In this document: one piece after another, positions 1 to 64,000 of the stretch
Numbering within the stretch: position 1 is the stretch's first letter
How the letters are laid out: every line of letters starts with the position of its first letter
Origin: Eubacteriales bacterium
GTDB taxonomy: Bacteria > Bacillota > Clostridia > Oscillospirales > Butyricicoccaceae
Length of the DNA stretch: 64,000 bases
NCBI GenBank assembly: GCA_030523305.1
Contig: JAUNIY010000002.1
Span: 2-64,001, forward strand
Direction of reading: 5' to 3'
Position numbers and translations under genes: made by a program
Notes under the pieces: model-generated
The model's database searches: none
Told to the model about the DNA's origin: nothing
What the model saw: the letters and a program-made list of their open reading frames with translations, nothing else

Positions 1-276
1 TAAAATCTGTACAAAATTCGGTATAAAATCACGACAATATGGACAGCTTTCACGCCCTACCAATAATATAAATCTATCGTTACAATCTACTTTTTTATTT
101 ATCTCTCTAACATCATATTCTTGAAATTTCTCTAAAGATTTTTCATAATTTTGAATAGAAATTCTTTCTTGTATACAATTCATTAAATATAATGCAGATA
201 CAAAAAATATTAAAATGAAAATGAAACACGATATGATTTTAAAAAAATTTTTGAATATTTGTTTTTTTACTTCCAC
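1..276 (-). CDS. Membrane-anchored thioredoxin-like protein, PedC/BrcD/Bta (bacteriocin accessory disulfide oxidoreductase) type; runs off the left edge
   Basis: Manual translation from GTG at 276 (RBS AAAGGAGG): MEVKKQIFKNFFKIISCFIFILIFFVSALYLMNCIQERISIQNYEKSLEKFQEYDVREINKKVDCNDRFILLVGRESCPYCRDFIPNFVQIL. Open to position 1, with an N-terminal hydrophobic helix and a GRxxCPYCxxFxP motif. Confidence 0.8.
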   Translation of the reverse strand, partial: MEVKKQIFKNFFKIISCFIFILIFFVSALYLMNCIQERISIQNYEKSLEKFQEYDVREINKKVDCNDRFILLVGRESCPYCRDFIPNFVQIL

Positions 277-305
277 TAAAATCCTCCTTTCTATCTGTTG
301 AACTC

Positions 306-334
306 ATAATATCACATGCAATATCATTTGTCAA
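306..334 (-). promoter_or_regulatory. sigmaA promoter for the thioredoxin-like gene
   Basis: TTGACA-17 nt-TATTAT on the minus strand. Confidence 0.75.
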
Positions 335-351
335 CAAATATTTTTATTTTT

Positions 352-390
352 CGAAAATAAATTCCCATTCCAAATCAATGGAACGGGAAT
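352..390 (-). terminator. Intrinsic terminator after the secreted-protein gene
   Basis: ATTCCC(g/a)TTCC...GGAA(c/t)GGGAAT inverted repeat followed by a T-rich run on the minus strand. Confidence 0.65.
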
Positions 391-403
391 TACGCAAGCT
401 ATA

Positions 404-853
404 TTATGAAATTGTACCTGTCTTACTGCATGTAATCGTTAATTTTGCCGTTTTTGATGTACTGGAATTACTGAATGTTGCATTTCCATACGCCGTATTT
501 CCTGAGCAATAATATTTGTCTGATTTTTTAGACCAGTTTCCACGCACAACATTGTATTTTGTCGAACATGAGACTGCCTTTGATGTGCTTCCACCGTACT
601 GGAAATACCCTGTCAACGTATAAGTAAACAAAATCTGTCCTGAATTATTTTTATAAGTAAATGTTTTTGTCCCACTTTTTGTATTGGATCGCGTCAGTGT
701 ATCATTTTCTGTTAGTGTAATTTCCGCATAGGTTCCATCCTCATATTGAATGATTTCCTGAACAGTCTCCGCCGCTAATGCATTTCCAGCATACAGACAA
801 ACGCACAAAATCATCCATGACAACACCATAAGTTTTCCAGTTAGTCTTTTCAT
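404..853 (-). CDS. Secreted Ser/Thr/Gly-rich hypothetical protein (predicted beta-rich, 3 Cys in the mature part)
   Basis: Sec-type signal peptide MKRLTGKLMVLSWMILCVCLYAGNALA-A; ATGA overlap with the upstream gene (translational coupling). Confidence 0.8.
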   Translation of the reverse strand: MKRLTGKLMVLSWMILCVCLYAGNALAAETVQEIIQYEDGTYAEITLTENDTLTRSNTKSGTKTFTYKNNSGQILFTYTLTGYFQYGGSTSKAVSCSTKYNVVRGNWSKKSDKYYCSGNTAYGNATFSNSSTSKTAKLTITCSKTGTIS

Positions 854-1383
854 TTTTCTTCCTCCTCAATGAAATATTTCTCTTTATCCAACGGAATACC
901 CTTTTCATCCACTGCAATTTCATTCCCATCATTGTCGGTTGCGCGAACAATAATTCCCTTCTCATCATATTCGTAATTGATACCATATTTGACAGCATAG
1001 TCCCAATATGATGGGAGGCTCTCTGTATAATCAATCACGGTTGTAATCTCTTCCGTATACGGATTTTGAATAAAATACGCCACGGCCGCACAAGCGCCGA
1101 TTGCCACCGCCAAGCAAACGGCAGCCACCGCTGTATACACTTTCTTTTGGTTTTCGCGCGCTTGGTATTTTTCTACTTCGGTTATATCGTACATGAGCTC
1201 CGCCGCCATATGCTCAGGACTGCCCAGAGCCTCAGCGATTTGCTCATATGTAGCTTGTTCGTTGTCGTTCAAATACATTTGGACAATATTCATCAAATCC
1301 TGGTTTTTTTGTTCTTTTTGATCATTTGTGAGATTCAGTAATGTCTCCACATCTTTGATATATAGCGTCCCATTTTGATTCAT
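850..1383 (-). CDS. Single-pass membrane protein with a DUF6120/HAAS-like N-terminal domain
   Basis: Start moved to MNQNG at 1383 (RBS AAAGGGGAG). YIKDV...TYEQIAEALGSPEHMAAE motif, TM helix VYTAVAAVCLAVAIGACAAVAYFI, acidic C-terminal domain. Confidence 0.7.
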   Translation of the reverse strand: MNQNGTLYIKDVETLLNLTNDQKEQKNQDLMNIVQMYLNDNEQATYEQIAEALGSPEHMAAELMYDITEVEKYQARENQKKVYTAVAAVCLAVAIGACAAVAYFIQNPYTEEITTVIDYTESLPSYWDYAVKYGINYEYDEKGIIVRATDNDGNEIAVDEKGIPLDKEKYFIEEEEK

Positions 1384-1584
1384 GTTTTCCGTCTCCCCTT
1401 TCCATTGCAAAATCACATGGATTCCGCCGGTATATTCCAATCATATTGCACAATTTTTGCAAATATATCCTCTTGGTAACACTCTAACATTTGTTCCGCC
1501 AATACTTTGCCGACGCAAACTATTCTATAAAACTAAGTTACCATATTTTCACAGACTTGTCAATATTGAATATTATGAGGCAAC

Positions 1585-1622
1585 AAAAAAATTCCGCAGC
1601 AACAGATACTGCGGAATTTTTA
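1585..1622. terminator. Bidirectional-looking intrinsic terminator after padR
   Basis: AAAAAAATTCCGCAG-caacagata-CTGCGGAATTTTT. Confidence 0.75.
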
Positions 1623-1729
1623 TTTCAAATCATACACCCAAACGCATCTCCGTCATGAATCACATCAGTCAACAGAAAATATCTCTCTTTGCCAGGTCCC
1701 CCGAGCTTCCAAGCACGTTTCAACAGTCC

Positions 1730-2251
1730 TCATACGATGCATCCAGCCAGCCGTCCAGAAAATTCCGGATTGTCCTGATCTTCATCATCCGTTGTTGTTT
1801 CATTCAGCTGCACGTTCGCCGGCTTTTTATCTGACTGCTGTACTTCTGCGTGTTGGGACTTTTTTTCTTGTCCTCCTCTTGATGCTAGAATCGTATTGAC
1901 GCCGCCAGTAAACTGTTCAAACACGTTACATAGCTCTGTCAAATAGGCCTTGCCTTTTTTTGTAATGCCATAGTACTGCCGTTTCCTACCGTCCGGCGCG
2001 ATTCTCTTTTTTAATTCCTCAATGTAATCGAATTTTTCCATGCGGTAAATGACGGAATACGGAAAAACAATACGGAATCTGCCATCGCTCCGCTTTTCCA
2101 GTTCTTCCGGGATTTCACCGATATACATTTCCCGCTCGCTGAGCAAAAACAGCACCAACATTTCTGCAACCGCTTTTTTCATGTTTTCTTCCATTCCGAC
2201 AGCCGAGCCGCTGCGCTCCGGCGTAGCCAATGGATGTGGTTTTCGTCCCAT
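1730..2251 (-). CDS. PadR-family transcriptional regulator with an acidic C-terminal tail
   Basis: MLVLFLLSEREMYIGEI...YSVIYRMEKFDYI...RKRQYYGITKKGKAYL winged-helix signature; RBS AAGGAGG; TTGATT-17-TATACT upstream. Confidence 0.88.
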   Translation of the reverse strand: MGRKPHPLATPERSGSAVGMEENMKKAVAEMLVLFLLSEREMYIGEIPEELEKRSDGRFRIVFPYSVIYRMEKFDYIEELKKRIAPDGRKRQYYGITKKGKAYLTELCNVFEQFTGGVNTILASRGGQEKKSQHAEVQQSDKKPANVQLNETTTDDEDQDNPEFSGRLAGCIV

Positions 2252-2343
2252 GAGACATCCCTCCTTTTTTCTTCTAGTATATATGAATTTTCAAAATAAA
2301 TCAACCATAAAAAAATTATTTCACCAAAAAACCAAAAATTTAT

Positions 2344-2380
2344 AAAAAATCCCTTGCCCATCACACAGACAGGCAAGGGA
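2344..2380 (-). terminator. Terminator of ilvD
   Basis: TCCCTTGCC/GGCAAGGGA stem followed by a T-run on the minus strand. Confidence 0.7.
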
Positions 2381-2400
2381 ATCCACATGTACGATACGAT

Positions 2401-4065
2401 TTAATTGAGCACTGCACCCTTATTGGCCGAAGTGACCAGGCGTGCATAACGCGCAAGCCAACCGGACTTGACCTTCGGCTCATGCGGCACGAAGTTCTCC
2501 CGCCGTCTTGCAAATTCCTCGTCGGAAACCTTTGCATTGACCGTATGGTTCGGGATATCAATCTCAATGATATCGCCTTCCTGCAACAGCCCGATTTCTC
2601 CGCCCATCGCAGCTTCCGGGCAGACATGTCCGATGGATGCGCCGCGGGATGCGCCGGAGAAACGTCCGTCGGTAATCAGCGCAACGTCCTTATCCAGCTT
2701 CATACCAGCCAGCGCAGAGGTCGGGTTGAGCATTTCGCGCATGCCCGGTCCGCCCTTCGGGCCTTCATAGCGGATGATGACAACATCACCCGGGACAATT
2801 CTCCCGTTATAGATCGCGTCAATCGCTTCCTCTTCGCTGTCAAAGACACGCGCTGGACCAGAATGCTTCATCATTTCCGGTGCAACTGCGCTCTGCTTGA
2901 CCGCACAGCCTTCCTTGGCAATATTACCCCACAGGATGGCAATGCCGCCGGTCTGCATGTACGGGTTGTCAATCGGGCGGATGACCTCCGGATTTCTGTT
3001 GAAGCTGTTTGCGATATTCTCGCCAACCTTTTTGCCGGTCGCCGTGATGGTGTCCAGCTCAATCAGGTCTTTCTTGGACAGCTCATTCATCACCGCATAG
3101 ATACCGCCTGCTTCGTTCAGCTCCTGAATATAGGTGCGGCCTGCCGGCGCCAGATGACACAGGTTTGGAGTTTGTGCGGAAATCTGGTTCATGGTTTCCA
3201 GGTCGAAATCCAAGCCTGCTTCATGCGCAATCGCCAACAGATGCAGCACCGTATTGGTCGAGCAGCCCAATGCCATCTCGCATTCCAGTGCATTGTGGAT
3301 TGCCTTCTGATTGATGATATCGCGCGGCTTGATGTCCTTCTCCAACAGCTCCATGATCTTCATGCCGGCATGCTTTGCCAGCTGGATGCGGTCGGAATGG
3401 ACGGCCGGAATGGTGCCGTTGCCTGGAAGCGCCATACCGATCGCTTCACACAGGCAGTTCATCGAATTGGCTGTGTACATACCGGAGCAAGAGCCGCAGC
3501 CCGGACAAGAATGGCACTCGACATCCGTAATTTCTTCATCGGTAATCAGGTTTGCCTTGCGTGCGCCAACGGCTTCAAATGTATATGACAGGGAAACGTT
3601 TTCCCCACGGAAATGTCCGGCAAGCATCGGTCCGCCAGAAATGACAATGGACGGGATGTTGATGCGGGCCGCAGCCATAACCATGCCCGGAACAATTTTG
3701 TCGCAGTTCGGGATGAGCACCAGCGCGTCAAACTGATGTGCCTGTGCCAGCGTTTCCACAGAATCCGCAATCAATTCACGGGACGGCAGCGAATATTTCA
3801 TGCCCATATGGCCCATCGCAATGCCATCGCATACGCCGATTGCCGGTACCAGGATCGGCGTACCACCCGCCATGCTGACACCTGTTTTGACAGCCGCCGC
3901 GATTTTATCCAGATTGATATGCCCCGGAATGATTTCACTATAAGCGGAAACAACGCCGATAATTGGGCGGCTCATTTCCTCCTCGGTCAGGCCGCATGCG
4001 CGCAGCAGCGACCGATTTGGAACACGTTCGACACCCTTTGTGATATTATGACTTCTTAATTCCAT
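2401..4065 (-). CDS. ilvD: Dihydroxy-acid dehydratase
   Basis: [31 protein letters not shown] motifs; start MELRS with GGAGG RBS. Confidence 0.97.
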
Positions 4066-4207
4066 AAAAATACCTCCAAATGCGGTACCATGCCGCAAAA
4101 AAGAAAAACGAGGGGACGGAGACTTTGCCCCATCCCCGTTCTGTTCTTCTATATGGACTTGCCTTATTTATTATAATTATAAAAGAATATATCGGACAAA
4201 TCAACGG

Positions 4208-4699
4208 TCATTTGCCGTCTTTTTTATCCTTATGCACCGCCGTAATGCCAGTGCGGCTGGATTCCACGACATGGAAGCTGTCGATGATAGACAGGAACGT
4301 GTCGATCTTGGACGGCGCGCCGCTCACCCGGACAATGATGGATTCCTTGCTCGAATCGACAACTTCTGCCTGGTACAGCGCGCATACCTCGCGGACACTC
4401 TCGCGCTCTGCCTCATCTCCCGCAATCTTAATCAGCGCCAGCTCGCGGCAGAATGCCTCCTCTTCGTCAATATGCGATACTTCGATACATTCCTCCAGCT
4501 TACGTACCTGCTTCAGTACCTGCTCCAGCGTATATTCGTCGCCCAGTACGACAATCGTAATACGGGATACGGTGCGATCCACCGTCGGGGAAACCGTGAG
4601 TGAATCAATATTGAAGCCGCGGCGGCCAAACAAGCTGGAAACACGCGCCAGCACGCCGGCATTGTTCTGCACAAGGGCAGAAATAATATACTTTTCCAT
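4208..4699 (-). CDS. ilvN: Acetolactate synthase small (regulatory) subunit
   Basis: ACT domain LVQNNAGVLARVSSLFGRRGFNIDSL; C-terminal SRTG; start MEKYI with RBS GAGGAG. Confidence 0.95.
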   Translation of the reverse strand: MEKYIISALVQNNAGVLARVSSLFGRRGFNIDSLTVSPTVDRTVSRITIVVLGDEYTLEQVLKQVRKLEECIEVSHIDEEEAFCRELALIKIAGDEAERESVREVCALYQAEVVDSSKESIIVRVSGAPSKIDTFLSIIDSFHVVESSRTGITAVHKDKKDGK

Positions 4700-4712
4700 A
4701 TTTTTCTCCTCG

Positions 4713-6377
4713 TCAGTCCAGAATAACATTGCGTACCGTCTCCCCGCCCGGGATAAACGGAAGTACGCGTTCTTCTTTATCAATGCGCGCGTCGATCAAA
4801 ACCGGGCCATCCGCTTCCAGCGCTTCCTTCATACATGCTTCAAACCCTGCCAGCGTATCGCAGCGCAGCCCCTTCGCGCCAAATGCCTCCGCCAGCTTGA
4901 CAAAATCCGTCTTGCGGTGCGGATCCGTGTTAGAATACCGTTTGCCATAGAACGAGGTTTGCCACTGATATACCATGCCGAGGACACTGTTGTTGACAAC
5001 AATGGTGATAACCGGCAGGTTGTTGCTGACAGCTGTGCACATTTCCTGTAAATTCATATGGAAGCTGCCGTCGCCCGTGACATGTACAACGCGCTTATTC
5101 GGCTGTCCAACCTGCGCGCCGATGGCTGCGCCATAGCCGTAGCCCATGGTGCCCAGGCCGCCGGAAGTCAAGAATGTCCGCGGTTTGCGGCGGCCGGTAA
5201 ACTGTGCCGCCCACATCTGATGCTGACCAACGTCGGTTGCGACAATGTCGTCCGCACCCAACAGTTCGTTGATTTTCCGCATCAACTGATGCGGACGCAG
5301 TACAGCATCGTTGTCCTTCGGCTTGTAATCCATACGCGTCTTCCAGGTTTCAATCTGTTCTCTCCACGCGGTATGCTCCGTGCGGTCAACCAATGGCATC
5401 AGCGCTTCGAGCACATCGTATGCATCGCCGATAACGCTATGTACAACCTCGATATTCTTGTTGACCTCAGACGGGTCGATATCAACCTGTACGACTTTTG
5501 CACGCGATGCAAAATCACCCATCTTGGTTGCAACACGGTCCGAAAACCGCGTGCCAAGCGCGATAACAAGATCTGCCTTATCTACTGCCCTGCCCGCGGA
5601 AACCCAGCCGTGCATACCGATCAAACCCAGATTCAGCGGGTCTGCCGGGTCAAGTGCGCCAATGCCCATCAGGGAATGGCAGGCCGGCATATCGGTACGA
5701 TGGATAAACTGGTACAGCAGCTCAGAAGCATTGGAGGACATCACGCCGCCGCCAAACAGGATCACCGGGCGTTCGCTTTCGTTAATCATCTCCGCCATCT
5801 TCTTGAGCTGATCGTGCTGGATCGGCGGCTTGGGACGCGGCTGTACTGCCGGTTTGTGTTCAAATTCACAGACAGAAGCTGTGACATCCTTCGGGATATC
5901 AATCAAAACCGGGCCGGGGCGGTCGCTCATGGCGATCTCATATGCCTTCCGGATGGTATCTGCCAGCTCGTTTACATCGCGGACAACAAAGTTGTGCTTT
6001 GTGATCGGCATGGTGACGCCGGCAATATAAATTTCCTGGAAGCTGTCGCGTCCGATCAAGCTGGTTCCAACATTCGCTGTAATCGCAATCATTGGGATAG
6101 AATCCATAAATGCGGTTGCAATGCCGGTGACCAAATTGGTTGCGCCCGGGCCGGACGTTGCGAGGCAGACACCGACCTTGCCGGTAGCGCGCGCATAGCC
6201 GTCTGCCGCATGGGCTGCGCCCTGTTCGTGCGCAGTCAGGACATGACGCATGCGATCAGCATACTTATAGAGTTCATCATAGATGTTGAGGGCTGCGCCG
6301 CCGGGATAACCAAAGATCGTATCGGTTCCCTGCTCCAGAAGTGTCTCAATCACAATCTGCGAACCATTGAGTTTCAT
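4713..6377 (-). CDS. ilvB: Acetolactate synthase large subunit
   Basis: FGYPGGA, HEQGA, TSGPGATN, DVGQHQMWAAQ, GDGSFHMN (TPP motif); start MKLNGSQ. Confidence 0.97.
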   Translation of the reverse strand: MKLNGSQIVIETLLEQGTDTIFGYPGGAALNIYDELYKYADRMRHVLTAHEQGAAHAADGYARATGKVGVCLATSGPGATNLVTGIATAFMDSIPMIAITANVGTSLIGRDSFQEIYIAGVTMPITKHNFVVRDVNELADTIRKAYEIAMSDRPGPVLIDIPKDVTASVCEFEHKPAVQPRPKPPIQHDQLKKMAEMINESERPVILFGGGVMSSNASELLYQFIHRTDMPACHSLMGIGALDPADPLNLGLIGMHGWVSAGRAVDKADLVIALGTRFSDRVATKMGDFASRAKVVQVDIDPSEVNKNIEVVHSVIGDAYDVLEALMPLVDRTEHTAWREQIETWKTRMDYKPKDNDAVLRPHQLMRKINELLGADDIVATDVGQHQMWAAQFTGRRKPRTFLTSGGLGTMGYGYGAAIGAQVGQPNKRVVHVTGDGSFHMNLQEMCTAVSNNLPVITIVVNNSVLGMVYQWQTSFYGKRYSNTDPHRKTDFVKLAEAFGAKGLRCDTLAGFEACMKEALEADGPVLIDARIDKEERVLPFIPGGETVRNVILD

Positions 6378-6444
6378 AGCAATCTCTCCTGCATTGTTTT
6401 TTCGTATACATAGCACGGCGCAATGGAAGCCTGCAATTGCGCCT

Positions 6445-6725
6445 AAATAAAATAAAAAGCCCTTATCTCCATAGAAAAAGAGACAAAGACTATGCTCTGC
6501 GGTACCACTCTTATTGCCGCCGCAAACGGCGACCACTCATGCATCGGCGCAGGCTTCTGCGCGTAATGCTTGCCTGTTAACGGGGGCGCAACCGATTCAA
6601 GTTACTGGCAAACGCCTGTTCACCTGAACTGCTCGCGGACGACGTTCACTTCTTCTCCCTTATTGCCTCACACCAAACGGCAACTCTCTGAAAGTTTGAA
6701 CAAGCTACTCTTTCCGGTCTTTGCA
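6445..6725 (-). promoter_or_regulatory. T-box riboswitch, probable Val (GUC) specifier, with terminator
   Basis: Minus strand shows AAAAGAGTAG (GA/loop E), CAGAGAG (AG box), GGTGTGAG (GNUG), GAAC-GTC-G (specifier at 6641-6643) and the T-box AAGAGTGGTACCGCAG. Terminator GTCTTTGTCTC/GAGATAAGGGC plus T-run. Confidence 0.9.
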
Positions 6726-6745
6726 TTTATATATTTATATTATTC

Positions 6746-6773
6746 ATTATATCTTTAAAATGAAAAATGTCAA
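6746..6773 (-). promoter_or_regulatory. sigmaA promoter of the T-box-ilvBN transcript
   Basis: TTGACA-16 nt-TATAAT. Confidence 0.85.
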
Positions 6774-6822
6774 TACAATTTTGTTGCCCTCGCTATTTTT
6801 TTTGGCTTTTCCAGAAGATTTT

Positions 6823-6852
6823 GTATCATTTGTCTATCGGCCGGGAAGACTG
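6823..6852 (+). promoter_or_regulatory. sigmaF-type (forespore) promoter
   Basis: GTATC-15 nt-GGGAAGACTG versus consensus GYATA-15-GGnnAnAHTR. Confidence 0.6.
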
Positions 6853-6880
6853 ATAGCATAATGATCCGGAGGTGGTTTTT

Positions 6881-7561
6881 TTGTTTCTGCTCTTCATACG
6901 GACCCTGCTGGTCTATGCTGCCGTCATCGGCGGCCTTCGTTTCACCGGAAAACGGCAGCTCGGTGAACTGTCCACCTCGGAATTTGCCGTTACCATATTG
7001 GTTTCCGAGCTGGCCTCCATCCCGCTGCAGGATACCGCCGTACCATTGCTCGGCGGCATCGTCCCCTTGGCTACCCTGCTCGCTGTGGAAGTCTTGTTGT
7101 CCTATCTGTGCCGCAAAAGCCGCCGGTTCCGCAAGCTGCTGTGCGGAAACCCCTGCATTGTCATTCGCGACGGGCAATTTGACCCTCAAATGCTGCGGCT
7201 GCTCCGCCTATCTCCCGAAGACATTCTTGACGGGCTGCGCATGGCAGGCGTCTCCAATATACAGGACGTCCGCTATGGCATCGTGGAAACCAATGGCCAA
7301 CTGAGCGTAATTTTACACGCCGACCGGCAGCCGATGACTCCCTCCGACTGCCTGCTGCATCCGAAGGAGGTTGGCCTGGCAACCATCCTGGTTTCCGAAG
7401 GAAAAATCCTACAATGCAATGCGCAGCAGCTCGGGAAGGATGAACAATGGATCCTGCAGCAGTGCCGTCGGCACGGGATCTCTTCATTGCAAGAAGTCTT
7501 TCTCATGACAGTAGACGACCAGGACAATCTGTTCCTGCAACGACAGGAGCGTGCTGTATGA
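6881..7561 (+). CDS. DUF421 (YetF-family) membrane protein
   Basis: LRFTGKRQLGELSTSEFAVTILVSELA, GIVETNGQLSV; TTG start after GGAGGT. Confidence 0.9.
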   Translation: MFLLFIRTLLVYAAVIGGLRFTGKRQLGELSTSEFAVTILVSELASIPLQDTAVPLLGGIVPLATLLAVEVLLSYLCRKSRRFRKLLCGNPCIVIRDGQFDPQMLRLLRLSPEDILDGLRMAGVSNIQDVRYGIVETNGQLSVILHADRQPMTPSDCLLHPKEVGLATILVSEGKILQCNAQQLGKDEQWILQQCRRHGISSLQEVFLMTVDDQDNLFLQRQERAV

Positions 7562-7938
7562 AGCGTTTTTGGACGGCGATCGCACTGTTATGCTGTGTCA
7601 TCGGCGGCGGTTGGTACAACCTACTCACCATTTCGGATACTGTAAGCAGCATTTCGAGCACATTGGCGCAAGCTACGCAACAGGTGCGTCTCGGAAATAC
7701 CGCAAATGCCGGTCTGCTGTTTGACCGGGCGCATACGCTATATGCAGGCAAAGAACAATATCTCTCCGCCGTAGTCAGCGAAAAGCTGCTGGATGAAGTA
7801 CGGCTAGGCTTTGCCCGCACAGAGCAGAGCATACAAAATGGAAACGCCGAAGACCTCACCATAGAACTGGCAGATCTTGGGCAAGCCGTGGACGATCTGC
7901 TTCGTTCCGAAGCTGTCAGCCTCAAAAATATCTTCTAA
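7558..7938 (+). CDS. DUF4363-like small secreted/membrane protein
   Basis: ATGA overlap with DUF421; N-terminal hydrophobic helix; C-terminal E..SLKNIF; this pairing with DUF421 is typical. Confidence 0.7.
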   Translation: MKRFWTAIALLCCVIGGGWYNLLTISDTVSSISSTLAQATQQVRLGNTANAGLLFDRAHTLYAGKEQYLSAVVSEKLLDEVRLGFARTEQSIQNGNAEDLTIELADLGQAVDDLLRSEAVSLKNIF

Positions 7939-7941
7939 AAC

Positions 7942-7979
7942 GGAAAAAGCCCGCGAATCGTCTGATTCTACGGGCTTTT
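7942..7979. terminator. Bidirectional terminator between convergent genes
   Basis: AAAAGCCCG..GAATC-gtct-GATTC..CGGGCTTTT. Confidence 0.7.
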
Positions 7980-7998
7980 ATGGTCAATGGTCAGGCCA

Positions 7999-8409
7999 TT
8001 ACAAATACTTCTTCATAACCTCGCTGGCAGAAGAAGCATCTGCGGAAAGCGCAATGGTGAACTCTACGCTATGCTTTGCAGAAAATTCATCCAGAGCCAG
8101 AATAAACTGATCCGCATCTTCCGGCTTATCATCGCATGCAACCTTATACAGGCTATCAATAAAGATCTTCGTGATGTCGTAATTGCCCGCATGAATGCCA
8201 GCTAAGAAGCCGAGCAAGGAAGCATAATCTGTCACATTATAATCCTGAACATTGATCAGGCGCGCCTTATGGGAAATATCGAAATTCAGCTTGTTCCCCT
8301 TGGCAATGCACACAACGGACCCCGGTTCGTTGACTGCCGCTTCGTTAACCAGATTGATGATATCCTTCGTCTTGCCGCTTCCGGCAGCTGCCATAATTAA
8401 TTTAACCAT
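7999..8409 (-). CDS. Small conserved P-loop (ATP-binding) hypothetical protein
   Basis: Walker A AAGSGKT at the N-terminus, Walker-B-like KIFIDS; RBS GGGAGG. Confidence 0.8.
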   Translation of the reverse strand: MVKLIMAAAGSGKTKDIINLVNEAAVNEPGSVVCIAKGNKLNFDISHKARLINVQDYNVTDYASLLGFLAGIHAGNYDITKIFIDSLYKVACDDKPEDADQFILALDEFSAKHSVEFTIALSADASSASEVMKKYL

Positions 8410-8525
8410 TTTTGATTTCCTCCCAATCTACTATGAGGTTGCTATTATCGTATCATAAATTATGAAAAAACACAACGGATTTTCAAAAGAAAAACCGAGC
8501 TTCTTTGTTAAGATTTACAAATTTT

Positions 8526-9686
8526 TCAATTTTGCCAATTCACTTGTTTCTTCATGAGCAAATACGAAAGCAAATCCCTATAAATATCCGAAATGGTTTT
8601 TCGCTCCACATCCGCCGCCGCCAAAATGTCCCTGCGGTCAATTTCTTTTCCATTGCTCAAAACCACCACTTCTCCGAGCGGATCGCCCTTGCGTACTGGG
8701 GCCTGCACATGATCTTCCAGATGGATCTCCCGTGTAATCCCTTCCGCTTCCGACTTTTCCATGAGGATCGCGGTCTGATCCGCAAGTTCTACTGCTACGG
8801 CATCCTGCACGCCCATATCCACTGCTACGCTTTCAAGCTCCTGACCCTCTGCCAAAATATCTGTCATAGCATAATTGGCAAAGCCATAATTCAGCATAGC
8901 AGTGATGTCCGCATTGCGCGATTCCTTATCCGGCTCTCCCATGACAACTGCGATCAGCCGCATGCCGTCCCGTTCTGCTACCGCAGAAATACAATAGCCC
9001 GCCGTACTCGTATACCCGGTTTTCAACCCGATCATACCGTCATACAGCCGCAGCATTTTGTTGGTATTGGCCAAACCAAATTCGCCATTGCGCACAGTAT
9101 CCATCCAGATCGAGGTGTATTCCAGGATTTTTTCATGCTTGAGCAGCTCCTGTGAAATCAACGCCAGGTCGCGCGCCGTTGTCTTGGTTTCTTCCCCATC
9201 TGTGTCCAGGCCGTTTGGATTGACAAACGTCGTTCCTGTGCATCCCAGTGCCGCTGCGCGCTCATTCATCATAGAAACAAAGGCGTCTTCACTGCCGCCC
9301 AAATGCTCCGCCACTGCCACCGCCGCATCGTTGGCCGATGCTACGGCAATCGACTTGAGCATATCATCCAGCGACATCTGTTCTCCCTCTTTCAAATAAA
9401 TCTGCGAACCGCCCATCTCCGCCGCATGAGCGGACGCAGTGACCAGATCATCCAGCGAGGCCTTGCCGCTGTCAACCGCCTCCATCATCAGCAGCATCGT
9501 CATAATTTTCGTGACCGAAGCCGGCGGATGCACTTCGTCTGCGTTTTGTTCAAACAGCACTTGCCCATCGTCCGTCGTCAGGATGGCAGATTTCGCGCTC
9601 ACCTCACCCAGCTCTGCTGCCGACGCGCAAACCGATGTGGCCAGCAGACAAAACACCGCTGCCGCAGCTGCAAACAATCGTTTCAT
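8526..9686 (-). CDS. D-alanyl-D-alanine carboxypeptidase (peptidase S11, DacB/DacF type)
   Basis: Signal peptide, PASVTK (SxxK), SAN (SxN), KTG; PBP5 C-terminal domain. Confidence 0.93.
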   Translation of the reverse strand: MKRLFAAAAAVFCLLATSVCASAAELGEVSAKSAILTTDDGQVLFEQNADEVHPPASVTKIMTMLLMMEAVDSGKASLDDLVTASAHAAEMGGSQIYLKEGEQMSLDDMLKSIAVASANDAAVAVAEHLGGSEDAFVSMMNERAAALGCTGTTFVNPNGLDTDGEETKTTARDLALISQELLKHEKILEYTSIWMDTVRNGEFGLANTNKMLRLYDGMIGLKTGYTSTAGYCISAVAERDGMRLIAVVMGEPDKESRNADITAMLNYGFANYAMTDILAEGQELESVAVDMGVQDAVAVELADQTAILMEKSEAEGITREIHLEDHVQAPVRKGDPLGEVVVLSNGKEIDRRDILAAADVERKTISDIYRDLLSYLLMKKQVNWQN

Positions 9687-9730
9687 GCTCCTATCCCCCA
9701 TATCAGTCAAATCCGTTTTTTGTTCCCCAC

Positions 9731-9758
9731 ACCTTATGCATCAAACAGGACTGACATG
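9731..9758 (-). promoter_or_regulatory. sigmaE-type (mother cell) promoter candidate
   Basis: CATG-16 nt-CATAAGGT, resembling CATA-16-CATAnnnT. Confidence 0.45.
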
Positions 9759-9769
9759 CAGATATTCGT

Positions 9770-10234
9770 TCATTTTTCCGGAAATAGCTTACCAAATACT
9801 ATCCGAACCAGCGGCCCGGCAGCAAACAGCTGCCAAAAAAACGCCATCGGAAAATTGCGGACCGTCAGCTCAACCCACACGGACAGCAATTGTCTGTGTA
9901 GTTCATCCTGAAACAATACGGCCGCAACAAAACTCATCATCGGGCACATCAGCCAAATAGAACAGACAGAGATAGCGAGAATAAGAAAGATCGGTTTGTC
10001 CTGTCCCGGTTGGAACAGAGCAAACGCCAGCTTTTTGGCAATTGGCCCCGCGACGAACAGATCCAGCAAAAAGCCTGCCGCGCCCATGATCGGCAGCTCA
10101 CCGAAGGCTGCAAAGAAAATCCAGTTTTCCATACTACCATTATCCATCGCAATGTTGTAGCATATCATTGCATATACCATAACGCAAACCATCATAACGG
10201 TGTAAATCATTTCCTGTTTTAAATTTTTTGGCAT
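9770..10234 (-). CDS. DUF2798-like multi-pass membrane protein
   Basis: Four hydrophobic segments; MMVCVMVYAMICYN and RNFPMAFFWQLFAAGPLVR motifs; RBS GGAGG. Confidence 0.78.
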   Translation of the reverse strand: MPKNLKQEMIYTVMMVCVMVYAMICYNIAMDNGSMENWIFFAAFGELPIMGAAGFLLDLFVAGPIAKKLAFALFQPGQDKPIFLILAISVCSIWLMCPMMSFVAAVLFQDELHRQLLSVWVELTVRNFPMAFFWQLFAAGPLVRIVFGKLFPEK

Positions 10235-10266
10235 TGTTTCTTCCTCCATTACCAGCTTTTATGCAC

Positions 10267-10311
10267 AAAAAAAGCAGTGGAATCGCAAAACTCGTTGCGA
10301 CCTCCACTGCT
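10267..10311 (-). terminator. Intrinsic terminator just upstream of the DUF2798 RBS
   Basis: CAGCAGTGGAGGTCGCAA...TTGCGATTCCACTGC-TTTTTTT on the minus strand. Confidence 0.75.
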
Positions 10312-10490
10312 GTTATGTACATCTCACTGCGTTTTTATATTATTTTGTTTCCATTATCATAACATATTATCCCAAGCGATGTAAGTGCTTTTTATGATTT
10401 CAGCAGAATGCATCATTGATTCTGCTGCTACATATCTGTATTGATGCATTTTTCCTCTACAGGCTTTTTTTATCCTGTCCACTGTGTCCA

Positions 10491-10724
10491 TTACACCATC
10501 ATGGTCTGAATGCGATCCAAAAACGGCTGCGCATGGAGTCGATCCGTATAAATACTGACGCGAATCGGCTTGGACAGCTTCAGTCCAAACAATCCGATCA
10601 ACGATTTTGCATCCACCACATACCATCCGGAAGCGGCATCAATGTCAAACGGCATGTCCGAAGCCGCCGCATTCAACACGGTAAGATCATCTACCTTATC
10701 CAACTTAATTTTTATCTTTACCAT
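10491..10724 (-). CDS. HPr-like protein lacking His15
   Basis: 77 aa MVKIKIKLDK...SGWYVVDAKSLIGLFGLKLSKPI; DAKS (Ser46 region) conserved, no GxHARP motif. Confidence 0.85.
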   Translation of the reverse strand: MVKIKIKLDKVDDLTVLNAAASDMPFDIDAASGWYVVDAKSLIGLFGLKLSKPIRVSIYTDRLHAQPFLDRIQTMMV

Positions 10725-10868
10725 TCTGAAAACCACCCCAATGCAGCGATGTAAAAGCTGTTGTAACTCCTTGTAAAATTTATTATAATACAAGTAACAA
10801 AAACATGCTATCCTTTTTACCAAAAATTCATTTAAATTTTTCAAAAGGAAGCGCAGGAAGGAGTCACC

Positions 10869-12155
10869 ATGAAATTCTGCTTTGCAACGCTCGGCTGCAA
10901 GGTCAATCAATTTGAAACCCAGGCGCTTGCCCAGCTCGCGCAGGCCCGCGGGCACACGCTGGTGCAAACCGGTGCAGACGTCTGTATTTTGAATACCTGC
11001 ACCGTTACCTCCTCCGGCGATCACAAAAACTTACGCGCCTTACATAAAATGCAACGGGACAATCCTGACGCGGTAACAGCCCTTTGCGGCTGCTTTGCGC
11101 AAACCGAACCTGAGCGGGCGGCCAAGCTGGCAGGCGTCGATATCGTATGCGGCACCGCAGACCGCGCTGCCGTTCTCGATCTGTGTGAGCAGGCCGTCCG
11201 CAGCCGCCAGCCTGTGTGCACGGTGTCCGATATCCGCACGCATCGGGAATTTGAGGCGCTTCCCGCCGGCATCCTGCCCGGGCACACCCGCGCCCTGCTC
11301 AAGGTTCAGGACGGCTGCGACAACTATTGTACCTATTGCATCATCCCATACGCCCGCGGGCATGTGCGTTCCCTGCCGCTGGAAACCGCACGAAACGAAG
11401 CCATCAAGCTCGCACAGCAGCAGGTACGGGAAATCATGGTTACCGGTATTGAAATTGCCAGCTATGGCAGAGATCTGCCCCAAAGGCCCGGCCTTGTCGA
11501 TCTGACAGCTGCGCTGTGCGAAGCTGTTCCGCACGTGCGCATCCGGCTCGGTTCGTTGGAGCCGCGCATTGTCACGCAGGACTTTTGCGACCGGCTGCGC
11601 GGTTTTGACAATCTGGCATACCATTTTCATGTATCGCTGCAATCCGGCTGCGACGCTACCTTGCAGCGGATGCACAGACGCTATACCACAGCGCAATACG
11701 CCGCCTGTATCCATCGGCTCCGCGACGCGTTCCCCTCTTGTTCGATTACAACCGACATCATCACCGGCTTTCCCGGCGAAACCGAAGAGGAATTTTCACA
11801 AACGCTGGATTTCCTGCGGCAATGTGCCTTTGCATCCATCCATGTATTCCCGTACTCTGAGCGCACTGGTACGCCCGCCGCTTCCATGCCGGATGCTGTC
11901 CCTCCGCAGGTACGCGCCCAACGCGCAGAACGTGTCCGCCAACTCGCGGCGCACATGGGCCGCGACTTTTTGCAGCCATTTTTGGGGCAGACCATTCCGG
12001 TCGTCCTGGAGCACGCGCGCGCTCACGCACAACCGGCACATGGCAAATGGCATTTCTCCGTTTTTCTGCCGCCGAATACTGGCAAACAGGGCGACGAAAT
12101 CTCCGTCCGGCTCACTGCCATACACAAAGACGGTATGCAAGCCATTGCACTATAA
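10869..12155 (+). CDS. mtaB: tRNA t6A37 methylthiotransferase
   Basis: TLGCKVNQFE, NTCTVT, KVQDGCDNYCTYC radical-SAM motif, DIITGFPGETEEEF. Confidence 0.93.
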   Translation: MKFCFATLGCKVNQFETQALAQLAQARGHTLVQTGADVCILNTCTVTSSGDHKNLRALHKMQRDNPDAVTALCGCFAQTEPERAAKLAGVDIVCGTADRAAVLDLCEQAVRSRQPVCTVSDIRTHREFEALPAGILPGHTRALLKVQDGCDNYCTYCIIPYARGHVRSLPLETARNEAIKLAQQQVREIMVTGIEIASYGRDLPQRPGLVDLTAALCEAVPHVRIRLGSLEPRIVTQDFCDRLRGFDNLAYHFHVSLQSGCDATLQRMHRRYTTAQYAACIHRLRDAFPSCSITTDIITGFPGETEEEFSQTLDFLRQCAFASIHVFPYSERTGTPAASMPDAVPPQVRAQRAERVRQLAAHMGRDFLQPFLGQTIPVVLEHARAHAQPAHGKWHFSVFLPPNTGKQGDEISVRLTAIHKDGMQAIAL

Positions 12156-12171
12156 AAACAGAATACAACAG

Positions 12172-12205
12172 GATTGCGGCCGGAGCATCTGCCTCCGGCC
12201 GCATT
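12172..12205. terminator. Bidirectional terminator between mtaB and rarA
   Basis: TGCGGCCGGAG-catctgc-CTCCGGCCGCA. Confidence 0.7.
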
Positions 12206-12206
12206 G

Positions 12207-13457
12207 TTATTTGTTTTTCCCTTTGACAGCGTCCCAATATGCTTTTGCACGCTGTTCGGTCTTATTTTCCCCATATACATAATATGCCGCATCCTTGATG
12301 GTATCCGGCAAATATTGCTGCTCCACCCAATGATTGGGATACGCATGTGGGTACTGATATGTCAGCCCACGCCCCAGCTTTGCCGCGCCGCTATAATGAC
12401 AATCCTTCAAATGCGCCGGGATATCGCCTGCCTTACCTGCGCGGATATCGGACAACGCAGCATCCACCGCCACGATACCACTATTGGACTTGGGCGCAGT
12501 CGCCAGCAGGATTGCCGCATCCGCCAACGGGATACGCGCCTCCGGCAAGCCCAGCTGGTTCGCCATATCCACACAAGCTTTGACAATCGGCAATGCCTGC
12601 GGATATGCCAGCCCGATATCCTCCGCAGCGATGACCATCAGGCGACGGCATACGGAAACCATGTCATCCGCTTCCAGCAGCCGAGCAAGATAATGCACGG
12701 CTGCATCTGGGTCAGAGCCACGGATGGATTTCTGAAATCCCGACAGAATATCATAGTGCTGATCCCCATCGCGGTCATAGCGCATGTTGGACCGCTGCGC
12801 GGCCTGCTGCGCATCCTCCAGTGTCACAGTGTTGCCGCGCGCAGCATTGGCAAGCAGCTCCGCGGCGTTCATTGCCTTGCGCACATCGCCGCCGCACGCC
12901 GTTGCAATATGTGCACACACAGCATTCGGCACATCCAGCGCAGGATTGGCAAGGGAGAACGCCCGTCGGACTGCCGGCTCGATATCCTGTGCCTCTACTG
13001 GGCGAAATTCAAACACGGTGCATCGGCTCAGGATTGCATTGTACACATAAAAATACGGATTTTCCGTTGTGGATGCAATCAGCGTGATGCGCCCATCCTC
13101 GATAAATTCCAACAGCGATTGCTGCTGCTTTTTGTTAAAATACTGGATCTCATCCAGATAGACCAGCGCGCCGTTGGGCGCGATCAACGTCCCCAACTCA
13201 TCAAAGATATGCTTGATATCTGCAATGGACGCCGTCGTCGCATTGAGCCGGTACAGCTTTCGGTCCGTCTGCCCTGCAATGATCGACGCTACCGTGGTCT
13301 TTCCCACACCCGACGGCCCATAAAAAATCATATTCGGTATGTTGCCGCTTTCGATAATCCGGCGCAGCAGGCCGGATTCCCCCAAAATATGCGGCTGGCC
13401 AACCACATCCGCCAGTGTGGTTGGACGGATACGGTCGGCCAGAGGCTGAAATTTCAT
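12207..13457 (-). CDS. rarA: Replication-associated recombination protein A (MgsA/RarA AAA+ ATPase)
   Basis: PLADRIRP, GPSGVGKT, LDEIQYFNKKQQ, ASTTENP, KSIRGSDPDAA, AAEDIGLA. Confidence 0.95.
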   Translation of the reverse strand: MKFQPLADRIRPTTLADVVGQPHILGESGLLRRIIESGNIPNMIFYGPSGVGKTTVASIIAGQTDRKLYRLNATTASIADIKHIFDELGTLIAPNGALVYLDEIQYFNKKQQQSLLEFIEDGRITLIASTTENPYFYVYNAILSRCTVFEFRPVEAQDIEPAVRRAFSLANPALDVPNAVCAHIATACGGDVRKAMNAAELLANAARGNTVTLEDAQQAAQRSNMRYDRDGDQHYDILSGFQKSIRGSDPDAAVHYLARLLEADDMVSVCRRLMVIAAEDIGLAYPQALPIVKACVDMANQLGLPEARIPLADAAILLATAPKSNSGIVAVDAALSDIRAGKAGDIPAHLKDCHYSGAAKLGRGLTYQYPHAYPNHWVEQQYLPDTIKDAAYYVYGENKTEQRAKAYWDAVKGKNK

Positions 13458-13472
13458 AATACGTTGCAAAAA

Positions 13473-14729
13473 TTAGTACAGCGGGAACTGCTTGCAGATT
13501 TCCTCGACACCTGCGCGGATCGCATCCGCCTTGTTGTCGAAATCAAAGATCGCATCAGCGATAAAGCCAGCAATCTTGTCCATCTCCGCTTCCTTGAAGC
13601 CGCGGGTCGTAACCGCGGGCGTGCCCAGACGGACGCCAGAGGTGACAAACGGGCTGAGCGGCTCATTCGGGACAGTGTTCTTGTTTGCGGTGATATAAAC
13701 CGCATCCAGACGGTTCTGCAGCTCCTTGCCGGTGATACCGGTGCCGCGCAGGTCAACCAGCATCATATGGTTGTCTGTGCCGCCGGAAACCAGATTGACG
13801 CCGCGCTTCAGCAGGCCATCTGCCAATGCCTGTGCATTCTTTCGGATCTGCACCTGGTATTCCTTAAACTCCGGCTTCAGCGCTTCGCCGAAGCATACAG
13901 CCTTTGCTGCGATGACATGCATCAGCGGGCCGCCCTGGGTACCCGGGAAAATCGCGGAATTGAACTTCTTCGCCAGCGCTTCATCGTTGGTCAGGATGCA
14001 GCCGCCGCGCGGGCCACGCAGGGTTTTGTGCGTGGTCGTGGTGACGACATCGGCATATTCCATCGGGTTCTGATGCTCGCCTGCGGCTACCAAGCCAGCA
14101 ATATGCGCCATGTCTACAAACAGATATGCGCCGACTTCCTTTGCAATTTCTGCGAACTTATCAAACGCAATGGCACGCGGATACGCGGAAGCTCCTGCAA
14201 TAATCATCTTCGGCTTGTTCTCCAGCGCCTTCTGACGGACGTCTTCATAATCAATATAGCCGTTGTCATCCACGCCATAGGCTACCATGTTGTACAGCTT
14301 GCCGGACTGGTTTGCTGGGGAACCATGGGTCAGATGTCCGCCATTGTCCAGGCTCATGCCCAAGACGGTATCTCCCGGCTGGCACAGCGCCTGATAGACC
14401 GCCATATTGGCCTGTGCACCAGAATGCGGCTGTACATTGGCAAATTTTGCACCGAACAGCTTGCATACACGCTCAATTGCCAGATTCTCTGCGATATCAA
14501 CGTACTCGCATCCGCCATAGTAACGCTTTCCCGGATAGCCTTCCGCATATTTGTTGGTCAGCACGGTGCCCATCGCTGCCATAACCGCCGGGGAAACGAT
14601 ATTTTCCGACGCAATCAGCTCAATGTTGCGGCACTGGCGTGCATATTCCTTCTGAATCGCCTCGCCCAGTTCCGGGTCCATGCTGGTAATGAACGCAATG
14701 TTTTCTTCAATTCTTTTTGCTTCTGCCAT
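13473..14729 (-). CDS. glyA: Serine hydroxymethyltransferase
   Basis: [35 protein letters not shown]; start set at MAEAK after GGAGG (track start 14783 also possible). Confidence 0.97.
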
Positions 14730-14813
14730 TGCTGCAAATTCCTCCATACGCAAATCACGGTTTGTATTGTTCTCTCGATTCATAAGCGGCAGATTTGACC
14801 TTCGCTCACTCTA

Positions 14814-14842
14814 ATTAAAACAGGAATCTTCCGGTTTTTCAA
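14814..14842 (-). promoter_or_regulatory. sigmaA promoter of glyA-rarA
   Basis: TTGAAA-17-TTTAAT. Confidence 0.6.
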
Positions 14843-14990
14843 GGCAGATTTTCTCTATTTTCTTTTTTTCCCTTTGATGCATGAAAAGTTTTGCGGAAAT
14901 GATATTTTTTTGTGCATATTTTTGTGTTACAATGGAGGCAACGCCATTCGGCTTTTACCATATGACCAAATAAAAAGGAGTTTTTACCCT

Positions 14991-15638
14991 ATGCTTACGC
15001 CAAAAGAACGGGCCGAAGCTGCCGTCAAGCTGCTGGAGCAGGAATATCCCGACGCTATCTGCGCCCTGCAATATACCAAAGATTATGAGTTGCTGTTCGC
15101 CACTCGTCTGTCCGCCCAGTGTACGGACAAGCGAGTCAATATTGTGACGCAGGACTTATATACCGTTTTCCCAACGCTGGAATCGTTTGCCGAGGCCGAG
15201 CCGGAGGAAATCGAAGCGATCATCCGCCCATGTGGCCTGGGCAAAACCAAGGCGCGCGACCTTCACGCCGCCGCGCAATATTTGCTGGATGTCCACGGCG
15301 GTAAGGTTCCGGGAACCATGGAGGAGCTGCTCAAAATCCCAGGTGTCGGACGCAAAACGGCAAACCTGATCCTCGGCGATCTATACGGCAAGCCCGCCAT
15401 CGTCACCGACACCCACTGCATCCGCCTGTCCAACCGCATCGGGCTGGTGGACGGCATCAAAGAACCAGGGCGCGTGGAAAAAGCCCTGCGTCCCATCGTC
15501 CCGCCGGAAGCATCCAGCGATTTCTGCCACCGGCTGGTGCTGCACGGGCGCGATGTCTGCACCGCGCGCAAGCCGTACTGCGACAAATGCTGCCTGAAAG
15601 ACATCTGCATGACCGGCAGCGGTGAAAAACAAGCATAA
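14991..15638 (+). CDS. nth: Endonuclease III
   Basis: LSAQCTD, HhH motif LLKIPGVGRKTAN, VTDTH, C-terminal CX6CX2CX5C Fe-S motif; RBS AAAGGAG. Confidence 0.96.
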   Translation: MLTPKERAEAAVKLLEQEYPDAICALQYTKDYELLFATRLSAQCTDKRVNIVTQDLYTVFPTLESFAEAEPEEIEAIIRPCGLGKTKARDLHAAAQYLLDVHGGKVPGTMEELLKIPGVGRKTANLILGDLYGKPAIVTDTHCIRLSNRIGLVDGIKEPGRVEKALRPIVPPEASSDFCHRLVLHGRDVCTARKPYCDKCCLKDICMTGSGEKQA

Positions 15639-15648
15639 TCATATCAAA

Positions 15649-15688
15649 ACAGGCTGGTACCGTCGCGGGTATCAGCCTGTTGCTTTTT
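15649..15688. terminator. Bidirectional terminator between nth and coaX
   Basis: AACAGGCTGGTACC-gtcgc-GGGTATCAGCCTGTT. Confidence 0.7.
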
Positions 15689-16524
15689 CAGATTTGTTCG
15701 GTCATCTCTTCTTCTGCCGAGGCGATCAGCTTGCCAATCGGCTCTATGGCATCAAATTTTTCCTTATTGGCTTCGTAAATCATACGAAGACCAGTCAGCG
15801 TAAGGTTTGCATCAAAATCTGTGATGGTATCGCAATATTCTGACATCATGCGGCCCATGCCACCGGTGGCAACGACGCTGCACTTGCCCCCGATTTCATC
15901 AATCATTTCGCGCACAATGCCCTGGATGGCGCCGGCATAGCCGCGCACAGCGCCCGACTGCATGCTCATTACGGTATTCGTGCCAATCGCCTTTTCCGGG
16001 CGCACGATATCGACGCGCGGCAGCTTGGACGCCTTTTGGAACAGCGCTTCCATGGCAACCTTGATGCCCGGGAAGATCGCGCCGCCGCGGTATGCGCCGG
16101 TCTCATCGATCACATCGAAGGTCGTCGCCGTGCCGATGTCGATGATGATCAGCGGACATCCGTATTTTTCCACAGCAGAAACAGCGTTGACCAGCCGGTC
16201 AATGCCAACCTCTTTGGGATTGTCATAGCAGTTCCGCAGGCCGGTGTCAATGTCCTTGCCGACAATCAGCGGACGCACGCCGACGTATTTCCGAATCGCA
16301 TTGATGAGCGTATACATAACCGGCGGGACGACCGACGCGATGATAACCGCATCCGTGTCCCTGGTCTGCAGCCCCAAAAACGTATAGTACATATGGATCT
16401 GCATACCGATTTCATCCGAAGTGCGCTCCGCCGTGGTGGAAAGGCGGAAGCTTCCGATCAGCTCTTTTTCCCTGTAGATGCCAAAAACCGTATTGGTATT
16501 GCCAACGTCAATGGCCAGTAACAT
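15688..16524 (-). CDS. coaX: Type III pantothenate kinase
   Basis: LLAIDVGNTNT, VGIDR, IDIGTATT, VATGG. Confidence 0.95.
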   Translation of the reverse strand: MLLAIDVGNTNTVFGIYREKELIGSFRLSTTAERTSDEIGMQIHMYYTFLGLQTRDTDAVIIASVVPPVMYTLINAIRKYVGVRPLIVGKDIDTGLRNCYDNPKEVGIDRLVNAVSAVEKYGCPLIIIDIGTATTFDVIDETGAYRGGAIFPGIKVAMEALFQKASKLPRVDIVRPEKAIGTNTVMSMQSGAVRGYAGAIQGIVREMIDEIGGKCSVVATGGMGRMMSEYCDTITDFDANLTLTGLRMIYEANKEKFDAIEPIGKLIASAEEEMTEQI

Positions 16525-16558
16525 AATTCGTTTCCCCTTCTCTATTTCTATCCGGATT

Positions 16559-17065
16559 TCATTCCATCCAGCTTCGTTTCTTTTGTCCCTGCAAATATAT
16601 CAGCTCCGGCTCAACCATTTTCCCATGGATATCCAGGCACAGATAGGACGGCGGTTCCTTGGTATACGGCATACTGATGCTTCCCGGATTGGCAACCAGC
16701 ACGCTGCCGCTCTGCTTGATCTCAGCCGCATGGGTGTGCCCATATAATGCTACCGTACAGCGGTTTTTCTTGGCAGCCTGTTCGAGCGCGCGCGTGTTCC
16801 TGCGCACGCCGTGCAGATGCCCATGGGTGATAAAAATACGCACCTGTCCCGCACATACAACCATGCTGTCCGGCGCATCTACATTCCAATCGTTGTTCCC
16901 GCGCACGTTATATACCTGTAAATCGGGATATACATTCCTGATATCCTCCACATCAGCCACCAAATCCCCCAGATGCAGCACAGCGTCCGGATTTTCTTCC
17001 TCAATAATCGTCAGCATATCGGTGATATTGATGCGATGGGAGTCGGAAAATACAACCAGCCTCAT
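16559..17065 (-). CDS. YfcE/MJ0936-family metallophosphoesterase
   Basis: FSDSH, HLGD, RGNND, THGH, GHTH, NPGS. Confidence 0.93.
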   Translation of the reverse strand: MRLVVFSDSHRINITDMLTIIEEENPDAVLHLGDLVADVEDIRNVYPDLQVYNVRGNNDWNVDAPDSMVVCAGQVRIFITHGHLHGVRRNTRALEQAAKKNRCTVALYGHTHAAEIKQSGSVLVANPGSISMPYTKEPPSYLCLDIHGKMVEPELIYLQGQKKRSWME

Positions 17066-17106
17066 CCTATGCCCCCTTTCTGCTTTCTTCGCATATTACT
17101 TCAATG

Positions 17107-17135
17107 ACTATACACTATTTTTTTCAGAAAGTCAA
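17107..17135 (-). promoter_or_regulatory. sigmaA promoter of phosphoesterase-coaX
   Basis: TTGACT-17-(TG)TATAGT. Confidence 0.7.
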
Positions 17136-17137
17136 AG

Positions 17138-17165
17138 AACAATTGGCCTCTTTGCCGCGTATAGT
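17138..17165 (+). promoter_or_regulatory. sigmaK-type promoter candidate
   Basis: AACA-16 nt-CGTATAGT versus mACm-16-CATAnnnT (one mismatch). Confidence 0.45.
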
Positions 17166-17239
17166 ACAGTGTAACGCATTTGCGCAATGAGGATACCGCC
17201 CCAATCCTCGTCAAAATACAACAGAAGGAGGGTCTTTTT

Positions 17240-17524
17240 ATGCAGCAAAACGATATGGAAAATTTGCTTCGCAATCTCTCCCGCAAGTCCGGTAAACCGG
17301 AAACGGAACAAGCCGCAGAACGGGTACGCGCCGCCATCAACACCCCGAAGGGCAGACAGGCCGCGCAGGAGATCATGAAAAACTATGGTGGTTCTCTGGA
17401 GCAGGCCGCACAGCTGGCACAGTCCGGCGATCTAACTGCCGCAAAAAAATCCATACAGCAACTGATGCAGACACCGGAGGGCGCGCAATTAGCCGCACAG
17501 ATCGCCAAAATGATAGGGCGGTGA
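17240..17524 (+). CDS. Small helical Gln/Ala-rich hypothetical protein
   Basis: RBS AAGGAGG; MQQNDMENLL...LMQTPEGAQLAAQIAKMIGR. Confidence 0.75.
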   Translation: MQQNDMENLLRNLSRKSGKPETEQAAERVRAAINTPKGRQAAQEIMKNYGGSLEQAAQLAQSGDLTAAKKSIQQLMQTPEGAQLAAQIAKMIGR

Positions 17525-17531
17525 GGCGGCC

Positions 17532-17909
17532 GTGGACTCTGCTGACCTGTTCGCTTCTGTACTGGAAAACCCGGAAGCCATGCAAAAAATTGCCGGTATT
17601 GCCTCCGAACTCATGGGCAATACCAGCGACGACACGACCAAGCAGCCACTGGATGTACCGGTGACCGCGCCGGACATATCAAACGAAACCATTGCCCGCC
17701 TGCTGCCCGCGTTATCCGGTATCGCCCAGAGCAGCCAAAATCTGCCCAATCCATCCAAGCGGCAGCTGCTGCACGCGCTTCGTCCCTTTTTGTCCTCCGA
17801 TACCTGTGCACAGATCGACCATGCGGAACATATCTTATCCATGGCGCAAATGGCAAAAGCTGCCGCGGAACAGTTTTTACCGCAATATTCCGGTACACGG
17901 GAGGTCTGA
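17532..17909 (+). CDS. Hypothetical protein (spore-coat-like)
   Basis: GTG start with GAGG RBS; LENPEAMQKI and LLHALRPFLS...IDHA motifs. Confidence 0.75.
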   Translation: MDSADLFASVLENPEAMQKIAGIASELMGNTSDDTTKQPLDVPVTAPDISNETIARLLPALSGIAQSSQNLPNPSKRQLLHALRPFLSSDTCAQIDHAEHILSMAQMAKAAAEQFLPQYSGTREV

Positions 17910-17912
17910 CCT

Positions 17913-18239
17913 ATGTATAACCGTTATTTGCAAAACAGTTGCCCCCAGCACGAACCGACGTGCCCGCCGCCTCCCTGTCCACCGAAGCATGAACCGCAGC
18001 CGTGCCCGCCCGCATGTACAGAAGAGCCAGAGCATTGTGAAAAGGAGAAGGAAAGCAGCAGCATCCTGTCTCTATTGGGCGGCCTGCTCGGCGGTGAGAA
18101 AAAGGGCGGCCTGAGCAAGCTGCTGGATGACAACACGCTCCTCATCCTGATTATCCTGTTTTTCCTATTGAAGGACGACGACGGGATCGATCACGATTTG
18201 CTGATTCTGGCGGGTGTCTTTCTGTTGATTGGGCTTTAA
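17913..18239 (+). CDS. Cys/Pro-rich protein with a hydrophobic C-terminus (putative spore coat/exosporium protein)
   Basis: MYNRY start, CPPPPCPP repeats, C-terminal LLILIILFFLL..DLLILAGVFLL; RBS GGAGG. Confidence 0.75.
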   Translation: MYNRYLQNSCPQHEPTCPPPPCPPKHEPQPCPPACTEEPEHCEKEKESSSILSLLGGLLGGEKKGGLSKLLDDNTLLILIILFFLLKDDDGIDHDLLILAGVFLLIGL

Positions 18240-18874
18240 AAGCCCTCCCGACGCGTCAGCTGATACAGCAATGCGTTGACAATCGCTGCGGCGACATTGC
18301 TGCCGCCCTTGCGCCCACGCGCAACAATGTGCGGCACGCCACACGCGATGATGCGCTCCTTGGATTCTTCCACATTGACAAAGCCGACCGGGACGCCGAT
18401 CACCAGCTCCGGTGTCAACCTTTGTTCCCGGATCATTTTTTCCAACTGCATCAACGCCGTCGGCGCGTTGCCGATGGCAAAGATAACAGGTACATCCAGC
18501 TTTGCAGCACGTTCCATCGACACAATGGAACGTGTTGTTTTGCGCCGCGCGGCTTCTTCCGCAACATCTGGATCAGCGACAAAACAATGCACCTCGCCGC
18601 CAAAGGTTGCGAGTATTTTTTTGTTGATGCCTGCCTTTGCCATGTTGGTGTCCGTGACGACATGCGCTCCATTGCGGATAGCGTCCATGGCACGGCGCAC
18701 AGCCCCCTCGGAAAAGACAAGATTATCCGCATAGTCAAAATCCGCCGTCGTGTGGATCACACGCTTGACCACCGGGGCAATCTCTTCTGGAAACACCCGC
18801 TCCCCCAGCTCCTCCGTGATGATGGCAAAGCTGCGTTTTTCGATCTCCGCCGGCGTTTTATATTGCATGTCCAT
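18236..18874 (-). CDS. cbiC: Cobalt-precorrin-8 methylmutase
   Basis: EIEKRSF, RVIHTTAD, IGNAPTAL, GVPVGFV, RGRKGGSNVAAA. Confidence 0.96.
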   Translation of the reverse strand: MDMQYKTPAEIEKRSFAIITEELGERVFPEEIAPVVKRVIHTTADFDYADNLVFSEGAVRRAMDAIRNGAHVVTDTNMAKAGINKKILATFGGEVHCFVADPDVAEEAARRKTTRSIVSMERAAKLDVPVIFAIGNAPTALMQLEKMIREQRLTPELVIGVPVGFVNVEESKERIIACGVPHIVARGRKGGSNVAAAIVNALLYQLTRREGF

Positions 18875-18879
18875 TTTCG

Positions 18880-19407
18880 TTACCTCTCAATCCCGGTACG
18901 CGCGGCAATCCCTCTGTCATATGGATGCCGCACCTTTTTCATCTCTGTAATATAATCCGCCAACGCCAGTAGCTTATCCGACGGATTCCTTCCCGTCATG
19001 ACAATTTCCAGCTGTTCCGGCTTGCGCGCCAGCAGTGCGACGAGATGCTGTTCCTCCACCATACCCGTCGAGCACGCCGCCATGATTTCATCCAGCACCA
19101 GCATACGCAGGCCATCCGCCTGTGTGAACGCTGCATCCAACAGCGCCTGATGCTCCGCCCGTGCCTGCGCACGCTCCTGCGCGTTCATTTGGAACGTGAA
19201 TTTTGTCCCGCGCTTGGCACGCAGCAGCTCTACATGGGGTACATGCTGTATCGCAGTTACTTCGCCGGTCTGCCCGCCCTTGAGGAATTGTACGATGCGT
19301 ACCTTTCCGCCAGCGCCGGCACAGCGCAGCGCAAGCCCAAAGGCACAGGTTGTCTTACCTTTGCCATCCCCGCAATAAATATGAATCAATCCCTGTTCCA
19401 TGCTCAC
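18880..19407 (-). CDS. cobO: Cob(I)yrinate a,c-diamide adenosyltransferase (CobO/BtuR type)
   Basis: [34 protein letters not shown]. Confidence 0.94.
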
Positions 19408-20906
19408 ACCTCACGGTTTAAAATACGGTAAATCATATCCATATCCAGCGCATTACGCACAGCATCAGCCAACAAATCATACTGCTGCTGCTTGTACGCC
19501 TCGGTATCAAATGCTTGTACGTCTTCAGTAGAAATGCCCTTATGCTGCATCAGCGCAGCAATCAACGCTTTGCCAACCGCTTCCCGGTCAAAAATACCGT
19601 GCACATATGTGCCGTAGCAGTTTCCGCACTGCGCGCCGTCCAGGACGGTCTGATCGCCCCGAACAATGCGGAGCAGAGGTTTTGCCCCCTCTGCATATGT
19701 GGTTTCACCCATATGGATTTCATAGCCGTCAAACGCCGTACCGGACAAACCGGAACAGATTCCATCTACTTCCCGTATCGTACCGTGCACCTGCGCGGTA
19801 GTCTTATCGGCACAAAAAACCGTATGCACTGGCAAAAGCCCTATGCCGACCATGCATCCGCCTGCTTCCACGCCCTGCGGGTCTGACAGCGTCAGCCCCA
19901 TCATCTGATAGCCGCCGCAGATACCGAATACCGGGCCGCTTGCCGCTGCATATTGCTTCACCGCAGCTTCCAGCCCATTCTGCCGCATCCATTTCAAATC
20001 ATCCATGGTGTTTTTGCTGCCCGGAAGGACAATCAGGTCCGGCCTGTGCAGTTCATCGGGCCGCGCAACATAGCGCACAGAAACGCCCGGGATACGCTCC
20101 AACGGGGCAAAATCCGTAAAATTGGAAATGCGCGGCAAGCGAATCACAGCAATATCCAGCAACGCCGCCTGCCGCTTTGCGCACAAACGCTCGGATAAGC
20201 TGTCCTCGTCGTCAATATCCACATGCAGATACGGCACAACACCCACAAACGGGATATGCAACCGTTGTTCCATCATATCCAATCCCGGCCGTAAAATATC
20301 CACGTCGCCGCGAAATTTATTGATCACCAGCCCTTTGATGCGCTGCTGTTCCTGCGGCTCCAGCAACGCTACCGTGCCATACAGCGAAGCGAACACACCG
20401 CCGCGGTCGACATCCCCGACCAGCAGAACCGGAGCATCCACCAGCTCGGCCAGGCCCATATTGACAATGTCATTTTCCCGCAGATTGATTTCCGCCGGAG
20501 AGCCTGCCCCCTCTATGACAATGACATCATATTCCGCAGCAAGGCTGTTGTATGCCGTCAGAATATCGGGTATCAACTGTTTTTTGTAAGGATAATAGTC
20601 CCGTGCGGCCATCGTCCCGCGCACCTTGCCGCCCACGATCACCTGCGAACCGCAATCGCTTGTCGGCTTGAGCAAAACCGGGTTCATACGCACATCCGGC
20701 TGGATACCCGCCGCTTCCGCCTGCATGACCTGCGCGCGGCCCATCTCTGCGCCGTCCGCCGTGATATAGGAATTGAGCGCCATATTTTGCGATTTAAACG
20801 GCGCGGCTTTTCGCCCATCCTGTTTGAAAATACGGCACAACGCAGCCACTATCAGGCTTTTGCCCGCATTGGACGTAGTGCCCTGCACCATGATTACCTT
20901 TGCCAC
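19404..20906 (-). CDS. cbiP: Cobyric acid synthase
   Basis: GTG start; [41 protein letters not shown]. Confidence 0.96.
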
Positions 20907-21979
20907 AGCTTCACACCTTCTTTTTGTATTTTTAGCTCCCGCAGCGTGCGCAGCAGCGCGGCATTTTCTGCGTCTGTCCGCACCGCAACGCGGAACCACC
21001 GTTCATCCAACCCCGGAAAATTACTGCATGAACGGATCAGGACGCCTTTTTTGCGCATTTCCTGCGTCAAATCCGGTATGACTTCGTTTTTGCACAGCAA
21101 AAAGTTTGCTTTTCCCGGCACAACGAAAAGACCAAGCTCCTGTAAGCCTTGCTGTAAATATGCCCGTTGCCGCGCAATATACTGCCGCGTCCGCGCTGGA
21201 AATTCCGTATCCCGCGCCGCCGCAACGCCGCACGCCTGCGCAATAACAGACACAGACCACGGCGCGCCCATATCATACAGGCTCTCCAGCAAGCATATAT
21301 CAGATGACAAGCAATACCCCAGCCGAAGCCCCGGCATGGCGTACATCTTGGTAAACGACCGCAATACGATCAACTGCGGGTTGCCTATGATACCGTCCGC
21401 GACAGTATGCTGCTCCGGCTCGTCAAGAAAATCATAGAAGCATTCGTCTACAAGCAGCCTTGTGCCGGTCGCTGCGCAGCGTTCTATGCCTTTCTTCACC
21501 AGCCATTTCGGCATGGCCTGCCCGGTCGGGTTGTTGGGGTTGCATACCACAACCAGGTCAATCTCTGCCGTCACAGCGTCCCAAAAACGTTCGGGTACAG
21601 CAAAGCAATCGCTTTGCTGTAAGGGGAACCGTATGATTTCACTGCCGACAAGCGTCGCCGCCTGCGCGTACTCCGCAAAGGTTGGCGCGGGAAGCAGGAT
21701 TTTTTTCGGCCGCAACGCTAACAGCAGTCGGTATAACACATCTGCCGCGCCGTTGCTGCAAAAGATTTGATCGGCATCCATCTGTTCCCGCTGTGCAATG
21801 GCTTGGCGCAGCGCGCGGCACGTAGGGTCCGGATAATGCACGCAGCCGGACAGCGCCTGTTTCGCAGCCCGACGCACCCCCTCCGGCATACCAAGCGGGT
21901 TGATGCTGGCGGAAAAATCCAGCGGTTCCGCTGGCAAATCCTCCGCATAAATATCGCCGCCATGCCTGTTTTCCGTCAT
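20894..21979 (-). CDS. cobD: L-threonine-O-3-phosphate decarboxylase
   Basis: [38 protein letters not shown] (PLP lysine). Confidence 0.92.
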
Positions 21980-22049
21980 TCAATCAACCCTTTCCTATAC
22001 ACGCTGATGTAACCTCTTATGATAAATCTAGTTAACACAGAATGTCCGT

Positions 22050-23024
22050 TTATCCCAGCGGCGCCCACAGCGCAAGCAGTATCCGCAGGCCGCACAGTGC
22101 AACCACCGCCACAGCGGAAGCCCAATACATCAGCCGGTTTGTGCGCACGATGTCCTCTGGTACAATCGGCCTCGTGTCATCGCCCAACGTCGGTTTTGGG
22201 TACAGCTTTCCAAAATAGTAAGCATCCCCCGCCAGCTGGACGCCCAGAGCCCCCGCACAGGCCGATTCCGTTTGCGCAGAATTGGGGCTGGCGTGTCGCA
22301 ATCGATCCCGCCGGAAGCATTTCCACGCGCCGCAGGCGCTCAGCCCCGCGGGTTTCGCACACAAAACAAACAGCAATCCGCTCAGCCGCGCCGGGATAAA
22401 ATTCCAGACGTCGTCCATTTTGGCGGAAAACCGTCCGAAATACAAAAATGTATCATTTTTATAGCCCACCATAGAATCCAGCGTGTTCACCGCTTTGTAA
22501 GCGAATCCCAACGGCGCGCCGCCGAGCAGCAAAAAGCACAACGGCGCAATGACACCGTCGCTGGTATTTTCCGCAACCGTTTCCACAGCGGCTTTTGTCA
22601 CCTGCGCTTCATCGAGCTGCGCCGTGTCGCGCCCGACAATCCACGAAACATAGTTGCGGGCCAGCTGCAAATCCCCCGCCTGAAGCGCATGGTACACGCG
22701 CAACGCCGCAATTTTCAACGACTTCGCGGCAAAAATCTGCCAGCAGAATATGGTTTCCAGCGCAAAGCGCACCGCCGGATGCAGCAAACCGGCAACCCAT
22801 AGCAGGGCAAACGGAAGCAAGCCGGATGGAATCACGACCAAAAACCACAGCCATACGCCTGCCCAGAATTGCCCGCGATCGGAATCCGGGAACCATTTGC
22901 GCAGCCGCTTTTGCCAAAAGGAAATCATCGCGCCAATGCCCATTACCGGATGCCACAGCCGTTCCGGATCGCCAAGGATGCAATCGATCAAAAATCCCAG
23001 AGCTACCGCCGCTACCATGCGCAT
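22050..23024 (-). CDS. cbiB: Adenosylcobinamide-phosphate synthase
   Basis: GDPERLWHPV, IVGRDT, ETVAENTSDG, YKAVNTLDSMVGY, SPNS; RBS AAGGAGG. Confidence 0.95.
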   Translation of the reverse strand: MRMVAAVALGFLIDCILGDPERLWHPVMGIGAMISFWQKRLRKWFPDSDRGQFWAGVWLWFLVVIPSGLLPFALLWVAGLLHPAVRFALETIFCWQIFAAKSLKIAALRVYHALQAGDLQLARNYVSWIVGRDTAQLDEAQVTKAAVETVAENTSDGVIAPLCFLLLGGAPLGFAYKAVNTLDSMVGYKNDTFLYFGRFSAKMDDVWNFIPARLSGLLFVLCAKPAGLSACGAWKCFRRDRLRHASPNSAQTESACAGALGVQLAGDAYYFGKLYPKPTLGDDTRPIVPEDIVRTNRLMYWASAVAVVALCGLRILLALWAPLG

Positions 23025-23344
23025 GTTTCCTCCTTGATACACTGCGGAATACCGCAGCATACGCGGTATACGCGATCCGCCCGCGCTGCAAGGTCGCAGC
23101 ACAGCCGCCCGGTGTGTTCGCGCCAATCGCGTTCCATCGCATCCATCGGCACCACACCGCAGCCCAATTCATTGCACACGACAGTTTTGCCCAAAAATTC
23201 CTCCGCCTTTGGTATCGGCCTTCCCTCCTGCATCGCTGCCTTGACGATGGCATGTAAATTGTCCACAATTTCGGTTTGCGGCGATATCGTTTTTGCAAAG
23301 GCAGTCTTACCCTGCGCCGCACCGCCAACGATCAATATGGTCAT
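23012..23344 (-). CDS. Short (110 aa) CobU/CobP paralogue
   Basis: GGAAQGKT P-loop plus VCNELGCGVVP...ADRVYRVCCGIP; central RIxxHxxxR segment absent. Confidence 0.85.
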   Translation of the reverse strand: MTILIVGGAAQGKTAFAKTISPQTEIVDNLHAIVKAAMQEGRPIPKAEEFLGKTVVCNELGCGVVPMDAMERDWREHTGRLCCDLAARADRVYRVCCGIPQCIKEETCAW

Positions 23345-23366
23345 TTTTCGTTCCTCTCGATCCGCA

Positions 23367-24146
23367 TCAGCGCATACACAAGCCGCAAACGACAGCCGCA
23401 AGCAGCGCAAGCGTTTCCATCATCGTAATACACATACCGCACAAATCCCCGGTAATCCCACCGAATTGCCTATAGCACAAGCGGACATGGTACACAAAGT
23501 ACAGCAGAAGCAGCACAAACACCGCAAGGCCGAAGCCTTTTCCCAAGAACAGCAGCCAGCAGACACTGGCGGCAATCCAGCCCGCCATCACATAGGATAC
23601 CTGCTTTTTGTCCGTGTTGTCCGCAAACATACGCGCCAGCCCGGAATCCTTTGCACACTTCTGCGTCACAATCAGATCGCCGCCAAAGGCGCGCGCCAAC
23701 GCATACCCCGCAAACAGGAATCCGGCAAACTGCGGCGTATCATACAGCTGTGCAAACAAGCCAAACTGCGCCAGCAGCAACACAACCATCCAGAGGATAC
23801 CGAAGGCGCCGACGTGTGGGTCCTTCAAAATTTCCAGCTTTTTTTCCGTTTCGCTGTATGAACACAGCGCGTCACAGCTATCGACAAAGCCGTCCACGTG
23901 AATCCCGCCCGTGATGGCAACTGGGAGCAACACCGCACCTGCCGCATACAGCATGGTATGCAACTCCCAATGCTGTGCCAGCAACAGCCAGCCATATTCG
24001 CACGCACCGACCAGCACGCCAATCAGAGGCAGAAAGCCCAGCGCATAGCGCATGGTATGCTTTTTCCATTCCACCTGTGGCAACGGCAATGCGGAATACA
24101 TTCCAAATGCGACGAGCAAGCCGCTGAAACAATCGCGCAATATCAT
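23367..24146 (-). CDS. cobS: Adenosylcobinamide-GDP ribazoletransferase (cobalamin synthase)
   Basis: TGGIHVDGFVDSCDA, ILKDPHVGAFG, FGGITGDLCG; multiple TM helices. Confidence 0.95.
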   Translation of the reverse strand: MILRDCFSGLLVAFGMYSALPLPQVEWKKHTMRYALGFLPLIGVLVGACEYGWLLLAQHWELHTMLYAAGAVLLPVAITGGIHVDGFVDSCDALCSYSETEKKLEILKDPHVGAFGILWMVVLLLAQFGLFAQLYDTPQFAGFLFAGYALARAFGGDLIVTQKCAKDSGLARMFADNTDKKQVSYVMAGWIAASVCWLLFLGKGFGLAVFVLLLLYFVYHVRLCYRQFGGITGDLCGMCITMMETLALLAAVVCGLCMR

Positions 24147-24673
24147 TCTATCGTCCCTTTTCTCATCACTGCAATGCCAAAAACGCTTTCCACCACGCAA
24201 TCCGCCCGCTGTGCCAATTGCTGATTGAGCACGCCGAGCGCATGCAGGTACCGCATGGTCCATGCATCGTAGGTCGCGCCGTCCGTGAAGATATCGTTTG
24301 TCACGACGACAACATGCGGGCAAGCTGCACACAGCCGGTCGATACCAGCCAGGATGCTTTGCTCCCATCCGTCCCCTGCGCCCTCGGGCGAAAACATTTC
24401 ATTTGCCAGTGCATTGCCCATGCATTCAAATAACGCTCCTGCATAGCCCGCCGGGACTGCCATCCGGTCAAACCGTTTGGCGTGTTCGAGCGTGGTAAAG
24501 CCCTTTCCGGCGCGCAGCGCACGATGACGCGCGATGCGTCGGCGCGCTTCCTCTCCATCCGGTTCCATTGCCGCGACGTATAGCATCGGCTTTCCATCCG
24601 CCAGCCGGCAGAGGATGGTTTCTGCCAGCTCGGATTTTCCGCTGGCAGCGCCGCCGGTTATCAAGACCAGCAT
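24143..24673 (-). CDS. cobU: Adenosylcobinamide kinase/guanylyltransferase
   Basis: ITGGAASGKS, RRIARHRALR, ECMGNALANE. Confidence 0.92.
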   Translation of the reverse strand: MLVLITGGAASGKSELAETILCRLADGKPMLYVAAMEPDGEEARRRIARHRALRAGKGFTTLEHAKRFDRMAVPAGYAGALFECMGNALANEMFSPEGAGDGWEQSILAGIDRLCAACPHVVVVTNDIFTDGATYDAWTMRYLHALGVLNQQLAQRADCVVESVFGIAVMRKGTIE

Positions 24674-24676
24674 GGC

Positions 24677-25735
24677 TCAGGACAGCGGCTGATACGCTTC
24701 GATGTTGCTGTCCTCGAAGGTATTGCCATTGCAGTACAACGCTGCCGCCGCGTCCAGCATCCCAAACATCAGCACCGCGCCGGTCCCCTCTCCGAGCGCC
24801 ATATGCGCGTCGATCAGCGGCTTGATGTCCAACGCCTGTTCCAGCAGCATCCCCGCCGGTTCCGCTGCATGGTGGGACGGGATCAGGTAATCCCGCACGG
24901 TCGGGCACAGACGCGCGGCGCACAACGCCCCTGCCGCCGAAATGACGCCGTCCACAATGACCGGTAAACCGCAGGCCGCACAGCCCAAAAACAACCCGGT
25001 CAGGCCGCACAGGTCGAATCCGCCAACCTTGGTCAACACATCGACCGGGTCGTGCTGATCCGGCTGCATCCGTTCCAATGCATCGGTAATGACCTGTATT
25101 TTCCGTTCCAATCCCGCTGTCGTTAGGCCGGAGCCTCTTCCGGTCACAAGCTCGATCGGCGCGCGCAGCAACGCCGCCACCACAGCGGAGGCCGTCGTTG
25201 TGTTACCGATACCCATTTCGCCGGTTGCAATGATATCATAGCCCTGCGCCCGGCACAGATACGCGGTTTCGATCCCGACTTCTATGGCGTGCAACGCCTG
25301 TTCCCGCGTCATCGCCGGCTCGTTTGCGATATTTTTCGTGCCATAGGCAATCTTGCGCCGCAGGATATGCTCGCCCGTCACCTCGCTCGCCACACCGATA
25401 TCCACCGGCAGGACATCCGCACCGGCGGCACGCGCCATATGGCACACGGTGGACGTACCCTTCGACAGGTTTTCCGTGATGATCTTTGTGACGTCCTGCC
25501 CGGTCTGGGAAACGCCTTCTGCCACAACCCCGTTATCCGCACACAGAATCACCACGCATTTGCGGCGCAGATCAATCGCCGGGGAACGGCGGATGCCTGC
25601 AATGCGGATCAGGAGCTTTTCCAGATCGCCCAAGCCATTCAGCGGCTTGGCAAGCGAATCCCAATGTACCTTTGCCCGCGCCATGGATTCATAATCCAGC
25701 GGCAAGATATCCTGTATCGTTTGTTCCAGCGTCAT
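24677..25735 (-). CDS. cobT: Nicotinate-nucleotide-dimethylbenzimidazole phosphoribosyltransferase
   Basis: LAKPLNGLG, ADNGVVAEGVS, GEMGIGNTT, GRGSGL, MALGEGTGA. Confidence 0.96.
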   Translation of the reverse strand: MTLEQTIQDILPLDYESMARAKVHWDSLAKPLNGLGDLEKLLIRIAGIRRSPAIDLRRKCVVILCADNGVVAEGVSQTGQDVTKIITENLSKGTSTVCHMARAAGADVLPVDIGVASEVTGEHILRRKIAYGTKNIANEPAMTREQALHAIEVGIETAYLCRAQGYDIIATGEMGIGNTTTASAVVAALLRAPIELVTGRGSGLTTAGLERKIQVITDALERMQPDQHDPVDVLTKVGGFDLCGLTGLFLGCAACGLPVIVDGVISAAGALCAARLCPTVRDYLIPSHHAAEPAGMLLEQALDIKPLIDAHMALGEGTGAVLMFGMLDAAAALYCNGNTFEDSNIEAYQPLS

Positions 25736-27123
25736 GTTGTTTCCTCCTGGAATATGTCATGATATGTGTGTTCTGCCTGCGTCTGACAGTACATGCGGCA
25801 GGCGGACAAAAACCGCTGCGCCGCAAGGAGATTGCCCGCAAAGTGGATATGCGGATATCCTGCGTGCAGCGTCTGCGTCGCATGGACGCAGTCCCAACCA
25901 CGGTTGCGCAGCGGCTTTTGTGCATAAAAGTCTGTCCCCGGCTGCGTGCTTTGTACATAATGAAATTCATGCGCAGTCAATGATTCCCCCGCCCGGCACA
26001 GCAGCGAATCGCGTTTCGCCGTCATCGTGATATAGCCAAATTGCCGCAGCCGTGTCCCCAGCTCTGCTGTACCGCCGCAGACGCCTGCCATGTGTTCTCC
26101 TTCCAGCACGTCGTGCAGCAGCAAAAAGCCGCCGCATTCCGCAATCGTGGGAAGCCCACGCTGTATGGCCGCCCGTATCTCGGCCAGTATCGGTGTACGT
26201 TCACTGAGCTGCTTCGCATACAGCTCCGGATAACCGCCGCACAGCAGCAGGCCGTCGATCTGCTGTGGTAAACACGTGTCATACAATGGCGAAAACGACA
26301 CAAGCCGCGCGCCCATGCGTTCAAGCGTTTCCAGGCTATCCGCATAGTCAAAACAAAACGCCTCGTCGCGCGCCACAGCAATGCGCAGCCCTGCGCCGCA
26401 CAGCGGGACCTCCGGCAATGCGGCGGGAAGATCCGGTGCACGCTGCGCCAGCGCAAGCAGACCGGAAAGATCCATTCCTTCTCTCGCGTGCTGCGCCAAA
26501 AGATGCATTTTTTGCTGTAAGCCGCTGATTTCACTCGCTGTCACCAGCCCCAGATGGCGGCTTTCCACCGCACAGGCCGCATCACGCGGCAGCGCGCCAT
26601 ATACGTGCAATCCTGTATTCCGCTCAACGATACCGGCGTAATACTCCGTCATCGAGGCGGAAACGCCGTTTAGTATCACACCCTGTATTGTGTTTTCGCC
26701 AAACGACAGCAGCCCCTTGAGCACTGCCGCCAGCGTCAGCGACATCCCTTTTGCAGACACTACCAAAACAGATGGCGACTGTGTGAGATTCGCAATATCC
26801 GCCGTGGAGTTTTCGCTCGACGTACCGGCAAGCCCGTCATAGTAGCCCATGACGCCCTCAATGACCGAGATATCCTGCCCTGCGCTGTGCGCCAGCAACG
26901 CTGGAACCGTTTCCCTGCTGCACAAAAACGTGTCCAGATTGCGCGAACGCGCGCCGATCACCCTGCTGTGAAACATCGGGTCGATGTAATCCGGCCCGCA
27001 CTTGAAGGCCGCCGTATCCAGCCCTTGCTCCACAAAGGCTTGCAGCAGCGCGCAGGTTACAGTCGTTTTTCCGCATCCACTCCCCGTCCCGCCGATGACC
27101 AGGCGCGGCGCACGGACGTTCAC
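25732..27123 (-). CDS. cbiA: Cobyrinate a,c-diamide synthase
   Basis: GTG start (RBS GGAGG); GSGCGKTT, FKCGPDYIDP, IEGVMGYYDG, GGYPEL, AECGG, HEFHY. Confidence 0.96.
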   Translation of the reverse strand: MNVRAPRLVIGGTGSGCGKTTVTCALLQAFVEQGLDTAAFKCGPDYIDPMFHSRVIGARSRNLDTFLCSRETVPALLAHSAGQDISVIEGVMGYYDGLAGTSSENSTADIANLTQSPSVLVVSAKGMSLTLAAVLKGLLSFGENTIQGVILNGVSASMTEYYAGIVERNTGLHVYGALPRDAACAVESRHLGLVTASEISGLQQKMHLLAQHAREGMDLSGLLALAQRAPDLPAALPEVPLCGAGLRIAVARDEAFCFDYADSLETLERMGARLVSFSPLYDTCLPQQIDGLLLCGGYPELYAKQLSERTPILAEIRAAIQRGLPTIAECGGFLLLHDVLEGEHMAGVCGGTAELGTRLRQFGYITMTAKRDSLLCRAGESLTAHEFHYVQSTQPGTDFYAQKPLRNRGWDCVHATQTLHAGYPHIHFAGNLLAAQRFLSACRMYCQTQAEHTYHDIFQEETT

Positions 27124-28304
27124 AGGTTGCCTCCGATCAGGTACACCGGATTTTGCGCCATCATCATATGATAGCCGCCTACCTGCTTTGCTCTGGAAAC
27201 ATTGATACAGGAAATTTCCACAGCAAAGCCGTTGTCCTCCAGCGCCGCAGCGGCTGCATGTACAGTTTCCAGCGCAATCGCCGTTGCCACAATACGCACA
27301 GACGGATTCCTTTCGCGCACAGCAGCTATAATCTGTGCCATATTCCCACGGCTGCCGCCGATCAAGACACAATCGGGCGCAGGAAGCTGTTCCAGCCCAT
27401 CCGGCGCCATCGCCTGCACAATGGCAACATTGTAGCATCCCGTATGTACACGGTTGCGTGCGATCAGCTCCACCGCCTCCGGCTTGCATTCCACGGCATA
27501 CACCTGACCACGACATGCGCGGCGCGCCAAATCCATGGAAATCGAACCGGTGCCCGCGCCGATGTCATAGACGGTATCCGTCGGCTTTACCGCAAGCAGG
27601 TCACATGCCAGCCATCGAATCTCCTGCTTGGTCATCGGCACATCCCCGCGGATGAAATCGCTGTCCCGCAAGGGGCGGCTGGTGTCGGCCGACCGATCAT
27701 TTTCCACCATCATCACGCACAAATCGCCAAATGCCTGCCCGGCGAGCTGCTCCGGCGTACCGGATACCAAGCGTTCTGTCGCCGCGCCAAGGTTTTCCCC
27801 TATCGTGACCCGGACATGATTCAGCCCAGCCTCGGCTAAGCGGTTGCACAGCACATGCGCTTTGTTTTGCCCTCCGGTCAGTGCAAGCACCTTTTTGCTG
27901 TAGCTCACGGCGCCCAGCAATGCGCCGGGCCGCCCGTGCAGGCTGAGCAAAACCGCGTCGTCATACGACGTGCCGACCTTGGCGCAAAACACCTGTATAC
28001 TGCCGACACCGGGAATCCATTGTACCGACCCATGCGCCGCCAACGCTACATGCAGTTTTTTCGCCGCGCTGTAAAAGCCGGTGTCGCCGCTGAGCAGGAT
28101 TGCAGTTGTCCCATCCTGCCGCTGCGCCGCATCCGCCAGATGGGCAAATGGAACCGATTGGATATCCTGCCGGATGCTCCGCAGGCCTTCCGCCAGCCGT
28201 GCTGTGGCGAAAACCGTATCCGCCCGATCGATGGCGTCACGCGCCTGTGCGGTCAGCATATCCGCCGTGCCCATCCCGGCGCCAATCAGATACCATTGCT
28301 TCAT
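27120..28304 (-). CDS. cbiET: Cobalt-precorrin-7 C5 / -6B C15 methyltransferase-decarboxylase (CbiE-CbiT fusion)
   Basis: LIGAGMG, LSGDTGFYS, LSLHGR; C-terminal PMTKQEIR, DIGAGTGS, LIGGSRG, QNPV. Confidence 0.93.
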   Translation of the reverse strand: MKQWYLIGAGMGTADMLTAQARDAIDRADTVFATARLAEGLRSIRQDIQSVPFAHLADAAQRQDGTTAILLSGDTGFYSAAKKLHVALAAHGSVQWIPGVGSIQVFCAKVGTSYDDAVLLSLHGRPGALLGAVSYSKKVLALTGGQNKAHVLCNRLAEAGLNHVRVTIGENLGAATERLVSGTPEQLAGQAFGDLCVMMVENDRSADTSRPLRDSDFIRGDVPMTKQEIRWLACDLLAVKPTDTVYDIGAGTGSISMDLARRACRGQVYAVECKPEAVELIARNRVHTGCYNVAIVQAMAPDGLEQLPAPDCVLIGGSRGNMAQIIAAVRERNPSVRIVATAIALETVHAAAAALEDNGFAVEISCINVSRAKQVGGYHMMMAQNPVYLIGGNL

Positions 28305-29596
28305 GCCGTTTGTCCGCTCATCTGCGCCATCACGGCTCTTGCCGCGTCGACAGTGGCCTGTAAATCCTGCTGGGTGTGCGCCGCGCTGACAAACATCGCT
28401 TCAAACTGAGCCGGGGCCAGATAAACATTGTGCTCCAGCATTGCACGGAAATAGGCCGCATATTTTTGCGTATCGCTGGATTTTGCGCCGGTATAGTTGG
28501 TTACCGGTCGATCTGTAAAGAACACGCTGAGCAGCGAACCGATCTGATTGACCGTGCAGCCCACGTGATATTCGTTTTCCAGCTCCCGCAGCTGCTGCGC
28601 CAGCCATGCAGCATTGCGTTCGATCTGCGCATAGATTTCCGGCTGTTCGTTCAGCATGGTCAGCTGTGCCAGGCCCGCCGCCATGGCAACCGGATTGCCG
28701 GACAGCGTACCCGCCTGGTACACCGGGCCAGTGGGCGCCACCTGCTCCATCAGCTTCCGCGGGCCTGCAAATGCACCGACCGGCATACCGCCGCCGATGA
28801 TTTTGCCAAAGGTGACCAAATCTGCGCGCACGCCAAAATATTCCTGCGCACCGCCGCGCGCCAGACGGAAGCCGGTGATCACTTCATCAAAAATCAACAA
28901 CGCTTCATACTGGTCGCACAGCGCGCGCAGCCCCTGCAAAAAGCCCGCTTCCGGCGCGACCACGCCCATATTCGCCGCGACCGGCTCGACAATAACCGCC
29001 GCTACCTCTCCTTTGTTGGCGCAAAGCAGCTGCTCCACGCTTGCCAGATCGTTGTAGGTCGCCGTCAGGGTATGCTGTGCGATGGATGCAGGGACGCCCG
29101 CAGAATCCGGCCTGCCCTGCGTGAGCGCACCGGAACCTGCTTTGACCAGCATGGAATCCGAATGTCCATGATAGCAGCCCGCAAACTTGATGATCTTATC
29201 CTTACCTGTTGCGCCGCGCGCCACGCGTACTGCGCTCATCACAGCTTCCGTACCGGAATTGACCATACGCACCATGTCGATATCCGGTACCATCGAAACC
29301 ACCAATTCTGCCAACTGCGTTTCCCGTCCTGTGGGTGCGCCAAAGCTCAGGCCATCCCACATGCATTCCGCAACGGCAGACAGCACCTGCGGGTGTGCAT
29401 GTCCCAAAATCATCGGCCCCCAGGAACCGACATAATCAATATATTCGACATCATCCACATCGGTGATATACGCGCCCTTTGCGCTGCGGATAAACCGCGG
29501 CGCCACACCGACAGCACGATACGCACGCACCGGACTGTTCACACCGCCCGGCATCACCTCGCACGCCCGTGCAAACATGGTTTCAGAAATGCTCAT
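28301..29596 (-). CDS. hemL: Glutamate-1-semialdehyde 2,1-aminomutase
   Basis: PGGVNSPVRA, NSGTEA, GCYHGH, FDEVITGFR, GKIIGGG, YQAGTLSGNP. Confidence 0.97.
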   Translation of the reverse strand: MSISETMFARACEVMPGGVNSPVRAYRAVGVAPRFIRSAKGAYITDVDDVEYIDYVGSWGPMILGHAHPQVLSAVAECMWDGLSFGAPTGRETQLAELVVSMVPDIDMVRMVNSGTEAVMSAVRVARGATGKDKIIKFAGCYHGHSDSMLVKAGSGALTQGRPDSAGVPASIAQHTLTATYNDLASVEQLLCANKGEVAAVIVEPVAANMGVVAPEAGFLQGLRALCDQYEALLIFDEVITGFRLARGGAQEYFGVRADLVTFGKIIGGGMPVGAFAGPRKLMEQVAPTGPVYQAGTLSGNPVAMAAGLAQLTMLNEQPEIYAQIERNAAWLAQQLRELENEYHVGCTVNQIGSLLSVFFTDRPVTNYTGAKSSDTQKYAAYFRAMLEHNVYLAPAQFEAMFVSAAHTQQDLQATVDAARAVMAQMSGQTA

Positions 29597-30579
29597 TACC
29601 CGATATCCCCTTTCTTCATCGCCTGTGCCAGTTCCTTGGCATAATACGTAATCAGGATATCCGCACCGGCGCGATAAATGCTCAACGCAGATTCGCACAT
29701 AATGCGGTATTCATCCACCAGATCTGCGGCCGCCGCCGCTTTGATCATTGCGTATTCACCGCTGACGGAATACGCCGCGAGCGGCAGATCAAAGCGTTCC
29801 CGCGCTTTGGCAATGATGTCCAGATAACTCAGCGCGGGCTTGACCATGATAATATCCGCGCCTTCCTGGATATCCAGCTCGCATTCCAGCATCGCCTCGC
29901 GGCTATTGTGCGGATCCATCTGATAGGACTTGCGGTCGCCAAAGGATGGCGCGGAGCCTGCCGCATCTCGGAACGGGCCGTAAAAAGCCGAAGCATATTT
30001 TGCAGAATACGCCATAACCGGTACATTGGTAAAGCCGTTTTCATCCAGAATCGCACGGATCGCGCCGACGCGCCCATCCATCATATCGGACGGCGCTACC
30101 ATGTCCGCGCCCGCCTGCGCATGAGACAGTGCAATTTTGGCCAGGTATTCCAATGTCTGGTCGTTGTCAACGTCATGGCCGCACAAAATGCCGCAGTGTC
30201 CATGTGACGTGTATTCGCACATGCAGACGTCGGTGATGACATAAAAATCCGGATAATCCGCTTTGATAGCGCGGATCGCCTGCTGTACAATGCCATCCTC
30301 CGCCCATGCGCCGGAGCCGATTTCATCCTTGTGCGCCGGAAGGCCGAACAGGATGACCTTTTCCACACCGGCCTGGATGCATTCCTCAACCGCTTCGCCG
30401 ATGCGGTCGGGCGACCAGTGGTACTGTCCCGGCAAAGACGGGATTTCACGCTTGATATTTTCACCCGCAATGGCAAACAGCGGATAAATCAGGCTGGATG
30501 GCGACATCCGGGTTTCCCGCATCATGGAACGCAGCGTCGGCGATGTGCGCAGCCTGCGCGGACGGTTTTTGAGATTCAT
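29596..30579 (-). CDS. hemB: Porphobilinogen synthase (Zn-type)
   Basis: RPRRLR, DVCMCEYTSHGHC, APSDMMDG, MVKP, YSVSGEY. Confidence 0.97.
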   Translation of the reverse strand: MNLKNRPRRLRTSPTLRSMMRETRMSPSSLIYPLFAIAGENIKREIPSLPGQYHWSPDRIGEAVEECIQAGVEKVILFGLPAHKDEIGSGAWAEDGIVQQAIRAIKADYPDFYVITDVCMCEYTSHGHCGILCGHDVDNDQTLEYLAKIALSHAQAGADMVAPSDMMDGRVGAIRAILDENGFTNVPVMAYSAKYASAFYGPFRDAAGSAPSFGDRKSYQMDPHNSREAMLECELDIQEGADIIMVKPALSYLDIIAKARERFDLPLAAYSVSGEYAMIKAAAAADLVDEYRIMCESALSIYRAGADILITYYAKELAQAMKKGDIG

Positions 30580-32075
30580 CTATGATATTCCTCCTGTAAT
30601 GTTGTGAGCATTGCTTCAATGGTAGCATGTGCCGCAGTGATGGTACGCATACCGGCGGCTTTTGCCGCTTTTTCTGTGGACGGGCCAATACAAAGTGCCA
30701 AAAAGCCTGTCAGCTCCGTACCCTCCGGCAGGCTGTTGACAAAGCCGTGCACCGTAGATGCACTGGTAAACGTCACGTAATCGATCGCGCCGTCGGCCAG
30801 CAGCTGCGCCATCTCCTCACTGCGCCCGCTGCGGTACAGCGTGCGGTAAACCGGGACATCGTCAAACGATACGCACGCCTGTGCCAGCAGCTCCGGCAAC
30901 TCCGGCGCACCGATTTCCGCGCGCAGCATGAGCACACGCTCGCCTTCCTGCACCAGACGGATCAATCCTTCCGCCAAGTGAGCGGAATCATACACAGCCG
31001 GGATGTAATCCGCGCGCAGTCCGTGCTCTTCCAGCTTTTTGGCAGTCCCGGCGCCGATGACCGCTACCTTCATGTGCGCCAGGCTGCGCATATCCATATC
31101 GGCCGCGCGAAGCAGCTGCACCAGCACTTCCACGCCCGCCGGGCTGGTCAGCACAAGCCAATGGTATTGCTCGATGGCGGCCAACGCCTCGACTACGGGC
31201 ATATTTGGCCAGATGGTTTCGGTTTCAATGCACGGATATGAAATGACATCGGCACCCAGCTCCCGCAAGCGATGGGTCAACGTCCCGGCGCGCTGTCTGG
31301 GACGGGTGACCGCTACGGTCGCGCCATGCAGCGGCAGCTTGTCGTACCAGTCAAAAGCATCGGACAGCGCGCAGACCGCACCGACAATCAACACGGCCGG
31401 GCTGGAAATCCCAGCCTCCTGCATGGCCTGCGCCAGCGTGCCGACCGTCGCCACAACCTTGCACTGGCCCGGCAGCGTGCCGCGTTCTACCATAGCCGCA
31501 GGCATATCCGCAGACATGCCCGCCTGCTGCAAACCCGCCAAAATCATCGGCGCACTGCTGACACCCATCAAAAATACCAGCGTGCCCTTGTGGCGCACCA
31601 GCGCGTCAAAATCAAGATCCAGCTCCCCGCCAGCTTTTGCATGGCCAGTGATGATGTGCACCGAGGAAGCAAACGCCCGGTGCGTCACCGGAATGCCCGC
31701 ATAGGCCGGTACGGCAAGCGCACTGGTCACGCCCGGTATCACGGTAAAATCCACACCATTTTCCGCCAGCAGCTCCAGTTCTTCCCCGCCGCGGCCGAAC
31801 AAAAAGCAATCGCCGCCCTTCAGACGCACAACGCGCTTGCCCTCCTTCGCCTTTTCCAGCAGGATTTCATTGATGCGCCACTGTGGCACCGGATGGTGGC
31901 AGCTCCGTTTGCCGACGTCGATGCATTCCGCCTTGGGCGGCATCAACGCCAGAATTTCCGGCCCGACCAACCGGTCATATACCACAACATCGGCATCCAA
32001 AATGGCTTGCCGCCCCTTCACAGTCAGCAGCCCAGGATCGCCCGGGCCTGCGCCGACCAATGTGACATGTCCCAT
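30576..32075 (-). CDS. cobA/hemD: Fused uroporphyrinogen-III C-methyltransferase / uroporphyrinogen-III synthase
   Basis: VGAGPGDPGLLT, RLKGGD.FLFGRGGEE; C-terminal VTRP, LTSPAGV, FTSASTV, CIGPST. Confidence 0.95.
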   Translation of the reverse strand: MGHVTLVGAGPGDPGLLTVKGRQAILDADVVVYDRLVGPEILALMPPKAECIDVGKRSCHHPVPQWRINEILLEKAKEGKRVVRLKGGDCFLFGRGGEELELLAENGVDFTVIPGVTSALAVPAYAGIPVTHRAFASSVHIITGHAKAGGELDLDFDALVRHKGTLVFLMGVSSAPMILAGLQQAGMSADMPAAMVERGTLPGQCKVVATVGTLAQAMQEAGISSPAVLIVGAVCALSDAFDWYDKLPLHGATVAVTRPRQRAGTLTHRLRELGADVISYPCIETETIWPNMPVVEALAAIEQYHWLVLTSPAGVEVLVQLLRAADMDMRSLAHMKVAVIGAGTAKKLEEHGLRADYIPAVYDSAHLAEGLIRLVQEGERVLMLRAEIGAPELPELLAQACVSFDDVPVYRTLYRSGRSEEMAQLLADGAIDYVTFTSASTVHGFVNSLPEGTELTGFLALCIGPSTEKAAKAAGMRTITAAHATIEAMLTTLQEEYHR

Positions 32076-32076
32076 A

Positions 32077-32961
32077 CTATCCCTCGCTTTTCATTCGCAG
32101 CGCCAGCTCCGCTGCATATGCGGCGGCATCGGCCCGCGGGCAGGTTATGGTTTCGATGCGGGAATGCATCCGGTCTTCTGTGACATACAGACCGGTCAGC
32201 CGGACGGTATCGGCATCCGCCAGCTGCGCAAACGCCGCCACCGGCGACGAGCAGCCGCCATCCAGCGCGCGGATAAACGCACGCTCAGCCAGCGCACAAT
32301 CCCATGCATACGCATCGTGAAATTTTAACAAAATATCGCAATCAAAGCCCTGTCGCGCCTGCACAGCAAGAATGCCCTGGCAGGCGGAAGGGAGGATTTC
32401 TTCCGGTGTAAAAACGTGATGGATGCGCCGTTCTAACCCGAGGCGGCGCAAGCCCGCCTGCGCCAGAATCAATGCACCGTATTCCCCGCTGTCCAGCTTG
32501 CGCAAACGCGTCTGGATATTGCCGCGCACAGGCTTCACCGCAATGCCGGGATACAGCCTTTGTATCTGCACCGTGCGGCGCGCGGAGGCGCAGCCCACCG
32601 GCTTGGTTTGATCCCACTGCGTACAGCCCTCCGGCAGTACCAGCACGTCATACGGCGTTTCCCGCCGGGAAACCGCGACAAGCGGTAACCGTTCGTCCAA
32701 CTGCGTTGGCAAATCCTTCATCGAGTGTACGGTCAGGTCAACGGCTCCGGCCAGCAGCGCGCGATCAAGCTCTTTGACAAACAGCCCTTTGCCGCCGACT
32801 TTGTCCAGCGTCCGATCCAGGATTTTGTCGCCGATCGTTTTCATCGTGACCAACTGCACATCTACATCGGGATTGCAAGCACGGATGGCATCAATGACGA
32901 TTTCACTTTGGATAACCGCCAGCTTGGAATCCCGGCTTCCTACACGGATGGTTCTGCGCAT
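32077..32961 (-). CDS. hemC: Hydroxymethylbilane synthase
   Basis: VGSRDSKLA, KGLFVKEL, VHSMKD, RGNIQTRL, AERAF...GGCSSP. Confidence 0.96.
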   Translation of the reverse strand: MRRTIRVGSRDSKLAVIQSEIVIDAIRACNPDVDVQLVTMKTIGDKILDRTLDKVGGKGLFVKELDRALLAGAVDLTVHSMKDLPTQLDERLPLVAVSRRETPYDVLVLPEGCTQWDQTKPVGCASARRTVQIQRLYPGIAVKPVRGNIQTRLRKLDSGEYGALILAQAGLRRLGLERRIHHVFTPEEILPSACQGILAVQARQGFDCDILLKFHDAYAWDCALAERAFIRALDGGCSSPVAAFAQLADADTVRLTGLYVTEDRMHSRIETITCPRADAAAYAAELALRMKSEG

Positions 32962-34133
32962 CGGTTTTCCTCCTCCCGTAAAACTGCCTCGATGGCGTGC
33001 GCTGTGCGCGCCGTTTTCTTGTGATCGCTGCCATCGGACACCACGCCAACCGACAGCCCCGCACCCGTGCGTACCGCCGGGAAGAAAAAGGTGCATTCGT
33101 CCCGATTGTCCGCCGTGCTGACAAAAATACCGCGCTCCATGCACAGCTCATAAATGCGGTGGTTGATCGCTCTGCAATCGGTTGCGGCCGCGACCAGAAA
33201 GGCCCCGTCCAAATCCCCGGGACAAAATTCCCGTGTCAGACGACGCGCGCCCTGCGGCGTCTCCCCTTCGGGAGCGACCACCGTGACATCCGCGCCATAC
33301 CGCAGCAAAACCGCAGCCCGATGCGCACCGATGTTCCCGCAGCCGACCACCAGACACCGTTTCCCGGTCAAATCGACAAACAACGGAAAACGCGGAGGTG
33401 CCTCAGAAAGCAGCAGATCGCGCACCGCCTCCGGCGTCATGCCATCCTCCTGCGGGCGATCTATCAGGATTACCGTGCAGCCGCACGCCTTTGCCGCCGC
33501 CAGCTTTTCCGGCAAACCGCCCGCCGTGCCGGTGTCCTTTGTCACCAGCCATTGCGCGCCGCAGGTATGCAGCAGCGCGGTATTGAGTTCCTGTGAAAAC
33601 GGCCCCTGCATCATGATGATATGCGCCGCTGGAAAGCCAAGCTGCTTGCAAATATCGAGCGAAGCCGCCGCAGGCAACACCCTGGGCCACAGCCGCTGCG
33701 CATAATCCGGCACCGCAGTAAAGCAATGCAGCTCCTTGCTGCCGACAGTCAACAGCACGGCGCCCTGCGTTCCCGCCAGGTATTCCGCCGCCTCCGATGC
33801 GCTTCCGACGCGGACAACGCCCTCCGCCTGCGTCCTGGGGCGCAGCAGCCGGATGTATCGGCAGCCTGCCGCCTGGCACGCCTGCCGGATGTTTTGGCTC
33901 ACCTCCACAGCATATGGATGCGTGGCATCGACAGCCAACGCCGCCCCCTGCAAAAAGTCCGTCATCTGCTGCGCCGTCATGCGCCCGGTGTGCACCGTAA
34001 TGCCCGGCATTTCCGTCAGGACGGCTTTGCCGTATTCCGTGGCCACGCACACCGTTGCGCACAGACCAGCCTGCGACAACTGCTCACACAGCGTCCTTCC
34101 TTCACTTGTTCCAGCAAAAATAATCCGCTTCAT
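32940..34133 (-). CDS. cbiJ: Cobalt-precorrin-6A reductase fused to a SirC/Met8/CysG-N-like precorrin-2 dehydrogenase domain
   Basis: N-terminal FAGTSEG, DATHPYA, GPFSQELN, TKDTG; C-terminal (approx 32940-33395) FPLFVDLTGKRCLVVGCGNIG, AATD, ADNRDECTFFFPA. Confidence 0.9.
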   Translation of the reverse strand: MKRIIFAGTSEGRTLCEQLSQAGLCATVCVATEYGKAVLTEMPGITVHTGRMTAQQMTDFLQGAALAVDATHPYAVEVSQNIRQACQAAGCRYIRLLRPRTQAEGVVRVGSASEAAEYLAGTQGAVLLTVGSKELHCFTAVPDYAQRLWPRVLPAAASLDICKQLGFPAAHIIMMQGPFSQELNTALLHTCGAQWLVTKDTGTAGGLPEKLAAAKACGCTVILIDRPQEDGMTPEAVRDLLLSEAPPRFPLFVDLTGKRCLVVGCGNIGAHRAAVLLRYGADVTVVAPEGETPQGARRLTREFCPGDLDGAFLVAAATDCRAINHRIYELCMERGIFVSTADNRDECTFFFPAVRTGAGLSVGVVSDGSDHKKTARTAHAIEAVLREEENRCAEPSV

Positions 34134-34858
34134 TTGTTTTCATACCCTCTCGGCGTGACGAGTTTACCATGGATCACCCTGGTCTGGCTGTTGCCGATGA
34201 ATACCGTTGTGAACATATCCACGTTGGTATCACGCAGCTGTGCCAGCGTACAAACGGCATGCTGCTCGCCGTCCCGTCCGATGTTGCGCACAGTACCGCA
34301 CGGCGTATCCGCCGCTTTGCTCTTGAGCAGGATGTCACATGCCTTTTGCAGATAATCCGCACGCTTGCGGCTGGATGGGTTGTACAGGCAGATGCAAAAA
34401 TCCGCCTGCGCCGCCAAATCCAGACGCTTTGCAATCGTCTCCCACGGCGTCAGCAGGTCGCTCAGGCTGATGACCGCAAAATCATGCATCAGCGGCGCAC
34501 CCAGCACCGCCGCGCCGCCGCACGCCGCCGTAATCCCCGGGATGACTTCGATTTCCAATTCCGGATACGCGGCGCACACCTCATGCATCAGCCCCGCCAT
34601 ACCATACACCCCGGCATCGCCGGAACAGACCATCGCAACCGTCTTTCCGCGCAGCGCGGCGTCGCGCGCCTGTACGCAGCGGTCAATTTCCTGCCGCATC
34701 GGCGTCTGTAATATTTCCTTATCGCCGATGTAATCGCGTACCAGATCCATATATACGGTGTAGCCCGCGACAATATCACTTTTTCGTATGGCATCCAGCG
34801 CGCGCGGCGTCATCTGATCCGCGCCGCCCGGCCCAATGCCAATGACATACAGCTTCAT
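34130..34858 (-). CDS. cbiH: Cobalt-precorrin-3 C17-methyltransferase
   Basis: LYVIGIGPG, SGDAGVYGMA, PLMHDFAVISLSD, LYNPSS, TPRGY. Confidence 0.96.
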   Translation of the reverse strand: MKLYVIGIGPGGADQMTPRALDAIRKSDIVAGYTVYMDLVRDYIGDKEILQTPMRQEIDRCVQARDAALRGKTVAMVCSGDAGVYGMAGLMHEVCAAYPELEIEVIPGITAACGGAAVLGAPLMHDFAVISLSDLLTPWETIAKRLDLAAQADFCICLYNPSSRKRADYLQKACDILLKSKAADTPCGTVRNIGRDGEQHAVCTLAQLRDTNVDMFTTVFIGNSQTRVIHGKLVTPRGYENK

Positions 34859-36090
34859 GTCGTCCTCCTGTCCCGCAGCTGCGGCGCTTTGCGCAGCATG
34901 GTTTCCCGGCAAGTGCGTAGCGCATGGTCGGACAACTCCCCCTGTAAGCTGCTGAGCAGCAACCGCGCGGTTTTTTCCGCCGCCAACCGCGCCGCCTGCT
35001 CCATCTTGTCCGCTGTCTGTTCGTCTTCCCCCGCCGACAGCACGGCAAGGTCATAGCCGGTTGCAATGCGTTCGCTGGCAAGCCGCCCCAGCTCATCCAT
35101 CAGCGGCAGCGCTTTTCGATATGCCTTCCAGCGCAGCAGCTCCGCCATTTCCTCATCAATGATGTCGTGTACCTGCTTGCAGCTGTCCACATCGACCTGC
35201 GCATCACGCCCGCCCATGCTGTCCATATCCAGGAAAACCTGTACGCCGGGCAGGTGGCGGATCGCCGGGTCAATGTCACGCGGGATCGACAGGTCACAAA
35301 CCGCATCAGGCACGCGCGCAAGCGTCTCCATGCTCTCCCGCGTGACGGTATAATGTGGGCTTGTGGTCGCGCTGAGCAAAATATCGCACTGCGGCACGGC
35401 CGTCATGCGTTCGTCATATGCAATGGTCCCACAGCCCGCCGGGACAACCGTCTGCCCACGCCGGTAAGAGCGCAGCGTCACAGTAACCTGACAGCCTGCC
35501 GCCACCAAAAGGCTGGAAGCAAGCCGCCCCATCTCACCATTGCCAATGACCAATGCACGCTTTCCTCTAACATCCCCTATCGTATCTTTGAGCAGCGCAA
35601 CCGCCTGTCCTGCAACCGAAAGCGGCGCTGCGGAAAGCCGTACCTGTGTGCGGCTGCGCTTGCCTGCGGTCGCCGCCAGACGAAACAGCTGGCTGAGCAC
35701 GGCGTCGGTTGTCCCGGCTTCATGCGCGATCTGGTACGCGCGTTTGACCTGCGACACAATTTGATCTTCCCCTAAAATCTGCGAACACAGACCGCACGCA
35801 ACCTCCATCAGATGCCGCTCCGCTTCCTCCGCCGTGCGTTCGGAAAACAGATGCTCCGCGCCCGCTTCCCCTGCCGCCCGGCACAGGATTTCAGCCGGCT
35901 TGCATGCGCCGTTTCCACTGAGATAGATTTCCGTCCGGTTGCAGGTTGACAGCAGCACGCAGCCATCGACACCCGCAACATCGGCAATCTGACGGCACAT
36001 CCGTTCTACCTGGCTGTTTGTGAACGAAAATGCTTCCCGCTTGTCCATATTCGCATGTTCCCAGTCGATTCCAGCCATGCAAATGCTCAA
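34855..36090 (-). CDS. hemA: Glutamyl-tRNA reductase
   Basis: TTG start overlapping the cbiG stop; LSTCNRTE, GEDQIVSQ, IGNGEMG, DLSIPRDI. Confidence 0.94.
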   Translation of the reverse strand: MSICMAGIDWEHANMDKREAFSFTNSQVERMCRQIADVAGVDGCVLLSTCNRTEIYLSGNGACKPAEILCRAAGEAGAEHLFSERTAEEAERHLMEVACGLCSQILGEDQIVSQVKRAYQIAHEAGTTDAVLSQLFRLAATAGKRSRTQVRLSAAPLSVAGQAVALLKDTIGDVRGKRALVIGNGEMGRLASSLLVAAGCQVTVTLRSYRRGQTVVPAGCGTIAYDERMTAVPQCDILLSATTSPHYTVTRESMETLARVPDAVCDLSIPRDIDPAIRHLPGVQVFLDMDSMGGRDAQVDVDSCKQVHDIIDEEMAELLRWKAYRKALPLMDELGRLASERIATGYDLAVLSAGEDEQTADKMEQAARLAAEKTARLLLSSLQGELSDHALRTCRETMLRKAPQLRDRRTT

Positions 36091-37103
36091 AATACAATCC
36101 TCCAATCCTCGCAATACAACGATATGGTCATACCGTCTTGCGCCGTTTTCTGTAGCAGGCAGCGTCCGCCTCGGGACGCCTTTGCCGCCGCACGCTGGCA
36201 TACATTGTCTGTCCCGGTGACCCGCCGTACAAATTCCGACGGCGAGAAATCCCCTTGTACCTGTTCCAGCTCCTGTGCGGTATAAAACTGCACCGGTACA
36301 TGCCATGCTTGCGCCAAGCGGCACACCGCCGCCTCATCCCGCTTCAAATCAATCGAGGCCACAGAAGCCACAGCGCGTATATCGATCTTCTCACGCTCCA
36401 ACACCTGCCGCGCCCAGCGCGCAAGCGCGTCCGGCGGTGTATTTCGCTTGCACCCTAAGCCCACATGTACAATGCGCGGCGTCAGATACAGCGTATGCGC
36501 AAATGGGCCGTCGTCGCGGCGATCCATCGAAATCTCCACACCATATGTCAGCGAAAGATCCGTGGCTATGCCGTCCGGCAACGCGCCCGAAACCGGGAAA
36601 GTGCTGTGCAAACCCACCTGTTCCCCACGCAGCAGCGCGCCGGAAATGTCCTTGATGGCATTGATATTGCGCACGACACAGTTGTGTTCGGCTGCCCAGC
36701 TGTCCACAGCAAAGATCCCGCGACCATCGGTTGCCGTCGTGATGACCGGAACAGCGCCCAGCGCCAAAGCAAGCCGCTGCACCAAACGGTTTGCGCCGCC
36801 GATATGCCCGGACAGCAGCGAAATGACAAACCGTCCGTTTTCATCGATGACGAGAACCGCGGGGTCGGTGTCCTTGCTCTGCACAAACGGCGCGATGGCC
36901 CGCACCGCAATACCAGTCGCGCCGACAAACACAATGGCATCTGCATGTCCCATCGCATATTGTGCAAAGCTTCGGACGGTTTCATACCTCTGGAATCCCG
37001 CCGCTTTTGCATATAATTGTACCTGTTCTTCCGGCAATTGCGCGGCAATGCTCCTGCTCAGCGCACGCCCGCGGTCTGTGAACGCGATGACATCGATATT
37101 CAT
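36087..37103 (-). CDS. cbiG: Cobalt-precorrin-5A hydrolase
   Basis: ATGIAVRAIAP, KDTDPAVLV, SGHIGGAN, VITTATD, GLGCKR. Confidence 0.95.
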   Translation of the reverse strand: MNIDVIAFTDRGRALSRSIAAQLPEEQVQLYAKAAGFQRYETVRSFAQYAMGHADAIVFVGATGIAVRAIAPFVQSKDTDPAVLVIDENGRFVISLLSGHIGGANRLVQRLALALGAVPVITTATDGRGIFAVDSWAAEHNCVVRNINAIKDISGALLRGEQVGLHSTFPVSGALPDGIATDLSLTYGVEISMDRRDDGPFAHTLYLTPRIVHVGLGCKRNTPPDALARWARQVLEREKIDIRAVASVASIDLKRDEAAVCRLAQAWHVPVQFYTAQELEQVQGDFSPSEFVRRVTGTDNVCQRAAAKASRGGRCLLQKTAQDGMTISLYCEDWRIVF

Positions 37104-37855
37104 GTATCCGCCTCGCGGCATCCATGCGCAAACGACGGGTCATACAGCTTGGACCGTTCATATTGCCCGCCCAAAAAACCGCCGACGGTAATCAATGCCG
37201 TCTGACGGATACCGTTTTCCTGCGCCGTTTGCTCCAATCCCGCAATCGTCGTGCGGAACACCTTTTCCTCCGGCCAGGTCGCCTTATACACAATCGCTGC
37301 GGGCGTTTCCGGCGCATAGCCGCCCGCGATCAGCTCTTCGGCCAGCTTGCCAAGCATCCCGGCAGACAGGAACAGCACCATTGTACTGCCATGTGCCGCC
37401 AGTGCGCGGATGGATTCGCGTTCCGGCACCGGCGTGCGGCCCGCCATTCGGCTCAAAATGACAGTCTGGCTGACATCCGGCAACGTATATTCCGCCCGCA
37501 ACGCTGCCGCCGCGCCGCAAAAGGAGGAAACCCCAGGGCATACGTCATACGTGACGCCATGCGCTTCCAGTATATCCATCTGTTCGCGGATGGCACCGTA
37601 AATCGACGGATCGCCGGTGTGCAGACGCACAACCTCCTTACCAGCCCGCGCCGCCGGGAGCATTACCTCCATGACCTGCTCCAATGACATGGACGCGCTG
37701 TTATACACGGCGCATCCAGCTTTTGTACGTGTCAAATGCGCCGGATTGACCAGAGAACCGGCGTATACAACAACATCCGCTTGCTCCAGCAGCTTCGCGC
37801 CGCGAATCGTAATCAAATCCTCCGCTCCCGGGCCTGCCCCAACAAAATGAATCAT
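37100..37855 (-). CDS. cbiF: Cobalt-precorrin-4 C11-methyltransferase
   Basis: FVGAGPG, YAGSLV, RLHTGDPSIYGA, SQTVIL, SKLYDPSF. Confidence 0.96.
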   Translation of the reverse strand: MIHFVGAGPGAEDLITIRGAKLLEQADVVVYAGSLVNPAHLTRTKAGCAVYNSASMSLEQVMEVMLPAARAGKEVVRLHTGDPSIYGAIREQMDILEAHGVTYDVCPGVSSFCGAAAALRAEYTLPDVSQTVILSRMAGRTPVPERESIRALAAHGSTMVLFLSAGMLGKLAEELIAGGYAPETPAAIVYKATWPEEKVFRTTIAGLEQTAQENGIRQTALITVGGFLGGQYERSKLYDPSFAHGCREADT

Positions 37856-37857
37856 TG

Positions 37858-39000
37858 CTATTCCTCCTCCCGCAGCGCCGCAATGCAGGCAGCTGCCTGT
37901 TCCGTCTGCATCATGACGCCATATTGATTGGTAAAAACCACATAATCCACAGAAAATGGCTTACCGGATTTCCCGGATGTCCGCCGCGTCAGATGCGACA
38001 GCAGTTTGTCTGCAATTGAATCGAGTACGGGCTTGTCCAGCCCCGCTTGCTGCAAAATTTCCAAGCAGGCATCCACCGTAACCGCCTGCATTAGCCTGCG
38101 CACGGTTTCGGTATCCGCGCCGCACAGCGCGGCGTGCGCGGCGAAAATCTCCTGACGTGCATCCGCATAGGCAGAATGCGTCTGAAAAACGCCGGCCGCC
38201 AGCTTAATCAGCTTGCCCGCATGTCCAATCAGCAAAACGCCGTCAAACCCACAGTAAACCGCATAATCCAACGCTTCCCCGATAAAATTGGAGCATTTGA
38301 CGCCTTTTGCAAGATCCAAACCAAAGGTTTCCTTTGCAAAGTCCGCGCCGTAATTGCCCGGACACAGCAACACAATACGCTGTCCGGCAGCACGGCGCGC
38401 ATCCAGCTCGACATGGATGGTATCAATCAGCGCCTGCTCGCTCATCGGCTCGACAATGCCGCTGGTTCCAAGCACAGACAGGCCCCCCACGATGCCCAAA
38501 TGCGGGTTAAACGTGCGCGCGGCCAGCGCTTCACCACCGGGAATGGAAATCATAACCGAAAAGCCGCCGGAATACCCATACTGCTGCGCCACTTCGCGCA
38601 GAGCGCATGTGATCTGCTCGCGCGGCGCAGGATTGATCGCCGCTGTGCCGACCGGCTGCGCCAGCCCCGGACGCGTCACCCGCCCGACCCCTTCGCCGCC
38701 ATCAATCACAATCCCAGTGTCGATGCGCCGCACCGTGGCATACACCAGCACATGATGGGTAATGTCCGGGTCATCCCCGGCGTCCTTGCGCACCGCACAG
38801 CGCACCGCCTCACGTGTGCGCGTCATATCTTCCACATCCAACGTCAGGCCGATGCCCTTCGGCGTCATCAGCCGTACCTGCCGCACAGGTTTGCCGCACA
38901 ACAAGGCAACAGCGGCCGCCTTCGCCGCAGCCGCTGCACAACTGCCGGTCGTGTAGCCCAAAGCAAGCTGTTTCCTGTTTTTTACCACATACCGGTCCAT
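37858..39000 (-). CDS. cbiD: Cobalt-precorrin-5B C1-methyltransferase
   Basis: GYTTGSCAAAA, KDAGDDPD, AINPAPR, TFNPHLGIVGGLSVLGTSGIVEPMS. Confidence 0.97.
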   Translation of the reverse strand: MDRYVVKNRKQLALGYTTGSCAAAAAKAAAVALLCGKPVRQVRLMTPKGIGLTLDVEDMTRTREAVRCAVRKDAGDDPDITHHVLVYATVRRIDTGIVIDGGEGVGRVTRPGLAQPVGTAAINPAPREQITCALREVAQQYGYSGGFSVMISIPGGEALAARTFNPHLGIVGGLSVLGTSGIVEPMSEQALIDTIHVELDARRAAGQRIVLLCPGNYGADFAKETFGLDLAKGVKCSNFIGEALDYAVYCGFDGVLLIGHAGKLIKLAAGVFQTHSAYADARQEIFAAHAALCGADTETVRRLMQAVTVDACLEILQQAGLDKPVLDSIADKLLSHLTRRTSGKSGKPFSVDYVVFTNQYGVMMQTEQAAACIAALREEE

Positions 39001-39012
39001 CCGTATCCCTTT

Positions 39013-39882
39013 CTATCCCTCTGACGTCCGGGCCTGCGCAAGCTCGGTCAATTTGGCAAAATCTGCAAGGCTCAGCTTTTCACCGCGCACACGCGCGTCA
39101 AAGCCACAGTCGGTAATCAGCTGCACAATGCCCGCCTTGCCCAGCGTGCCGCCCAAAACCGGGCTGAGCGCATTGGCAAGCGTTTTGCGCCGCTGTCCAA
39201 AAGCCGCCTTGACCAGTGAGAAAAACAGCCGTTCATTACAAACTGGTACCGGCGGTCCGCTGCGCGGCGTCAGCTTTACTACAGCGGAATCCACCTTTGG
39301 CTGCGGGATAAAGCAATCGCGCGGCACGTCAAATAAAATCTCTGCCTTCGCATGGTAATCAATATAGATCGAAAAGGCGCTGTAAGCTGGGTCACCGGCT
39401 GCGGCGCAAATGCGCTCCGCAACCTCCTTCTGCACCATGACCGTAATGGCCCGAAACACATTGGCATCCAGCAGCGCGGAAATTGCCGGCGTCGTGATGT
39501 AATATGGGAGGTTTGCGCAGGCATACACCGGCGCATCGCCAAAATGTTCCTGGCAAATTCCCGCCAAATCGCATTGGAGCACATCCCCTTGTACCAGTGT
39601 GAGGTTATCACAATCCGCCAGCGTCTCTCGTAATACCGGGAACAGCTTACGATCCAGCTCAATGGCGCACACCCGGCCTGCCCGCCGGGAAAGCTGCTGT
39701 GTCAGGCATCCCATGCCAGGGCCGATCTCCAATGCACAGCTATCCTTGTCCACACCGCACGAATCCGCAATCTGCTCCGGTACCCACGCCGCTGTCAGGA
39801 AATTCTGTCCCAACGATTTTGAGAAGTGAAATCCATGCCTGCCGAGTACAGACCGGATATCGTCGATATTACAAAGATCCAT
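39013..39882 (-). CDS. rsmA: 16S rRNA m6,2A dimethyltransferase
   Basis: KSLGQNFL, EIGPGMG, ANLPYYITT, MVQKEVA, FIPQPKVDS, FGQRRK. Confidence 0.97.
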   Translation of the reverse strand: MDLCNIDDIRSVLGRHGFHFSKSLGQNFLTAAWVPEQIADSCGVDKDSCALEIGPGMGCLTQQLSRRAGRVCAIELDRKLFPVLRETLADCDNLTLVQGDVLQCDLAGICQEHFGDAPVYACANLPYYITTPAISALLDANVFRAITVMVQKEVAERICAAAGDPAYSAFSIYIDYHAKAEILFDVPRDCFIPQPKVDSAVVKLTPRSGPPVPVCNERLFFSLVKAAFGQRRKTLANALSPVLGGTLGKAGIVQLITDCGFDARVRGEKLSLADFAKLTELAQARTSEG

Positions 39883-39938
39883 TGTGTCCCTCGTCTTTCC
39901 AAATCATGATGAAATCGTTCTATTATTATGCCACCTGT

Positions 39939-39967
39939 ATTATACACTGTTTGTCAAATGCTTGCAA
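39939..39967 (-). promoter_or_regulatory. sigmaA promoter upstream of rsmA
   Basis: TTGCAA-17-(TG)TATAAT. Confidence 0.75.
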
Positions 39968-40016
39968 TCAGCTTGCGCCATTCCCGGAAGAATTACACGA
40001 AAAGCCCCCTAAAATG

Positions 40017-40050
40017 AAAAAATTCCCGGCAGGATTATCCCGCCGGGAAT
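40017..40050 (-). terminator. Terminator of the G5-3D gene
   Basis: ATTCCCGGCGGG-ataat-CCTGCCGGGAAT-TTTTT. Confidence 0.8.
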
Positions 40051-40062
40051 GCTGTACGTCTG

Positions 40063-41079
40063 TCAGTTCAGAATATATACCTTTGCGCTGCGTCTGCCAA
40101 AGCTGTTGCATTCCGACTCCGTATTGAAATACAGGTCGATCCGGTTGCCCTTGATGGCACCGCCGGTATCTGCCGCTACCGCTTCGCCATAGATCCAGGA
40201 TGTACCGTCCGCAGAAGTGATATACAGCTTGGTCCCCAGCGGGATCACGCTGGGATCGACGGCAATTCTGCCCACCTGCGCCTTCATACCGCTCGCCGTG
40301 GTACCGCCGCCACTATATGCGGTGGCCTCCACCGTGAGGACACGGGAATACGACAGGCTTCCGCCGCTGGTGGCGACCGTCGGCTGCTTGGTTCCCTGCT
40401 CGACGATCTCTGTCACCGGCTCCTTGACTACCTGCGTGCCGGTCTGCACACACGCGACTTCCTCGCCATCGTGATAGGTGTATTCCAGCGTAATTTCTTC
40501 TACGCCCTCGACGCCCTTCTGTGCGACACGGCTCTTGCCGATTTCCAGCTCGCTGGAATTGCGGTTTTCCGTCGTGTACGCAATCGCCCTTGTCTGCGTC
40601 TTGGTCTCGGTCGTCACGCGCGTGACGTCGATATGACATGGCTCGGTAATCATCGTATCTGCGCTCGGCTCGGTCAGATCGTCTTCTCCCAGTTCAATAC
40701 CTGCCTTGCGCAGGATATTGGAAACGCGCGCGTCGCCGGTGTATACCGTCAGGGTTTCGCCGTCCACTGTCACCGTAACGTTGTAATTCTGCTTTACCGT
40801 GACCTCATAACCGTCTTCCTCTTCCAGCACCGATACAATGCTATAATCCTCCGGGCTGAAGGACGAACGCTGGAACGCTGCTTCTGCATCCGCCTGATAC
40901 ATGGATATTTCTTCTGTTGTCGTACCATCTGTGATGGTATAGACATCCATGCCAACCGCAATCACCGGAAAGGTCATTGCCGTAACCACCGCCAGTGACG
41001 CCAACGGGACAGCGCGCCGCTTCAAATGTACGTGTGTAAAATCACAGTGAAACTTCTTAATCGATGTAAACAGGTTCAT
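40063..41079 (-). CDS. YabE-like cell-wall protein (DUF348/ubiquitin-like, G5 and 3D domains)
   Basis: N-terminal TM; G5 (QKGVEG...EIVEQGT); 3D domain ATAYS, IAVDPSVIPLGT, AADTGGAIKGNRIDLY. Confidence 0.92.
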   Translation of the reverse strand: MNLFTSIKKFHCDFTHVHLKRRAVPLASLAVVTAMTFPVIAVGMDVYTITDGTTTEEISMYQADAEAAFQRSSFSPEDYSIVSVLEEEDGYEVTVKQNYNVTVTVDGETLTVYTGDARVSNILRKAGIELGEDDLTEPSADTMITEPCHIDVTRVTTETKTQTRAIAYTTENRNSSELEIGKSRVAQKGVEGVEEITLEYTYHDGEEVACVQTGTQVVKEPVTEIVEQGTKQPTVATSGGSLSYSRVLTVEATAYSGGGTTASGMKAQVGRIAVDPSVIPLGTKLYITSADGTSWIYGEAVAADTGGAIKGNRIDLYFNTESECNSFGRRSAKVYILN

Positions 41080-41180
41080 AAAGCTCCTTTCGCCTAAGCC
41101 GCACTACAACCTGTATTCGTGCGGGCGTTTCGCCGCCGACGGAGATCGGCAGCCTGTCTGCGTGCAACCGGCAATCTTTG

Positions 41181-41197
41181 ATTACATTTCGGTTACA
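41181..41197 (-). promoter_or_regulatory. WalR/OmpR-type direct-repeat box
   Basis: TGTAAC-CGAAA-TGTAAT, an exact match to TGTWAH-N5-TGTWAH. Confidence 0.55.
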
Positions 41198-41213
41198 AAT
41201 TTATTTTATGTGC

Positions 41214-41242
41214 ATTGTAGCGTAAAAATGGCATAAAGTCAA
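41214..41242 (-). promoter_or_regulatory. sigmaA promoter of the G5-3D gene
   Basis: TTGACT-17-TACAAT. Confidence 0.8.
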
Positions 41243-41449
41243 GCAATCAGATAACTTTTTGGCACTATGAACACCCTATTTCCCATTCATTTATGCCAAG
41301 CTTGTGATAATGCACAGTTTTTTCGGCATGATTTCCAGCCCTTTCCTACCGAAAACACCCAGCTGATTTCCATATTTTCCTTTTCAAATCTTCTTTTCGC
41401 GTGTACAATAGAACCATCATGATGTCATTTTGTCAAAGGAAGAGCCCAT

Positions 41450-42421
41450 ATGAATACATATTTACACCACCAGCCGTTGCCCGACGTCGTTTATCACTAT
41501 TGCAGCGTCGAAACCTTTTTTCATATTATCTCAAATCACACACTCCGTCTATCCGACATTGAAAAAAGCAACGACTTTATGGAAAAAAAGTGGACGATCC
41601 AGCAATGCTTACAACACATCCGCAACAACATCAACAACCCCGACTACCCATGCAGCAAGCAGCCGAAGCTCGCTGCAAGCCTGCTGCAGGAGATGGAACG
41701 CCAGTTCCACCACTACAACACCATGATCCTCGCCGCGTGCTTTTCCTCCAAACGCGACCTGCTCAGCCAATGGCGCGGATACGGGGAAAACGGCTATGGC
41801 GTTTGTATCGGCGTTTCCTCTGGCACGGAATTTTTGCCTGCCTTCCGCCGCGCAGAACGCTATCTCGGTTTAAAGGGCAGCGAGCAGGCGCTTCCGGACG
41901 GACTTGTATTTCACAGCGTCCAATATACGACCAAGGAAATTGAAGCCATCTGTATGCAGTTGTTCTGCATTTATATGCGCTGGCTGCCGCTGCGCACCTC
42001 ATTGGAAAAGGCCGCTGCCCAACTCATCCGCATCCTGTACCCCGCGCTCCCTTTTTTCAAATCCCACGCATTTTCTGAAGAAGCGGAATGGCGCTGCGTG
42101 TACTATCCTGAGCTTCCTGCGCCACCATATGAAACGCAGACCTTTGACGAAGCGCATTTCCAGCAGTTGCTGAACCGGCAAAACCGGGAGCAATCACTAG
42201 ACCGGTTCCTCCTCTTCCCCTTGGACTACCGCCTACGTCAAAACAATCTGGTCCCTTACCGCGACCTCGCGTTTGACAGCTGCAAAGGTTCCTTTATCCG
42301 CAGCGTCACAATCGGTCCCAAATGTCCGTTGGATCGAGAAACCGTAAAGGTTTTTCTCGAACGGTACCGTATCCCCATTGATTTAAAGGATATCCATTTG
42401 TCCGATGTCTCTTATCGCTGA
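41450..42421 (+). CDS. DUF2971-domain protein
   Basis: VYHYCS, SNDFME, ACFS, LLSQWRGYG, FKSHAFSEEAEWR, VTIGPK; RBS AAGGA. Confidence 0.8.
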   Translation: MNTYLHHQPLPDVVYHYCSVETFFHIISNHTLRLSDIEKSNDFMEKKWTIQQCLQHIRNNINNPDYPCSKQPKLAASLLQEMERQFHHYNTMILAACFSSKRDLLSQWRGYGENGYGVCIGVSSGTEFLPAFRRAERYLGLKGSEQALPDGLVFHSVQYTTKEIEAICMQLFCIYMRWLPLRTSLEKAAAQLIRILYPALPFFKSHAFSEEAEWRCVYYPELPAPPYETQTFDEAHFQQLLNRQNREQSLDRFLLFPLDYRLRQNNLVPYRDLAFDSCKGSFIRSVTIGPKCPLDRETVKVFLERYRIPIDLKDIHLSDVSYR

Positions 42422-42432
42422 CACATACAATA

Positions 42433-42472
42433 CGGCCGGACGGAAGGTTCTCCCTTCCATCCGGCCGTTTGC
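42433..42472. terminator. Bidirectional terminator
   Basis: ACGGCCGGA.GGAAGG-ttct-CCCTTCC.TCCGGCCGT. Confidence 0.7.
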
Positions 42473-42487
42473 CATCCTTCTCTTTTG

Positions 42488-43735
42488 TTATGTATCTGTG
42501 TCCTCGTCTACAATGACCTGTATTTTGTCCACGCGCTTTCCATCCATTTCCAGCACGCACACTTGGAGATTGCGATACGTAAAGCGGTCCCCCTTTTGCG
42601 GTACGCCTCCGATTTCATCCATGACCCATCCGCTGACGGTCACCACATCCAGCTCGTCGTCAATATCCAACAGTTCAAACAGCTTTTCTACATTGGCGCC
42701 GCCCAGCACGGTATATTCCGAATCAGAAACCTTCTGGATTTCCTCCACCACTTCATCATGTTCATCCCAGATCTCACCGACAAGCTCTTCCAGGATATCC
42801 TCCATGGTGACAATGCCAACCGTTCCGCCGAATTCATCGAGTACAACTGCAATATGGGATTTTTTCATTTGCAGCTGTTTCAACAGATCACCGATCTTTT
42901 TCCCCTGTGACGTGTACAATGCCGGGCGGATGATGGATAATACATCTTTTTCCGTATTGTACACGTAATGATGGAAGTCCTTTTGATAGATGATTCCTGT
43001 AATGTTGTCAATGCTGTCTTCATAGACCGGCAGCCTGGAAAAACCGGTTTCGGCAAAAACCGCCGCAATATCTTCCTTTGGTGTATCCAACGATACAGCG
43101 GTGATATCGATGCGCGGCGTCAGAATATCCACCGCTTCAATTTCCGAAAACTCGATTGCACTTCGGATCAGCGTCCCTTCCTCCGCGTCAATGCCGCCCT
43201 CCTGCTCAGCCTCTTCCACGATGGTCAGCAGCTCTTCTTCGGTGATCGAACGATCCTCCTGCGTCTGGAACAGGCGGGACAGCAGCCGTTTCCATTGACG
43301 GAACAAAAAGTTAAACGGCGTCAGAATGACCATCAAAACCCGCAGAAACGGCGCGGAAAACATGGCAAACTTTTCCGGCGATTCCTTTGCGATACTCTTT
43401 GGGGAGACTTCGCCAAAAATCAATACCACCACTGTGGTCACAGCAGTCGACACGCTCGGACCTATGTCCTCGCCCAACATCCGCACAAACAGCACCGTAG
43501 CGATCGATGCGCTGGCAATGTTTACAATGTTATTGCCGATGAGGATGGTTGACAGCAGGCTGTCATAATTTTCCTCCAAACGCAGGACCAGCGCTGCTTT
43601 TTTGTTTCCCTTCTCGGCCATATTCTTTACCCGGATCCGATTCAACGAAGAAAACGCCGTTTCCGTCGCAGAAAAATAAGCCGAAAAAATAACACAAACA
43701 ACAATCAGAATGAGTGAAACACTGTCACTATTCAT
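42488..43735 (-). CDS. CNNM/HlyC-CorC family protein (DUF21, CBS pair, CorC domain)
   Basis: FSATETAF, TILIGNN, FGEVSPK, FSRLPVY, VLDEFGGTVGIVTMEDILEELVGEIWDE. Confidence 0.94.
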   Translation of the reverse strand: MNSDSVSLILIVVCVIFSAYFSATETAFSSLNRIRVKNMAEKGNKKAALVLRLEENYDSLLSTILIGNNIVNIASASIATVLFVRMLGEDIGPSVSTAVTTVVVLIFGEVSPKSIAKESPEKFAMFSAPFLRVLMVILTPFNFLFRQWKRLLSRLFQTQEDRSITEEELLTIVEEAEQEGGIDAEEGTLIRSAIEFSEIEAVDILTPRIDITAVSLDTPKEDIAAVFAETGFSRLPVYEDSIDNITGIIYQKDFHHYVYNTEKDVLSIIRPALYTSQGKKIGDLLKQLQMKKSHIAVVLDEFGGTVGIVTMEDILEELVGEIWDEHDEVVEEIQKVSDSEYTVLGGANVEKLFELLDIDDELDVVTVSGWVMDEIGGVPQKGDRFTYRNLQVCVLEMDGKRVDKIQVIVDEDTDT

Positions 43736-44870
43736 TTATTTCAATCCCTTTCTTTGTCAATTGATTCCGAACTGCCTGTTGAATAACGCAGTAGAAAAAC
43801 GAACAAATCGGCACACCAAGCAGCATCCCTAAAACACCAAACATATTGCCGCCGACCGTTATGGTAATCAAAACCCACAGTCCTGGCAGCCCCACAGATT
43901 TGCCCACCACACGCGGATAAATGATATGTCCCTCCAGCTGCTGAAGAATCACCAGGAAAATAAGGAACTGGATCGCCTGCCATGGATTCACCACAAGAAT
44001 CAACAGCGCACCGATCGCCGCGCCTACCAGTGCTCCAAATATCGGGATCAATGCCGTAAACCCGACCAGCACGGATATAATCGCCGCATATGGCATGTGC
44101 AGCAAAAGCATGCCGATGAAGCACAGTACGCCGATTATCACGGCTTCCAAAAGCTGTCCTGTCACAAAGTTGGTGAATATCCGGTTTGCCAGGCGAAACA
44201 GCCCGGTCGCCTGCTGCGCCCGTTTGACCGGTATCATGGCAAAAAGCAGCTTTTTCGCTTGTACGGCCAGCTTTTCCTTTTGCAGCAGCACATAGATGGA
44301 CATGACCAGCCCCAAAACAGTATTGACCAAACCAGATCCAATCGACACGGTGATATCCATTGTTTTGTTGAGCAGAGTTTCTCCATATTGAGATAAGAAA
44401 TCCTGTATCCCCGTTCCGTCTATATCCGCCTGCGGCAACACAAGAGAATACTGCGCCAAAAATGCCGCCAAATCATTCCAGCCGTCGCGTATATAAGCGG
44501 CATACTGCGGAACCATATCGACGATTGTCACAATATTCTTTTTCAGTTCGGGGATAATCAGGAAAAGAATGATGCATATCACACCGATGATCACGATAAA
44601 ACTCAAAATCAGGCAAACAGGCCGCTTGATTTTTTTCCAAAGTGTTCCCGTGCGGTTTCCGAGTACGGTATCCCATACTTTCTCGATTTTCCCCAATAAT
44701 ATATTGATGAGGAATGCAAAGCACAGCCCCAGAAGAAACGGTGAAATCATTCCTACAAATCCCGATATCGCCCGGCCTATGGCCTGTAAATGGTTCAATC
44801 CCCAAAAAATGACCAGAGAAGCCGTGATCATCCCCATAATCTTTTTGATATTGCTTTTATTGAGTTCCAA
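43728..44870 (-). CDS. AI-2E family transporter
   Basis: Multiple TM helices; IPIFGA, QQLEGHIIYPRVVGKSVGLP; TTG start after AAAGGA. Confidence 0.92.
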   Translation of the reverse strand: MELNKSNIKKIMGMITASLVIFWGLNHLQAIGRAISGFVGMISPFLLGLCFAFLINILLGKIEKVWDTVLGNRTGTLWKKIKRPVCLILSFIVIIGVICIILFLIIPELKKNIVTIVDMVPQYAAYIRDGWNDLAAFLAQYSLVLPQADIDGTGIQDFLSQYGETLLNKTMDITVSIGSGLVNTVLGLVMSIYVLLQKEKLAVQAKKLLFAMIPVKRAQQATGLFRLANRIFTNFVTGQLLEAVIIGVLCFIGMLLLHMPYAAIISVLVGFTALIPIFGALVGAAIGALLILVVNPWQAIQFLIFLVILQQLEGHIIYPRVVGKSVGLPGLWVLITITVGGNMFGVLGMLLGVPICSFFYCVIQQAVRNQLTKKGIEINE

Positions 44871-44949
44871 ATCAACTGTATCCTTTCTCATTGCTTTCGT
44901 GCACATGCGGAAAGCGGCGTCAACCGCCTTCCCGTTTTTTCAAGCGGTT

Positions 44950-45357
44950 TTACAAGAAGAGATACCCGTTTTCTTTTTCCCCGTCCTGGTCATGGATGTA
45001 GGATACGATAGCCGCAACGCTCTCCGGTACGCTCGGCGGCGGTATTTCCGCGCACCCCCCAGCGTCCTTCTTCCCGCTGGTATCCATGATCGATATCGGC
45101 GTCTGCCGCAGTGACTGTCCCGATCCGTTGTGCCATTTTCCCTTTGATACCGTACTAGAACACACCGCGGTGATTTCACAATGAATTGGCATATCCCATG
45201 CAGTATCCTCCAAATTTCCCGTGGAGGCCGGGAAACAGGCCGCCGCTTCTGCCGGCAAAAATCCAGAGCCTATGCACGCCACCACATTCAGGCAACATGC
45301 TGCGAGTAAAACAGCCACAATCGCGACACGCAGGATGTTCCGGGCTTTACCTTTCAC
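44950..45357 (-). CDS. Hypothetical protein with a signal-peptide/lipoprotein-like N-terminus
   Basis: GGAGGTG RBS before GTG; MKGKARNILRVAIVAVLLAACCLNVVAC; no recognisable domain. Confidence 0.4.
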   Translation of the reverse strand: MKGKARNILRVAIVAVLLAACCLNVVACIGSGFLPAEAAACFPASTGNLEDTAWDMPIHCEITAVCSSTVSKGKWHNGSGQSLRQTPISIMDTSGKKDAGGCAEIPPPSVPESVAAIVSYIHDQDGEKENGYLFL

Positions 45358-45526
45358 GCCGTCCACCTCCAGCAAGGCTGCCGCGTTTTGTGCCGCCTCC
45401 ATGCTTGCACAGCATCACAGACAACAAAAGGCACAGCCATCCCCCCGCACGGCGGGCATAGCTATGCCTTTGATCTATACTATTCTGATGACAAAACGGA
45501 GCGGCGTCACTATCGGTATCGTCCAT
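45347..45526 (-). CDS. 59-aa hypothetical protein (not in the ORF track)
   Basis: TTGCAT-17-TATATT promoter and AGGAGG RBS; MDDTDSDAAPFCHQNSIDQRHSYARRAGGWLCLLLSVMLCKHGGGTKRGSLAGGGRRER. Confidence 0.4.
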   Translation of the reverse strand: MDDTDSDAAPFCHQNSIDQRHSYARRAGGWLCLLLSVMLCKHGGGTKRGSLAGGGRRER

Positions 45527-45704
45527 TTTGATTTCCTCCTATGCGTTCAGTGTATTCCTAATATACCAAAAAAAGCCGTCCTATGCAAGGAACTTTTCAA
45601 AAATTTCACAATTGATCCGTGTCCCCTGCCGCTGTTGCAAACCAGATAATCATCCCATACTGTGATGCCCATGACGCGCGTGTTGCCACCGTATTTCTTT
45701 CCAA

Positions 45705-45752
45705 ACGAAACCCCGCCGAAACGCATGCAGTCGCGCTTCAGCGGGGCTTTAT
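45705..45752 (-). terminator. Terminator of the PTS gene
   Basis: AAGCCCCGCTGAAGCGC...GCGTTTCGGCGGGGTTT. Confidence 0.7.
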
Positions 45753-45809
45753 GGTAGGAGATTGGAAACAGCAAATCAATGAGATACGCCAAACTGTATC
45801 ATACTTGGT

Positions 45810-47954
45810 TTATCCCTTGATGGAAAGCAGATCCTGTCCAGCCTTGACTTCGCCGGTTGCCAGCGGCTTGATCGCTACATAATCTTCCGTATTGCAAACG
45901 ATCATCGGGGTTGCCAACGGATATCCCTCTGCCTTGATGGCTTCCAGATCAAAGGATACCAACAGATCGCCTTTCTTGACGGCCTGCTCCGGTTCAACAT
46001 GGGCTTCAAAATGCTTGCCGCCCAGCTTTACTGTATCAATACCGATGTGAAGCAGCAGCTCAGCGCCATCGTCTGTGGTCAAGCCAATGGCATGCTTGGT
46101 GTCAAACACCGTTTCAATCACGCCATCTGCCGGAGCATACAGCTTGCCTTCGCTCGGCTCAATCGCAACGCCTTCTCCCATTGCACAGGAAGCAAACGCT
46201 TCATCCGGTACTTCGTTCATCAACATCATACGGCCATTCATATGCGCGCCGAGAACGACATCCTTCATGGCCTTTTTCGGCTGTTCCGGCGCCGCTTCTG
46301 CCGTCGCCACTGGTGCAGCCTGCATTTCTGTGCCAATCTGGTTTGCTTCAGGTGTTTCCATAAAGTCAACCAGGTTGGACTTGATCACAGCTACCTGTGG
46401 TCCATAAATAACCTGGACACCGTTGCCCTTGTGGATGATACCGGATGCACCGGACTGCTTGAGCATGGGATCGGATACCTTCGCAGGATCGATAACGGTA
46501 ACACGCAGACGGGTTGCGCAGCAATCAACGTCCGAAAGATTTGCTTTGCCGCCAAGTCCTCCCAGGATCAGCGCAGAAGTCGGATCAGAAGACTTCCCTG
46601 CGGATGCCGCACCATCCGGCCCAATGCCAGTCTTTTCCTTAAAGTCCGAACGGGTAAATAGCTTGGTTTCCTCGTCATCATCTTCACGTCCCGGCGTCTT
46701 CAGGTTCATCTTGCGGATCATAAACGAGAAGGTAAAATAATACAGGAAGAAATAGACCACACCGACGACAACAATCCAAATCCAATGTGTCTTTGCATTG
46801 CCCTGCAGGATGCCGAACAATGCAAGGTCGATAACGCCGCCGGAGAACGTCATGCCTACGCCGACGTTCAGGATATGCATGAGCATATACGACAGACCCG
46901 CATAGATACAATGTACGACATACATTGCCGGAGCCACGAACAGGAACGTAAATTCAATCGGTTCCGTAATACCGGTGAGCATTGCAGTCAGTGCGGCAGA
47001 AATCAACAGACCGCCGACAACCTTGCGCTTTTCCGGACGCGCGCAGCGGTACATTGCCAGCGCTGCACCAGGCATACCGAAAATCATGAACGGGAATTTG
47101 CCCGCCATAAACCGCGTTGCAGAAACAGAGAATACTTCCGTGGACTTGGAAGCCAGCTCTGCAAAAAAGATATTCTGAGCGCCTTGGATGGTCACGCCGT
47201 CTACAATCGCCGTGCCGCCCACTGCGGTCTGCCAGAACGGCATATAGAATACGTGATGCAGTCCAAACGGGATCAGTGCACGCTCAATGATGCCGTAAAT
47301 CCATGTGCCGATGTAACCAGAATGGATGACCAGATTGCCCAGCATTGCGATACCGCTCTGGATGACCGGCCATACAAAGAACATTGCAATGCCGACAACG
47401 ACATACACTGCGGTGGAGATAATCGGGACGAAGCGTGTACCGCCAAAGAAGGACAATACCTGCGGAAGCTGCACTTTATAGAAGCGGTTGTGCAGCGCTG
47501 CGACACCTAAGCCGACGATAATACCGCCAAATACACCCATCTGAAGCGTTGTGATGCCGAGTACAGAAGTTGTAGAGTTTTCTGCCATCGCCTCGACGCC
47601 GCCGGCTGCTTCAATCATGGCGCTGATTGCAGTGTTCATGACCAGGTATGCAATGGCACCAGCCAATGCGGCAACCTCTTTTTCCTTTTTCGCCATGCCG
47701 ATTGCAACGCCCATTGCAAACAGCAGCGCAAGGTTATTGAACACAACGCTTCCGCACTGGTTCATGATATCCAGGATGGTATATAGGATACTGCCTGGAT
47801 AGATAACGCCGGTCAGACCATAGGCTTCCAGCATGGTCTGATTGGTAAACGAACTGCCAATGCCAAGCAGCAAGCCCGCAATTGGCAGCAACGCAATCGG
47901 CAGCATAAACGATCTGCCTACACGTTGCAGAATACCAAAGATTTTGTCTTTCAT
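45810..47954 (-). CDS. Glucose/N-acetylglucosamine-subfamily PTS transporter IICBA
   Basis: LQRVGRSFMLPIALLP, GITEPIEF (IIC); DCCATRLR (IIB Cys); HAIG, LLHIGIDTV (IIA His). Exact sugar not determinable. Confidence 0.93.
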   Translation of the reverse strand: MKDKIFGILQRVGRSFMLPIALLPIAGLLLGIGSSFTNQTMLEAYGLTGVIYPGSILYTILDIMNQCGSVVFNNLALLFAMGVAIGMAKKEKEVAALAGAIAYLVMNTAISAMIEAAGGVEAMAENSTTSVLGITTLQMGVFGGIIVGLGVAALHNRFYKVQLPQVLSFFGGTRFVPIISTAVYVVVGIAMFFVWPVIQSGIAMLGNLVIHSGYIGTWIYGIIERALIPFGLHHVFYMPFWQTAVGGTAIVDGVTIQGAQNIFFAELASKSTEVFSVSATRFMAGKFPFMIFGMPGAALAMYRCARPEKRKVVGGLLISAALTAMLTGITEPIEFTFLFVAPAMYVVHCIYAGLSYMLMHILNVGVGMTFSGGVIDLALFGILQGNAKTHWIWIVVVGVVYFFLYYFTFSFMIRKMNLKTPGREDDDEETKLFTRSDFKEKTGIGPDGAASAGKSSDPTSALILGGLGGKANLSDVDCCATRLRVTVIDPAKVSDPMLKQSGASGIIHKGNGVQVIYGPQVAVIKSNLVDFMETPEANQIGTEMQAAPVATAEAAPEQPKKAMKDVVLGAHMNGRMMLMNEVPDEAFASCAMGEGVAIEPSEGKLYAPADGVIETVFDTKHAIGLTTDDGAELLLHIGIDTVKLGGKHFEAHVEPEQAVKKGDLLVSFDLEAIKAEGYPLATPMIVCNTEDYVAIKPLATGEVKAGQDLLSIKG

Positions 47955-48045
47955 AAAAATTCCTCCTAACATTATGTTTCAACCCATATCAGGGCCTACG
48001 GAAAAGAAGCTTGCCTCTACCTCAGCTTATCCTTCCCGAAAATAT

Positions 48046-48120
48046 AAAAACCCATACCAAACGCGCAGCCTTTCCCTGCGTATTTGATATGGGTTTAGCC
48101 CGGCGAACGGTAACTATCCC
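48046..48120 (-). promoter_or_regulatory. RAT element overlapping a terminator (upstream of the PTS gene)
   Basis: GGGATAGTTACCGTTCGCCGGGCTAAACC followed by AAACCCATATCAAA...TTTGGTATGGGTTTTT. Confidence 0.8.
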
Positions 48121-48154
48121 ACGCCCGGCGGTGCGCCGGGGAACGATTCACTTG

Positions 48155-49006
48155 TCATTCCTCCGCATCCATATTGATGCGCTTGAGGTGGATCGTCAGA
48201 TAAATTAACTCTTCTTCTGAAAGCGTTTTGCCATACGTATTCTGGATGTACTCGCCAATGCATTGCGCGCATTTATAATGCTGCTTACAGTTGCGCGCGA
48301 TGAGGCGGCGAAACAGGATGTCCTGCTCATCCTCCATATCCGGCATCGTCTTTCCCTGGAACAGGCGTTGTGCAAAATAACGCAAATGGACGACAAATCG
48401 GCTAAAGTCCAAGGAATCGCGGTCAAACTGCTTTTTATAATAAAATTCCACAATGGAAATCGAGCCTTCAATGAGCCGGGTAATGTCATACATCTCGCTC
48501 ATGTTCGTATTCAGCTCAGCATTGACAATGTGCAGCGCGATGAACGCCGCCTCATCTTCATGCAATGACACCTGTAGGCGTTCGCTGATTACCTTCAGGC
48601 AATATTGCCCCATGTGGTATTCCGTCGGATAATAAGCCATGATTGCGCCCTTGAGCGGATTGCTGAACTCAACGCCATCCTGCTTGCGCTTGATGGCAAA
48701 GCTGATATGGTCGGACAACGTAATCAGAATAGATTCGTTCAGCTTCTGCTTCATATTGGACTGGATATACGCAATCAATTCCTCTGTCAGCCGCAGATGC
48801 TCCAATGGGATCTGCTCCACCAGCTCGCGCAGCTTTTTCTGTTCGGCCTTGCCCTCCATACGGTAGACCCGCTCGACAGCATCCGCATCGATGCGTTCTC
48901 CCCGATGCTTTTGAAAGCCGATGCCGCGCCCGGTAACAATCATTTCGCTTCCTTTTTCGTCAATCGTGCACAGGATATTGTTGTTAATGACTTTCTTAAT
49001 TCTCAT
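48155..49006 (-). CDS. BglG/LicT/GlcT-family PRD antiterminator
   Basis: CAT domain MRIKKVINNN..GRGIGF; PRD histidines (LSDHI, ALHI, VVHL, TIHL). Confidence 0.95.
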   Translation of the reverse strand: MRIKKVINNNILCTIDEKGSEMIVTGRGIGFQKHRGERIDADAVERVYRMEGKAEQKKLRELVEQIPLEHLRLTEELIAYIQSNMKQKLNESILITLSDHISFAIKRKQDGVEFSNPLKGAIMAYYPTEYHMGQYCLKVISERLQVSLHEDEAAFIALHIVNAELNTNMSEMYDITRLIEGSISIVEFYYKKQFDRDSLDFSRFVVHLRYFAQRLFQGKTMPDMEDEQDILFRRLIARNCKQHYKCAQCIGEYIQNTYGKTLSEEELIYLTIHLKRINMDAEE

Positions 49007-49028
49007 TCTATCCTGTTCCCCTTTTTCC

Positions 49029-49129
49029 AAAAAAATAACCAGCCCTATCCTAGCGTACATAGACACCGCTCTCCGGCGCACCATATGCAAAGATAGAGTT
49101 GGTCAAGCCTGCTTTACCAGTAACATCCC
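49029..49129 (-). promoter_or_regulatory. Second RAT plus terminator, upstream of the antiterminator gene
   Basis: GGGATGTTACTGGTAAAGCAGGCTTGACC; stem ACCAACTCTATCT/GGATAGGGCTGGT followed by TTTTTTT. Confidence 0.8.
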
Positions 49130-49147
49130 AACGAATTTGTTACTAGA

Positions 49148-49176
49148 ATATTAACACCCACATAAGAAAATGTCAA
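49148..49176 (-). promoter_or_regulatory. sigmaA promoter of the antiterminator-PTS operon
   Basis: TTGACA-17-TAATAT. Confidence 0.75.
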
Positions 49177-49318
49177 CTATCGTTTTTCAGATTCCAGAGA
49201 AATTGGTGGTTTCTTACAATTTTTCACTTGTATATTTAGGCATTCTGATCGATACTCCCGTATCTCTTGGAACAACGCTCCTGCCGACAAACAGCCATCG
49301 CCATCGGACATCCTCGGG

Positions 49319-50005
49319 TTAAAATTCCACGCTTTTGACACACGCCATTTCGCTCTGCAAATCGAGCAGCATCTCTTTATCCTCACGGCGGCGCATCCAT
49401 ACGCGCATGGTTAAGCGGAGATTTCCATGGTCGGTTTTATCACTGGTTACATTTTGTATATCCATATTTGCACTGCGGAACCAGTCCAAAATTTCCCTAG
49501 CGTTGATTTCGGTACCCGTCAGTACAACAATCACGGTATTCAAATCGCCTTCCTGCTGGTACAAATGAATGCGGGACATTTCTTGGATGAGCAAAACCAA
49601 CACCGTCAGCACGATACCGGTACCGTACATACCGCAGCCGACTGCCATCCCCACCGCTGCCGCAGCCCAAACGCCGGCAGCAGTCGTCAGGCCCTTGATG
49701 CTGTCCCTTCTGATAAAAATGGTGCCTGCACCCAGAAAGCTGACGCCGGAAACAATGCCAGCCGCAACACGCGAAACATCGACACGGACATTGTCCCCAT
49801 ACAGCAGGACATCCATAAACCCATACTTGGAGATCAGCATCATGGCTGCGGAGGCGACACACACCAGCATATGGGTACGCATACCGGCGCTTTCCCGGTG
49901 CTGCGCACGGATATGGTTTTGACGTTCAAACCCGATCAACAAGCCGCAAAAGCCGCTGAGCAGCAAACGGGCTGCATACATAAGTTCCATCGAATATTGT
50001 TCCAT
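49319..50005 (-). CDS. MgtC/SapB family membrane protein
   Basis: LIGFER, AGMRTH, RVAAGIVSGVSFLGAG, GLTTAA.VW..A.VGMA.G. Confidence 0.93.
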   Translation of the reverse strand: MEQYSMELMYAARLLLSGFCGLLIGFERQNHIRAQHRESAGMRTHMLVCVASAAMMLISKYGFMDVLLYGDNVRVDVSRVAAGIVSGVSFLGAGTIFIRRDSIKGLTTAAGVWAAAAVGMAVGCGMYGTGIVLTVLVLLIQEMSRIHLYQQEGDLNTVIVVLTGTEINAREILDWFRSANMDIQNVTSDKTDHGNLRLTMRVWMRRREDKEMLLDLQSEMACVKSVEF

Positions 50006-50093
50006 GCTTTACCCCTTTTTTGTCCCATTCTATTAAAAGGCCAGATATCATACAACAAAAATACATCCGCTTTTCTGTTGCTTTGCACCTGCC

Positions 50094-51104
50094 CTACAGC
50101 AATTCCCTGGTGATGATAGACGTATTGACATTGACAATTTCGTGCCGGATGCGGTGCCCATACACCAGCAGCTCATGCAGGATTAAAATAGCCCGATAGA
50201 CTTGGCCAGAAAAATCCTGTTCGACAACAAAATCAATCTTCCCTTTTTTGAGCGAGTGCTTTGCCTCGGGCGTCAGGTCGTTGGCCACAACCGTCATACG
50301 CCGCCGAACACCTTTGAGCGCATCCACACATGCCTTTACATTTTCCGTACCCATATATATGCCGTGCAGCCGCGGATTGCGCTCCAATGCTTGGCACACT
50401 GTCTCATGCGTCAAATCGTACCGTTCATAACACTCTGCCAATATGTAGCTATCGGAACGGAATCCAAGCCGTTCCATATGCTCCAAAAAGCCATCCACAC
50501 GCACACGGTTGGAACGGAATTCCATGTTGCCTGTAATGACAAGCACCTGGTCCTTCGAGGATAAGCTGCGCGCCATCAGGCCGGCGGCAATCCTTCCTGA
50601 TTTGGCAAGGTCCTGCCCCACGTGGCACATCCGTTTCGTGCCGGGCAGATCGGAATTATATGTGACGACTGCAATTCCTGCGCGCATCAGCCGTTCAATT
50701 TCCGCCGCGATGATAACATTGTCTGGGGCATTCAAAACCAACGCACGCACACCAATCTCCAGCAGCTGTTCGCAGACACGGATGTATTCCTCATCCGATC
50801 TACTATTCATTCTGCGGATCTCCAGCGTCACCTTCCCGGCGTTGATCTCCCGCGCCGCGCGCTGGATCCCCCGCAGGGTGCTATTGATAAAATAATCGTT
50901 CTGCCAATGCGCTACAATGACTCCAATGCAAATCCGTTCCCCACCGGCAAAGCGTTCATCCCGCCGATAACCGGTCTCCTCAATGATGCGCAAAACCCGC
51001 GCGCGCACCTCCGGGCTGACGTCCGGCTGGTTGTTCAGCACGCGGCTGACCGTGCCGCGGGATACGCCCGCTAGCGCAGCGATGCTCCTGACCGTATGCT
51101 TCAT
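50094..51104 (-). CDS. LacI-family transcriptional regulator (sugar-binding domain)
   Basis: TVRSIAALAGVSRGTVSRVLN HTH; periplasmic-binding-fold C-terminus. Confidence 0.93.
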   Translation of the reverse strand: MKHTVRSIAALAGVSRGTVSRVLNNQPDVSPEVRARVLRIIEETGYRRDERFAGGERICIGVIVAHWQNDYFINSTLRGIQRAAREINAGKVTLEIRRMNSRSDEEYIRVCEQLLEIGVRALVLNAPDNVIIAAEIERLMRAGIAVVTYNSDLPGTKRMCHVGQDLAKSGRIAAGLMARSLSSKDQVLVITGNMEFRSNRVRVDGFLEHMERLGFRSDSYILAECYERYDLTHETVCQALERNPRLHGIYMGTENVKACVDALKGVRRRMTVVANDLTPEAKHSLKKGKIDFVVEQDFSGQVYRAILILHELLVYGHRIRHEIVNVNTSIITRELL

Positions 51105-51169
51105 CTGCTTCCACCTCCTCCGACTTCAGTATACCACACCCAGCACGCTGCTGAAAGATATTTTTATTT

Positions 51170-51183
51170 TGTCACGCGTCACA
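51170..51183. promoter_or_regulatory. Candidate LacI-type operator
   Basis: TGTCACGCGTCACA, a near-palindrome with central CG in the divergent intergenic region. Confidence 0.45.
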
Positions 51184-51277
51184 GGTTTCCAGCAAAAAAA
51201 CGCAGCGTTTTGTTGTGAACAATACACGAACGATTTTCCAACTTTTTATCCATATATACGAAGTGTTTTTCGCTCTA

Positions 51278-51306
51278 TTGACTTCATTTTGCAAACATTA
51301 TACAAT
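51278..51306 (+). promoter_or_regulatory. sigmaA promoter of the oxidoreductase gene
   Basis: TTGACT-17-TACAAT. Confidence 0.8.
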
Positions 51307-51388
51307 ACATACAAATGAAATGAACGGAACAATCCATTCCGCAAGGGAACCATCTCAACAATAGCAACACGATCAGGAGGAATTCATC

Positions 51389-52402
51389 ATGAAAACGATC
51401 AAAGTTGGCATCGCAGGCCTGGGCCGTCTGGGTAAGGTTCATGCAAAAAACATCGCATTCAAAATCCCGAACGCACAGCTGACAGCTGCATGCTCCATCA
51501 TGCCTGCCGAACTGGAATACGCAAAGAATGAACTTGGCGTCACCGACGTCTATACCGACTTCCGTGATATGTTGGCAAACGCCGACATCGATGCCGTTGC
51601 CATCGTCACAACCTCTTCCGAGCATTGCTGGCAGATTGAAGCTGCTTTGGACGCTGGCAAGCATGTGTTTACCGATAAACCGCTGGGCGTTGATTTGGAG
51701 CAGTGCAAAATTGCAGAAGCCGCAGTAGAGCGTCACCCGGATCAGATCTTTTTCCTCGGCTTCATGCGTCGTTATGATGCGTCTTATGCGTATGCAAAGC
51801 GGAAAATTCAGGAGGGCGCGATCGGCACGCCGTATATGGTAAAAGCTACCGGCATCGACCCGGAAGCATTGGTCGAAGGTTCCATCAAATTTGCAGCTAC
51901 CTCCGGCGGTATCTTCATCGATATGGCAGTGCACGACATTGACCTGATGCGCTGGTTCCTCCAAGACGAGCCAGCTGAGGTATACGCCATCGGCTCTACC
52001 TTCAAACATCCAGAATTCAAAGCAGCTGGCGATGACGAAACCGCAGTTGCCACCTATAAATTCAAGAATGGCGGCATCGGTGTCATCCATGTCGGACGCA
52101 CTGCACCGCACGGTTACCACGTAGAGACCGAAATCATCGGCACCAACGGTTCCATCCGCATCAGCCCGGAGCCGCAGAAAAACCTGGCCAAGCTGTACAA
52201 TTCTGCCGGTGTTGTCACCGAGTGCGTCGAAGGCTTCCCGGAGCGTTTTGCAGAAGCTTACCTGGCAGAAATGCAGGAATTCATCGACTGCATCTGCGAA
52301 GGCAGAAAGCCTGATGTCACCGTATACGACGGCACCAAGTCCACTGCCATTGGCTTTGGTACGACCGAAGCATGGAAATCCGGCAAGATTGTAACGCTGT
52401 AA
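51389..52402 (+). CDS. Gfo/Idh/MocA oxidoreductase (inositol 2-dehydrogenase-like)
   Basis: GLGRLG, GKHVFTDKP, GFMRRYD, GGIFIDMAVHD. Confidence 0.9.
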   Translation: MKTIKVGIAGLGRLGKVHAKNIAFKIPNAQLTAACSIMPAELEYAKNELGVTDVYTDFRDMLANADIDAVAIVTTSSEHCWQIEAALDAGKHVFTDKPLGVDLEQCKIAEAAVERHPDQIFFLGFMRRYDASYAYAKRKIQEGAIGTPYMVKATGIDPEALVEGSIKFAATSGGIFIDMAVHDIDLMRWFLQDEPAEVYAIGSTFKHPEFKAAGDDETAVATYKFKNGGIGVIHVGRTAPHGYHVETEIIGTNGSIRISPEPQKNLAKLYNSAGVVTECVEGFPERFAEAYLAEMQEFIDCICEGRKPDVTVYDGTKSTAIGFGTTEAWKSGKIVTL

Positions 52403-52459
52403 TTCCATCATCATCTGCACTTTTCTATCTCTTTCCCCTAATCTTTCCCCATATCATCA

Positions 52460-52493
52460 GAGGGCTGCGTGATCTCACACACGCAGCCCTCTA
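52460..52493. terminator. Bidirectional terminator
   Basis: AGAGGGCTGCGTG-atctcaca-CACGCAGCCCTCT. Confidence 0.75.
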
Positions 52494-52505
52494 TTGCTCT
52501 TTATG

Positions 52506-53207
52506 TTATCTTTCCTCCTGGCTGACGCTGCAAACCGTCAAAATGTCGCCGGCCACACGAAATTTGATTTCCAGTCCGGCAAACGCCATGCCATACACCC
52601 GCTCCGGATCATTCTGATAGGATGGGCGTGGATCGTGCGCGAGCACGCCGGTCAGCGCTTCCCTGCGCGCCTCTGGCACCACTTCAAGCCACTGCTCCGG
52701 AAAAACCACTTGCAATATCTTCCCGCTGGTGTTTTGCGTAAAACCGCCCGTCGCATCCGGATGATTATCCGCATAGGGGAGGAACGGCTTGATGTCATAA
52801 ATCGGGGTCCCGTCCATCAAATCAGCACCGGACACATAGAGTACCGGCCCTTCCTCCGTGTGCAGATCCATACCGTCCAGGCGCACGCTGGACAGGCCGA
52901 TGGGATTGGGCCGGAAGGGGGAACGCGTGGCGAAAACGCCCATCCTGGTATTTCCGCCAAGCCGCGGTGGCCGTACCGTCGGCGACCACTGCTTCCGTAT
53001 GCTTTTGGAAAACTGCCAAATCAGCCAAATATGAGAAAAATCCTCCAATCCTCGCAGGGCATCCGGATTGCGATATTCCGGTTCAAACACAATTTTTGCC
53101 TGCAAGCCTTCCACAATGCCGCTCTGTCTTGGGATCCCGAATTTGGTGGGAAACTCTGTGCGGATGGTGGCGATTACGTTCATCTCACTGGTGCTCATCA
53201 CATTCAC
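52506..53207 (-). CDS. trmO: tRNA t6A37 N6-methyltransferase (TrmO/TsaA/YaeB)
   Basis: KFGIPRQ, FSHIWLIWQF, GVFATRSPFRPNPIGLS, DLMDGTPIYDIKP, DPRPSYQ. Confidence 0.95.
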   Translation of the reverse strand: MNVMSTSEMNVIATIRTEFPTKFGIPRQSGIVEGLQAKIVFEPEYRNPDALRGLEDFSHIWLIWQFSKSIRKQWSPTVRPPRLGGNTRMGVFATRSPFRPNPIGLSSVRLDGMDLHTEEGPVLYVSGADLMDGTPIYDIKPFLPYADNHPDATGGFTQNTSGKILQVVFPEQWLEVVPEARREALTGVLAHDPRPSYQNDPERVYGMAFAGLEIKFRVAGDILTVCSVSQEER

Positions 53208-56200
53208 CCCGTTATCACCTGTGCTGTACTTCCGTCGGTGCTGCGCCGCACGACAATCTGTTTGTCAATCCGTTCCTTCAACTCCGCAACGTGGGAAATG
53301 ATACCAATCAACCGATCTCCGCCAGATAGCCGCACCAGGACGGAAATTGCCTGCTCCAGCGCAGCGCTATCCAACGAGCCAAAGCCTTCGTCGATGAACA
53401 CAGTTTCGACGCGTACGCCGCCCGCATAGCTCTGGATGACATCCGACATGCCGAGCGCCAACGCCAACGCCCCGAGGAAGGATTCTCCGCCGGACAGCGT
53501 CTTTACCGAACGGCATTTTCCCGTGTAATAGTCCATGATATCGATATCCAAGCCGGATTGGCTGCGGTTGTTTTCCGCCTTCCGCCGTCGGCGCATCTCA
53601 TACCGTCCCTGCGTCATATCGCGCAAGCGGAGATTGGCACGCTGCAAAACCCGTTCAAAATAAGCTGCCTGTACATACTGTTCCAGCATCAGCTTTTGTT
53701 TGCCGTTCAGCTCTCCGTTTGCCGTCTGGGACATTTCCCGTAGAGCCGCCGTCTGCTTTTCCAACTGGGTCAATTGCTCCTGCATGTCGCCAATGCGCTG
53801 CAATGTATCACCATTTACCCGCAGGCGTTCAGATATCTGATGCTTTTCCGCCTCACAGGAGTGGCAAGCAAGTTCCGCCTGCTCCCGTTTTGCTACCAGC
53901 TGTTCCATATCTGCTAGTTCCGCTTTCGGCGCGGCAGCAGCATATTCGCGCTCCAGTCGGGTGGCGGCAGCAACATCCTGTATCCATTGCTGTACCTGCT
54001 GTTCGCGCCGCTGCAGCTCCTCCGGCGTGAGCAACGCTTTCTGATACGCCTCGCCGGTGGCAAATCCGGCTTCCACCAGCGACTCCTTCCACTGCTGTGC
54101 CGATTGCGCCGCAGACTGCGCGGCCTGCTCCTGCTGGGCTTTTTCGGATGCAAGCACCTCTTTTGCTCCCGCCTGCTTTCGCTGGTGCTGCTCCCATGCG
54201 GTGTTCGCCTGCTCGATGCGCTGGCCGATGTCATCCCGCTCGCTTCTTTTTTGGCGCAGCAACAGCTCGAGCTGCTGCAAATCGTCGAACGGGATGGCGG
54301 CGCGCAACGCCTGTGCGGCGGCGGCAGTTGCGGCCGCCTGCGTTTGCGCCTGCCGCCAATCTGTTTCCGCCTGTTTCGCCGCAGCCTCCATTGTGGGCTT
54401 TTGCTCCAACAGAGCGTCACGCGTTTTCTGTTGTTCTACTCCTTGTTTTTCGCGCCCGGCAAGCGCCTTTCCCTGCTGCTGCAGCGTCAAAGTTTCCTCG
54501 TGTTGCTGCGCCTGCGCAAGCGCAAAATCCTGCTGTGTCTTGCTGTCCACGCCAAACAGCTCCTGGCAGGCGCGCCGCACCGCTTCCTGTGCCGCTTCGG
54601 TCTTGGATTTGCAGGCAGCGCACGTTATGCTTTGCTGCTGCAATGCCGCGCGTGCCTGTTCCATTGCTTTCTTTTCCTGTTCCAGCTGCTGCTCGGACGG
54701 TACGGACCGTTCCAAGTGCGCCGGCGCCGGGTGATGGATCGCCCCGCATACCGGGCAGGGATCGCCTTCGCACAACGACTGCGCAAGAATCCCGGCCTGA
54801 CCACGCAGCCATGTCAATTCATCCGCTTGATACCGCTGTTCCGCCTTGGAAAACGCCTGCTCCAGCATCCGGTATTGCTTCTGTCCGGCTTCCTGCTGCT
54901 TTCGGTTTTCCTCCAATTCCGCAAACAACGCCGACGCCGCTTTCAGGCGGTCTTCCCTTTTTTTGGAGTCCTTCCACGCAATGCGCTTATCCGCCAATTC
55001 CATCTGGATTTGATGCAGCTGCTCCACCTGGCGATCCAGACGTTCCAATTCGGTCTGCATACCGGCAAGCTTTTCTGCCGCCTGCCGGCAAACGTCCTGC
55101 TTTTGGGTTGCGGCACGTTGCAGCCGCGCCGCTTCGTCCTGTTTTTGGTGCCATGCTGCGGCTTTTTCCTGCGCGTCGGCCAATCGGGTGATGTCCTGCT
55201 CCAATGCCGTCAGCTGGGATTGCTGCTGCGCGGCCTGTTCCCATGCCTGCCGCACAGCAGGCGCCGCCTGTTCCAGCTGCCGTACCGCCTGTTCGCGCTG
55301 TTGTACGCTGTCCCGCAGCGTTTCCTCGCGCTGCTGCTCCATTTGCCACAGGTTCCACTTGGGCAGGACCATATCCCTGGCACGTCTCGCCTGCGCCAAC
55401 CGGTTCTTTTCCCGCTCCATATCCGCCTGCTGCGCGTTCAGCTCCTCCAGCTTTTGTTTTGCCGCCTGCCATTTTTCCAACGCATCCTGTTGCTGCTGTG
55501 CGCGTACAACTGCCTCAGTGGCCGCAGTTCTGGCTTGCTGCAGCTGCGCCAACTGGACTTCCGCAGCCTGCAAGTGGACCTGATCCTCCGCATTTTGCCC
55601 TGTAATCCCTTCCAGCAAATCCGCAAGCTGGGTTTGTGCCAGCCCGCGCAGCGGACTATCCTCCGGTATGCGGAAGCCTTCCGCATACTGCAATACAGCC
55701 TGCCGAGTCTGCTCACATTTCCGGCTCCATGCGTTATATTCCGCTTTGATCTGCTTTTGCAGCTGAACCAATGGTTCCGTATGGAATACCTTGCGGATGA
55801 TTTCCGCACGGGAACGGCTATCCGCCGTCAGCAGCTTCAAAAATTCGCCCTGTGCAATCATAGAAATCTGTTTGAAGGACTGGCATCCCACGCCAAGCAG
55901 CTGCTCCACCGCCTCCGTGACTGCGTTTGCCCCGGCAACCGTGGAGCCGTCGGGGTATTTTAAAATCGCCTTGGGATTTTGCGTCACAGTGCCGCTGCCA
56001 CGCTTTTTCGGTCGCTCATATTTGGGTATACGTTCAATATAATACTCTTCCCCCTGGTGGGAAAAGCGGAAATCGACATAGGTCTCCGCATCGGGTTTGG
56101 CAAAATCGGAACGCAGCTGATCGGACGCGCGCTGGGAGCCGCTGACTTCGCCAAACAGGGCAAAGCAAATCGCATCAAAAATACTTGTCTTACCCGCGCC

Positions 56201-56311
56201 GGTATCCCCTGTGACCAGGAACAGCCCACTTCCGCCAAAATCCTCCATGGAAAGCGTCATTTTTCCGGAATATGGTCCAAATGCACTGACGGTCAACTCA
56301 ATCGGCTTCAT
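53204..56311 (-). CDS. sbcC: SbcC SMC-like ATPase
   Basis: FGPY, GDTGAGKT, QGEF, long coiled coil with CPVCG hook, LSGGE, FIDEGFGSLD, ISH. Confidence 0.96.
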   Translation of the reverse strand: MKPIELTVSAFGPYSGKMTLSMEDFGGSGLFLVTGDTGAGKTSIFDAICFALFGEVSGSQRASDQLRSDFAKPDAETYVDFRFSHQGEEYYIERIPKYERPKKRGSGTVTQNPKAILKYPDGSTVAGANAVTEAVEQLLGVGCQSFKQISMIAQGEFLKLLTADSRSRAEIIRKVFHTEPLVQLQKQIKAEYNAWSRKCEQTRQAVLQYAEGFRIPEDSPLRGLAQTQLADLLEGITGQNAEDQVHLQAAEVQLAQLQQARTAATEAVVRAQQQQDALEKWQAAKQKLEELNAQQADMEREKNRLAQARRARDMVLPKWNLWQMEQQREETLRDSVQQREQAVRQLEQAAPAVRQAWEQAAQQQSQLTALEQDITRLADAQEKAAAWHQKQDEAARLQRAATQKQDVCRQAAEKLAGMQTELERLDRQVEQLHQIQMELADKRIAWKDSKKREDRLKAASALFAELEENRKQQEAGQKQYRMLEQAFSKAEQRYQADELTWLRGQAGILAQSLCEGDPCPVCGAIHHPAPAHLERSVPSEQQLEQEKKAMEQARAALQQQSITCAACKSKTEAAQEAVRRACQELFGVDSKTQQDFALAQAQQHEETLTLQQQGKALAGREKQGVEQQKTRDALLEQKPTMEAAAKQAETDWRQAQTQAAATAAAAQALRAAIPFDDLQQLELLLRQKRSERDDIGQRIEQANTAWEQHQRKQAGAKEVLASEKAQQEQAAQSAAQSAQQWKESLVEAGFATGEAYQKALLTPEELQRREQQVQQWIQDVAAATRLEREYAAAAPKAELADMEQLVAKREQAELACHSCEAEKHQISERLRVNGDTLQRIGDMQEQLTQLEKQTAALREMSQTANGELNGKQKLMLEQYVQAAYFERVLQRANLRLRDMTQGRYEMRRRRKAENNRSQSGLDIDIMDYYTGKCRSVKTLSGGESFLGALALALGMSDVIQSYAGGVRVETVFIDEGFGSLDSAALEQAISVLVRLSGGDRLIGIISHVAELKERIDKQIVVRRSTDGSTAQVITG

Positions 56312-57458
56312 CCTCTTCCTCCACTCTGCAACAGATGTCCTGCAGCATACCCAGCTGCCATTCCGTCAAATCCTTTCCGTTTTGCTCGGCAAAAAACTGC
56401 ATGAACAGCTCTGCGGGCGTCAGCTGCTTTGCCGCCTCCTCCCGCTGTAGGCCCTCCGCATCGTCGCTCCGGGTGCGGGCGTTGTCAAAATCCAGCCGCA
56501 TCAGGTTGGGGTAAACCGCTTTCAGCGCGCCCTGCGGATCATATAGCTCCTCTTCATCCGTTAAGATGACACGGATATAATCCTCGCAGTCGCCCGCCTG
56601 TACGGTCTGCTCAGACAGCACGTCTTCCAGACTCCCGCGGATCTCCCGCAGATCATGCCGCGGCTGCAATGGCAGCAACACAATGTCCGGTTCGCCTTCG
56701 GCATGGATGGTGACCAACGGTACAGATTTGGGATAGCGCGCTTCAGAAAACGAATATTTCAGCGGCGAACCGGCATACCGCACACACGCCCGCCCAAGCT
56801 GCTGCGGACGATGGATATGCCCCAACGCCGTGTAATCATACCGTTCAAACAACGCGGCATCTACGGCGTCCACGCCGCCGACCGGGATGATCTCCGACTC
56901 GGACTGCGCCGGAAGCTCGCCACCCACCGTTACAAAGGTATGGGCAAGCAGCACATGTCTGGCATCCTTCTCCCAGTCGGCTTGATCCAGCGCCGCCTGT
57001 ACGGCGCATTGCTGGGTGCTTTTTTCCAGATGCAGCTTTTCCTTTAGCTCCATTGGATGCAGCCATGGAAGCAGATGGAACTGCACGCGGCAGCCCGTCG
57101 CATCGCAAAGCGTAACCGATTGCAATACGCCGTCAAAGCTTCCCGCCAGATGCATCCCCTGTTGCGCCAACAGCGTCCGTCCAAAATCCAGCCGCTCCCC
57201 GGAATCATGATTGCCGCTGATCGCAAGCACTGCAATCTCTTGCGCACACAGTGCAGTAAAAAAGCTGTCAAACAGACTGACAGCTTCCCCAGGCGGCACA
57301 GCTTTGTCATAAATATCGCCCGCGATTACTACGGCATCTACCTGCTGTTCGCTTGCCATCTGTACAATCTGCCCCAAGATAACGCGTTGATCCTCCAGCA
57401 TCGAATAGCCATATACCCGCTTGCCGAGATGCAGATCACCAAGATGTAAAAATTTCAT
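56298..57458 (-). CDS. sbcD: SbcD nuclease
   Basis: HLGDLHLG, IAGDIYD, SGNHDS, ALGHIH, YAGSPLKYSFSE. Confidence 0.96.
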   Translation of the reverse strand: MKFLHLGDLHLGKRVYGYSMLEDQRVILGQIVQMASEQQVDAVVIAGDIYDKAVPPGEAVSLFDSFFTALCAQEIAVLAISGNHDSGERLDFGRTLLAQQGMHLAGSFDGVLQSVTLCDATGCRVQFHLLPWLHPMELKEKLHLEKSTQQCAVQAALDQADWEKDARHVLLAHTFVTVGGELPAQSESEIIPVGGVDAVDAALFERYDYTALGHIHRPQQLGRACVRYAGSPLKYSFSEARYPKSVPLVTIHAEGEPDIVLLPLQPRHDLREIRGSLEDVLSEQTVQAGDCEDYIRVILTDEEELYDPQGALKAVYPNLMRLDFDNARTRSDDAEGLQREEAAKQLTPAELFMQFFAEQNGKDLTEWQLGMLQDICCRVEEEDEAD

Positions 57459-57555
57459 TGCAATCCCTCATGCAAACCACAAAATCTATCTTAAATATCG
57501 TTAATATCGTTTTATTTTCTGCCGTCGTGCCATTTACCCAGATGGTAGAATCCCA

Positions 57556-58407
57556 TCACAATGGATGGAATATGGGCTGCATGTTCTCGAACGTACAGAT
57601 AGAAGAAAATCCAAGCGACTTGATCTCTTCCAAGGTTTCCTCCACATAAGCTGCAAGATACTCCGGCTTATGCGCATCGCTGCCTATGGTCAGTATCGTT
57701 CCGCCAAGCTCCCGATAGAGCTTCAAAATATCTCTTGACGGCGTCAAATCGGAAAGCCCATATCGATGACTGGATGTATTGACTTCGATCCCTTTTCCAT
57801 CGCGTATCGCCTGCCGCAGGATTTCGGCAACGATGTCCCGCACCTTTTCAAACGGATAGAGCCCCGCCGGGTCATAGCGGGTAATCATATCCAAATGTCC
57901 CAACACACTATAATCCTTATATTGCCGGACAACATGAAGGATTTCTTCATAATACCGCCGGTTGTATTCCTCCTGTGTTCTCCCTTTTTGAAAATCCTGC
58001 CTCCAAAATTCCTGATCGTCTACCTGATGACAAGACAAAATGATACAATCAAACGGATAGGACGCGAACAGTTTTCGGTACTGGGGTATGGTATGTACCT
58101 GCATGCCAAATTCCATTCCTTCCCGTATGACAATCTGCCCCGCGTATTTTGTCTGCATCCGGCCGATCTCCGCATGATAAGCAGGATATTTCACATTCAT
58201 GACAGGTAGCTTCGCTTTGTCCTCCGGGTGATAGGATATCGATTGATCCTCCCAGTCTTTTTTGATGCCATAGTCCACATGGTCGGTAATGCAAATTTCC
58301 GAAAGGCCCATTGCAATCGCATCTTGGACAAGCTGTTCCATGGGATAATCGGAATCGTCGCTATAATATGTATGTAAATGGTAATCCGTCATATATCTCT
58401 GTGCCAT
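57556..58407 (-). CDS. PHP-family phosphatase (HisJ histidinol-phosphatase type)
   Basis: DYHLHT, ITDH, GMEFG, SCH, GHLD, EVNTS, GSDAH. Confidence 0.9.
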   Translation of the reverse strand: MAQRYMTDYHLHTYYSDDSDYPMEQLVQDAIAMGLSEICITDHVDYGIKKDWEDQSISYHPEDKAKLPVMNVKYPAYHAEIGRMQTKYAGQIVIREGMEFGMQVHTIPQYRKLFASYPFDCIILSCHQVDDQEFWRQDFQKGRTQEEYNRRYYEEILHVVRQYKDYSVLGHLDMITRYDPAGLYPFEKVRDIVAEILRQAIRDGKGIEVNTSSHRYGLSDLTPSRDILKLYRELGGTILTIGSDAHKPEYLAAYVEETLEEIKSLGFSSICTFENMQPIFHPL

Positions 58408-58534
58408 CTGCAACGTCCTCCCTTACGGTTCATTCTGTTGTTACGATATTACTATTATATTTCAAGGGGCAGGCTTTGTCCATATGAATTGCCGCAAAGC
58501 ACATCGCCGGATTCCGCCAAGGAGAAGCGAGGAA

Positions 58535-58591
58535 AAATACAACCTCATCCCACCCAAACGCAAGGTTTTCGGCAGAATGAGGTTGTTTTTT
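58535..58591. terminator. Terminator-like hairpin after the HIT gene
   Basis: AAAAATACAACCTCAT...ATGAGGTTGTTTTTT. Confidence 0.6.
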
Positions 58592-58621
58592 ACGAGTCAA
58601 TCAGTGGACAAGACGTTCTGA

Positions 58622-59056
58622 TCAATCTTCCGTGATGTGCAGCTCTTCCTTCAGCTGCGCCATCATATCGTCGTATTCTTCTTGTGTCAGATATACCGGA
58701 TTGGGGTTGGTGATTTCAAAACCGCCGCCAAATTCAAAACCGCCTTCATACTTCGGCACAATATGGAAATGTATATGCGGCAGCTTGTCGCCAAATGCAC
58801 CTACGTTGACCTTGGTGCAGCCCCACAGCTTCTTGACCGCTGCGGCAACATCGGAAACATCGTCCATATACGCGTAGCGCTGTTCCGGAGTAAGGTCGGA
58901 AAGCTCCGACAGATGCTCGTCCATCGCTACCACGCAACGGCCCTTGTGCGCCTGATCTTTAAACAGGTACAGAACGCTTTTTCTCAACTTTCCAACGCGG
59001 AACATAATTGCCTTGCGGCCCTCATGATCCGGATTACAATAAAAACAATTGTCCAT
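58622..59056 (-). CDS. HIT family nucleotide hydrolase
   Basis: CFYC, GRCVV..HLSE, LPHIHFHIVP (HxHxH). Confidence 0.9.
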   Translation of the reverse strand: MDNCFYCNPDHEGRKAIMFRVGKLRKSVLYLFKDQAHKGRCVVAMDEHLSELSDLTPEQRYAYMDDVSDVAAAVKKLWGCTKVNVGAFGDKLPHIHFHIVPKYEGGFEFGGGFEITNPNPVYLTQEEYDDMMAQLKEELHITED

Positions 59057-59153
59057 CGGTATCGTCTCCTTCATCCTGATGTCTTGGATTCCCTCTGCAT
59101 GTGGATATCCTGATACCATTAGTATACCGCAAATCGAACCATATTTCCAGACT

Positions 59154-60266
59154 TTACCCAAACGTTATGTAAAAATTTGTTTCCCATGCCGGGACATAGG
59201 GATGGTGCAGCATACCGATGCGCACATCGGGACACATGTCATGCAACAGCAGCGGCAATTCATATAGATCCTCGCTGCGATGGTAGGCGGACAACGCAAT
59301 CCTGGGGCGGTAGGTCTGGATGGTATGCCTGGCCCCTTCCAGTGCCATGCGCTCCGCGCCCTCCACATCCAGCTTGAGCAGCGTACATGGCGCACCGTCC
59401 AATACATGATCCACAGACTCGACGGGGATCGTAACCACGCGCCTGTCATGCGATACTGTATGCATCACAGGCGTCAAAACGGAATTGCGTCCCGCCTTTC
59501 CGGCAAACAGCATTTCACCCGGCTGATCCCATGCGCCTGCGTTCACCAATCGGATGCGCGCCAGCCCCACCTGTTCCACATATTTTTTCAGCTTTTTGAA
59601 GGTCTTTTTGTCTGGTTCCAATGCCGTAATTGATGCATACGTCCCATTGGTATACTGCAGCAGTTCGCGGATGGTGTCGCCGTTATATGCGCCGAGATCG
59701 ACAAAATGTTCTTGTCCATGCGGCTTGAGATAGCGCGCAAAGGCTTCCGCACGGCTGTCGGTATAGTCCCGCAGCCACTGCAGCTTTCCGCTCAGCTTAA
59801 AGTTTACCGTCGCAGCAAAAACGTCCCGGGAACGGTCATCTGCCAGCAGGCCATATGCCTGTTCCAGCTCCGCACGATGTGCCTGGACAAAATCCAGATC
59901 AAACAACGCGCCTTCCGCCACCGGGACATCTGGGGCATAGGTCGTATGTGTACGATCCAAATCGTCGAACAACGCCAATACCTCGGGCCTGCTGGACGCA
60001 AAAGCGATCACAGCCACAAAATCCCCCAGTTCTTGCTCCAGCTCGCACCGCCTTTTGACCGGATAACCGGCGAAGCTATGTCCGCGTACAAATTCATCCG
60101 AAGCAAAGATACCCGCGATAGGGATATTCCGCTGTTTGCACACACGCAGGATTTTTTCCGCGCCGTCTCCCATGCCATACAGGGCAATCGGGCGGGTTTC
60201 CTGCTGCAATACATCCCAAACGGATTGTGTTTCTACCACAAAATGCGGCAATTGATTCATTCCCAT
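59154..60266 (-). CDS. FkbM-family SAM-dependent methyltransferase with an N-terminal Rossmann-like domain
   Basis: LYGMGDGA N-terminal domain; FVDLGAYNGD, LEPD, LKLDVEGAE, LSAYH. Confidence 0.88.
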   Translation of the reverse strand: MGMNQLPHFVVETQSVWDVLQQETRPIALYGMGDGAEKILRVCKQRNIPIAGIFASDEFVRGHSFAGYPVKRRCELEQELGDFVAVIAFASSRPEVLALFDDLDRTHTTYAPDVPVAEGALFDLDFVQAHRAELEQAYGLLADDRSRDVFAATVNFKLSGKLQWLRDYTDSRAEAFARYLKPHGQEHFVDLGAYNGDTIRELLQYTNGTYASITALEPDKKTFKKLKKYVEQVGLARIRLVNAGAWDQPGEMLFAGKAGRNSVLTPVMHTVSHDRRVVTIPVESVDHVLDGAPCTLLKLDVEGAERMALEGARHTIQTYRPRIALSAYHRSEDLYELPLLLHDMCPDVRIGMLHHPYVPAWETNFYITFG

Positions 60267-60595
60267 GTTTTCCACACATCCGGGCAATACCCCACCGTCG
60301 CCTGTTTGCCGTTGCGGACAATGGGGGTTTTGAGCAGCTTCGGATTTTCCATCAGCTTTTCCTTTTTCGCATCGTCCGATGCCAGATACGGCAGCATAGC
60401 GGCGTCCGGATCCTTGGACTTTGGATCGATCATTGCATCCAGTCCGACCGCACGGCATACCGAAGTAAATTCCCCCTTGCTCATACCGTACCGCAGCAGA
60501 TCAATCGATTGATATTTCACACGGCGTTCTTTAAAATAGCGCTCTGCCTTTTTGGTGTCAAAGCATTTGCTTTTTCCAAAGATTTGAATGTTCAT
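60257..60595 (-). CDS. ArsC/Spx-family (thioredoxin-fold) protein
   Basis: IFGKSKCFDTKKAERYFKE, LMENPKLLKTPIV. Confidence 0.88.
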   Translation of the reverse strand: MNIQIFGKSKCFDTKKAERYFKERRVKYQSIDLLRYGMSKGEFTSVCRAVGLDAMIDPKSKDPDAAMLPYLASDDAKKEKLMENPKLLKTPIVRNGKQATVGYCPDVWKTWE

Positions 60596-60761
60596 CCTGA
60601 TTGCTCCCAAAAGTTATTTTCTTTATCTTATCATAGCTTCTGGCAAAAAACAACGTCCGCTGTATCGACAGATATGCTTGGATTGTCCTCTCTCAAAGGA
60701 CAATTGTTCAACTTGACGCACAGATTCCGCTATTTTTTCCTCATTTTATGAATCCTGTCCA

Positions 60762-60942
60762 TTGTTTTCCACCGCAATTGTGCGTATACTATAGGTGTAA
60801 TCAAGAAACAAACCGAGTTTCACCGGTTACAGGTTTTCTATAGCCTGCCACCGCACAGTTTTCCCATTCTGTGCTTTCATATATATCTCTCTTTACTGTA
60901 TGGCGCGTCGAGTTTTCCTACCAATCGACGCGCCGCTTTTCT
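60762..60942 (+). ncRNA. Candidate small RNA (promoter, ~145-nt ORF-less transcript, terminator)
   Basis: TTGTTT-17-TATACT at 60762-60790; internal hairpins; terminator GGCGCGTCGA/TCGACGCGCC plus T-run at 60902-60942. Confidence 0.4.
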
Positions 60943-61066
60943 GCCCTTTTTGTCCAAACAGGAATTGTTTTCCCGCGTGGTTTATGTTATTATATATGTG
61001 TATGCGCCTGCATATCGTTTGCGGCGCTTTTTGTTCGGAATAAATGCTGATCGGAGGTTTGTTCTT

Positions 61067-62665
61067 TTGTCAGATTTAAAATCAGAAATTACAAAGCGCC
61101 GCACGTTTGCGATTATCTCACATCCAGACGCCGGCAAAACAACCATAACAGAAAAATTCCTGCTGTATGGTGGAGCCATCCAGCTTGCAGGTACGGTAAA
61201 AGGCAAAAAAAATACCCGCCACGCCGTTTCCGACTGGATGGAGATTGAAAAACAGCGCGGTATTTCAGTCACCTCTTCTGTATTGCAGTTTGAATATGAC
61301 AACCATTGCATCAACATCCTGGATACGCCGGGACATCAGGACTTTTCGGAGGACACCTATCGCACGCTGATGGCAGCAGATTCCGCCATCATGGTCATCG
61401 ACGCATCCAAGGGCGTTGAGGCACAGACCCGCAAGCTGTTCAAGGTCTGCTCTATGCGCGGCATCCCGATTTTCACCTTCATCAACAAGATGGATCTGGA
61501 ATCCCGCGACCCGTACGATCTGCTGGACGAGCTGGAGAAAGAACTTGGCATTGATACCTATGCCGTCAACTGGCCGATCGGCTGCGGCAAGGAATTCAAA
61601 GGCGTATATGACCGCCAGAAAAATCATGTCATGGCGTTTGAAGCGGCTTCGGTTTCTGGCACCAAGGAGGCCAAGGCGACGGTTTATGCCACCGATGACC
61701 CGGCCCTGGAACCGATGGTCGGTGAACGGCTGTGGGAAACCCTGCAAGACGACATTGAGCTACTGAGCGGCGCAGGCGAGGAATTTGACATACAGCGCGT
61801 CCACGACGGAACGCTGTCCCCCGTTTTCTTTGGCTCCGCACTGACCAACTTCGGTGTCGAACCGTTTTTGCAGTATTTTTTGGAAATGACCCCGCCCCCG
61901 ACAGCCCGCCTGTCCCATGGCGAAGTCATCGACCCGTTTGACGAACATTTTTCTGCCTTTGTCTTTAAGATCCAGGCCAACATGAACAAAGCGCACCGCG
62001 ATCGCATCGCATTTATGCGTATCTGTTCTGGCAAATTTGAAAAAGGCATGGATGTATATCATGTGCAGGCCGGGAAAAAAATCCAGCTGGCACAGCCGCA
62101 GCAGATTATGGCGCAGGATCGTGCCATCATTGACGAAGCGTATGCCGGCGATATCATCGGTGTCTTTGACCCGGGTATTTTCTCCATCGGTGACACCGTC
62201 TGCACGCCGGGCTTTGACTGCAAATATTCGGGCATCCCGACGTTTGCCCCGGAAGTATTCTGCCGTGTGCGCCAGAAGGATACCATGAAGCGCAAGCAGT
62301 TCATCAAGGGTATGGAACAGATTGCGCAGGAAGGCGCCATCCAGATTTTCCAGGAACCGCACACCGGCATGGAAGAGGTCATTGTCGGCGTCGTCGGCAC
62401 CTTGCAGCTGGATGTATTGGAATACCGCCTGAAAAACGAATACCGCGTTGATATTGTCATGGAAAGCCTGCCATATCAATACCTGCGCTGGATTGAAAAC
62501 GAAGACGTACAGCCGGACGAGCTGAAAATTACCTCGGACAGCAAGGTTGTACAGGACTACCGCGGTCGGTATCTGCTGCTGTTCACCAGCATGTGGAACC
62601 TGAATTGGGCGCTGGACAAAAACGAAAACCTCCAGCTTTCTGAATTTGGCAAGGCTGAGGATTGA
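61067..62665 (+). CDS. prfC: Peptide chain release factor 3
   Basis: RRTFAIISHPDAGKTT, SDWMEIEKQRGISV, DTPGHQDF, FINKMD; TTG start after GGAGG. Confidence 0.97.
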   Translation: MSDLKSEITKRRTFAIISHPDAGKTTITEKFLLYGGAIQLAGTVKGKKNTRHAVSDWMEIEKQRGISVTSSVLQFEYDNHCINILDTPGHQDFSEDTYRTLMAADSAIMVIDASKGVEAQTRKLFKVCSMRGIPIFTFINKMDLESRDPYDLLDELEKELGIDTYAVNWPIGCGKEFKGVYDRQKNHVMAFEAASVSGTKEAKATVYATDDPALEPMVGERLWETLQDDIELLSGAGEEFDIQRVHDGTLSPVFFGSALTNFGVEPFLQYFLEMTPPPTARLSHGEVIDPFDEHFSAFVFKIQANMNKAHRDRIAFMRICSGKFEKGMDVYHVQAGKKIQLAQPQQIMAQDRAIIDEAYAGDIIGVFDPGIFSIGDTVCTPGFDCKYSGIPTFAPEVFCRVRQKDTMKRKQFIKGMEQIAQEGAIQIFQEPHTGMEEVIVGVVGTLQLDVLEYRLKNEYRVDIVMESLPYQYLRWIENEDVQPDELKITSDSKVVQDYRGRYLLLFTSMWNLNWALDKNENLQLSEFGKAED

Positions 62666-62675
62666 TAAAAAAATT

Positions 62676-62716
62676 GCCCGCAGAGCCAGGAATTTCTCCT
62701 GCCCTGTGGGCTTTTG
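62676..62716 (+). terminator. Terminator of prfC
   Basis: GCCCGCAG..CAGGA-atttc-TCCTG..CTGTGGGC-TTTT. Confidence 0.65.
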
Positions 62717-62740
62717 TATGCCTGCGGTGACAGGCGTACA

Positions 62741-62774
62741 AAAAGGCCGGTATTGCAACGTACAATACCGGCCT
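62741..62774 (-). terminator. Terminator of the second oxidoreductase
   Basis: AGGCCGGTATTG-7 nt-CAATACCGGCCT plus T-run on the minus strand. Confidence 0.75.
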
Positions 62775-62799
62775 CATATGCTTTATGCCAAATGATGGA

Positions 62800-63819
62800 T
62801 TACTCGCTCAGCGTCAGCATCTCGTTCTTCAGGAAGGACTCCTTGCAGCGGAATGCGATGTTGGTGGACTTGGTGCCGTCGTATACGTTCGGATTCGCCG
62901 GCTCGCCCTTTTCAACCTGTGCGCAGAAGTATTCCATTTCCTTGATGTAAGCGTCGTGCCAACGGGTTACGAAATCCTGGTAGCACTCACGGCAAACGCC
63001 ATGCTCGCTCATGACCTCAAGCAGGGAATCGGTCGGAACTGCGGAAATACGCAGGGTGCCGCGGGTACCGACGATTTCGGTTTCTACTGCGGAGCCATGT
63101 GCTGCTGCACGGCCTGCATAGAAAAATGCCATGGTCTCGTTCTCGTTCTGGATCAGGCAGGATACGTTGTCGCCGTCGTCCCAATCCTTGTACTGCTTGA
63201 ATTCGTAGCAGCCGCCGATTGCCCACAGGTTTCTCGGCTCGGATTCGGTCAGCCAACGGATCAGGTCGATATCATGGATGGACATATCGATGAACTGACC
63301 GCCAGAGCGCGGTGCGTACTCCAGCGTGCCCTGAATAATAGCGATCGGGTCCTGAGAATAGCAACGAACCAGTACGATATCGCCGATGTCGCCGCGCTTA
63401 ATCTTTTCCTTCGCGATTGCATAGGAATGATCGAAACGACGCATGAAGCCCAGCATAAAGATAAGATCCGGATGTGCTTCTACGATCTTCTCCGCCCTCT
63501 TGCACTTCTCAACAGTCTCAGCCAGCGGCTTCTCGCAGAATACATGCTTGCCTGCGTTCATAGCCAGCTCGATCATATCGACATGGGAATCCGTATTGGT
63601 AACGATTGCAACAGCTTCTACGTTCGGGTCGTTGCACAGGTCAGCCGGGTTCTCATACACTGCGGTAACGCCCAGCTCTTCCGCTACTTCCTTTGCGCGA
63701 GTGATGTTTTTATCGCTGATCGCAACCAGGTCGCAAGCCGGTACACGGTTTGCAATGTTACAAGCATGCTCATAGCCCAGACGTCCAATACCAATGATAC
63801 CAATCTTCAGCTTTTTCAT
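62800..63819 (-). CDS. Gfo/Idh/MocA oxidoreductase (inositol dehydrogenase, IolG-like)
   Basis: GIGRLG, GKHVFCEKP, GFMRRFD, GGQFIDMSIHD; directly downstream of iolE. Confidence 0.9.
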   Translation of the reverse strand: MKKLKIGIIGIGRLGYEHACNIANRVPACDLVAISDKNITRAKEVAEELGVTAVYENPADLCNDPNVEAVAIVTNTDSHVDMIELAMNAGKHVFCEKPLAETVEKCKRAEKIVEAHPDLIFMLGFMRRFDHSYAIAKEKIKRGDIGDIVLVRCYSQDPIAIIQGTLEYAPRSGGQFIDMSIHDIDLIRWLTESEPRNLWAIGGCYEFKQYKDWDDGDNVSCLIQNENETMAFFYAGRAAAHGSAVETEIVGTRGTLRISAVPTDSLLEVMSEHGVCRECYQDFVTRWHDAYIKEMEYFCAQVEKGEPANPNVYDGTKSTNIAFRCKESFLKNEMLTLSE

Positions 63820-63857
63820 AATGATACTCTCCTTTGTATGTTCTGTTCCGGCTTTTA

Positions 63858-64000
63858 TCAAAGCCCGGTATGTTCCTTTACATAAGCGCGCGCCATGCGT
63901 GCATACTCCAGCGGATTTGCAATGGCAGGATCCTGCTCTGCTTCGACAACCAGCCAGCCTTCGTAGTTGTACTCATCCAGCAGCTTGAATACGGTCGGGA
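63858..64000 (-). CDS. iolE: C-terminal end of myo-inosose-2 dehydratase (partial, right edge)
   Basis: Manual translation [46 protein letters not shown]; [13 protein letters not shown] is the IolE C-terminal signature. Confidence 0.85.

Follow-up and report, generated by a model that had tools for sequence, protein, structure and literature searches.

Three adjacent genes at one end of the window (the whole 64,000-nt stretch of DNA analysed here) encode a PadR-family regulator (P), a single-pass membrane protein with a HAAS/DUF6120-like cytoplasmic domain (H) and a Sec-exported protein (S). The same families recur, in a nearly universal P–H–S order, at about 90 loci of gut and rumen Bacillota from different genera. 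Between strains that are otherwise nearly identical, the parts of H and S that lie outside the cell were found to be swapped as a block, suggesting a form of environment sensing not described before. We regard the cassette, with moderate confidence, as a Gram-positive, three-part 'co-component' variant of the HAAS–PadR switch.

Gene order and features of the cassette

All genes described in the initial annotation for positions 404–2251 were found on the minus strand (Table 1). As also stated there, they lie in an AT-rich block, with a GC content of 0.25–0.46 over positions 1–2400, compared with 0.52–0.58 in the adjacent ilv genes and 0.504 genome-wide, and the TGA stop codon of H overlaps the ATG start codon of S. 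This ATGA coupling suggests matched amounts of H and S, as in protein complexes. The same-strand adjacency of P, H, S and a downstream thioredoxin-like gene was likewise confirmed, but the four genes do not form a single transcription unit, as terminators and a separate promoter intervene. The hairpin after P (z −7.48; equally stable shuffles 0/200) is predicted to split P from H–S transcriptionally in this window. The candidate promoter of H–S is the same in the related locus L003 and was missed by the consensus scan because its −10 hexamer is weak.

Table 1. Positions of the genes and signals of the cassette and its flanks in the window.
Feature	Position	Strand	Basis
PadR promoter-like site, TTGATT-17-TATACT	2276..2304	-	Consensus scan, 9/12 matches; putative function
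P, PadR-family winged-helix repressor, 173 aa	1730..2251	-	Pfam PF03551, E 4.1e-9
Putative decayed HAAS N-terminus, overlapping the PadR 3' end	1671..1788	-	Visual motif comparison
Intrinsic-terminator-like hairpin and U-run after PadR	1583..1621	-	15-bp stem, -20.3 kcal/mol
Promoter-like site for the H–S unit, TTGACA-17-TAACTT, preceded by TG	1535..1563	-	Read from sequence; putative
H, single-pass HAAS/DUF6120-like membrane protein, 177 aa from ATG (MNQNG)	850..1383	-	hhalign, GSP motif
Replaced/hypervariable block, H residues ~115-177 and S residues 1 to ~106	535..1040	-	Comparison with L003
ATGA overlap of H stop and S start, translational coupling	850..853	-	Read in sequence
S, Sec-exported protein, 149 aa	404..853	-	Signal peptide 1-28, predicted cleavage ALA/AE
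Intrinsic-terminator-like hairpin after S, module end	360..391	-	-19.2 kcal/mol, z -5.0
Promoter of the thioredoxin-like gene, TTGACA-17-TATTAT	306..334	-	Scan, 11/12 matches with TG
Membrane-anchored CPYC thioredoxin-like gene, 5' fragment, outside the module	1..276	-	NCBIfam TIGR01295

P was assigned to its family with 36.8 bits against a Pfam cut-off of 27, carries a 25-aa N-terminal extension and an acidic, low-complexity C-terminal tail, and is 100% identical between the window and L003. Its start codon is preceded at a distance of 8 nt by the ribosome-binding site AAGGAGG, and the hexamers of its promoter-like site are kept in L001, L003 and L004 (alignment A8). A search for the PadR operator by enumeration of inverted repeats upstream of 83 PadR genes returned AT-rich noise only; footprinting of the PadR upstream region among close relatives made the promoter hexamers visible and revealed no clear palindrome. 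The putative HAAS remnant at the 3' end of P reads MMKIRTIRNFLDGWLDASYEDC*NVLGSSGDL, its frame broken by a stop codon (asterisk) and the GSP motif changed to GSS. By comparison of frame translations, its position corresponds to the start of H1 at L001 (…FLENYPNALYEDFLTAFGSPEYM) and of H at L004 (…FLDDCPDASYEDILTACGSPTDV). Since tblastn with this segment gave no match, its assignment rests on visual motif comparison.

H, which carries ...TYEQIAEALGSPEHMAAE..., is composed of a cytoplasmic helical HAAS domain with the motif G54-S55-P56, a single transmembrane (TM) helix (residues 82–105, nt 1069–1140) and an outside domain of 72 aa (residues 106–177, nt 853–1068) that has a YD-repeat-like hairpin motif and is acidic at its end. 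Its N-terminus is predicted to lie inside the cell because the sequence is rich in K/R before the TM helix and acidic after it. The proposed HAAS/DUF6120-like nature of H was supported by comparing the H family (alignment A4) with the DUF6120/HAAS partners of S at other loci (alignment A3) using hhalign (probability 97.9, E 3.6e-13), and the GxP motif, here GSP, is invariant throughout the H family. The label 'DUF6120' itself is thus backed at the profile–profile level but not by a direct match (PF19615: 13.4 bits, E 0.16, cut-off 27); PF19615 was not listed in an hmmscan of window H at E ≤ 1, which gave no direct Pfam HAAS match. Because its score falls under the gathering cut-off, window H is not a formal member of DUF6120 and is, judged by its profile, a divergent relative. 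Typical DUF6120 members also lack its 72-aa ectodomain. The H partners at other loci match PF19615 or PF22564, several of them above the cut-off (80.3, 50.8, 29.3 and 29.2 bits), with members of PF19615 at L005 (80.3 bits), L013 (50.8) and L014 (29.2). An AlphaFold2 (AF2) model of the homologue at L020 shows helices at residues 6–18, 23–43, 49–56 and 59–69, broken at G57-T-P59 (GxP) and followed by the TM helix. No helix-turn-helix was found in the cytoplasmic part of H; DNA binding sits on the separate PadR protein. The tails of H are acidic at 81 of 84 loci and have aromatic and alternating-hydrophobic motifs in common, and are, by these sequence features, constrained in composition and motif.

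To our count, 73 of 92 S genes, scored at loci in genome contigs and assemblies, lie in the order P–H–S on one strand, in agreement with the proposal that H is conserved beside PadR and a secreted protein; the others are arranged as PHHS, PHSH, HHSP, HSP or HPS, or lie at contig ends. P and H were present beside all five full-length S matches in a class-wide genome sample and in all ten further genomes of the same genus that bear S. Within one genus, S is patchily distributed (11/24 genomes, with widely differing S scores). As the same families are adjacent at so many loci from different genera, their association is far beyond chance. P and H overlap at most related loci, the H–S gap is an overlap of −4 at 14 related loci, and most gaps fall within ~25 nt. 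A fourth conserved gene was not found among the neighbours, the largest cluster reaching 3/68 loci downstream and 8/71 upstream. A CBM96/RicinB secreted protein is encoded divergently upstream at only 8/71 loci. Searches for carriage of the cassette by mobile elements gave no match in plasmids or in IMG/VR. On one fecal scaffold labelled 'UNVERIFIED Bacteriophage sp.', the cassette lies near a serine recombinase. Among cultured strains, Thomasclavelia cocleata DSM 1551 and Claveliimonas monacensis DSM 108991 carry the cassette. A literature search found no paper naming DUF6120 or describing the PadR–H–S triad.

Block replacement of the H ectodomain and S

Window and L003 are 98.1% identical from position 9000 down to 1040, gave no blastn match across 1040 to 535, and are 87% identical from 535 to 328. 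Synonymous divergence (dS) between them is 1.55–2.03 within this block and 0.04–0.10 outside. In three independent pairs of near-identical genomes, the H ectodomain and most of S were replaced together, as a single block with clear limits. Identity in these pairs is 78–100% for P and the cytoplasmic half of H, compared with 30–44% for the H ectodomain and ~50% for mature S, and synonymous divergence is saturated only inside the block. Of four pairs, three have replaced blocks that begin where the TM helix meets the ectodomain, and one has its break at the border of P and H. Within alleles, dN/dS is ~0.2–0.3, indicating purifying selection. This block-wise co-replacement is presented here as a new observation.

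Segment identities within the genus correlate most closely for P and the cytoplasmic part of H (0.86), followed by H ectodomain and S (0.78), the two parts of H (0.70), and P and S (0.50). The first of these values is indirect evidence that HAAS contacts and controls PadR. The outside parts of the window and L001 are 71–77% identical, and the cytoplasmic parts of H 49%. A link between the H ectodomain and S is indirectly supported by their translational coupling, by their block-wise co-replacement and by a correlation between them that exceeds that between the two parts of H. The covariation could reflect plain linkage, with recombination ends landing in the nearest conserved stretch; the co-replacement, as read from the alignments, argues for one unit.

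Protein S and its possible roles

S is abundant in Ser, Thr and Lys, contains three Cys in its mature part and ends with the motif L-T-C-S/D-x-x-G-x-I/L-S. In the conservation profile, Cys142 is invariant and C93 is found in 85/154 members. The family comprises 1,667 clusters at 50% identity (E ≤ 1e-3) and showed no consistent match to Pfam, NCBIfam or PDB sequences; it is a large family without a name or model. DUF5626 (PF18540) was weakly matched by 3/144 members. AF2 predicted mature S of the window as an antiparallel beta protein of eight strands (pLDDT 85.2, >90 over most of the mature part), and this model and an independent one, derived from the H–S fusion at L020, are both eight-strand meanders, a fold class taken from the AF2 secondary-structure summary only. 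In Foldseek searches, the top match for both was Listeria Zea/Lmo2686 (probability 1.0, TM 0.41–0.54, rmsd 8–11 Å), and lower-ranking similarities were seen to ToxS (8alo_B; probability 0.97, TM 0.42, E >1e-3) and VtrC (5kev_B, 8dml_B; probability ~0.5, TM 0.35–0.38, E >1e-3). These model-based matches are weak (TM 0.35–0.54, E >1e-3), and the best of them, Zea, is not a co-sensor. A search of PDB sequences for a link of S to Zea gave no match, and a BFVD fold search with S returned nothing meaningful. Zea (PDB 4K15) resembles S as a small, Sec-secreted, beta-rich Firmicute protein, and is a secreted oligomer encoded in an envelope-stress (CesRK) operon (PMC6686043; Pagliuso et al., Cell Host Microbe 2019, PMC6907008). 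Unlike that of S, its gene context (Mg-ATPase, FtsW2, RodA3) contains no PadR or HAAS; the two proteins have no sequence relation, and the hexamer and RNA binding are features of Zea.

Two modes of contact between H and S were considered and rejected. Pairing of S with the acidic H tails by opposite charge was discarded because S lacks a consistently basic character (median net charge −1; 27 positive, 49 negative). Complementation of S by a strand from the H tail was unsupported in an AF2 monomer run of the natural in-frame H+S read-through fusion at L020 (17 paired rows, without PAE and thus a weak test): S did not dock (pTM 0.43), and the tail was unstructured, with a pLDDT <50 at residues 118–132. 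P0044, a single ORF of 288 aa containing HAAS-TM, signal peptide and S domain, was given no weight as evidence of natural fusion, since its retained signal peptide makes read-through or an assembly error the probable origin.

It is unlikely, though a serious alternative, that S is the output of the cassette. The PadR–HAAS pair would then sense membrane or envelope stress via H alone and switch on S as an effector. S could, for instance, be a protein that protects or binds, either secreted or associated with the wall, and perhaps an oligomer like Zea; variation in the outside tail of H would stem only from its position beside S. The cassette needs some output; S is its sole non-regulatory product, and the neighbourhood holds no other conserved gene. 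Without another target of the cassette, S may be output rather than part of the sensor. Such a role would fit the resemblance of both S models to a protein from an envelope-stress operon, the failure of S to dock to H in the AF2 monomer run and the regulon of the Listeria PadR protein LltR, which consists mainly of its own operon (PMC6624303). It fits less well with the constraint on composition and motif of the H tails, unexpected for a mere spacer, with the start of most recombination blocks at the TM/ectodomain junction and with the matched amounts suggested by the ATGA coupling; the absence of a sequence link to Zea and the few weak DUF5626 matches also speak against it.

We consider it improbable that S and the H ectodomain form a polymorphic protein ligand–receptor pair, whose allelic specificity types are kept by balancing selection. 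S would be a secreted signal read by its cognate H tail, like the agr/com pherotypes, in cell–cell or kin signalling with self-induction, with PadR wired through HAAS and no histidine kinase. A feedback loop would follow from the place of the S gene in a cassette under probable PadR control. The bounded blocks span exactly S and the outside part of the presumed receptor in near-identical backgrounds, their divergence is old (saturated dS) while selection within alleles is purifying, and S occurs patchily in one genus, with scores that differ widely. Against this, a folded protein of ~125 aa is an unusual autoinducer, surface proteins pressured by phages or immunity give the same pattern, and only three or four replacement events were seen.

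The contig begins 1 nt left of the window, so that only a truncated fragment of the thioredoxin-like gene is present. The best family of this fragment, which contains CPYC and a membrane anchor and faces outward, is the PedC/BrcD bacteriocin-maturation isomerase (TIGR01295; E 5.2e-10, 39.4 bits), the score lying under the cut-off of 120 because only 92 N-terminal residues are on the contig. It is scarcely credible that this gene belongs to a four-gene module and forms the disulfide of S, as the initial annotation had proposed from its position: it adjoins the cassette on the same strand, is anchored facing outward and could act on a conserved Cys pair (C142, C93), but a homologue was found near none of ~85 related loci, nor elsewhere in the genome, the closest relatives carry SH3_3 or Amidase_6 genes at this position, it is separated from S by a terminator and a strong promoter of its own, its DNA has 25% GC compared with 37–45% for the cassette, synteny with L003 stops at ~328, and its best family points to bacteriocin maturation.

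Known relatives and proposed mechanism

The statement that no characterised system has this layout holds for the single-pass DUF6120 form with an exported S, which is new, but not for PadR–HAAS dyads, which are known. On comparative-genomic grounds, such dyads have been suggested to be a widespread alternative to two-component systems (Ravi, Anantharaman, Aravind, Gennaro et al., mSystems 2024, PMC11237479). There, as here, a standalone PadR gene adjoins a gene whose membrane-protein product has at its N-terminus a HAAS domain of three helices with a conserved GxP kink, and a membrane or sensor module follows HAAS. The sensors of the described dyads are fused, multi-TM or intracellular (PspC, LiaF-TM, Toastrack, FtsX, FtsW; PMC11237479), whereas H combines one TM helix with a short tail, and a separate protein, S, is its constant third partner. 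In Listeria monocytogenes, the operon of LltR (PadR), Lmo0600 (DUF1700/HAAS) and Lmo0601 (DUF4097) is autorepressed ~150-fold (Hauf et al., Sci Rep 2019, PMC6624303). It shares the three-gene layout of PadR, HAAS and a third protein, but Lmo0600 is multi-spanning, the third protein is DUF4097/Toastrack, and the allelic block replacement seen here has not been reported there.

In the co-component systems VtrA/VtrC and ToxR/ToxS (Li et al., eLife 2016, PMC4933562; PMC9214523), a single-pass membrane regulator is paired with a small, lipocalin-like beta-barrel co-sensor, and the outside domains of the two form an obligate heterodimer. VtrA/VtrC, found in gut bacteria, are rapidly evolving and have overlapping genes (Kinch et al., PNAS 2022, PMC9214523), and gene overlap is a feature shared with H–S. 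DNA binding is built into VtrA and ToxR but here falls to a separate PadR, presumably held by HAAS; VtrC and ToxS stay tethered by an N-terminal membrane anchor, and S instead carries a canonical AxA cleavage site; and the host here is Gram-positive, unlike theirs. The structural similarity of S to VtrC and ToxS is weak (TM 0.35–0.42), and there is none in sequence.

In the co-component variant that we favour, the cassette would act as a self-contained, three-gene signalling unit. PadR would provide the output by binding DNA, probably repressing its own cassette at the least. The cytoplasmic HAAS domain of H, anchored by one TM helix, would bind or reconfigure PadR through its GxP groove, by analogy with the published HAAS–PadR model. 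S, produced together with H from overlapping or adjacent genes, would be exported by Sec, lose its signal peptide and associate extracellularly with the H tail, which is short, acidic and strand-prone (the 72-aa ectodomain in this genus). The complex of H ectodomain and S would receive the signal, possibly within a meander like those in which VtrC and ToxS hold small hydrophobic ligands, and binding of a ligand, or loss of S, would alter H such that PadR is released or captured. The outside unit would exist in divergent allelic types, moved between strains by recombination. Counting against this reading are the undocked AF2 fusion, the weak fold matches, the lack of charge complementarity, the failed search for a PadR operator and the terminator between P and H–S in the window. 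The initial annotation is supported in part, for the HAAS/DUF6120-like nature of H and its conservation beside PadR and S, but not with respect to the thioredoxin.

The cassette is the simplest HAAS–PadR form seen so far, with one TM helix and a separate exported partner, and it defines a large, unnamed S family of more than 1,000 clusters. Gut Firmicutes of humans and animals commonly carry it, the two cultured strains among them, so that the way in which HAAS–PadR pairs receive an outside signal becomes testable. Its recombining, allelic outside module resembles receptor–ligand or surface-antigen systems; if S and the H ectodomain were indeed ligand and receptor, gut Firmicutes would possess in this cassette a pherotype or kin-recognition system based on proteins.

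Organisation of the locus

The window (C245:2-64001) derives from a MAG-like assembly of 2.79 Mb in 251 contigs with 50.4% GC, and the contig starts one base to its left. The genes, their strand, the ATGA overlap and the lower GC content had been described correctly in the initial annotation, in agreement with the gene coordinates listed below and with the GC profile, which climbs from 0.25 at the left end to 0.37-0.46 across the genes for the exported protein (S), the single-pass membrane protein (H) and PadR (P), with 0.52-0.58 in the adjoining ilvD, ilvN and ilvB. The single four-gene unit proposed there, by contrast, is contradicted by hairpins after PadR and after S, followed by a thioredoxin promoter, which predict separate transcription units. 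The functional H of the closely related locus L004 begins where the window carries a decayed HAAS N-terminus, and a second relative, L001, has two H genes; therefore, H was duplicated in the lineage of the window, and the first of the two copies has since been lost. A terminator and a promoter now sit within its remains.

Contrary to what had been supposed, the thioredoxin-like fragment does not belong to the module: no homologue was found in related P-H-S loci or elsewhere in the genome, and the four close-relative loci (L001-L004) share ilvB-ilvN-ilvD-P-H-S with the window and then have SH3_3 or Amidase_6 genes downstream of S. Its best family match is the PedC/BrcD bacteriocin-maturation isomerase, and it is most likely part of another locus cut by the contig end. 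Synteny with the closest relative stops at ~328 and the contig ends just beyond this stretch, which hints at an inserted, unassembled bacteriocin-type locus at the left end.

Table. Features of the window and of other loci mentioned in the text
Source	Feature	Position	Strand	Remarks
Window	Membrane-anchored CPYC thioredoxin-like gene, fragment	1-276	minus	92 codons
Window	Same gene fragment (PedC/BrcD-like thiol-disulfide isomerase) with its near-perfect promoter	1-334	minus	25% GC
Window	Near-consensus promoter of thioredoxin gene	306-334	minus	
Window	Second hairpin, 3' of S	360-391	minus	-19.2 kcal/mol
Window	Exported protein S	404-853	minus	149 aa; ATG overlaps TGA of H (ATGA)
Window	Membrane protein H	850-1383	minus	177 aa
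Window	Hairpin and U-run 3' of PadR	1583-1621	minus	15-bp stem; -20.3 kcal/mol; z -7.5
Window	Decayed HAAS N-terminus	1671-1788	minus	…FLDGWLDASYEDC*NVLGSSGDL…; overlaps PadR 3' end
Window	PadR (P)	1730-2251	minus	173 aa; Pfam PadR E 4e-9
L005	97-aa signal-peptide protein	6791-7084	minus	
L005	FtsX/ABC transporter	3670-6783	minus	
L107	Full P-H-S	7217-8483		
L107	Large serine recombinase	1333-3096		
L107	Reverse-transcriptase-like ORF	9004-10731		
G000, C9	Ordinary PadR + HAAS pair	15773-18708	minus	360-aa membrane protein
L085	Stretch in which mature S N-terminus resembles H tail	164-1045		Erysipelotrichales/Bacilli
L052	Stretch in which mature S N-terminus resembles H tail	483-1295		Erysipelotrichales/Bacilli

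Conservation and distribution of the P-H-S cassette

In other genomic surroundings, a remote homologue of S (36% identity) likewise follows PadR and a true DUF6120 gene. S matched in 8 of 399 genomes of a class sample, and all full-length matches outside the window's own genome (5/5) have P and H beside S. Eighty loci were then taken from one-genome-per-species contigs, spanning Oscillospiraceae, Acutalibacteraceae, Lachnospiraceae, Ruminococcaceae and Erysipelotrichaceae and including two cultured strains (Thomasclavelia cocleata DSM 1551 and Claveliimonas monacensis DSM 108991). Scored with custom HMMs, whose matches on neighbouring ORFs are independent homology tests despite their origin in the partners of S, 73 of 92 S genes lie in a same-strand P-H-S array; most others are arranged as PHHS, PHSH, HHSP, HSP or HPS, and partners are missing only at contig ends. 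The suggested association of H homologues with PadR and S is thus conserved. P and H overlap in most related loci, and the H-S gap is mostly within about 25 nt (-4 in 14 loci). No fourth conserved gene was found beyond the triad, the largest neighbour family reaching 3/68 loci downstream and 8/71 upstream. The latter is a large secreted CBM96 protein, divergent from PadR (L039, L053, L057, L062, L063, L064, L077 and L086); among three copies scanned, one has a RicinB-lectin domain and another a metallopeptidase domain (Reprolysin_5). At L005, where the DUF6120 gene is bona fide, the genes for an FtsX/ABC transporter and for a 97-aa protein with a signal peptide are transcribed divergently from the PadR promoter region, and the PadR of this locus may control them locally.

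The cassette is an accessory element with a patchy distribution: within the window's genus, S occurs in 11 of 24 species-level genomes; of 37 sampled genomes from other genera of the same family or order, none has it, and in a phylum sample it occurs in 3 of 401. The window's genome (G000) has one S copy; its second, ordinary PadR + HAAS pair, on another contig (C9), has no S homologue. The cassette was not found on plasmids or IMG/VR contigs. One human faecal scaffold (L107; MT836041.1, 'UNVERIFIED Bacteriophage sp.') bears it near a serine recombinase and could be either a mobile element or bacterial DNA that was mis-sorted.

Properties of H and S

hmmscan of the window's H gave no significant Pfam match (PF19615, 13.4 bits; cut-off 27). 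Membrane proteins adjoining S homologues in other genomes match DUF6120 and/or HAAS (PF22564), several above cut-off, and profile-profile comparison aligned window-type H with these partners over 122 columns (97.9% probability, E 3.6e-13). G54-S-P56 is invariant, a GxP kink being the defining feature of the HAAS domain (PMC11237479), and the AF2 model of an H homologue has four short helices, a break at GxP and a long transmembrane (TM) helix. By its profile, H is therefore HAAS/DUF6120-like, as initially labelled despite the sub-threshold direct match. Its N-terminus is predicted to lie inside, with Lys/Arg ahead of the TM helix and acidic residues behind it. A conserved 72-aa ectodomain (consensus EITTVIDYT..LPSYWDYAEKYGINYEYD..G.I..ATDN.GNEI.VD..GIP.DKEKY) sets the window's H clade apart from typical members. 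H tails are constrained: they are acidic in 81/84 loci and have aromatic/alternating-hydrophobic motifs in common.

A word-index search with S returned 9 relatives only; searching 1.84 billion representatives with a profile recovered 1,667 clusters at E<=1e-3 (1,094 at 1e-10), nearly all of 145-170 aa. Among 154 members, the signal peptide with A/V-x-A, D39-G40-x-Y42, K63, Y67, W/F76, F84-x-Y86-x-G88 and W107 are conserved; Cys142 is invariant, with a partner Cys in column 93 in 85/154, and the C-terminus is invariably L-[TS]-C-[SD]-x-x-G-x-[LI]-S. With no consistent match in Pfam, NCBIfam or PDB sequences, S is a large exported family without a name. Its AF2 model is a confident 8-strand antiparallel meander (pLDDT 85.2), identical in topology to that of a different subfamily. 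The top Foldseek match in the PDB for both was Listeria Lmo2686/Zea (4K15; probability 1.0, yet TM just 0.41-0.54 and E 3e-3 or higher), with ToxS/VtrC periplasmic co-sensor barrels lower in the ranking (8alo_B, probability 0.97; 5kev_B and 8dml_B, about 0.5); these are leads, not memberships.

One ORF of the representative library (P0044, 288 aa) joins a HAAS-TM protein, a signal peptide and an S domain; either read-through, a frameshift or a genuine fusion underlies it, and a genuine fusion would have an odd topology. In L085 and L052, the mature S N-terminus (EYYYEETIEVIE) closely resembles the locus's own H tail (PVEYEETIEEIE).

Exchange of the outside parts and a proposed switch

Window and L003 share 98.1% identity between positions 9000 and 1040, which span the ilv genes, PadR, the spacer and the first 114 codons of H; from 1040 to 535 blastn found no match, and from 535 to 328 identity is 87%. 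Amino-acid identity is 100% for P and for the cytoplasmic and TM parts of H, about 45% for the H ectodomain, about 50% for mature S and 95% for its last 20 residues. dS is 0.04-0.10 outside this block and 1.55-2.03 inside (dN/dS about 0.2-0.3); therefore, the block is an old allele imported by recombination, not a product of local drift. In two unrelated pairs (L022/L030 and L028/L079), the block is likewise bounded and begins where the TM helix meets the ectodomain; that of a fourth pair (L019/L024) begins at the P/H border. Over 13 loci of the genus, whose pairs are not independent data points, segment identities correlate at 0.86 for P and cytoplasmic H, 0.78 for H ectodomain and S, 0.70 for the two H parts and 0.50 for P and S. 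L001 forms the reverse mosaic with the window (cytoplasmic H 49%, ectodomain 71%, S 77%). Thus, the two halves of H track different partners, a pattern predicted by joint action of HAAS and PadR inside the cell and of the ectodomain and S outside it; physical linkage by itself could account for part of this pattern.

In the HAAS-PadR model, a HAAS groove holds or reconfigures PadR when signalled by an attached sensor (PMC11237479). Listeria LltR-Lmo0600(DUF1700)-Lmo0601 shows about 150-fold autorepression, with a regulon comprising mostly its own operon (PMC6624303). In VtrA/VtrC and ToxR/ToxS, cassettes of a type evolving fast in gut bacteria, a single-pass membrane regulator depends on a small beta-barrel partner from an overlapping gene (PMC9214523), a layout resembling single-pass H and the small beta protein S. 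Together, these precedents would make H and S the receiver and PadR the output. By this analogy, we give an even chance to the cassette being a HAAS-PadR switch in a co-component form with three parts. In an AF2 run on a natural in-frame H+S fusion (stops as Gly, 17 paired rows), the H tail did not dock on S, which lowers the case for a joint H-S receiver without settling it; the main rival, with S as a regulated product and H sensing alone, is rather unlikely. A pherotype-like reading is allowed by the data and seems improbable.

In the literature searched, no mention of DUF6120 was found, and the term 'HAAS domain' was confined to two works of the group that named it. The cassette is of interest for its large exported family that has no name, its strict architecture of three genes and its recombining outside module.

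Follow-up and report, generated by a model that had tools for sequence, protein, structure and literature searches.

The closest described relatives of the locus analysed here are the anaerobic B12 clusters of Clostridia and Salmonella, i.e. cbiA-P together with cobUST and hemALBCD. In Salmonella enterica the chelatase is CbiK, a class II sirohydrochlorin cobaltochelatase (PDB 1qgo/2xwp), and exported proteins with a CbiK fold that are linked to the handling or transport of tetrapyrroles are represented by CbiK(P) from Desulfovibrio vulgaris (PDB 2xvx) and FetB from Porphyromonas gingivalis (PDB 9b86). Among the class III modules, CysG-B also works as sirohydrochlorin cobaltochelatase (PMC7018833). 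The genome under study (G000) is a MAG of 2.79 Mb in 251 contigs, the smallest contig kept being 1,542 bp, with 97% completeness; the organism is a gut or rumen Ruminococcus resembling R. callidus/flavefaciens. The whole assembly was searched in six frames with Pfam/NCBIfam family models and for riboswitches via Rfam, and was compared with 23 congeners, with G007 as sister genome and G016 as outgroup in a relative-rate test.

Like the clusters of Clostridia and Salmonella, the locus in the window (the whole stretch of DNA that was analysed, which is the entire contig C245 of 64,004 bases) is a co-directional block with cbiD, cbiG, four corrin methylases, cbiJ, cbiET, cbiC, cbiA, cbiP, cbiB, cobD, cobU, cobS, cobT, cobO and the hem genes. 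In contrast to them, it lacks a riboswitch, cbiK/X, cbiL, cbiMNQO and cobC, and the cytoplasmic cbiK of the genome has been deleted. The gene list given by the first-pass annotation for positions 18236-39000 was recovered completely with Pfam/NCBIfam, i.e. 20 B12 genes of the early-cobalt route are intact and full-length, all on the minus strand, and the anaerobic-route set is present with the pathway-specific CbiD and CbiG as well as CbiF, CbiH, CbiJ, CbiE, CbiT, CbiC and CbiA.

The block lies behind rsmA/ksgA (39013..39882, minus strand, Pfam RrnaAD), which is directly upstream of cbiD (37858..39000; PF01888, 327 bits) with 12 nt between the two genes. cbiD is abutted by cbiF, encoding the C11 methyltransferase (37100..37855; TIGR01465, 332 bits, above cut-off), followed by cbiG with its CbiG_N, CbiG_mid and CbiG_C domains (36087..37121), hemA (34855..36324, maximal ORF with the domain starting at residue 85; GlutR_N and Shikimate_DH) and cbiH for the C17 methyltransferase (34130..34912; TIGR01466, 316 bits, above cut-off). 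The next frame (32940..34133) fuses CbiJ to a truncated SirC/CysG-B-like NAD domain at residues of about 249-397 (CbiJ and NAD_binding_7; positions 1-128 of the 205 of TIGR01470). It is followed by hemC (32077..33144, maximal ORF with the domain starting at residue 66; Porphobil_deam domains), a cobA-hemD fusion (30576..32075; TP_methylase and HEM4, with TIGR01469 at 305 bits), hemB (29596..30579; ALAD, 507 bits), hemL (28301..29698, maximal ORF; Aminotran_3) and a cbiE-cbiT fusion (27120..28304; TIGR02467 and TIGR02469, both above cut-off). The maximal ORF of cbiA (25732..27516; NF002204, 428 bits over residues 137-559) overlaps cbiET in another frame with its first ~136 residues. Further downstream we find cobT (24677..25735; DBI_PRT, 411 bits), cobU (24143..24673; a full-length match to NF004469 that, at 76 bits, is below cut-off), cobS (23367..24368, maximal ORF; PF02654), cbiB (22050..23126; CobD_Cbib, 361 bits), cobD for the L-threonine-phosphate decarboxylase (20894..21979; TIGR01140, 305 bits, above cut-off), cbiP (19404..20999, maximal ORF; CbiA and GATase_3 domains), the corrinoid adenosyltransferase gene cobO (18880..19407; PF02572) and finally cbiC (18236..18874; PF02570, 273 bits). 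Extra domains in the 594-aa cbiA ORF and in the over-long hemA, hemC, hemL, cobS and cbiP ORFs were considered and rejected, the additional residues being due to upstream extension of these ORFs into the adjacent gene, which is read in a different frame.

Six-frame family searches of C245 yielded neither a CbiK/CbiX match nor a fifth tetrapyrrole methylase, and no His_Phos_1 phosphatase, CbiM, ThiC/Bza or GHMP kinase, confirming for the window that cbiK/X, cbiL, cobC, pduX, cbiMNQO and bza are absent, as had been noted before. As the window is a whole contig, these absences are real for C245. A cobalamin riboswitch (RF00174) was not detected with Rfam anywhere in the window, including the stretch between ksgA and cbiD. 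At this very position congener G016 has a match to CbiM, the usual first gene of cbiMNQO, and its cbiL is located just downstream of cbiD.

The first-pass annotation had offered three options, i.e. that the missing genes sit in a separate locus, that non-orthologous activities replace them, or that the operon works only from salvaged intermediates, and had stated that canonical cbiK, cbiL and cobC elsewhere in the genome would make this an ordinary split cluster. Genome-wide, a canonical gene was recovered for cbiL alone. cbiL is a canonical stand-alone gene on another contig (C182:2248-2955, minus strand), scoring above the cut-off of TIGR01467 (188 vs 163 bits) and sharing 45% identity with the cbiL that lies inside the cluster of G016. 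The separate-locus idea applies more loosely to the ribazole phosphatase step: three CobC-like His_Phos_1 proteins are encoded on C27, C14 and C133, with TIGR03162 as best model (130, 131 and 110 bits, respectively, vs a cut-off of 163), and their genes have no B12 genes as neighbours. It fails for a biosynthetic cbiK, so that for cobalt insertion a non-orthologous replacement or the use of salvaged material may apply. No cobalt transporter of the CbiM (PF01891) or NiCoT (PF03824) type was matched in the whole assembly, and CbiM was likewise not found in G007, G004, G010 and G031, each listed as 100% complete. Two further candidates were dismissed: the sole ThiC-family gene of the genome lies behind a TPP riboswitch and is thus a thiamine gene rather than a bza gene, and PduX is not among the five GHMP kinases, which comprise IspE and ThrB as well as two galactokinase-like proteins and one of the heptose-kinase-like type.

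The sole match to the CbiK/CbiX families (PF06180/PF01903) in the assembly is on contig C138 and comprises a full-length CbiK domain (281 bits). The domain is preceded by a signal peptide with a lipobox (LLSGC) and by an acidic tether about 50 residues long, and judging from this architecture the protein is predicted to be an extracytoplasmic lipoprotein, not located in the cytoplasm as a biosynthetic role requires. The lipobox is common to the long CbiK forms of the congeners, and homologues from other taxa carry either a lipobox or a Sec signal. A cytoplasmic isoform arising from an internal start was also considered and rejected, as the stretch from the lipobox to the first strand of the domain has no in-frame ATG, GTG or TTG. 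The gene lies directly behind the only RF00174 riboswitch of the genome and is the first gene of an operon that spans C138 and then C55 and C109, encoding in addition a NEAT-like lipoprotein, BtuF, BtuC and BtuD. Hence, the earlier suggestion of a riboswitch-controlled locus was right insofar as a CbiK homologue sits there, but this homologue is an exported lipoprotein belonging to an operon for corrinoid import and not a biosynthetic enzyme. Our literature search found nothing on an exported CbiK module in Firmicutes.

One may nevertheless ask if the exported protein is the chelatase of the pathway, i.e. if it acts outside the cell by metallating or capturing an early tetrapyrrole, with BtuFCD importing the product and CbiL taking over. 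H218, E249 and H281 of the C138 protein align with H145, E175 and H207 of Salmonella CbiK, residues which presumably have functional roles in that enzyme, and this His/Glu/His site is invariant in 80/80 exported homologues. Moreover, cbiL directly follows btuD within the riboswitch operon in five congeners. Sirohydrochlorin, however, is made in the cytoplasm, and with its BtuF-type binding protein and its NEAT-like protein the module resembles capture systems. The distribution of the two forms also argues against such a role: G006 (88% complete) has only the long, exported form and neither cbiD nor cbiL, indicating that the exported form goes with uptake, and every other near-complete congener with the exported form has a cytoplasmic cbiK as well. 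cbiD is present in all six congener genomes that have the short cbiK only. A pathway chelatase working outside the cell is thus highly improbable.

At least 14 of the 23 congeners have a second, cytoplasmic cbiK that lies shortly behind a sigma-factor gene and, in six of them, faces sigE; in G013 the contig stops short of the sigma position. G000 is the only genome in which the site between the sigma-factor gene and its neighbour is empty. Here, the sigma gene and sigE are contiguous on contig C120 (junction at about 2460-2520), being separated by 12 nt as compared to 948 nt in G007, where this interval is occupied by cbiK and a promoter-like TTGACA-17-TATGCT; G000 has kept the terminator hairpin downstream. 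Thus, the chelatase gene was deleted at its usual site, where the assembly has no gap. In line with this, a tblastn search of the assembly with the cytoplasmic CbiK of a congener matched only the exported lipoprotein (34% identity). JGI metagenome contigs gave 0 matches to the deletion junction of G000 and 0 matches to the end of its sigma gene.

It is unlikely that a complete, merely split pathway has been obscured by the assembly and that the cytoplasmic cbiK persists in the organism or in some members of its population. The fragmentation of the MAG speaks in favour of such an artefact, the uptake operon itself being split over three contigs, and a bubble as short as about 950 bp is below the smallest contig kept and would hence have been discarded. 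The assembler could also have collapsed a cbiK-bearing strain variant, or the gene could now reside in a part of the genome that was not assembled, given that cbiK and cbiL vary in their location across the genus. Against this, the assembly runs without a break through the ancestral site, from which cbiK is cleanly missing, and neither a second PF06180/PF01903 match nor another tblastn match was obtained anywhere in the 2.79 Mb. Moreover, the B12 proteins are changing mildly faster in G000 than in G007, which is not predicted for a fully selected pathway. With G016 as outgroup, 473 replacements in B12 proteins were specific to G000 and 376 to G007, as compared to 165 and 192 in the control proteins, i.e. 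in 13 genes of which some are perhaps mis-called frames (odds ratio 1.46, p=0.003). The excess in G000 was seen in 15 of the 18 informative B12 genes, and the signal is modest.

Other chelatase classes are not represented, as ferrochelatase and CobN had no match in the assembly, and the search for a second SirC/Met8p returned just two weak Rossmann matches. The only non-CbiK chelatase candidate in the genome is thus the SirC-like domain fused to CbiJ, a presumed precorrin-2 dehydrogenase. The class III module is defined by a DAPK capping loop with Pro106, a Pro133 platform and three parts in about 200 residues, and chelation requires an Asp at position 104 of CysG, which is Ser in the dehydrogenase-only SirC of B. 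megaterium (PMC7018833). On alignment to 1pjq/6pr0 the fused domain keeps the Asp that corresponds to D104 (motif ADNRD), has a His at the position of P133, and ends after about 149 residues, the C-terminal helical part being missing.

The pathway might then be fully functional without CbiK, either with the fused domain as bifunctional dehydrogenase/cobaltochelatase or by spontaneous entry of cobalt into sirohydrochlorin. The retained Asp, the cobaltochelatase function of CysG-B (PMC7018833) and the intactness of every cluster gene are compatible with this possibility, which we nevertheless regard as improbable, since the loop proline is missing, the domain is truncated, and the same motif occurs in the fused domain of G007, which still has cbiK, giving no sign of compensation. 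In addition, at least 14 congeners keep the separate cbiK beside the sigma-factor gene, the fusion itself having been compared in G007 only. The more specific proposal that corrinoids are made de novo without a cytoplasmic class II chelatase, with cobalt being inserted by the CysG-B-like domain fused to CbiJ, is quite improbable.

Taken together, we regard the locus as probably an ordinary split cluster that has been combined with a lineage-specific loss of the cytoplasmic cbiK, with the B12 demand being met mainly by import. This scheme would start from an intact early-cobalt-insertion cluster without riboswitch, in a genus in which the pathway is habitually split and whose nearest complete members would, like G000, do without a dedicated cobalt transporter. 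Excision of the cytoplasmic cbiK beside the sigma-factor gene would have left the surface lipoprotein at the head of the corrinoid import operon as the only remaining gene of the CbiK family. We infer that efficient de novo cobalt insertion would thereby have been lost and that B12 for a MetH-like enzyme may mainly be imported; the genome contains one frame of about 819 aa with a strong match to the B12-binding domain. The remainder of the pathway would be undecayed so far and may run at low level via spontaneous chelation or the SirC-like domain. The full-length state of all 20 cluster genes is compatible both with ongoing use and with a recent loss. As these genes are still intact and their proteins change only slightly faster, the case may capture an early stage in the transition from producer to scavenger.

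Genome-based calls of B12 makers in the gut rest on gene checklists, and such a checklist would tick CbiK here. As the exported paralogue of the import operon is recognised by the same Pfam and NCBIfam models, CbiK matches need to be checked for protein location and gene context. The genome further offers a natural cbiK-null background with an otherwise intact pathway in which one may ask whether cobalt insertion proceeds without CbiK/CbiX, and if cobalt insertion by the CbiJ-fused domain were true, it would constitute a natural CbiK/CbiX-independent anaerobic route.

As compared to the known chelatases and their relatives, the C138 protein matches Salmonella CbiK over the full domain (E = 8e-47), but differs from it by its lipoprotein signal peptide, its acidic tether and its place at the head of an import operon. 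CbiK(P) and FetB are direct sequence matches and, like the C138 protein, exported; the latter, however, is a Gram-positive lipoprotein that stands under a cobalamin riboswitch together with a NEAT-like lipoprotein and BtuFCD. The CbiJ-fused domain, finally, resembles CysG-B/Met8p in its Rossmann NAD domain and in having an Asp at the position of D104, whereas it is truncated, fused to CbiJ, and carries DNRD in place of DAPK and His in place of P133.

We searched the assembly of the source genome G000, a Ruminococcus MAG (2.79 Mb in 251 contigs, 97.2% complete, 0.6% contaminated), and took its GTDB genus, with 24 species genomes in all, as comparison set. The window covers all of contig C245 (64,004 bases) and, according to Pfam and NCBIfam profiles, contains a single co-directional B12 block at 18236-39000 (-), with the order cbiD, cbiF, cbiG, hemA, cbiH, a fusion of cbiJ with a SirC-like NAD domain, hemC, cobA-hemD, hemB and hemL, followed by cbiE-cbiT, cbiA, cobT, cobU, cobS, cbiB, cobD (threonine-phosphate decarboxylase), cbiP, cobO and cbiC. 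All profile matches run end to end, and the extra length of several long ORFs is only upstream over-extension overlapping the adjacent gene. On the upstream side rsmA/ksgA precedes cbiD at a distance of 12 nt, and Rfam detects no cobalamin riboswitch in the window. The first-pass annotation had listed correctly both the B12 genes present and those absent from the window, i.e. cbiK/cbiX, cbiL, cobC and a cobalt transporter among others. Elsewhere in the window, a T-box leader (6476-6730 (-), 133 bits) precedes acetolactate synthase/ilvD genes, and a SbcC/Rad50-like ORF of 1035 aa (53204-56311 (-)) explains the strong AT-skew outlier at 54-56 kb.

The finding amounts to no more than an ordinary split cluster where cbiL, cobC and cobalt transport are concerned. 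Six genes of the assembly match the tetrapyrrole methylase family PF00590: four in the window (cbiF, cobA, cbiH, cbiE), RsmI, and a gene for a 235 aa protein at C182:2248-2955 (-). The latter scores 188 bits with TIGR01467, above the cut-off of 163, and is therefore a canonical cbiL, as proposed by the suggestion that missing genes sit at a separate locus. It stands alone, with a FAD/Rieske oxidoreductase gene on one side and a sodium-transporter gene on the other. Three histidine phosphatases (C27, C14, C133) match TIGR03162 best, at 110-131 bits vs a cut-off of 163, and none adjoins B12 genes. A Metallophos_2 phosphoesterase gene is located between cbiC and coaX (window 16559-17065 (-)), as in the congeners G007 and G016, and offers a weak lead to a non-orthologous alpha-ribazole-phosphate phosphatase. 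CbiM and NiCoT were not found in the G000 assembly; CbiM occurs in half of the genus and is also missing from G007, G004, G010 and G031, all listed as 100% complete. The only ThiC-family gene of G000 lies 3' of a TPP riboswitch and is thus no bza gene, and none of the five GHMP kinases is PduX-like.

The order in G016 is ksgA, a CbiM match, cbiD, cbiL, cbiG and onward, whereas in G000 and G007 ksgA abuts cbiD and cbiD abuts cbiF. The stand-alone cbiL genes of G000 (L009:2248-2955) and G007 are 72% identical, but either shares only 45% with the in-cluster gene of G016 (G016:C18:85968-86615), which suggests displacement by a distant copy rather than simple relocation. In five congeners (G002:C6, G013:C34, G031:C4, G034:C7, G018:C3) cbiL directly follows btuD in the uptake operon under riboswitch control, and in these species the step after cobalt insertion is probably subject to riboswitch repression too. 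Gene orders, cbiL identities and the position behind btuD show the split pathway to be a lineage trait, and an ordinary one in the genus. Within the G007 cluster, the cobD ORF (L048:7420-9129, G007:C65) comprises 569 aa vs 361 aa in G000, and five unrelated genes, including GNAT, TraX, DJ-1 and DUF6518, are inserted between cobD and cbiP.

For cbiK the analysis reveals a lineage-specific loss, masked by an exported paralogue. PF06180 and PF01903 match one locus in the assembly, C138:769-1776 (-), encoding, in this order, a signal peptide with LLSGC as its terminal lipobox, ~50 residues of acidic linker and a full CbiK domain. The protein matches Salmonella CbiK (1qgo) with E = 8e-47 and can also be aligned with P. 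gingivalis FetB (9b86) and D. vulgaris periplasmic CbiK (2xvx); the His/Glu/His site of the Salmonella enzyme (His145, Glu175, His207) is conserved at all three positions. The only cobalamin riboswitch of G000 (102 bits) lies directly 5' of the gene. In G016 the full operon (L041:3557-9255) comprises the riboswitch and genes for the CbiK lipoprotein, a NEAT-like lipoprotein, a BtuF-type binding protein, a FecCD permease and an ABC ATPase; the same genes lie outside the window in G000, in pieces on C138:1-2178, C55 and C109:9185-10414. The five-gene module recurs at ~70 of 80 loci in gut and rumen Clostridia (Ruminococcaceae, Oscillospiraceae, Lachnospiraceae), with a riboswitch at all nine loci checked, and the His/Glu/His site is invariant (80/80 loci). 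Lipobox, riboswitch, BtuFCD-type operon and recurrence of the module all identify the paralogue as a predicted extracytoplasmic component of corrinoid import. A search of the accessible literature found no published account of an exported CbiK/NEAT-like/BtuFCD module. Two congeners carry a longer exported CbiK (L033, G017:C4, and L034, G009:C64; open frames of 412 and 466 aa) with an extra conserved segment between lipobox and chelatase domain.

Most near-complete congeners have two CbiK genes, the long exported form and a short form of ~260 aa, which lacks a signal peptide and is 34% identical to the long one. The gene for the short form immediately follows a sigma-factor gene in 14 congeners, of which six have it facing sigE. 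Contig C120 of G000 carries both the sigma gene and sigE, 47 bp apart, with only a terminator hairpin in between. In the alignment, 12 nt in G000 stand against 948 nt in G007, which contain a promoter-like TTGACA-17-TATGCT and cbiK, while the flanks are ~85% identical and the same terminator is kept. The alignment reveals an excision of cbiK at its ancestral site, which does not fall in an assembly gap. Six genomes have only the short form, all with cbiD; in G006 (88% complete) the long form is the only one, and neither cbiD nor cbiL is present. This distribution supports the roles assigned to the two forms, and within the genus set G000 is the sole near-complete genome that has the cluster but no CbiK form other than the long one. 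The suggested riboswitch-controlled locus for cbiK exists insofar as a CbiK homologue lies behind a riboswitch, but the homologue is exported and the short gene is deleted. A minority strain bearing cbiK is conceivable, as is a copy that has moved to an unassembled stretch, the main caveat being that G000 is a single MAG; the deletion junction of G000 was not found in two metagenome searches.

With G016 as outgroup, 19 B12 proteins show 473 G000-specific vs 376 G007-specific replacements (binomial p = 0.001), G000 exceeding G007 in 15 of 18 informative genes, whereas 13 control proteins show 165 vs 192. The odds ratio of 1.46 (Fisher p = 0.003), obtained with a small control set, suggests mildly relaxed constraint on the B12 proteins in G000. 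No cluster gene is broken, and one MetH-like B12-binding frame shows the cell's need for corrinoids.

Neither ferrochelatase nor CobN is present in G000. In the CbiJ fusion, the SirC-like domain retains an Asp aligned with D104 of the class III dehydrogenase-chelatase CysG, a residue reported to be required for chelation and to be replaced by Ser in the dehydrogenase-only SirC (PMC7018833). Unlike CysG, the fused domain has DNRD in place of the DAPK loop and His at the position of P133, and it ends after ~149 residues. G007, which retains cbiK, shares the motif, and there is no sign in G000 of compensation.

Follow-up and report, generated by a model that had tools for sequence, protein, structure and literature searches.

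For 25 years, CobU has been regarded as a self-sufficient enzyme that is both homotrimeric and bifunctional. Its best-known representatives, Salmonella enterica CobU and Pseudomonas CobP (PF02283; EC 2.7.1.156 and 2.7.7.62; PDB 1CBU and 1C9K), are homotrimers that carry both activities on one chain, and Thompson et al. are said to have found in 1998 that the active-site cleft of canonical CobU lies between two protomers. Division of labor between paralogues has been described for a neighboring step of nucleotide-loop assembly, as Chan and Escalante-Semerena reportedly showed in 2011 that ArsA and ArsB of Sporomusa ovata, two CobT paralogues, form a heterodimeric phosphoribosyltransferase. A further analogy is F1-ATPase, in which beta and alpha are, respectively, the catalytic and the non-catalytic subunit of a RecA-like P-loop oligomer. 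In archaea, CobY is a GTP:AdoCbi-P guanylyltransferase without kinase activity, which shows that the two activities of CobU are separable and that de novo synthesis can proceed without the kinase (PMC4626045).

In this study, we analyzed a stretch of 64,000 nucleotides (the window) from a Eubacteriales bacterium of the Butyricicoccaceae, which contains two cobU-type genes of very different length. On the basis of their conserved residues, distribution, and predicted structures, CobU in this organism probably consists of two subunits. The literature searched yielded no account of a CobU that is short, split, or tandem.

The two cobU-type genes and their neighbors

On the minus strand, the genes run in the order cobT, 176-aa CobU (hereafter L), cobS, 110-aa CobU (S), cbiB, cobD, and cobQ. 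L and S share with Salmonella CobU and CobP the pathway position beside cobT, cobS, and cbiB. A preliminary description of this DNA had placed two CobU paralogues on either side of cobS, and both open reading frames were confirmed. The features are as follows.

24677..25735, (-): cobT (NaMN:base phosphoribosyltransferase), an open reading frame that opens the conserved block cobT-L-cobS-S-cbiB-cobD-cobQ; a homologue lies upstream of L in most of 80 related loci
24143..24673, (-): cobU-L, 176 aa, a full-length divergent CobU and putative catalytic subunit (Pfam PF02283; below the NCBIfam NF004469 cut-off; L clade)
24632..24655, (-): P-loop of L, GGAASGKS (Walker A; Lys13 and Ser14), in which neither Lys nor Ser varies among 74 paired L copies
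24512..24538, (-): segment RIARH50RALR of L, from the phmmer alignment to 1C9K
24257..24301, (-): L-specific loop TNDIFTDGATYDAWT, which stands in for the canonical TNEVGxGIVP...R; paired L copies all have D139, G140, Y143, and T147
23367..24146, (-): cobS (cobamide synthase; Pfam PF02654, 155 bits), whose ATG overlaps the stop codon of L (TAGAATGA)
23012..23344, (-): cobU-S, a 110-aa mini-CobU made up of beta1, P-loop, alpha1, a short insert, and the C-terminal beta/alpha/beta core
23303..23326, (-): P-loop of S, GGAAQGKT, with Gly and Lys invariant; the residue following Lys varies across the S family
23105..23176, (-): canonical block of S, CNELGCGVVP...ERDWREHTGR, which in the alignment to 1C9K corresponds to CobU E135, G137, G139, V141, P142, R151, D/E152, G155, and R156
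22050..23024, (-): cbiB (AdoCbi-P synthase; Pfam PF03186, 361 bits); the order S-cbiB is kept in most loci

The ATG of S is preceded by GAGAGGAA. The start of cbiB lies behind GGAGGAA, and the two genes share 13 nt at the end of S, an overlap suggestive of translational coupling. An Rfam scan of the window gave no cobalamin riboswitch at the gathering threshold. Neither a third CobU nor a hidden canonical copy was found in the organism's own genome, where these are the only two PF02283 genes.

Division of the canonical CobU residues between L and S

L matches the Pfam CobU family over its full length (102.1 bits, profile positions 1-166) and S over profile positions 120-167 only (49.9 bits), both above the PF02283 gathering score of 27 bits. 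Against NF004469, the NCBIfam equivalog for the bifunctional kinase/guanylyltransferase, L scores 75.6 and S 54.7 bits; unlike members of the CobU equivalog, both fall below the curated cut-off of 161.

The motifs GGAASGKS, RIARH50RALR, and TNDIFTDG are found in L. Its P-loop and RIARHRALR segment had already been pointed out, and in the phmmer alignment His50 falls on the second His of the Salmonella QHH, numbered His46 in 1C9K. S contains CNELGCGVVP...ERDWREHTGR...ADRVYRVCCGIP and lacks the whole His segment. The preliminary description was thus correct in assigning to the 110-aa copy a canonical NELGCGVVP block and no His segment, but it left the P-loop GGAAQGKT of this copy unmentioned. 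While L has the complete Walker A pattern GxxxxGK[ST], S has it only in part, because the [ST] position may be T, S, R, H, Y, L, or K across the S family. The guanylylated His46 together with R42 and R50 is invariant in L and absent from S. The C-terminal block N-E-x-G-x-G-x-V-P ... R..FRD..GR is found in S alone: E135, G137, G139, V141, P142, R151, D/E152, G155, and R156 are each kept in at least 98% of 81 S copies, and the same block is eroded in L (G137 5%, G139 0%, P142 12%, R151 3%, R156 15%). The corresponding motif of L had been described as drifted; it is instead a conserved alternative, N-[DE]-I-F-[ST]-D-G-x-x-Y-x-x-x-T, in which D139, G140, Y143, and T147 are invariant in 74/74 paired L. 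S proteins are 105-132 aa long and conserved down to about 40% identity, with G7, G12, K13, G63, P66, R75, and G79 invariant.

Among 48 near-invariant columns of canonical CobU, 16 are retained only in L, nine only in S, seven in both, and 16 in neither. The L-only set includes the Walker A Ser, Glu17, His46 with its Arg partners, and the Walker-B-like acid, and the S-only set consists of the G-x-G-x-V-P loop with R151, D/E152, G155, and R156. An S profile gives canonical CobU proteins 58-72 bits as against 18-51 bits for paired L. L and S thus split the canonical invariant residues in complementary fashion. Each shares part of Salmonella CobU, the P-loop and the guanylylated His being present in L and the NE-x-G-x-G-x-V-P and R..[FW]R[DE]..GR block in S. 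In contrast to the Salmonella enzyme, however, these residues are divided between two polypeptides or tandem domains, S is without about 110 central residues, and a conserved loop, N[DE]IF[ST]DGxxY, is peculiar to L.

The predicted structures of the L domain and of S both adopt the CobU fold, a RecA-like alpha/beta core that would be common to these proteins and to Salmonella CobU and CobP. The AF2 model of S has a pLDDT of 92.3 and a pTM of 0.83, and CobU structures fill the first 24 places among its PDB fold matches (TMq 0.62-0.75). L was modeled within one L-S fusion (AF2 pLDDT 92.7), whose L domain resembles the CobU structures 9VIS, 8YKC, 8YES (a ligand complex), 1CBU, and 1C9K with TMt 0.67-0.80; the pTM of 0.87 for the fusion indicates no more than that L and S pack against each other in a defined way in the model.

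Distribution, selection, and gene fusions

Related loci were collected with a 14-sequence alignment subset as query. At least 313 species genomes encode S-type proteins, which span at least 12 GTDB families as well as other classes of the phylum, and their carriers include cultured gut butyrate producers, i.e., Butyricicoccus pullicaecorum, Agathobaculum butyriciproducens, Intestinibacillus massiliensis, and Eubacterium ramulus. The co-occurrence survey that had been suggested for this pair was carried out on 399 sampled and scored Clostridia. S is present in 28 of them, about one-fifth of those with any CobU, and all 28 also carry a low-scoring L (82-138 Pfam bits); about 95 Clostridia genomes with canonical CobU (147-215 Pfam bits) have no S. 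Within the organism's own GTDB family, CobU is found in 91 of 121 genomes, nearly all of which have exactly one full-length copy and one C-terminal-only match 1.1-1.5 kb downstream. The arrangement recurs in 76 of 81 examined loci, and the full order cobT-L-cobS-S-cbiB-cobD-cobQ in at least 50 of 80.

L copies group together in the tree, whether paired, fused, or solo (SH-aLRT 99, stem length 1.56), and the L clade therefore has a single origin. Purifying selection acts on both proteins, with a median dN/dS of about 0.17 for S and 0.13 for L, values that are approximate as dS is near saturation in many pairs. A dN/dS near 1 had been named beforehand as the sign of a decaying short copy, and the values found are of a different order. 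An SD-like site lies upstream of 78 of 79 S genes. The pair of L and S is accordingly a conserved system and not a decaying duplicate.

The two proteins are frequently joined. Fusions with L preceding S account for 57 of the best 150 clusters at 50% identity, and the order S-then-L occurs in none of these; 28 L-then-S fusion clusters were counted, down to 35% identity. Other fusions join S to a CobC-type histidine phosphatase (P0437 and P0468) and the L-S unit to a BtuR/CobA adenosyltransferase (P0359).

A small clade, comprising genus g5 of the organism's own family and the genome G384, has an L-type CobU and no S. Its members are also without the arginines, and their L-specific loop is remodeled to VTISGL. 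The long branch of this clade (1.32) fits remodeling after the loss of S. The operon of g5 looks intact (cobQ-cobT-L-cobS-cobC), and cbiB is present; no hidden S was found downstream of cobS, the next gene being that of a CobC-type phosphatase. No cbiB match was found in G384, in which kinase activity would thus be needed from L alone. The existence of this clade means that L-type proteins can apparently evolve to manage without S.

A proposed two-part CobU and its alternatives

We propose, with a probability of roughly 0.55, that cobU-L and cobU-S encode a two-part CobU in which L is catalytic and S completes the active-site cleft of L in trans. The enzyme would be a heteromer here and a tandem-domain protein in lineages with fused genes, and its task in nucleotide-loop assembly would be to convert AdoCbi(-P) into AdoCbi-GDP. 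As the putative catalytic subunit, L would contribute the Walker A Lys and Ser, Glu17, the Walker-B-like acid, Asn88, the sensor-like Asn134, and the guanylylated His with its flanking Arg residues. S may be viewed as a CobU core that has lost both the His helix and the Walker-B strand and that would supply the parts that L has lost, namely the G-x-G-x-V-P loop after strand beta4 and the next helix with R151, D/E152, G155, and R156, and in this way most likely complete the cleft. We infer that the separate L and S proteins associate physically, that the residues of S act in trans, and, likewise, which activity or activities depend on S.

S may be analogous to a non-catalytic RecA-like subunit that provides an arginine finger, as the alpha subunit of F1-ATPase does to beta, and its P-loop, with the Lys kept and the Mg-binding Ser absent, would then be a non-catalytic phosphate-binding site. 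In both systems one paralogue appears to have the catalytic P-loop site and the other a P-loop Lys without catalytic residues, and we infer that the arginines of S reach into the neighbor's site. Unlike F1-ATPase, CobU is a small transferase/kinase and no motor. In the ArsA/ArsB case as in this one, a nucleotide-loop assembly enzyme that is homomeric elsewhere has been replaced by adjacent paralogues with unequal catalytic roles, although for L and S the heteromer is proposed. ArsA and ArsB, however, are both full length and belong to another family and another step, whereas S is a deletion derivative and the CobU pair is far more widespread.

S could instead be a non-catalytic adaptor or substrate-handling module, which docks L or passes on AdoCbi-P in a membrane-associated nucleotide-loop assembly complex with CbiB, CobS, and CobC, the active site of L not being completed by S. 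We consider this unlikely, but it has several points in its favor: the S gene lies between cobS and cbiB, overlapping the start of the latter, in a conserved order; S is fused to the CobC-type phosphatase and the L-S unit to BtuR/CobA; a P-loop with Lys but no Mg-binding Ser would be well matched to a phosphate monoester, for instance AdoCbi-P; L can occur without S; and a multienzyme complex for this part of the pathway has been proposed (PMC8749415). However, the residues conserved in S are exactly the canonical CobU invariants missing from L, which points to a shared catalytic or substrate site and not to a mere docking surface, and L is by far the commonest fusion partner of S (57 clusters as against two with CobC). 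At the other extreme, it is scarcely credible that S merely persists in the operon as the inert leftover of a tandem duplication. Its shortness, the missing His segment, and its score below the equivalog cut-off would be expected of such a remnant, but its length and invariant residues are maintained down to about 40% identity, its fold is predicted with confidence, and it is retained within fusions; a decaying duplicate was rejected on these grounds of conservation together with dN/dS, SD-like sites, and distribution.

The preliminary description had suggested subfunctionalization, either into a heteromer or into separate kinase and transferase activities. Its core, two cooperating paralogues, fits the strict co-occurrence, the residue partition, the purifying selection, and the L-then-S fusions, while separate enzymes fit the sequences less well. 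In that arrangement, L would be the GTP:AdoCbi-P guanylyltransferase, and S would be needed, alone or as a helper, for the AdoCbi kinase used in salvage. His46 is indeed in L and not in S, the activities are separated elsewhere, as in archaeal CobY, and g5, where cbiB stays, could have lost S because de novo producers can do without the kinase. CobY, however, has an unrelated fold and no partner subunit, and is not present here. Moreover, S does not look like a P-loop kinase, as its Walker A Ser/Thr position varies and it has no Walker-B strand, whereas L retains all recognizable catalytic equipment for both steps (Walker A Lys and Ser, Glu17, Walker-B-like acid, Asn88, His46). The solo L of G384, where there is no cbiB match to relieve L of the kinase step, and the frequent covalent L-S fusion, which argues for one machine, also speak against two enzymes, which we regard as quite improbable. 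No CbiZ-type salvage route was seen in the S-less genomes G004, G044, G058, and G384, or in the organism's own genome, a result that does not separate the hypotheses.

The two-part CobU may be stated in a broader form, which we hold tentatively. In a large monophyletic group of Clostridia, CobU might be an obligate heteromer or tandem-domain enzyme that arose from the homotrimer by complementary degeneration, its catalytic subunit depending on a 110-aa pseudo-enzyme paralogue for a loop and arginine fingers provided in trans, as a miniature counterpart of F1-ATPase alpha/beta. If this is true, genome-based B12 predictions that score 'cobU present' would mislead where these gut bacteria are concerned, and so would heterologous expression of a single gene. 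The findings point to a second CobU architecture, split or tandem, in about one-fifth of the CobU-bearing Clostridia sampled. The system would offer a clean natural case of a homomer becoming a heteromer by complementary loss, with fused, split, and partner-lost states available for comparison, and a way to learn the role of the conserved C-terminal block of CobU. How L and S are named could matter for predicting which gut bacteria make or salvage cobamides, and for engineering B12 pathways from these organisms. Sources that name L or S usually call either one 'bifunctional adenosylcobinamide kinase/guanylyltransferase', the full residue set being present in neither.

Two CobU proteins in one nucleotide-loop gene block

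The nucleotide-loop genes of the window are packed tightly on the minus strand at 19.4-25.7 kb, and two of them encode CobU-like proteins, the full-size but divergent L and the miniature S.

24677-25735, minus strand: cobT
24143-24673, minus strand: L, a 176-aa CobU matched end to end by Pfam CobU
23367-24146, minus strand: cobS, whose ATG overlaps the stop codon of L
23012-23344, minus strand: S, a 110-aa CobU-like ORF, whose ATG is preceded by GAGAGGAA
22050-23024, minus strand: cbiB, which starts after GGAGGAA and overlaps the final 13 nt of S
After cbiB, minus strand: cobD and cobQ, completing the block

The preliminary description had proposed two CobU copies with complementary motif loss on either side of cobS, and both the Pfam matches and the alignment to the Salmonella enzyme bear this out. 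Pfam CobU covers its full profile in L (102 bits) and its final 48 positions in S (49.9 bits). Both proteins miss the NCBI equivalog cut-off of 161 bits (L 75.6, S 54.7), NCBIfam holds no model specific to either, and no further CobU-family gene was found in the whole genome (97% complete). When aligned to the solved Salmonella CobU structure, L possesses the P-loop GGAASGKS, and its His50, within RIARHRALR, coincides with His46, the guanylylation site of CobU (Thomas et al. 2000, as cited in PMC8749415). TNDIFTDG of L takes the position of TNEVGMGIVP in CobU. In S, residues 54-102 correspond to CobU 130-178, residues 1-20 align weakly with the strand-1 and P-loop region, and about 33 residues stand in place of roughly 110. 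The P-loop is also kept by S, which had been overlooked.

The complementarity extends to the families as a whole. We aligned 30 canonical CobU proteins, 74 L copies from genomes with S (paired L), 81 S copies and Salmonella CobU, and checked 48 near-invariant canonical columns.

Retention of near-invariant canonical CobU columns in paired L and S (1C9K numbering)
Kept in both, 7 columns: G6, G7, G11, K12, V132, E135, G174
Kept in L only, 16 columns: S10, S13, E17, Y28, A30, R42, H46, R50, W/F54, T56, E58, L78, D/E80, N88, N134, N158
Kept in S only, 9 columns: G137, G139, V141, P142, R151, D/E152, G155, R156, V168
Kept in neither: 16 columns

R148 is present in 73% of S copies versus 3% of L copies, and the cis Asn134 in 86% of L copies. 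The S profile scores 58-72 bits on canonical CobU versus 18-51 bits on partner L. In S, the position after the Walker A Lys can be T, S, R, H, Y, L or K, and there is no Walker-B-like strand. The loop of L, described earlier as drifted, is rather a conserved alternative, because it has invariants of its own (D139, G140, Y143, T147).

Distribution, origin and fusion of the pair

Homologues of S are numerous: 94 were collected (105-132 aa, identity down to ~40%), and the family invariants are G7, G12, K13, G63, P66, R75, G79, A86, V92, and G98. Scanning 185,579 species genomes by pattern, we recovered 313 stretches encoding an S relative, with named carriers including Butyricicoccus pullicaecorum DSM 23266, B. 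porcorum, Agathobaculum butyriciproducens DSM 100391, Intestinibacillus massiliensis, Eubacterium ramulus ATCC 29099, and Lachnoclostridium sp. An138, as well as Christensenellales and Oscillospiraceae MAGs. CobU occurs in 91 of 121 genomes of the organism's own GTDB family, nearly all with exactly one full-length match and, 1.1-1.5 kb downstream in the same orientation, one match confined to the C-terminal part. Among 399 scored genomes of the class, 131 encode a full-length CobU and 28, from at least 12 GTDB families, encode S. In all 28, the contig with S also encodes L (82-138 Pfam bits), and S is absent from all of the ~95 sampled class genomes with canonical CobU (147-215 Pfam bits). S was also found in eight genomes from other classes of the phylum. 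The L-S pair is thus a conserved system.

In 80 fetched loci plus the window, L precedes S in the same orientation in 76, a contig end cuts three, and the two form a single ORF in two; the order cobT-L-cobS-S-cbiB-cobD-cobQ recurs in at least 50 loci. Four of the 80 (L010-type loci) have the order L-S-cobS, with L and S adjacent yet unfused, a layout that may be transitional between the split and the fused ones.

Selection acts on both genes. Median dN/dS (Nei-Gojobori; the window and 15 close relatives) is 0.17 in S, with a maximum of 0.33, and 0.13 in L, and as dS is often near saturation, it is relevant that pN (0.07-0.21) versus pS (0.48-0.74) gives the same picture. A Shine-Dalgarno-like core lies 5-18 nt upstream of 78 of 79 S genes. 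A duplication remnant as the identity of S is ruled out by the conservation data.

In a tree with 30 canonical Clostridia CobU proteins and Salmonella CobU, L copies of every kind (paired, fused or without a partner) fall in one clade apart from these (SH-aLRT 99, stem of 1.56 substitutions per site), indicating that L-type CobU arose once. Fused L domains occur in at least three places on this tree. L and S share one frame at loci L056 and L079 and in genomes G217, G455, and G327, and a search with the L056 fusion returned 28 fusion clusters (280-352 aa, identity down to 35%), all in the order L then S with both complementary residue sets kept. Among the best 150 clusters (50% identity) from a library of 1.84 billion proteins, S stands alone in 85 and follows L in a fusion in 57, with the reverse order seen in none. 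Two others (P0437, P0468) join S to a CobC-type histidine phosphatase (~350 aa), and one (P0359, 507 aa) joins L-S to a BtuR/CobA adenosyltransferase; these fusions add to the ties with enzymes of nucleotide-loop assembly and adenosylation.

AlphaFold2, given the 28-row fusion alignment, predicted the 295-residue fusion with pLDDT 92.7 and pTM 0.87, the latter being a value that two domains placed independently would not reach. The modelled L half matches CobU structures at TM 0.67-0.80. S alone is predicted with pLDDT 92.3 and pTM 0.83, and the top 24 PDB matches of this model are all CobU (TMq 0.62-0.75).

A proposed composite active site and its rivals

L has all the recognisable machinery for binding nucleotide and for transferring phosphoryl and guanylyl groups. 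S has the conserved loop that follows strand beta4 and the first, arginine-rich part of the helix after it, and its P-loop keeps the Lys and not the Mg ligand. At the tip of this strand, AAA+ and RecA-like P-loop NTPases have a polar residue that serves in cis as sensor 1, and the arginines that come after it work in trans on the neighbour's nucleotide. In CobU, Thompson et al. (1998) reportedly placed the P-loop at the bottom of a cleft that lies between two protomers. The cis Asn134 is kept and the arginines are lost in L, and the arginines are kept and the cis elements lost in S. Because this pattern fits the cis sensor and trans arginine scheme, we propose that S completes the active site of L in trans, its own site being non-catalytic. 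By complementary degeneration, a homotrimer would have become a catalytic and non-catalytic pair, comparable on a small scale to F1 beta and alpha of the F1-ATPase. That S acts in trans, in what stoichiometry, and for which activity it is needed are points that we infer.

One clade within the L group, comprising genus g5 of the organism's own family and genome G384, lacks S (loci L119-L122, from G384, G004, G044, and G058). Its branch is long (1.32), and its loop has been remodelled to VTISGL with the arginines not regained. The g5 operon reads cobQ-cobT-L-cobS-cobC with cbiB nearby. As no cbiB match was found in G384, kinase activity would be needed from L alone there. Since such a clade exists, an L-type protein can apparently turn self-sufficient, which argues against S being the kinase and makes it harder to claim that S cannot be dispensed with. 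S could also be an adaptor or substrate-handling module, a role that fits its gene position, its coupling to cbiB, the S-CobC and L-S-BtuR fusions, and the membrane-associated nucleotide-loop complex that has been proposed (PMC8749415).

Relation to known CobU and further observations

A full-text literature search turned up no account of a CobU in short, split or tandem form, and database names for L or S, where given, are 'bifunctional adenosylcobinamide kinase/...', 'adenosylcobinamide kinase' or 'hypothetical protein'. As far as this search reached, L-S is a previously undescribed form of a known enzyme. It bears on B12 biochemistry and on cobamide prediction for the gut microbiome, and would exemplify how a heteromer can evolve from a homomer.

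Other unusual CobU copies were also encountered. The CobU-like protein of locus L118 (G375:C21, 2901-3458) has RRIEYNNSK and no guanylylated His, and its genome gave no CbiB match; this could be a CobU that has degenerated or been put to a new use. In G487, G256, and G362 (GTDB family f47, genus g132), the Pfam match begins only at profile position 17-24 within 228-277-aa open frames, and these appear to be N-terminal variants or fusions. At Rfam gathering score, no cobalamin riboswitch was found in 1-64000 of the window despite its large cob/cbi cluster; the sole match is a T-box leader (RF00230, 133 bits) at 6476-6730 on the minus strand.

Follow-up and report, generated by a model that had tools for sequence, protein, structure and literature searches.

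We asked whether a two-domain gene in the cobalamin operon of a Butyricicoccaceae genome (G000) could account for cobalt insertion in an organism whose operon lacks a cobaltochelatase gene. The gene lies in a window of 64,000 nucleotides, the whole stretch of DNA analysed here. A preliminary description of the window proposed that precorrin-6A reductase (CbiJ) is fused here to a SirC/CysG-B-type domain, that this fusion may couple the redox cofactors of an oxidase and a reductase, and that the second domain might supply the missing chelatase. Our analysis points to a different role. Most probably, the protein is a precorrin-2 dehydrogenase joined to a cobalt-precorrin-6A reductase, as predicted from homology and operon context, and it is probably not the cobalt inserter.

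A single gene encodes CbiJ and SirC-like domains

The gene is one unbroken ORF in the ORF list of the window (Table 1), and the proposed fusion was borne out by both profile libraries. Pfam placed CbiJ (PF02571) at residues 4-237 (E 4e-70, 236 bits, cut-off 28.6) and NAD_binding_7 (PF13241) at residues 251-353 (E 7e-32, 111 bits). NCBIfam returned precorrin-6A reductase (TIGR00715, 182 bits, cut-off 129.85) and the siroheme synthase N-terminal domain (TIGR01470, 78.6 bits, cut-off 62.3), the latter matched over profile positions 1-128 of 205 only. This domain model alone passed for the C-terminal half; the SirC equivalog models scored far under their cut-offs (PRK06719, 30 versus 223 bits; PRK06718, 55 versus 204 bits), and none of the NCBIfam equivalog models covers the short SirC type described below. 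The C-terminal domain carries FVSTADNRDECTFFFP, and the motif FVSTADNRDECTFFF occupies residues 337-351 of the translation. In the NCBI annotation the fusion is named "precorrin-6A reductase" only. An artefact of sequencing or assembly joining two genes was excluded, because more than 120 database homologues (49-83% identity) hold both domains in one protein of ~390-400 aa, and the single-ORF form recurs in 40 genomes.

The order of the surrounding operon is cbiD-F-G-hemA-cbiH-cbiJ/sirC-hemC-cobA/hemD-hemB-hemL-cbiET-cbiA-cobT-cobS-cbiB-cobD-cbiP-cobO-cbiC. At the junctions, the fusion ATG overlaps the cbiH stop as ATGA, and the hemC start codon precedes the stop of the fusion by 19 nt. Pfam scans found neither cbiK nor cbiL in this operon; cbiL sits on another contig (C182). 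Among the PF13241 matches of the genome, the fusion is the sole SirC candidate; the remaining ones are weak (25-36 bits) and located in 302-aa and 463-aa frames.

Table 1 Features of the cbiJ-sirC locus, in window coordinates.
Feature	Coordinates	Strand	Evidence
cbiJ-sirC fusion gene, 397 aa	32940..34133	-	ORF list; Pfam and NCBIfam; single protein in >120 homologues
CbiJ/CobK domain, residues 4-237, cobalt-precorrin-6A reductase (predicted)	33423..34124	-	PF02571, TIGR00715, Foldseek
Interdomain linker, residues 238-248, 11 residues, RDLLLSEAPPR	33390..33422	-	Low pLDDT; variable alignment columns
Short SirC/CysG-B-like domain, residues 249-392	32958..33389	-	PF13241, TIGR01470, CysG alignment, model, Foldseek
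GCGNIG dinucleotide-binding motif, residues 264-269	33327..33344	-	Translation; conservation
Asp342 codon, CysG Asp104 equivalent	33108..33110	-	HMMER alignment to CysG
His371 codon, CysG Pro133 platform position	33021..33023	-	Alignment to CysG; translation
cbiH, directly upstream of fusion	34130..34858	-	PF00590; junction sequence
hemC, directly downstream of fusion	32077..32961	-	PF01379/PF03900; junction sequence
cobA-hemD fusion, makes precorrin-2 (SirC substrate)	30576..32075	-	PF00590 and PF02602
Whole hem/cbi/cob operon	18236..39000	-	Pfam scans

The C-terminal domain belongs to a short, conserved SirC type

Characterised CobK and CbiJ are single-domain proteins of ~250 aa, to which the fusion adds a 150-residue C-terminal SirC-like domain. 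In an AlphaFold model of the whole protein (pLDDT 91, pTM 0.66), the N-terminal 237 residues superimpose on CobK of Rhodobacter capsulatus (PDB 4X7G/5C4N) at 25% identity, and Foldseek matched this part to 5c4n, 5c4r and 4x7g (E 7e-14, TM(target) 0.74-0.75). Residues 241-250, in the linker region, were modelled at a pLDDT of 66 and fall in variable alignment columns. The SirC part consists of a Rossmann fold, a beta hairpin at 353-364 (strands 353-357 and 360-364) and a helix at 371-392; the two strands and the helix align to the dimerisation element of Salmonella CysG (residues 114-146), and the HMMER alignment to this enzyme (1pjq) spans CysG residues 4-146, placing Asp342 on Asp104. The all-helical domain is missing and the protein stops 5 residues past the dimerisation helix. 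All 119 aligned homologues likewise end near residue 388. This short SirC is conserved and represents a structural variant, as yet uncharacterised, of an enzyme that is otherwise well studied; the literature searched contained no assay of the short type.

The closest structural match for this part was CysG (1PJQ, 6P5X), a class III dehydrogenase/chelatase, at an rmsd of 1.7 A over 147 columns and 26-28% identity (Foldseek). CysG Asp104 and Ser128 correspond to Asp342 and Ser366, whereas the DAPK loop with Pro106 reads DNRD, with no proline, the Pro133 platform is replaced by His371, and the fusion has no SUMT of the kind that supplies Arg260/Asp262 in CysG. In CysG the tetrapyrrole is flanked by the Rossmann fold on one side and by the helical domain on the other (PMC7018833), the helical domain contributing half of the pocket; the pocket of the fusion would differ from that of CysG because this domain is absent. 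The bifunctional dehydrogenase/ferrochelatase Met8p of Saccharomyces (1KYQ; fold match E 6e-8) shares the catalytic Asp but has the full three-domain architecture, whereas the fusion domain does not extend beyond the dimerisation helix. The monofunctional precorrin-2 dehydrogenase SirC of Bacillus megaterium (3DFZ) matches the fusion domain in fold (E 5e-7, 144 columns, rmsd 2.5 A), and the two are expected to catalyse the same reaction at the same point of the pathway, but SirC is full length (~200 aa, with the helical domain) and, according to PMC7018833, carries Ser at the D104 position, in contrast to the short, Asp-bearing domain of the fusion.

About 20 positions of the C-terminal domain are invariant in 119 homologues, down to 49% identity, a pattern indicating that the domain is under strong constraint. 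These include G264 and G266. The aligned Asp singled out in the preliminary description was present, with D at position 342 in 119/119 fused homologues and in 129/151 sequences (85%) when the query was compared with 150 cluster representatives. His371 was H in 118/119 fused homologues. Across SirC types, His goes with short forms and Pro with long forms bearing the helical domain; the D and H pair occurred in 103/126 short forms. Other short SirC modules share the architecture and the Asp/His pair, and differ only in their fusion partner.

Predicted activities of the two domains

The N-terminal domain would reduce cobalt-precorrin-6A to 6B with NADH, and the short SirC would carry out the NAD+-dependent conversion of precorrin-2 to sirohydrochlorin, its substrate coming from the cobA-hemD product encoded two genes downstream. 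Asp342 would most likely serve the dehydrogenase as its general base; the invariant His371 may line a tetrapyrrole pocket unlike that of CysG. CysG P133H loses its dehydrogenase activity (PMC7018833) and the fusion has His at this position; together with the absent helical domain, this means that homology is no guarantee of the same activity.

The C-terminal domain could instead bind NAD(H) in an accessory or regulatory role, or act on another tetrapyrrole intermediate, with precorrin-2 oxidised by other means. Half of the canonical substrate pocket is absent, the residue at the platform is the one that inactivates CysG, and the equivalog scores given above fall well short. Against this, the domain fits the Rossmann-plus-dimerisation part of CysG at the low rmsd reported above, retains the catalytic Asp in most of the sequences compared, and is the only SirC-like gene product in genomes with an otherwise complete anaerobic pathway and CbiK, which need sirohydrochlorin; moreover, its fusion partners (HemA, HemC, CobA-HemD and CbiJ) are all tetrapyrrole enzymes. 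We therefore consider a non-dehydrogenase function very unlikely.

Distribution and origin of the fusion

The cbiJ-sirC arrangement is common in gut Clostridia, occurring in 37/81 genomes from this family and also in two further families of Clostridia. The short SirC module also occurs as stand-alone, single-domain proteins of 144-170 aa, and fused elsewhere as HemA-SirC, HemA-CbiJ-SirC, SirC-HemC and SirC-CobA-HemD. In one genome (G013), cbiJ (258 aa) and a short sirC (154 aa) are two genes that overlap by 14 nt, and this gene pair is the pre-fusion state. Adjacent, overlapping cbiJ and sirC genes would thus have been joined in one of several neighbour fusions of a mobile short SirC module. 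Because the same module is found alone and on HemA, HemC and CobA-HemD, the fusion looks like a joining of neighbouring genes and not a specific coupling of oxidase and reductase. The suggested coupling of redox cofactors found no support as the reason for the fusion: HemC and CobA-HemD use no nicotinamide cofactor, and the model, with its pTM of 0.66 and a flexible, low-confidence linker, has no confident packing between the domains. The literature searched yielded nothing on CbiJ-SirC or HemA-SirC fusions.

Cobaltochelatase genes in this genome and its relatives

The claim that cbiK is absent held in that this genome has no usable cytoplasmic copy. Pfam scans of the window found no cbiK or cbiX, and profile searches of the genome found no ferrochelatase/HemH (PF00762), CobN (PF02514) or CbiX (PF01903). 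At the site of the cytoplasmic cbiK of the closest relative, 876 bp are replaced by 31 bp here, contiguous on one contig (C120), so that an assembly gap was ruled out at the syntenic site; a clean 876-bp indel appears to have removed the gene in this lineage. The flanks of the cbiK locus differ among three genomes (G055, G079 and G065), which marks it as an indel hot-spot. A second genome (G042; 99% complete, 20 contigs) also has no cytoplasmic chelatase, its operon ending at cbiC, and it lost cbiK independently of G000. No CbiK fragment was detected on any contig of G000 at relaxed thresholds.

The only CbiK homologue in the genome (contig C138) is a lipoprotein with an LLSGC signal and an acidic linker; its gene follows a cobalamin riboswitch and is part of an uptake operon. 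This homologue is unlikely to be the pathway chelatase, given its lipoprotein signal, the riboswitch, the lack of an internal Met before the CbiK domain and the position of the corresponding gene in G004, where a lipoprotein CbiK gene heads a BtuFCD-like importer operon. The separate cbiK that the preliminary description had set against its chelatase proposal is thus present in form only, as a riboswitch-controlled lipoprotein gene for uptake. In the literature searched, no precedent was found for a lipoprotein CbiK under riboswitch control.

Cytoplasmic CbiK or small CbiX was present in 37/40 fusion-bearing genomes, usually in the same cluster, and in most of these organisms cobalt would be inserted by this separate enzyme. 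This genome is a true exception in having lost its usual cobalt-inserting enzyme. Four genomes with unfused cbiJ (G004, G070, G041 and G062) are also without cytoplasmic CbiK, and the loss of cbiK is therefore not tied to the fusion.

About 20 pathway ORFs are intact in both G000 and G042 and neither has a cytoplasmic chelatase, so a functioning pathway would still need a means of inserting cobalt. The lack may be only apparent, with a cbiK or cbiX that is unassembled or variable among strains, or the pathway may be blocked at cobalt insertion and complemented by corrinoid import. The genome is a 97% complete draft in 251 contigs, whose unassembled ~3% could hold a cbiK copy; the indel hot-spot and the riboswitch-controlled uptake operon also fit such an explanation. 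We regard it as possible, if short of an even chance, as it has to contend with the contiguous syntenic site, the failure to detect any CbiK fragment, the intact biosynthetic ORFs and the same state in the nearly complete G042.

Is the short SirC domain a chelatase?

CysG makes CbiK dispensable in Salmonella cbiK mutants. By analogy, the short SirC could combine dehydrogenase and chelatase functions in the manner of class III enzymes, inserting cobalt as well as the iron of sirohaem and rendering CbiK dispensable. The background on which the preliminary description drew agrees with PMC7018833: CysG D104A is dead for both dehydrogenase and chelatase activity, CysG has measurable cobaltochelatase activity, and B. 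megaterium SirC has Ser at this position. Asp342 thus aligns with a residue essential for chelation, and the invariant His371 is placed where the centre of the macrocycle rests in CysG. The independent losses of cytoplasmic cbiK with the other pathway genes intact, the genome-wide searches that returned no CbiX, HemH or CobN, and an encoded AsrC-like sirohaem protein, which implies that an iron chelatase is also needed, are all consistent with this reading.

However, a dedicated class II chelatase is retained in nearly all fusion-bearing genomes, Asp342 and His371 show the same invariance in the genomes with CbiK or CbiX, and no substitution is particular to G000. Compared with the bifunctional enzymes, the short SirC lacks the helical domain, the DAPK loop and the Pro133 platform. 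Moreover, introducing Asp into B. megaterium SirC gave no chelatase (PMC7018833), and the unfused-cbiJ genomes without cytoplasmic CbiK also argue against it. Because a dedicated chelatase is the rule, Asp342 is invariant regardless, and these features are absent, the chelatase idea is weakly supported and a bifunctional enzyme is improbable; the fusion protein probably does not replace the lost cbiK here. A more specific version, which we judge unlikely, is that the short, His-bearing SirC is a minimal dehydrogenase/chelatase in which Asp342 above and His371 below the macrocycle allow slow insertion of cobalt, and of iron, without a helical domain. If true, such a slow side activity would be enough for B12 and sirohaem and would explain the independent cbiK losses in G000 and G042.

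Implications for cobalamin biosynthesis in gut Clostridia

Genome-based prediction of vitamin B12 makers in the gut depends on recognising every pathway step, and annotation of the fusion as "precorrin-6A reductase" alone lets the precorrin-2 dehydrogenase step go unnoticed in many Clostridia. The short SirC, without a helical domain and with His for the Pro platform, raises the question of how its tetrapyrrole pocket is completed. A separate lead that may prove more interesting is the surface CbiK under riboswitch control, which could bear on the scavenging of corrinoids or metal. Finally, at least two otherwise complete pathways without a cytoplasmic cobaltochelatase provide a test case for cobalt insertion by a SirC-type domain or by something else.

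The cbiJ-sirC gene and its operon

The preliminary description read the gene as one 397-aa ORF joining precorrin-6A reductase to a GxGxxG Rossmann domain, and the ORF list, Pfam, NCBIfam and translation agree with this. The frame is uninterrupted over 397 codons and carries CbiJ/CobK and NAD_binding_7, the latter being the Rossmann domain of SirC/CysG-B/Met8p. The protein scored 182 bits against TIGR00715 (precorrin-6A reductase; cut-off 130) and 78.6 bits against TIGR01470 (siroheme synthase N-terminal domain; cut-off 62.3), matching only profile positions 1-128 of 205 in the latter. Translation also confirmed the motif quoted previously, the GCGNIG dinucleotide-binding motif and the codons of Asp342, Ser366 and His371. 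The start codon of the fusion and the stop codon of cbiH overlap as ATGA, and hemC starts 19 nt before the fusion stop, so that cbiH, cbiJ-sirC and hemC are translationally coupled.

The operon runs cbiD, cbiF, cbiG, hemA, cbiH, cbiJ-sirC, hemC, cobA-hemD, hemB, hemL, cbiET, cbiA, cobT, cobS, cbiB, cobD, cbiP, cobO and cbiC. Pfam scans found neither cbiL nor any chelatase in it. The window showed no cobalamin riboswitch, either ahead of this operon or elsewhere, the sole Rfam match being a T-box leader. In the source genome (G000; 251 contigs, 2.79 Mb, 97% completeness), cbiL stands alone, away from the main operon, flanked by FAD oxidoreductase and SNF-family symporter genes; relatives such as G042 have it between cbiD and cbiF.

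Features of the window, its source genome (G000) and compared genomes
Feature	Location	Strand	Details
hem/cbi/cob operon	window 18236-39000	-	20 genes; Pfam scans
cbiJ-sirC	window 32940-34133	-	single ORF
CbiJ/CobK (PF02571)	fusion residues 4-237		Pfam, E 4e-70
NAD_binding_7 (PF13241)	fusion residues 251-353		Pfam, E 7e-32
T-box leader	window 6476-6730	-	Rfam
cbiL	contig C182, L007:1468-2175	-
AsrC-like protein	contig C69, L047:251-1279	+	NIR_SIR, NIR_SIR_ferr, 4Fe-4S dicluster domains
sigE/sigma-factor junction	contig C120, L048:2464-2518
cbiK segment, G055	L043:9389-10264
Second lipoprotein gene	contig C138, L049:3-695	-	follows lipoprotein CbiK gene
Lipoprotein CbiK	contig C138, L049:769-1776	-	signal …MLLSGCGSS…, then 50-residue acidic linker
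Cobalamin riboswitch	contig C138, L049:1966-2178	-	102 bits; precedes lipoprotein CbiK gene
Importer operon, G004	L066:1550-7003
cbiJ-cbiET, G004	L066:12613-14550
cbiJ-cbiET, G070	L067:14930-16836

Anatomy of the SirC-like domain

HMMER aligned fusion residues 249-384 to Salmonella CysG residues 4-146, equating Asp342, Ser366, His371 and the DNRD loop with CysG Asp104, Ser128, Pro133 and the DAPK loop, respectively; the earlier pairing of the Asp with the chelatase/dehydrogenase Asp of CysG was therefore upheld. A confident AlphaFold model (66 homologues as input; mean pLDDT 91.2, pTM 0.66) placed a Rossmann fold at 259-340, a beta hairpin at 353-364 and one long helix at 371-392, where the protein ends, with a low-confidence linker at 241-250. 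In Foldseek, CobK was matched by the N-terminal half (E 7e-14, TM 0.74), whereas the C-terminal part matched CysG over 147 columns at rmsd 1.7 A, as well as Met8p and B. megaterium SirC. Together, the alignment, model and structural matches show that the domain corresponds to the Rossmann-plus-dimerisation part of CysG-B, without the all-helical domain.

In the CysG-tetrapyrrole structures, the macrocycle lies between two chains, one contributing its Rossmann fold and the other its helical domain; it rests on Pro133 beneath Asp104, with Pro106 of the DAPK loop as cap (PMC7018833). Both activities are lost in D104A, and P133H has no dehydrogenase activity and about ten-fold less chelatase activity; the residue equivalent to Asp104 is Ser in B. 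megaterium SirC, and changing it to Asp creates no chelatase (PMC7018833). In comparison to CysG, the SirC-like domain keeps the Asp104 and Ser128 equivalents but has His for Pro133, DNRD for DAPK and no helical domain.

Distribution of the fusion and of the short SirC module

Of the 120 best database homologues (identity 49-83%), all but P0069, a 652-aa CbiJ-CbiET form, combined the two domains in a single chain of about 390-400 aa. NCBI names these homologues "precorrin-6A reductase" alone, and the SirC half is under-annotated. The complete fusion occurred in 37/81 sampled genomes of the same family (Butyricicoccus/Agathobaculum/Intestinibacillus-like by best hits) and, among 200 genomes sampled across the class, also in two other families (G102, G193, G230). 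Other genomes had an unfused cbiJ and a separate short sirC, including G013, where the two genes (258 and 154 aa) lie on the same strand with a 14-nt overlap, the expected pre-fusion state. The fusion is real and common, and its architecture is widespread in databases; no description was found in searchable papers.

In two other genera (G004, G070) cbiJ was fused to cbiET (about 675 aa), not sirC. No SirC-like gene was detected in G004 and no hem genes were seen within the 20-kb cluster examined; this genome may start from an imported intermediate.

Across 119 aligned fused homologues, Asp342 (119/119), Ser366 (119/119) and His371 (118/119) were conserved, about 20 other C-terminal-domain positions were also invariant, and every protein ended near residue 388. 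When the C-terminal 153 residues were searched exhaustively with HMMER, 2,497 cluster representatives were recovered (E <= 1e-10), the best 150 of which comprised C-terminal modules of larger proteins (90), stand-alone short proteins of <=175 aa (33), longer stand-alone proteins (21) and N-terminal modules (6). The module is common elsewhere as a 144-170-aa stand-alone protein. His occupied position 371 in 122/126 short forms, and long stand-alone forms (about 210-225 aa, with room for the helical domain) had Pro there, like CysG. No NCBIfam equivalog was found for the short type, which forms a conserved subfamily.

Pfam scans of examples among database proteins P0124-P0157 revealed HemA-SirC, HemA-CbiJ-SirC, SirC-HemC and SirC-CobA-HemD fusions. 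Such partners place the short module firmly in early tetrapyrrole metabolism and support a role as precorrin-2 dehydrogenase. That it fuses with whichever gene lies next to it argues against the special redox-cofactor coupling previously suggested for a joined oxidase and reductase.

Chelatase content of fusion-bearing genomes

The preliminary description further proposed that the SirC-like domain supplies a missing cobalt chelatase. A non-lipoprotein CbiK was present in 34/37 fusion-bearing genomes of the family (N-termini were read for 25 genomes; for the others it was inferred from an open frame no longer than 275 aa), its gene typically closing the same operon about 15 kb downstream (…cobO-cbiC-cbiK in G071). 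In all three fusion-bearing genomes of other families, the fusion lies about 5 kb from a gene for CbiK or a small CbiX. The fusion does not, therefore, replace CbiK in general. The exceptions were G000, which lacks cytoplasmic CbiK, the fragmented genome G077, and G042 (99% complete, 20 contigs), whose operon ends at cbiC and which had only a lipoprotein CbiK, no CbiX and no detectable cbiK remnant. Four genomes with unfused cbiJ (G004, G070, G041, G062) likewise had only the lipoprotein form, so the cytoplasmic enzyme can be lost with or without the fusion.

Sister genomes within the genus encode, as a second CbiK, a protein of about 250 aa that lacks a signal peptide. In the closest (G055), its gene is flanked by sigE and a convergent sigma-factor gene; these are adjacent in G000, a clean indel with about 31 bp in place of 876 bp and flanks 83-91% identical. 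Given the contiguous flanks, and since no CbiK fragment was found elsewhere in the G000 assembly, the loss is real at this locus, confirming the reported absence of cbiK for the cytoplasmic enzyme. In G079 and G065, cbiK adjoins the same sigma gene with unrelated DNA on the other side, and so the site appears variable.

The whole G000 genome yielded one CbiK-family gene, on C138 (E 9e-84), and no other CbiX, ferrochelatase or CobN. A separate cbiK, held previously to count against the SirC proposal, thus exists in G000, albeit as an uptake-type lipoprotein, not a cytoplasmic enzyme. It keeps every residue invariant in 33 cytoplasmic CbiKs, including two catalytic His and Glu. As a biosynthetic chelatase it was rejected as unlikely on its lipoprotein signal, its riboswitch and its uptake-operon membership in G004, where a riboswitch, lipoprotein CbiK, substrate-binding protein, FecCD permease and ABC ATPase form a BtuFCD-like importer operon directly upstream of the cbi genes. 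Heading such an operon points to an extracytoplasmic component of an uptake system, which may act as a surface chelatase or bind corrinoids. Six genomes from four genera had no CbiK other than the lipoprotein form; no paper describing a riboswitch-controlled lipoprotein CbiK was found.

Cobalt insertion in G000 and G042

In G000 and G042, hemA-L, cobA-hemD, short sirC, cbiL and every later gene are intact, and no cytoplasmic cobaltochelatase is recognisable; promiscuous chelatase activity of the short SirC domain is one possible explanation. However, most fusion genomes keep CbiK, and Asp342 and His371 are invariant whatever the chelatase content, with no substitutions peculiar to G000. A chelatase role for the domain is not favoured and, although possible for G000, we consider it unlikely. 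An unassembled or strain-variable chelatase gene, non-enzymatic cobalt insertion, or a blocked pathway compensated by corrinoid import are each possible. G000 also encodes an AsrC-like protein, and would therefore need sirohaem and hence a sirohydrochlorin ferrochelatase, no recognisable one of which was found in this genome. The gene is most likely a conserved two-enzyme fusion of cobalt-precorrin-6A reductase and a short-type precorrin-2 dehydrogenase, arisen by fusion of neighbouring genes.
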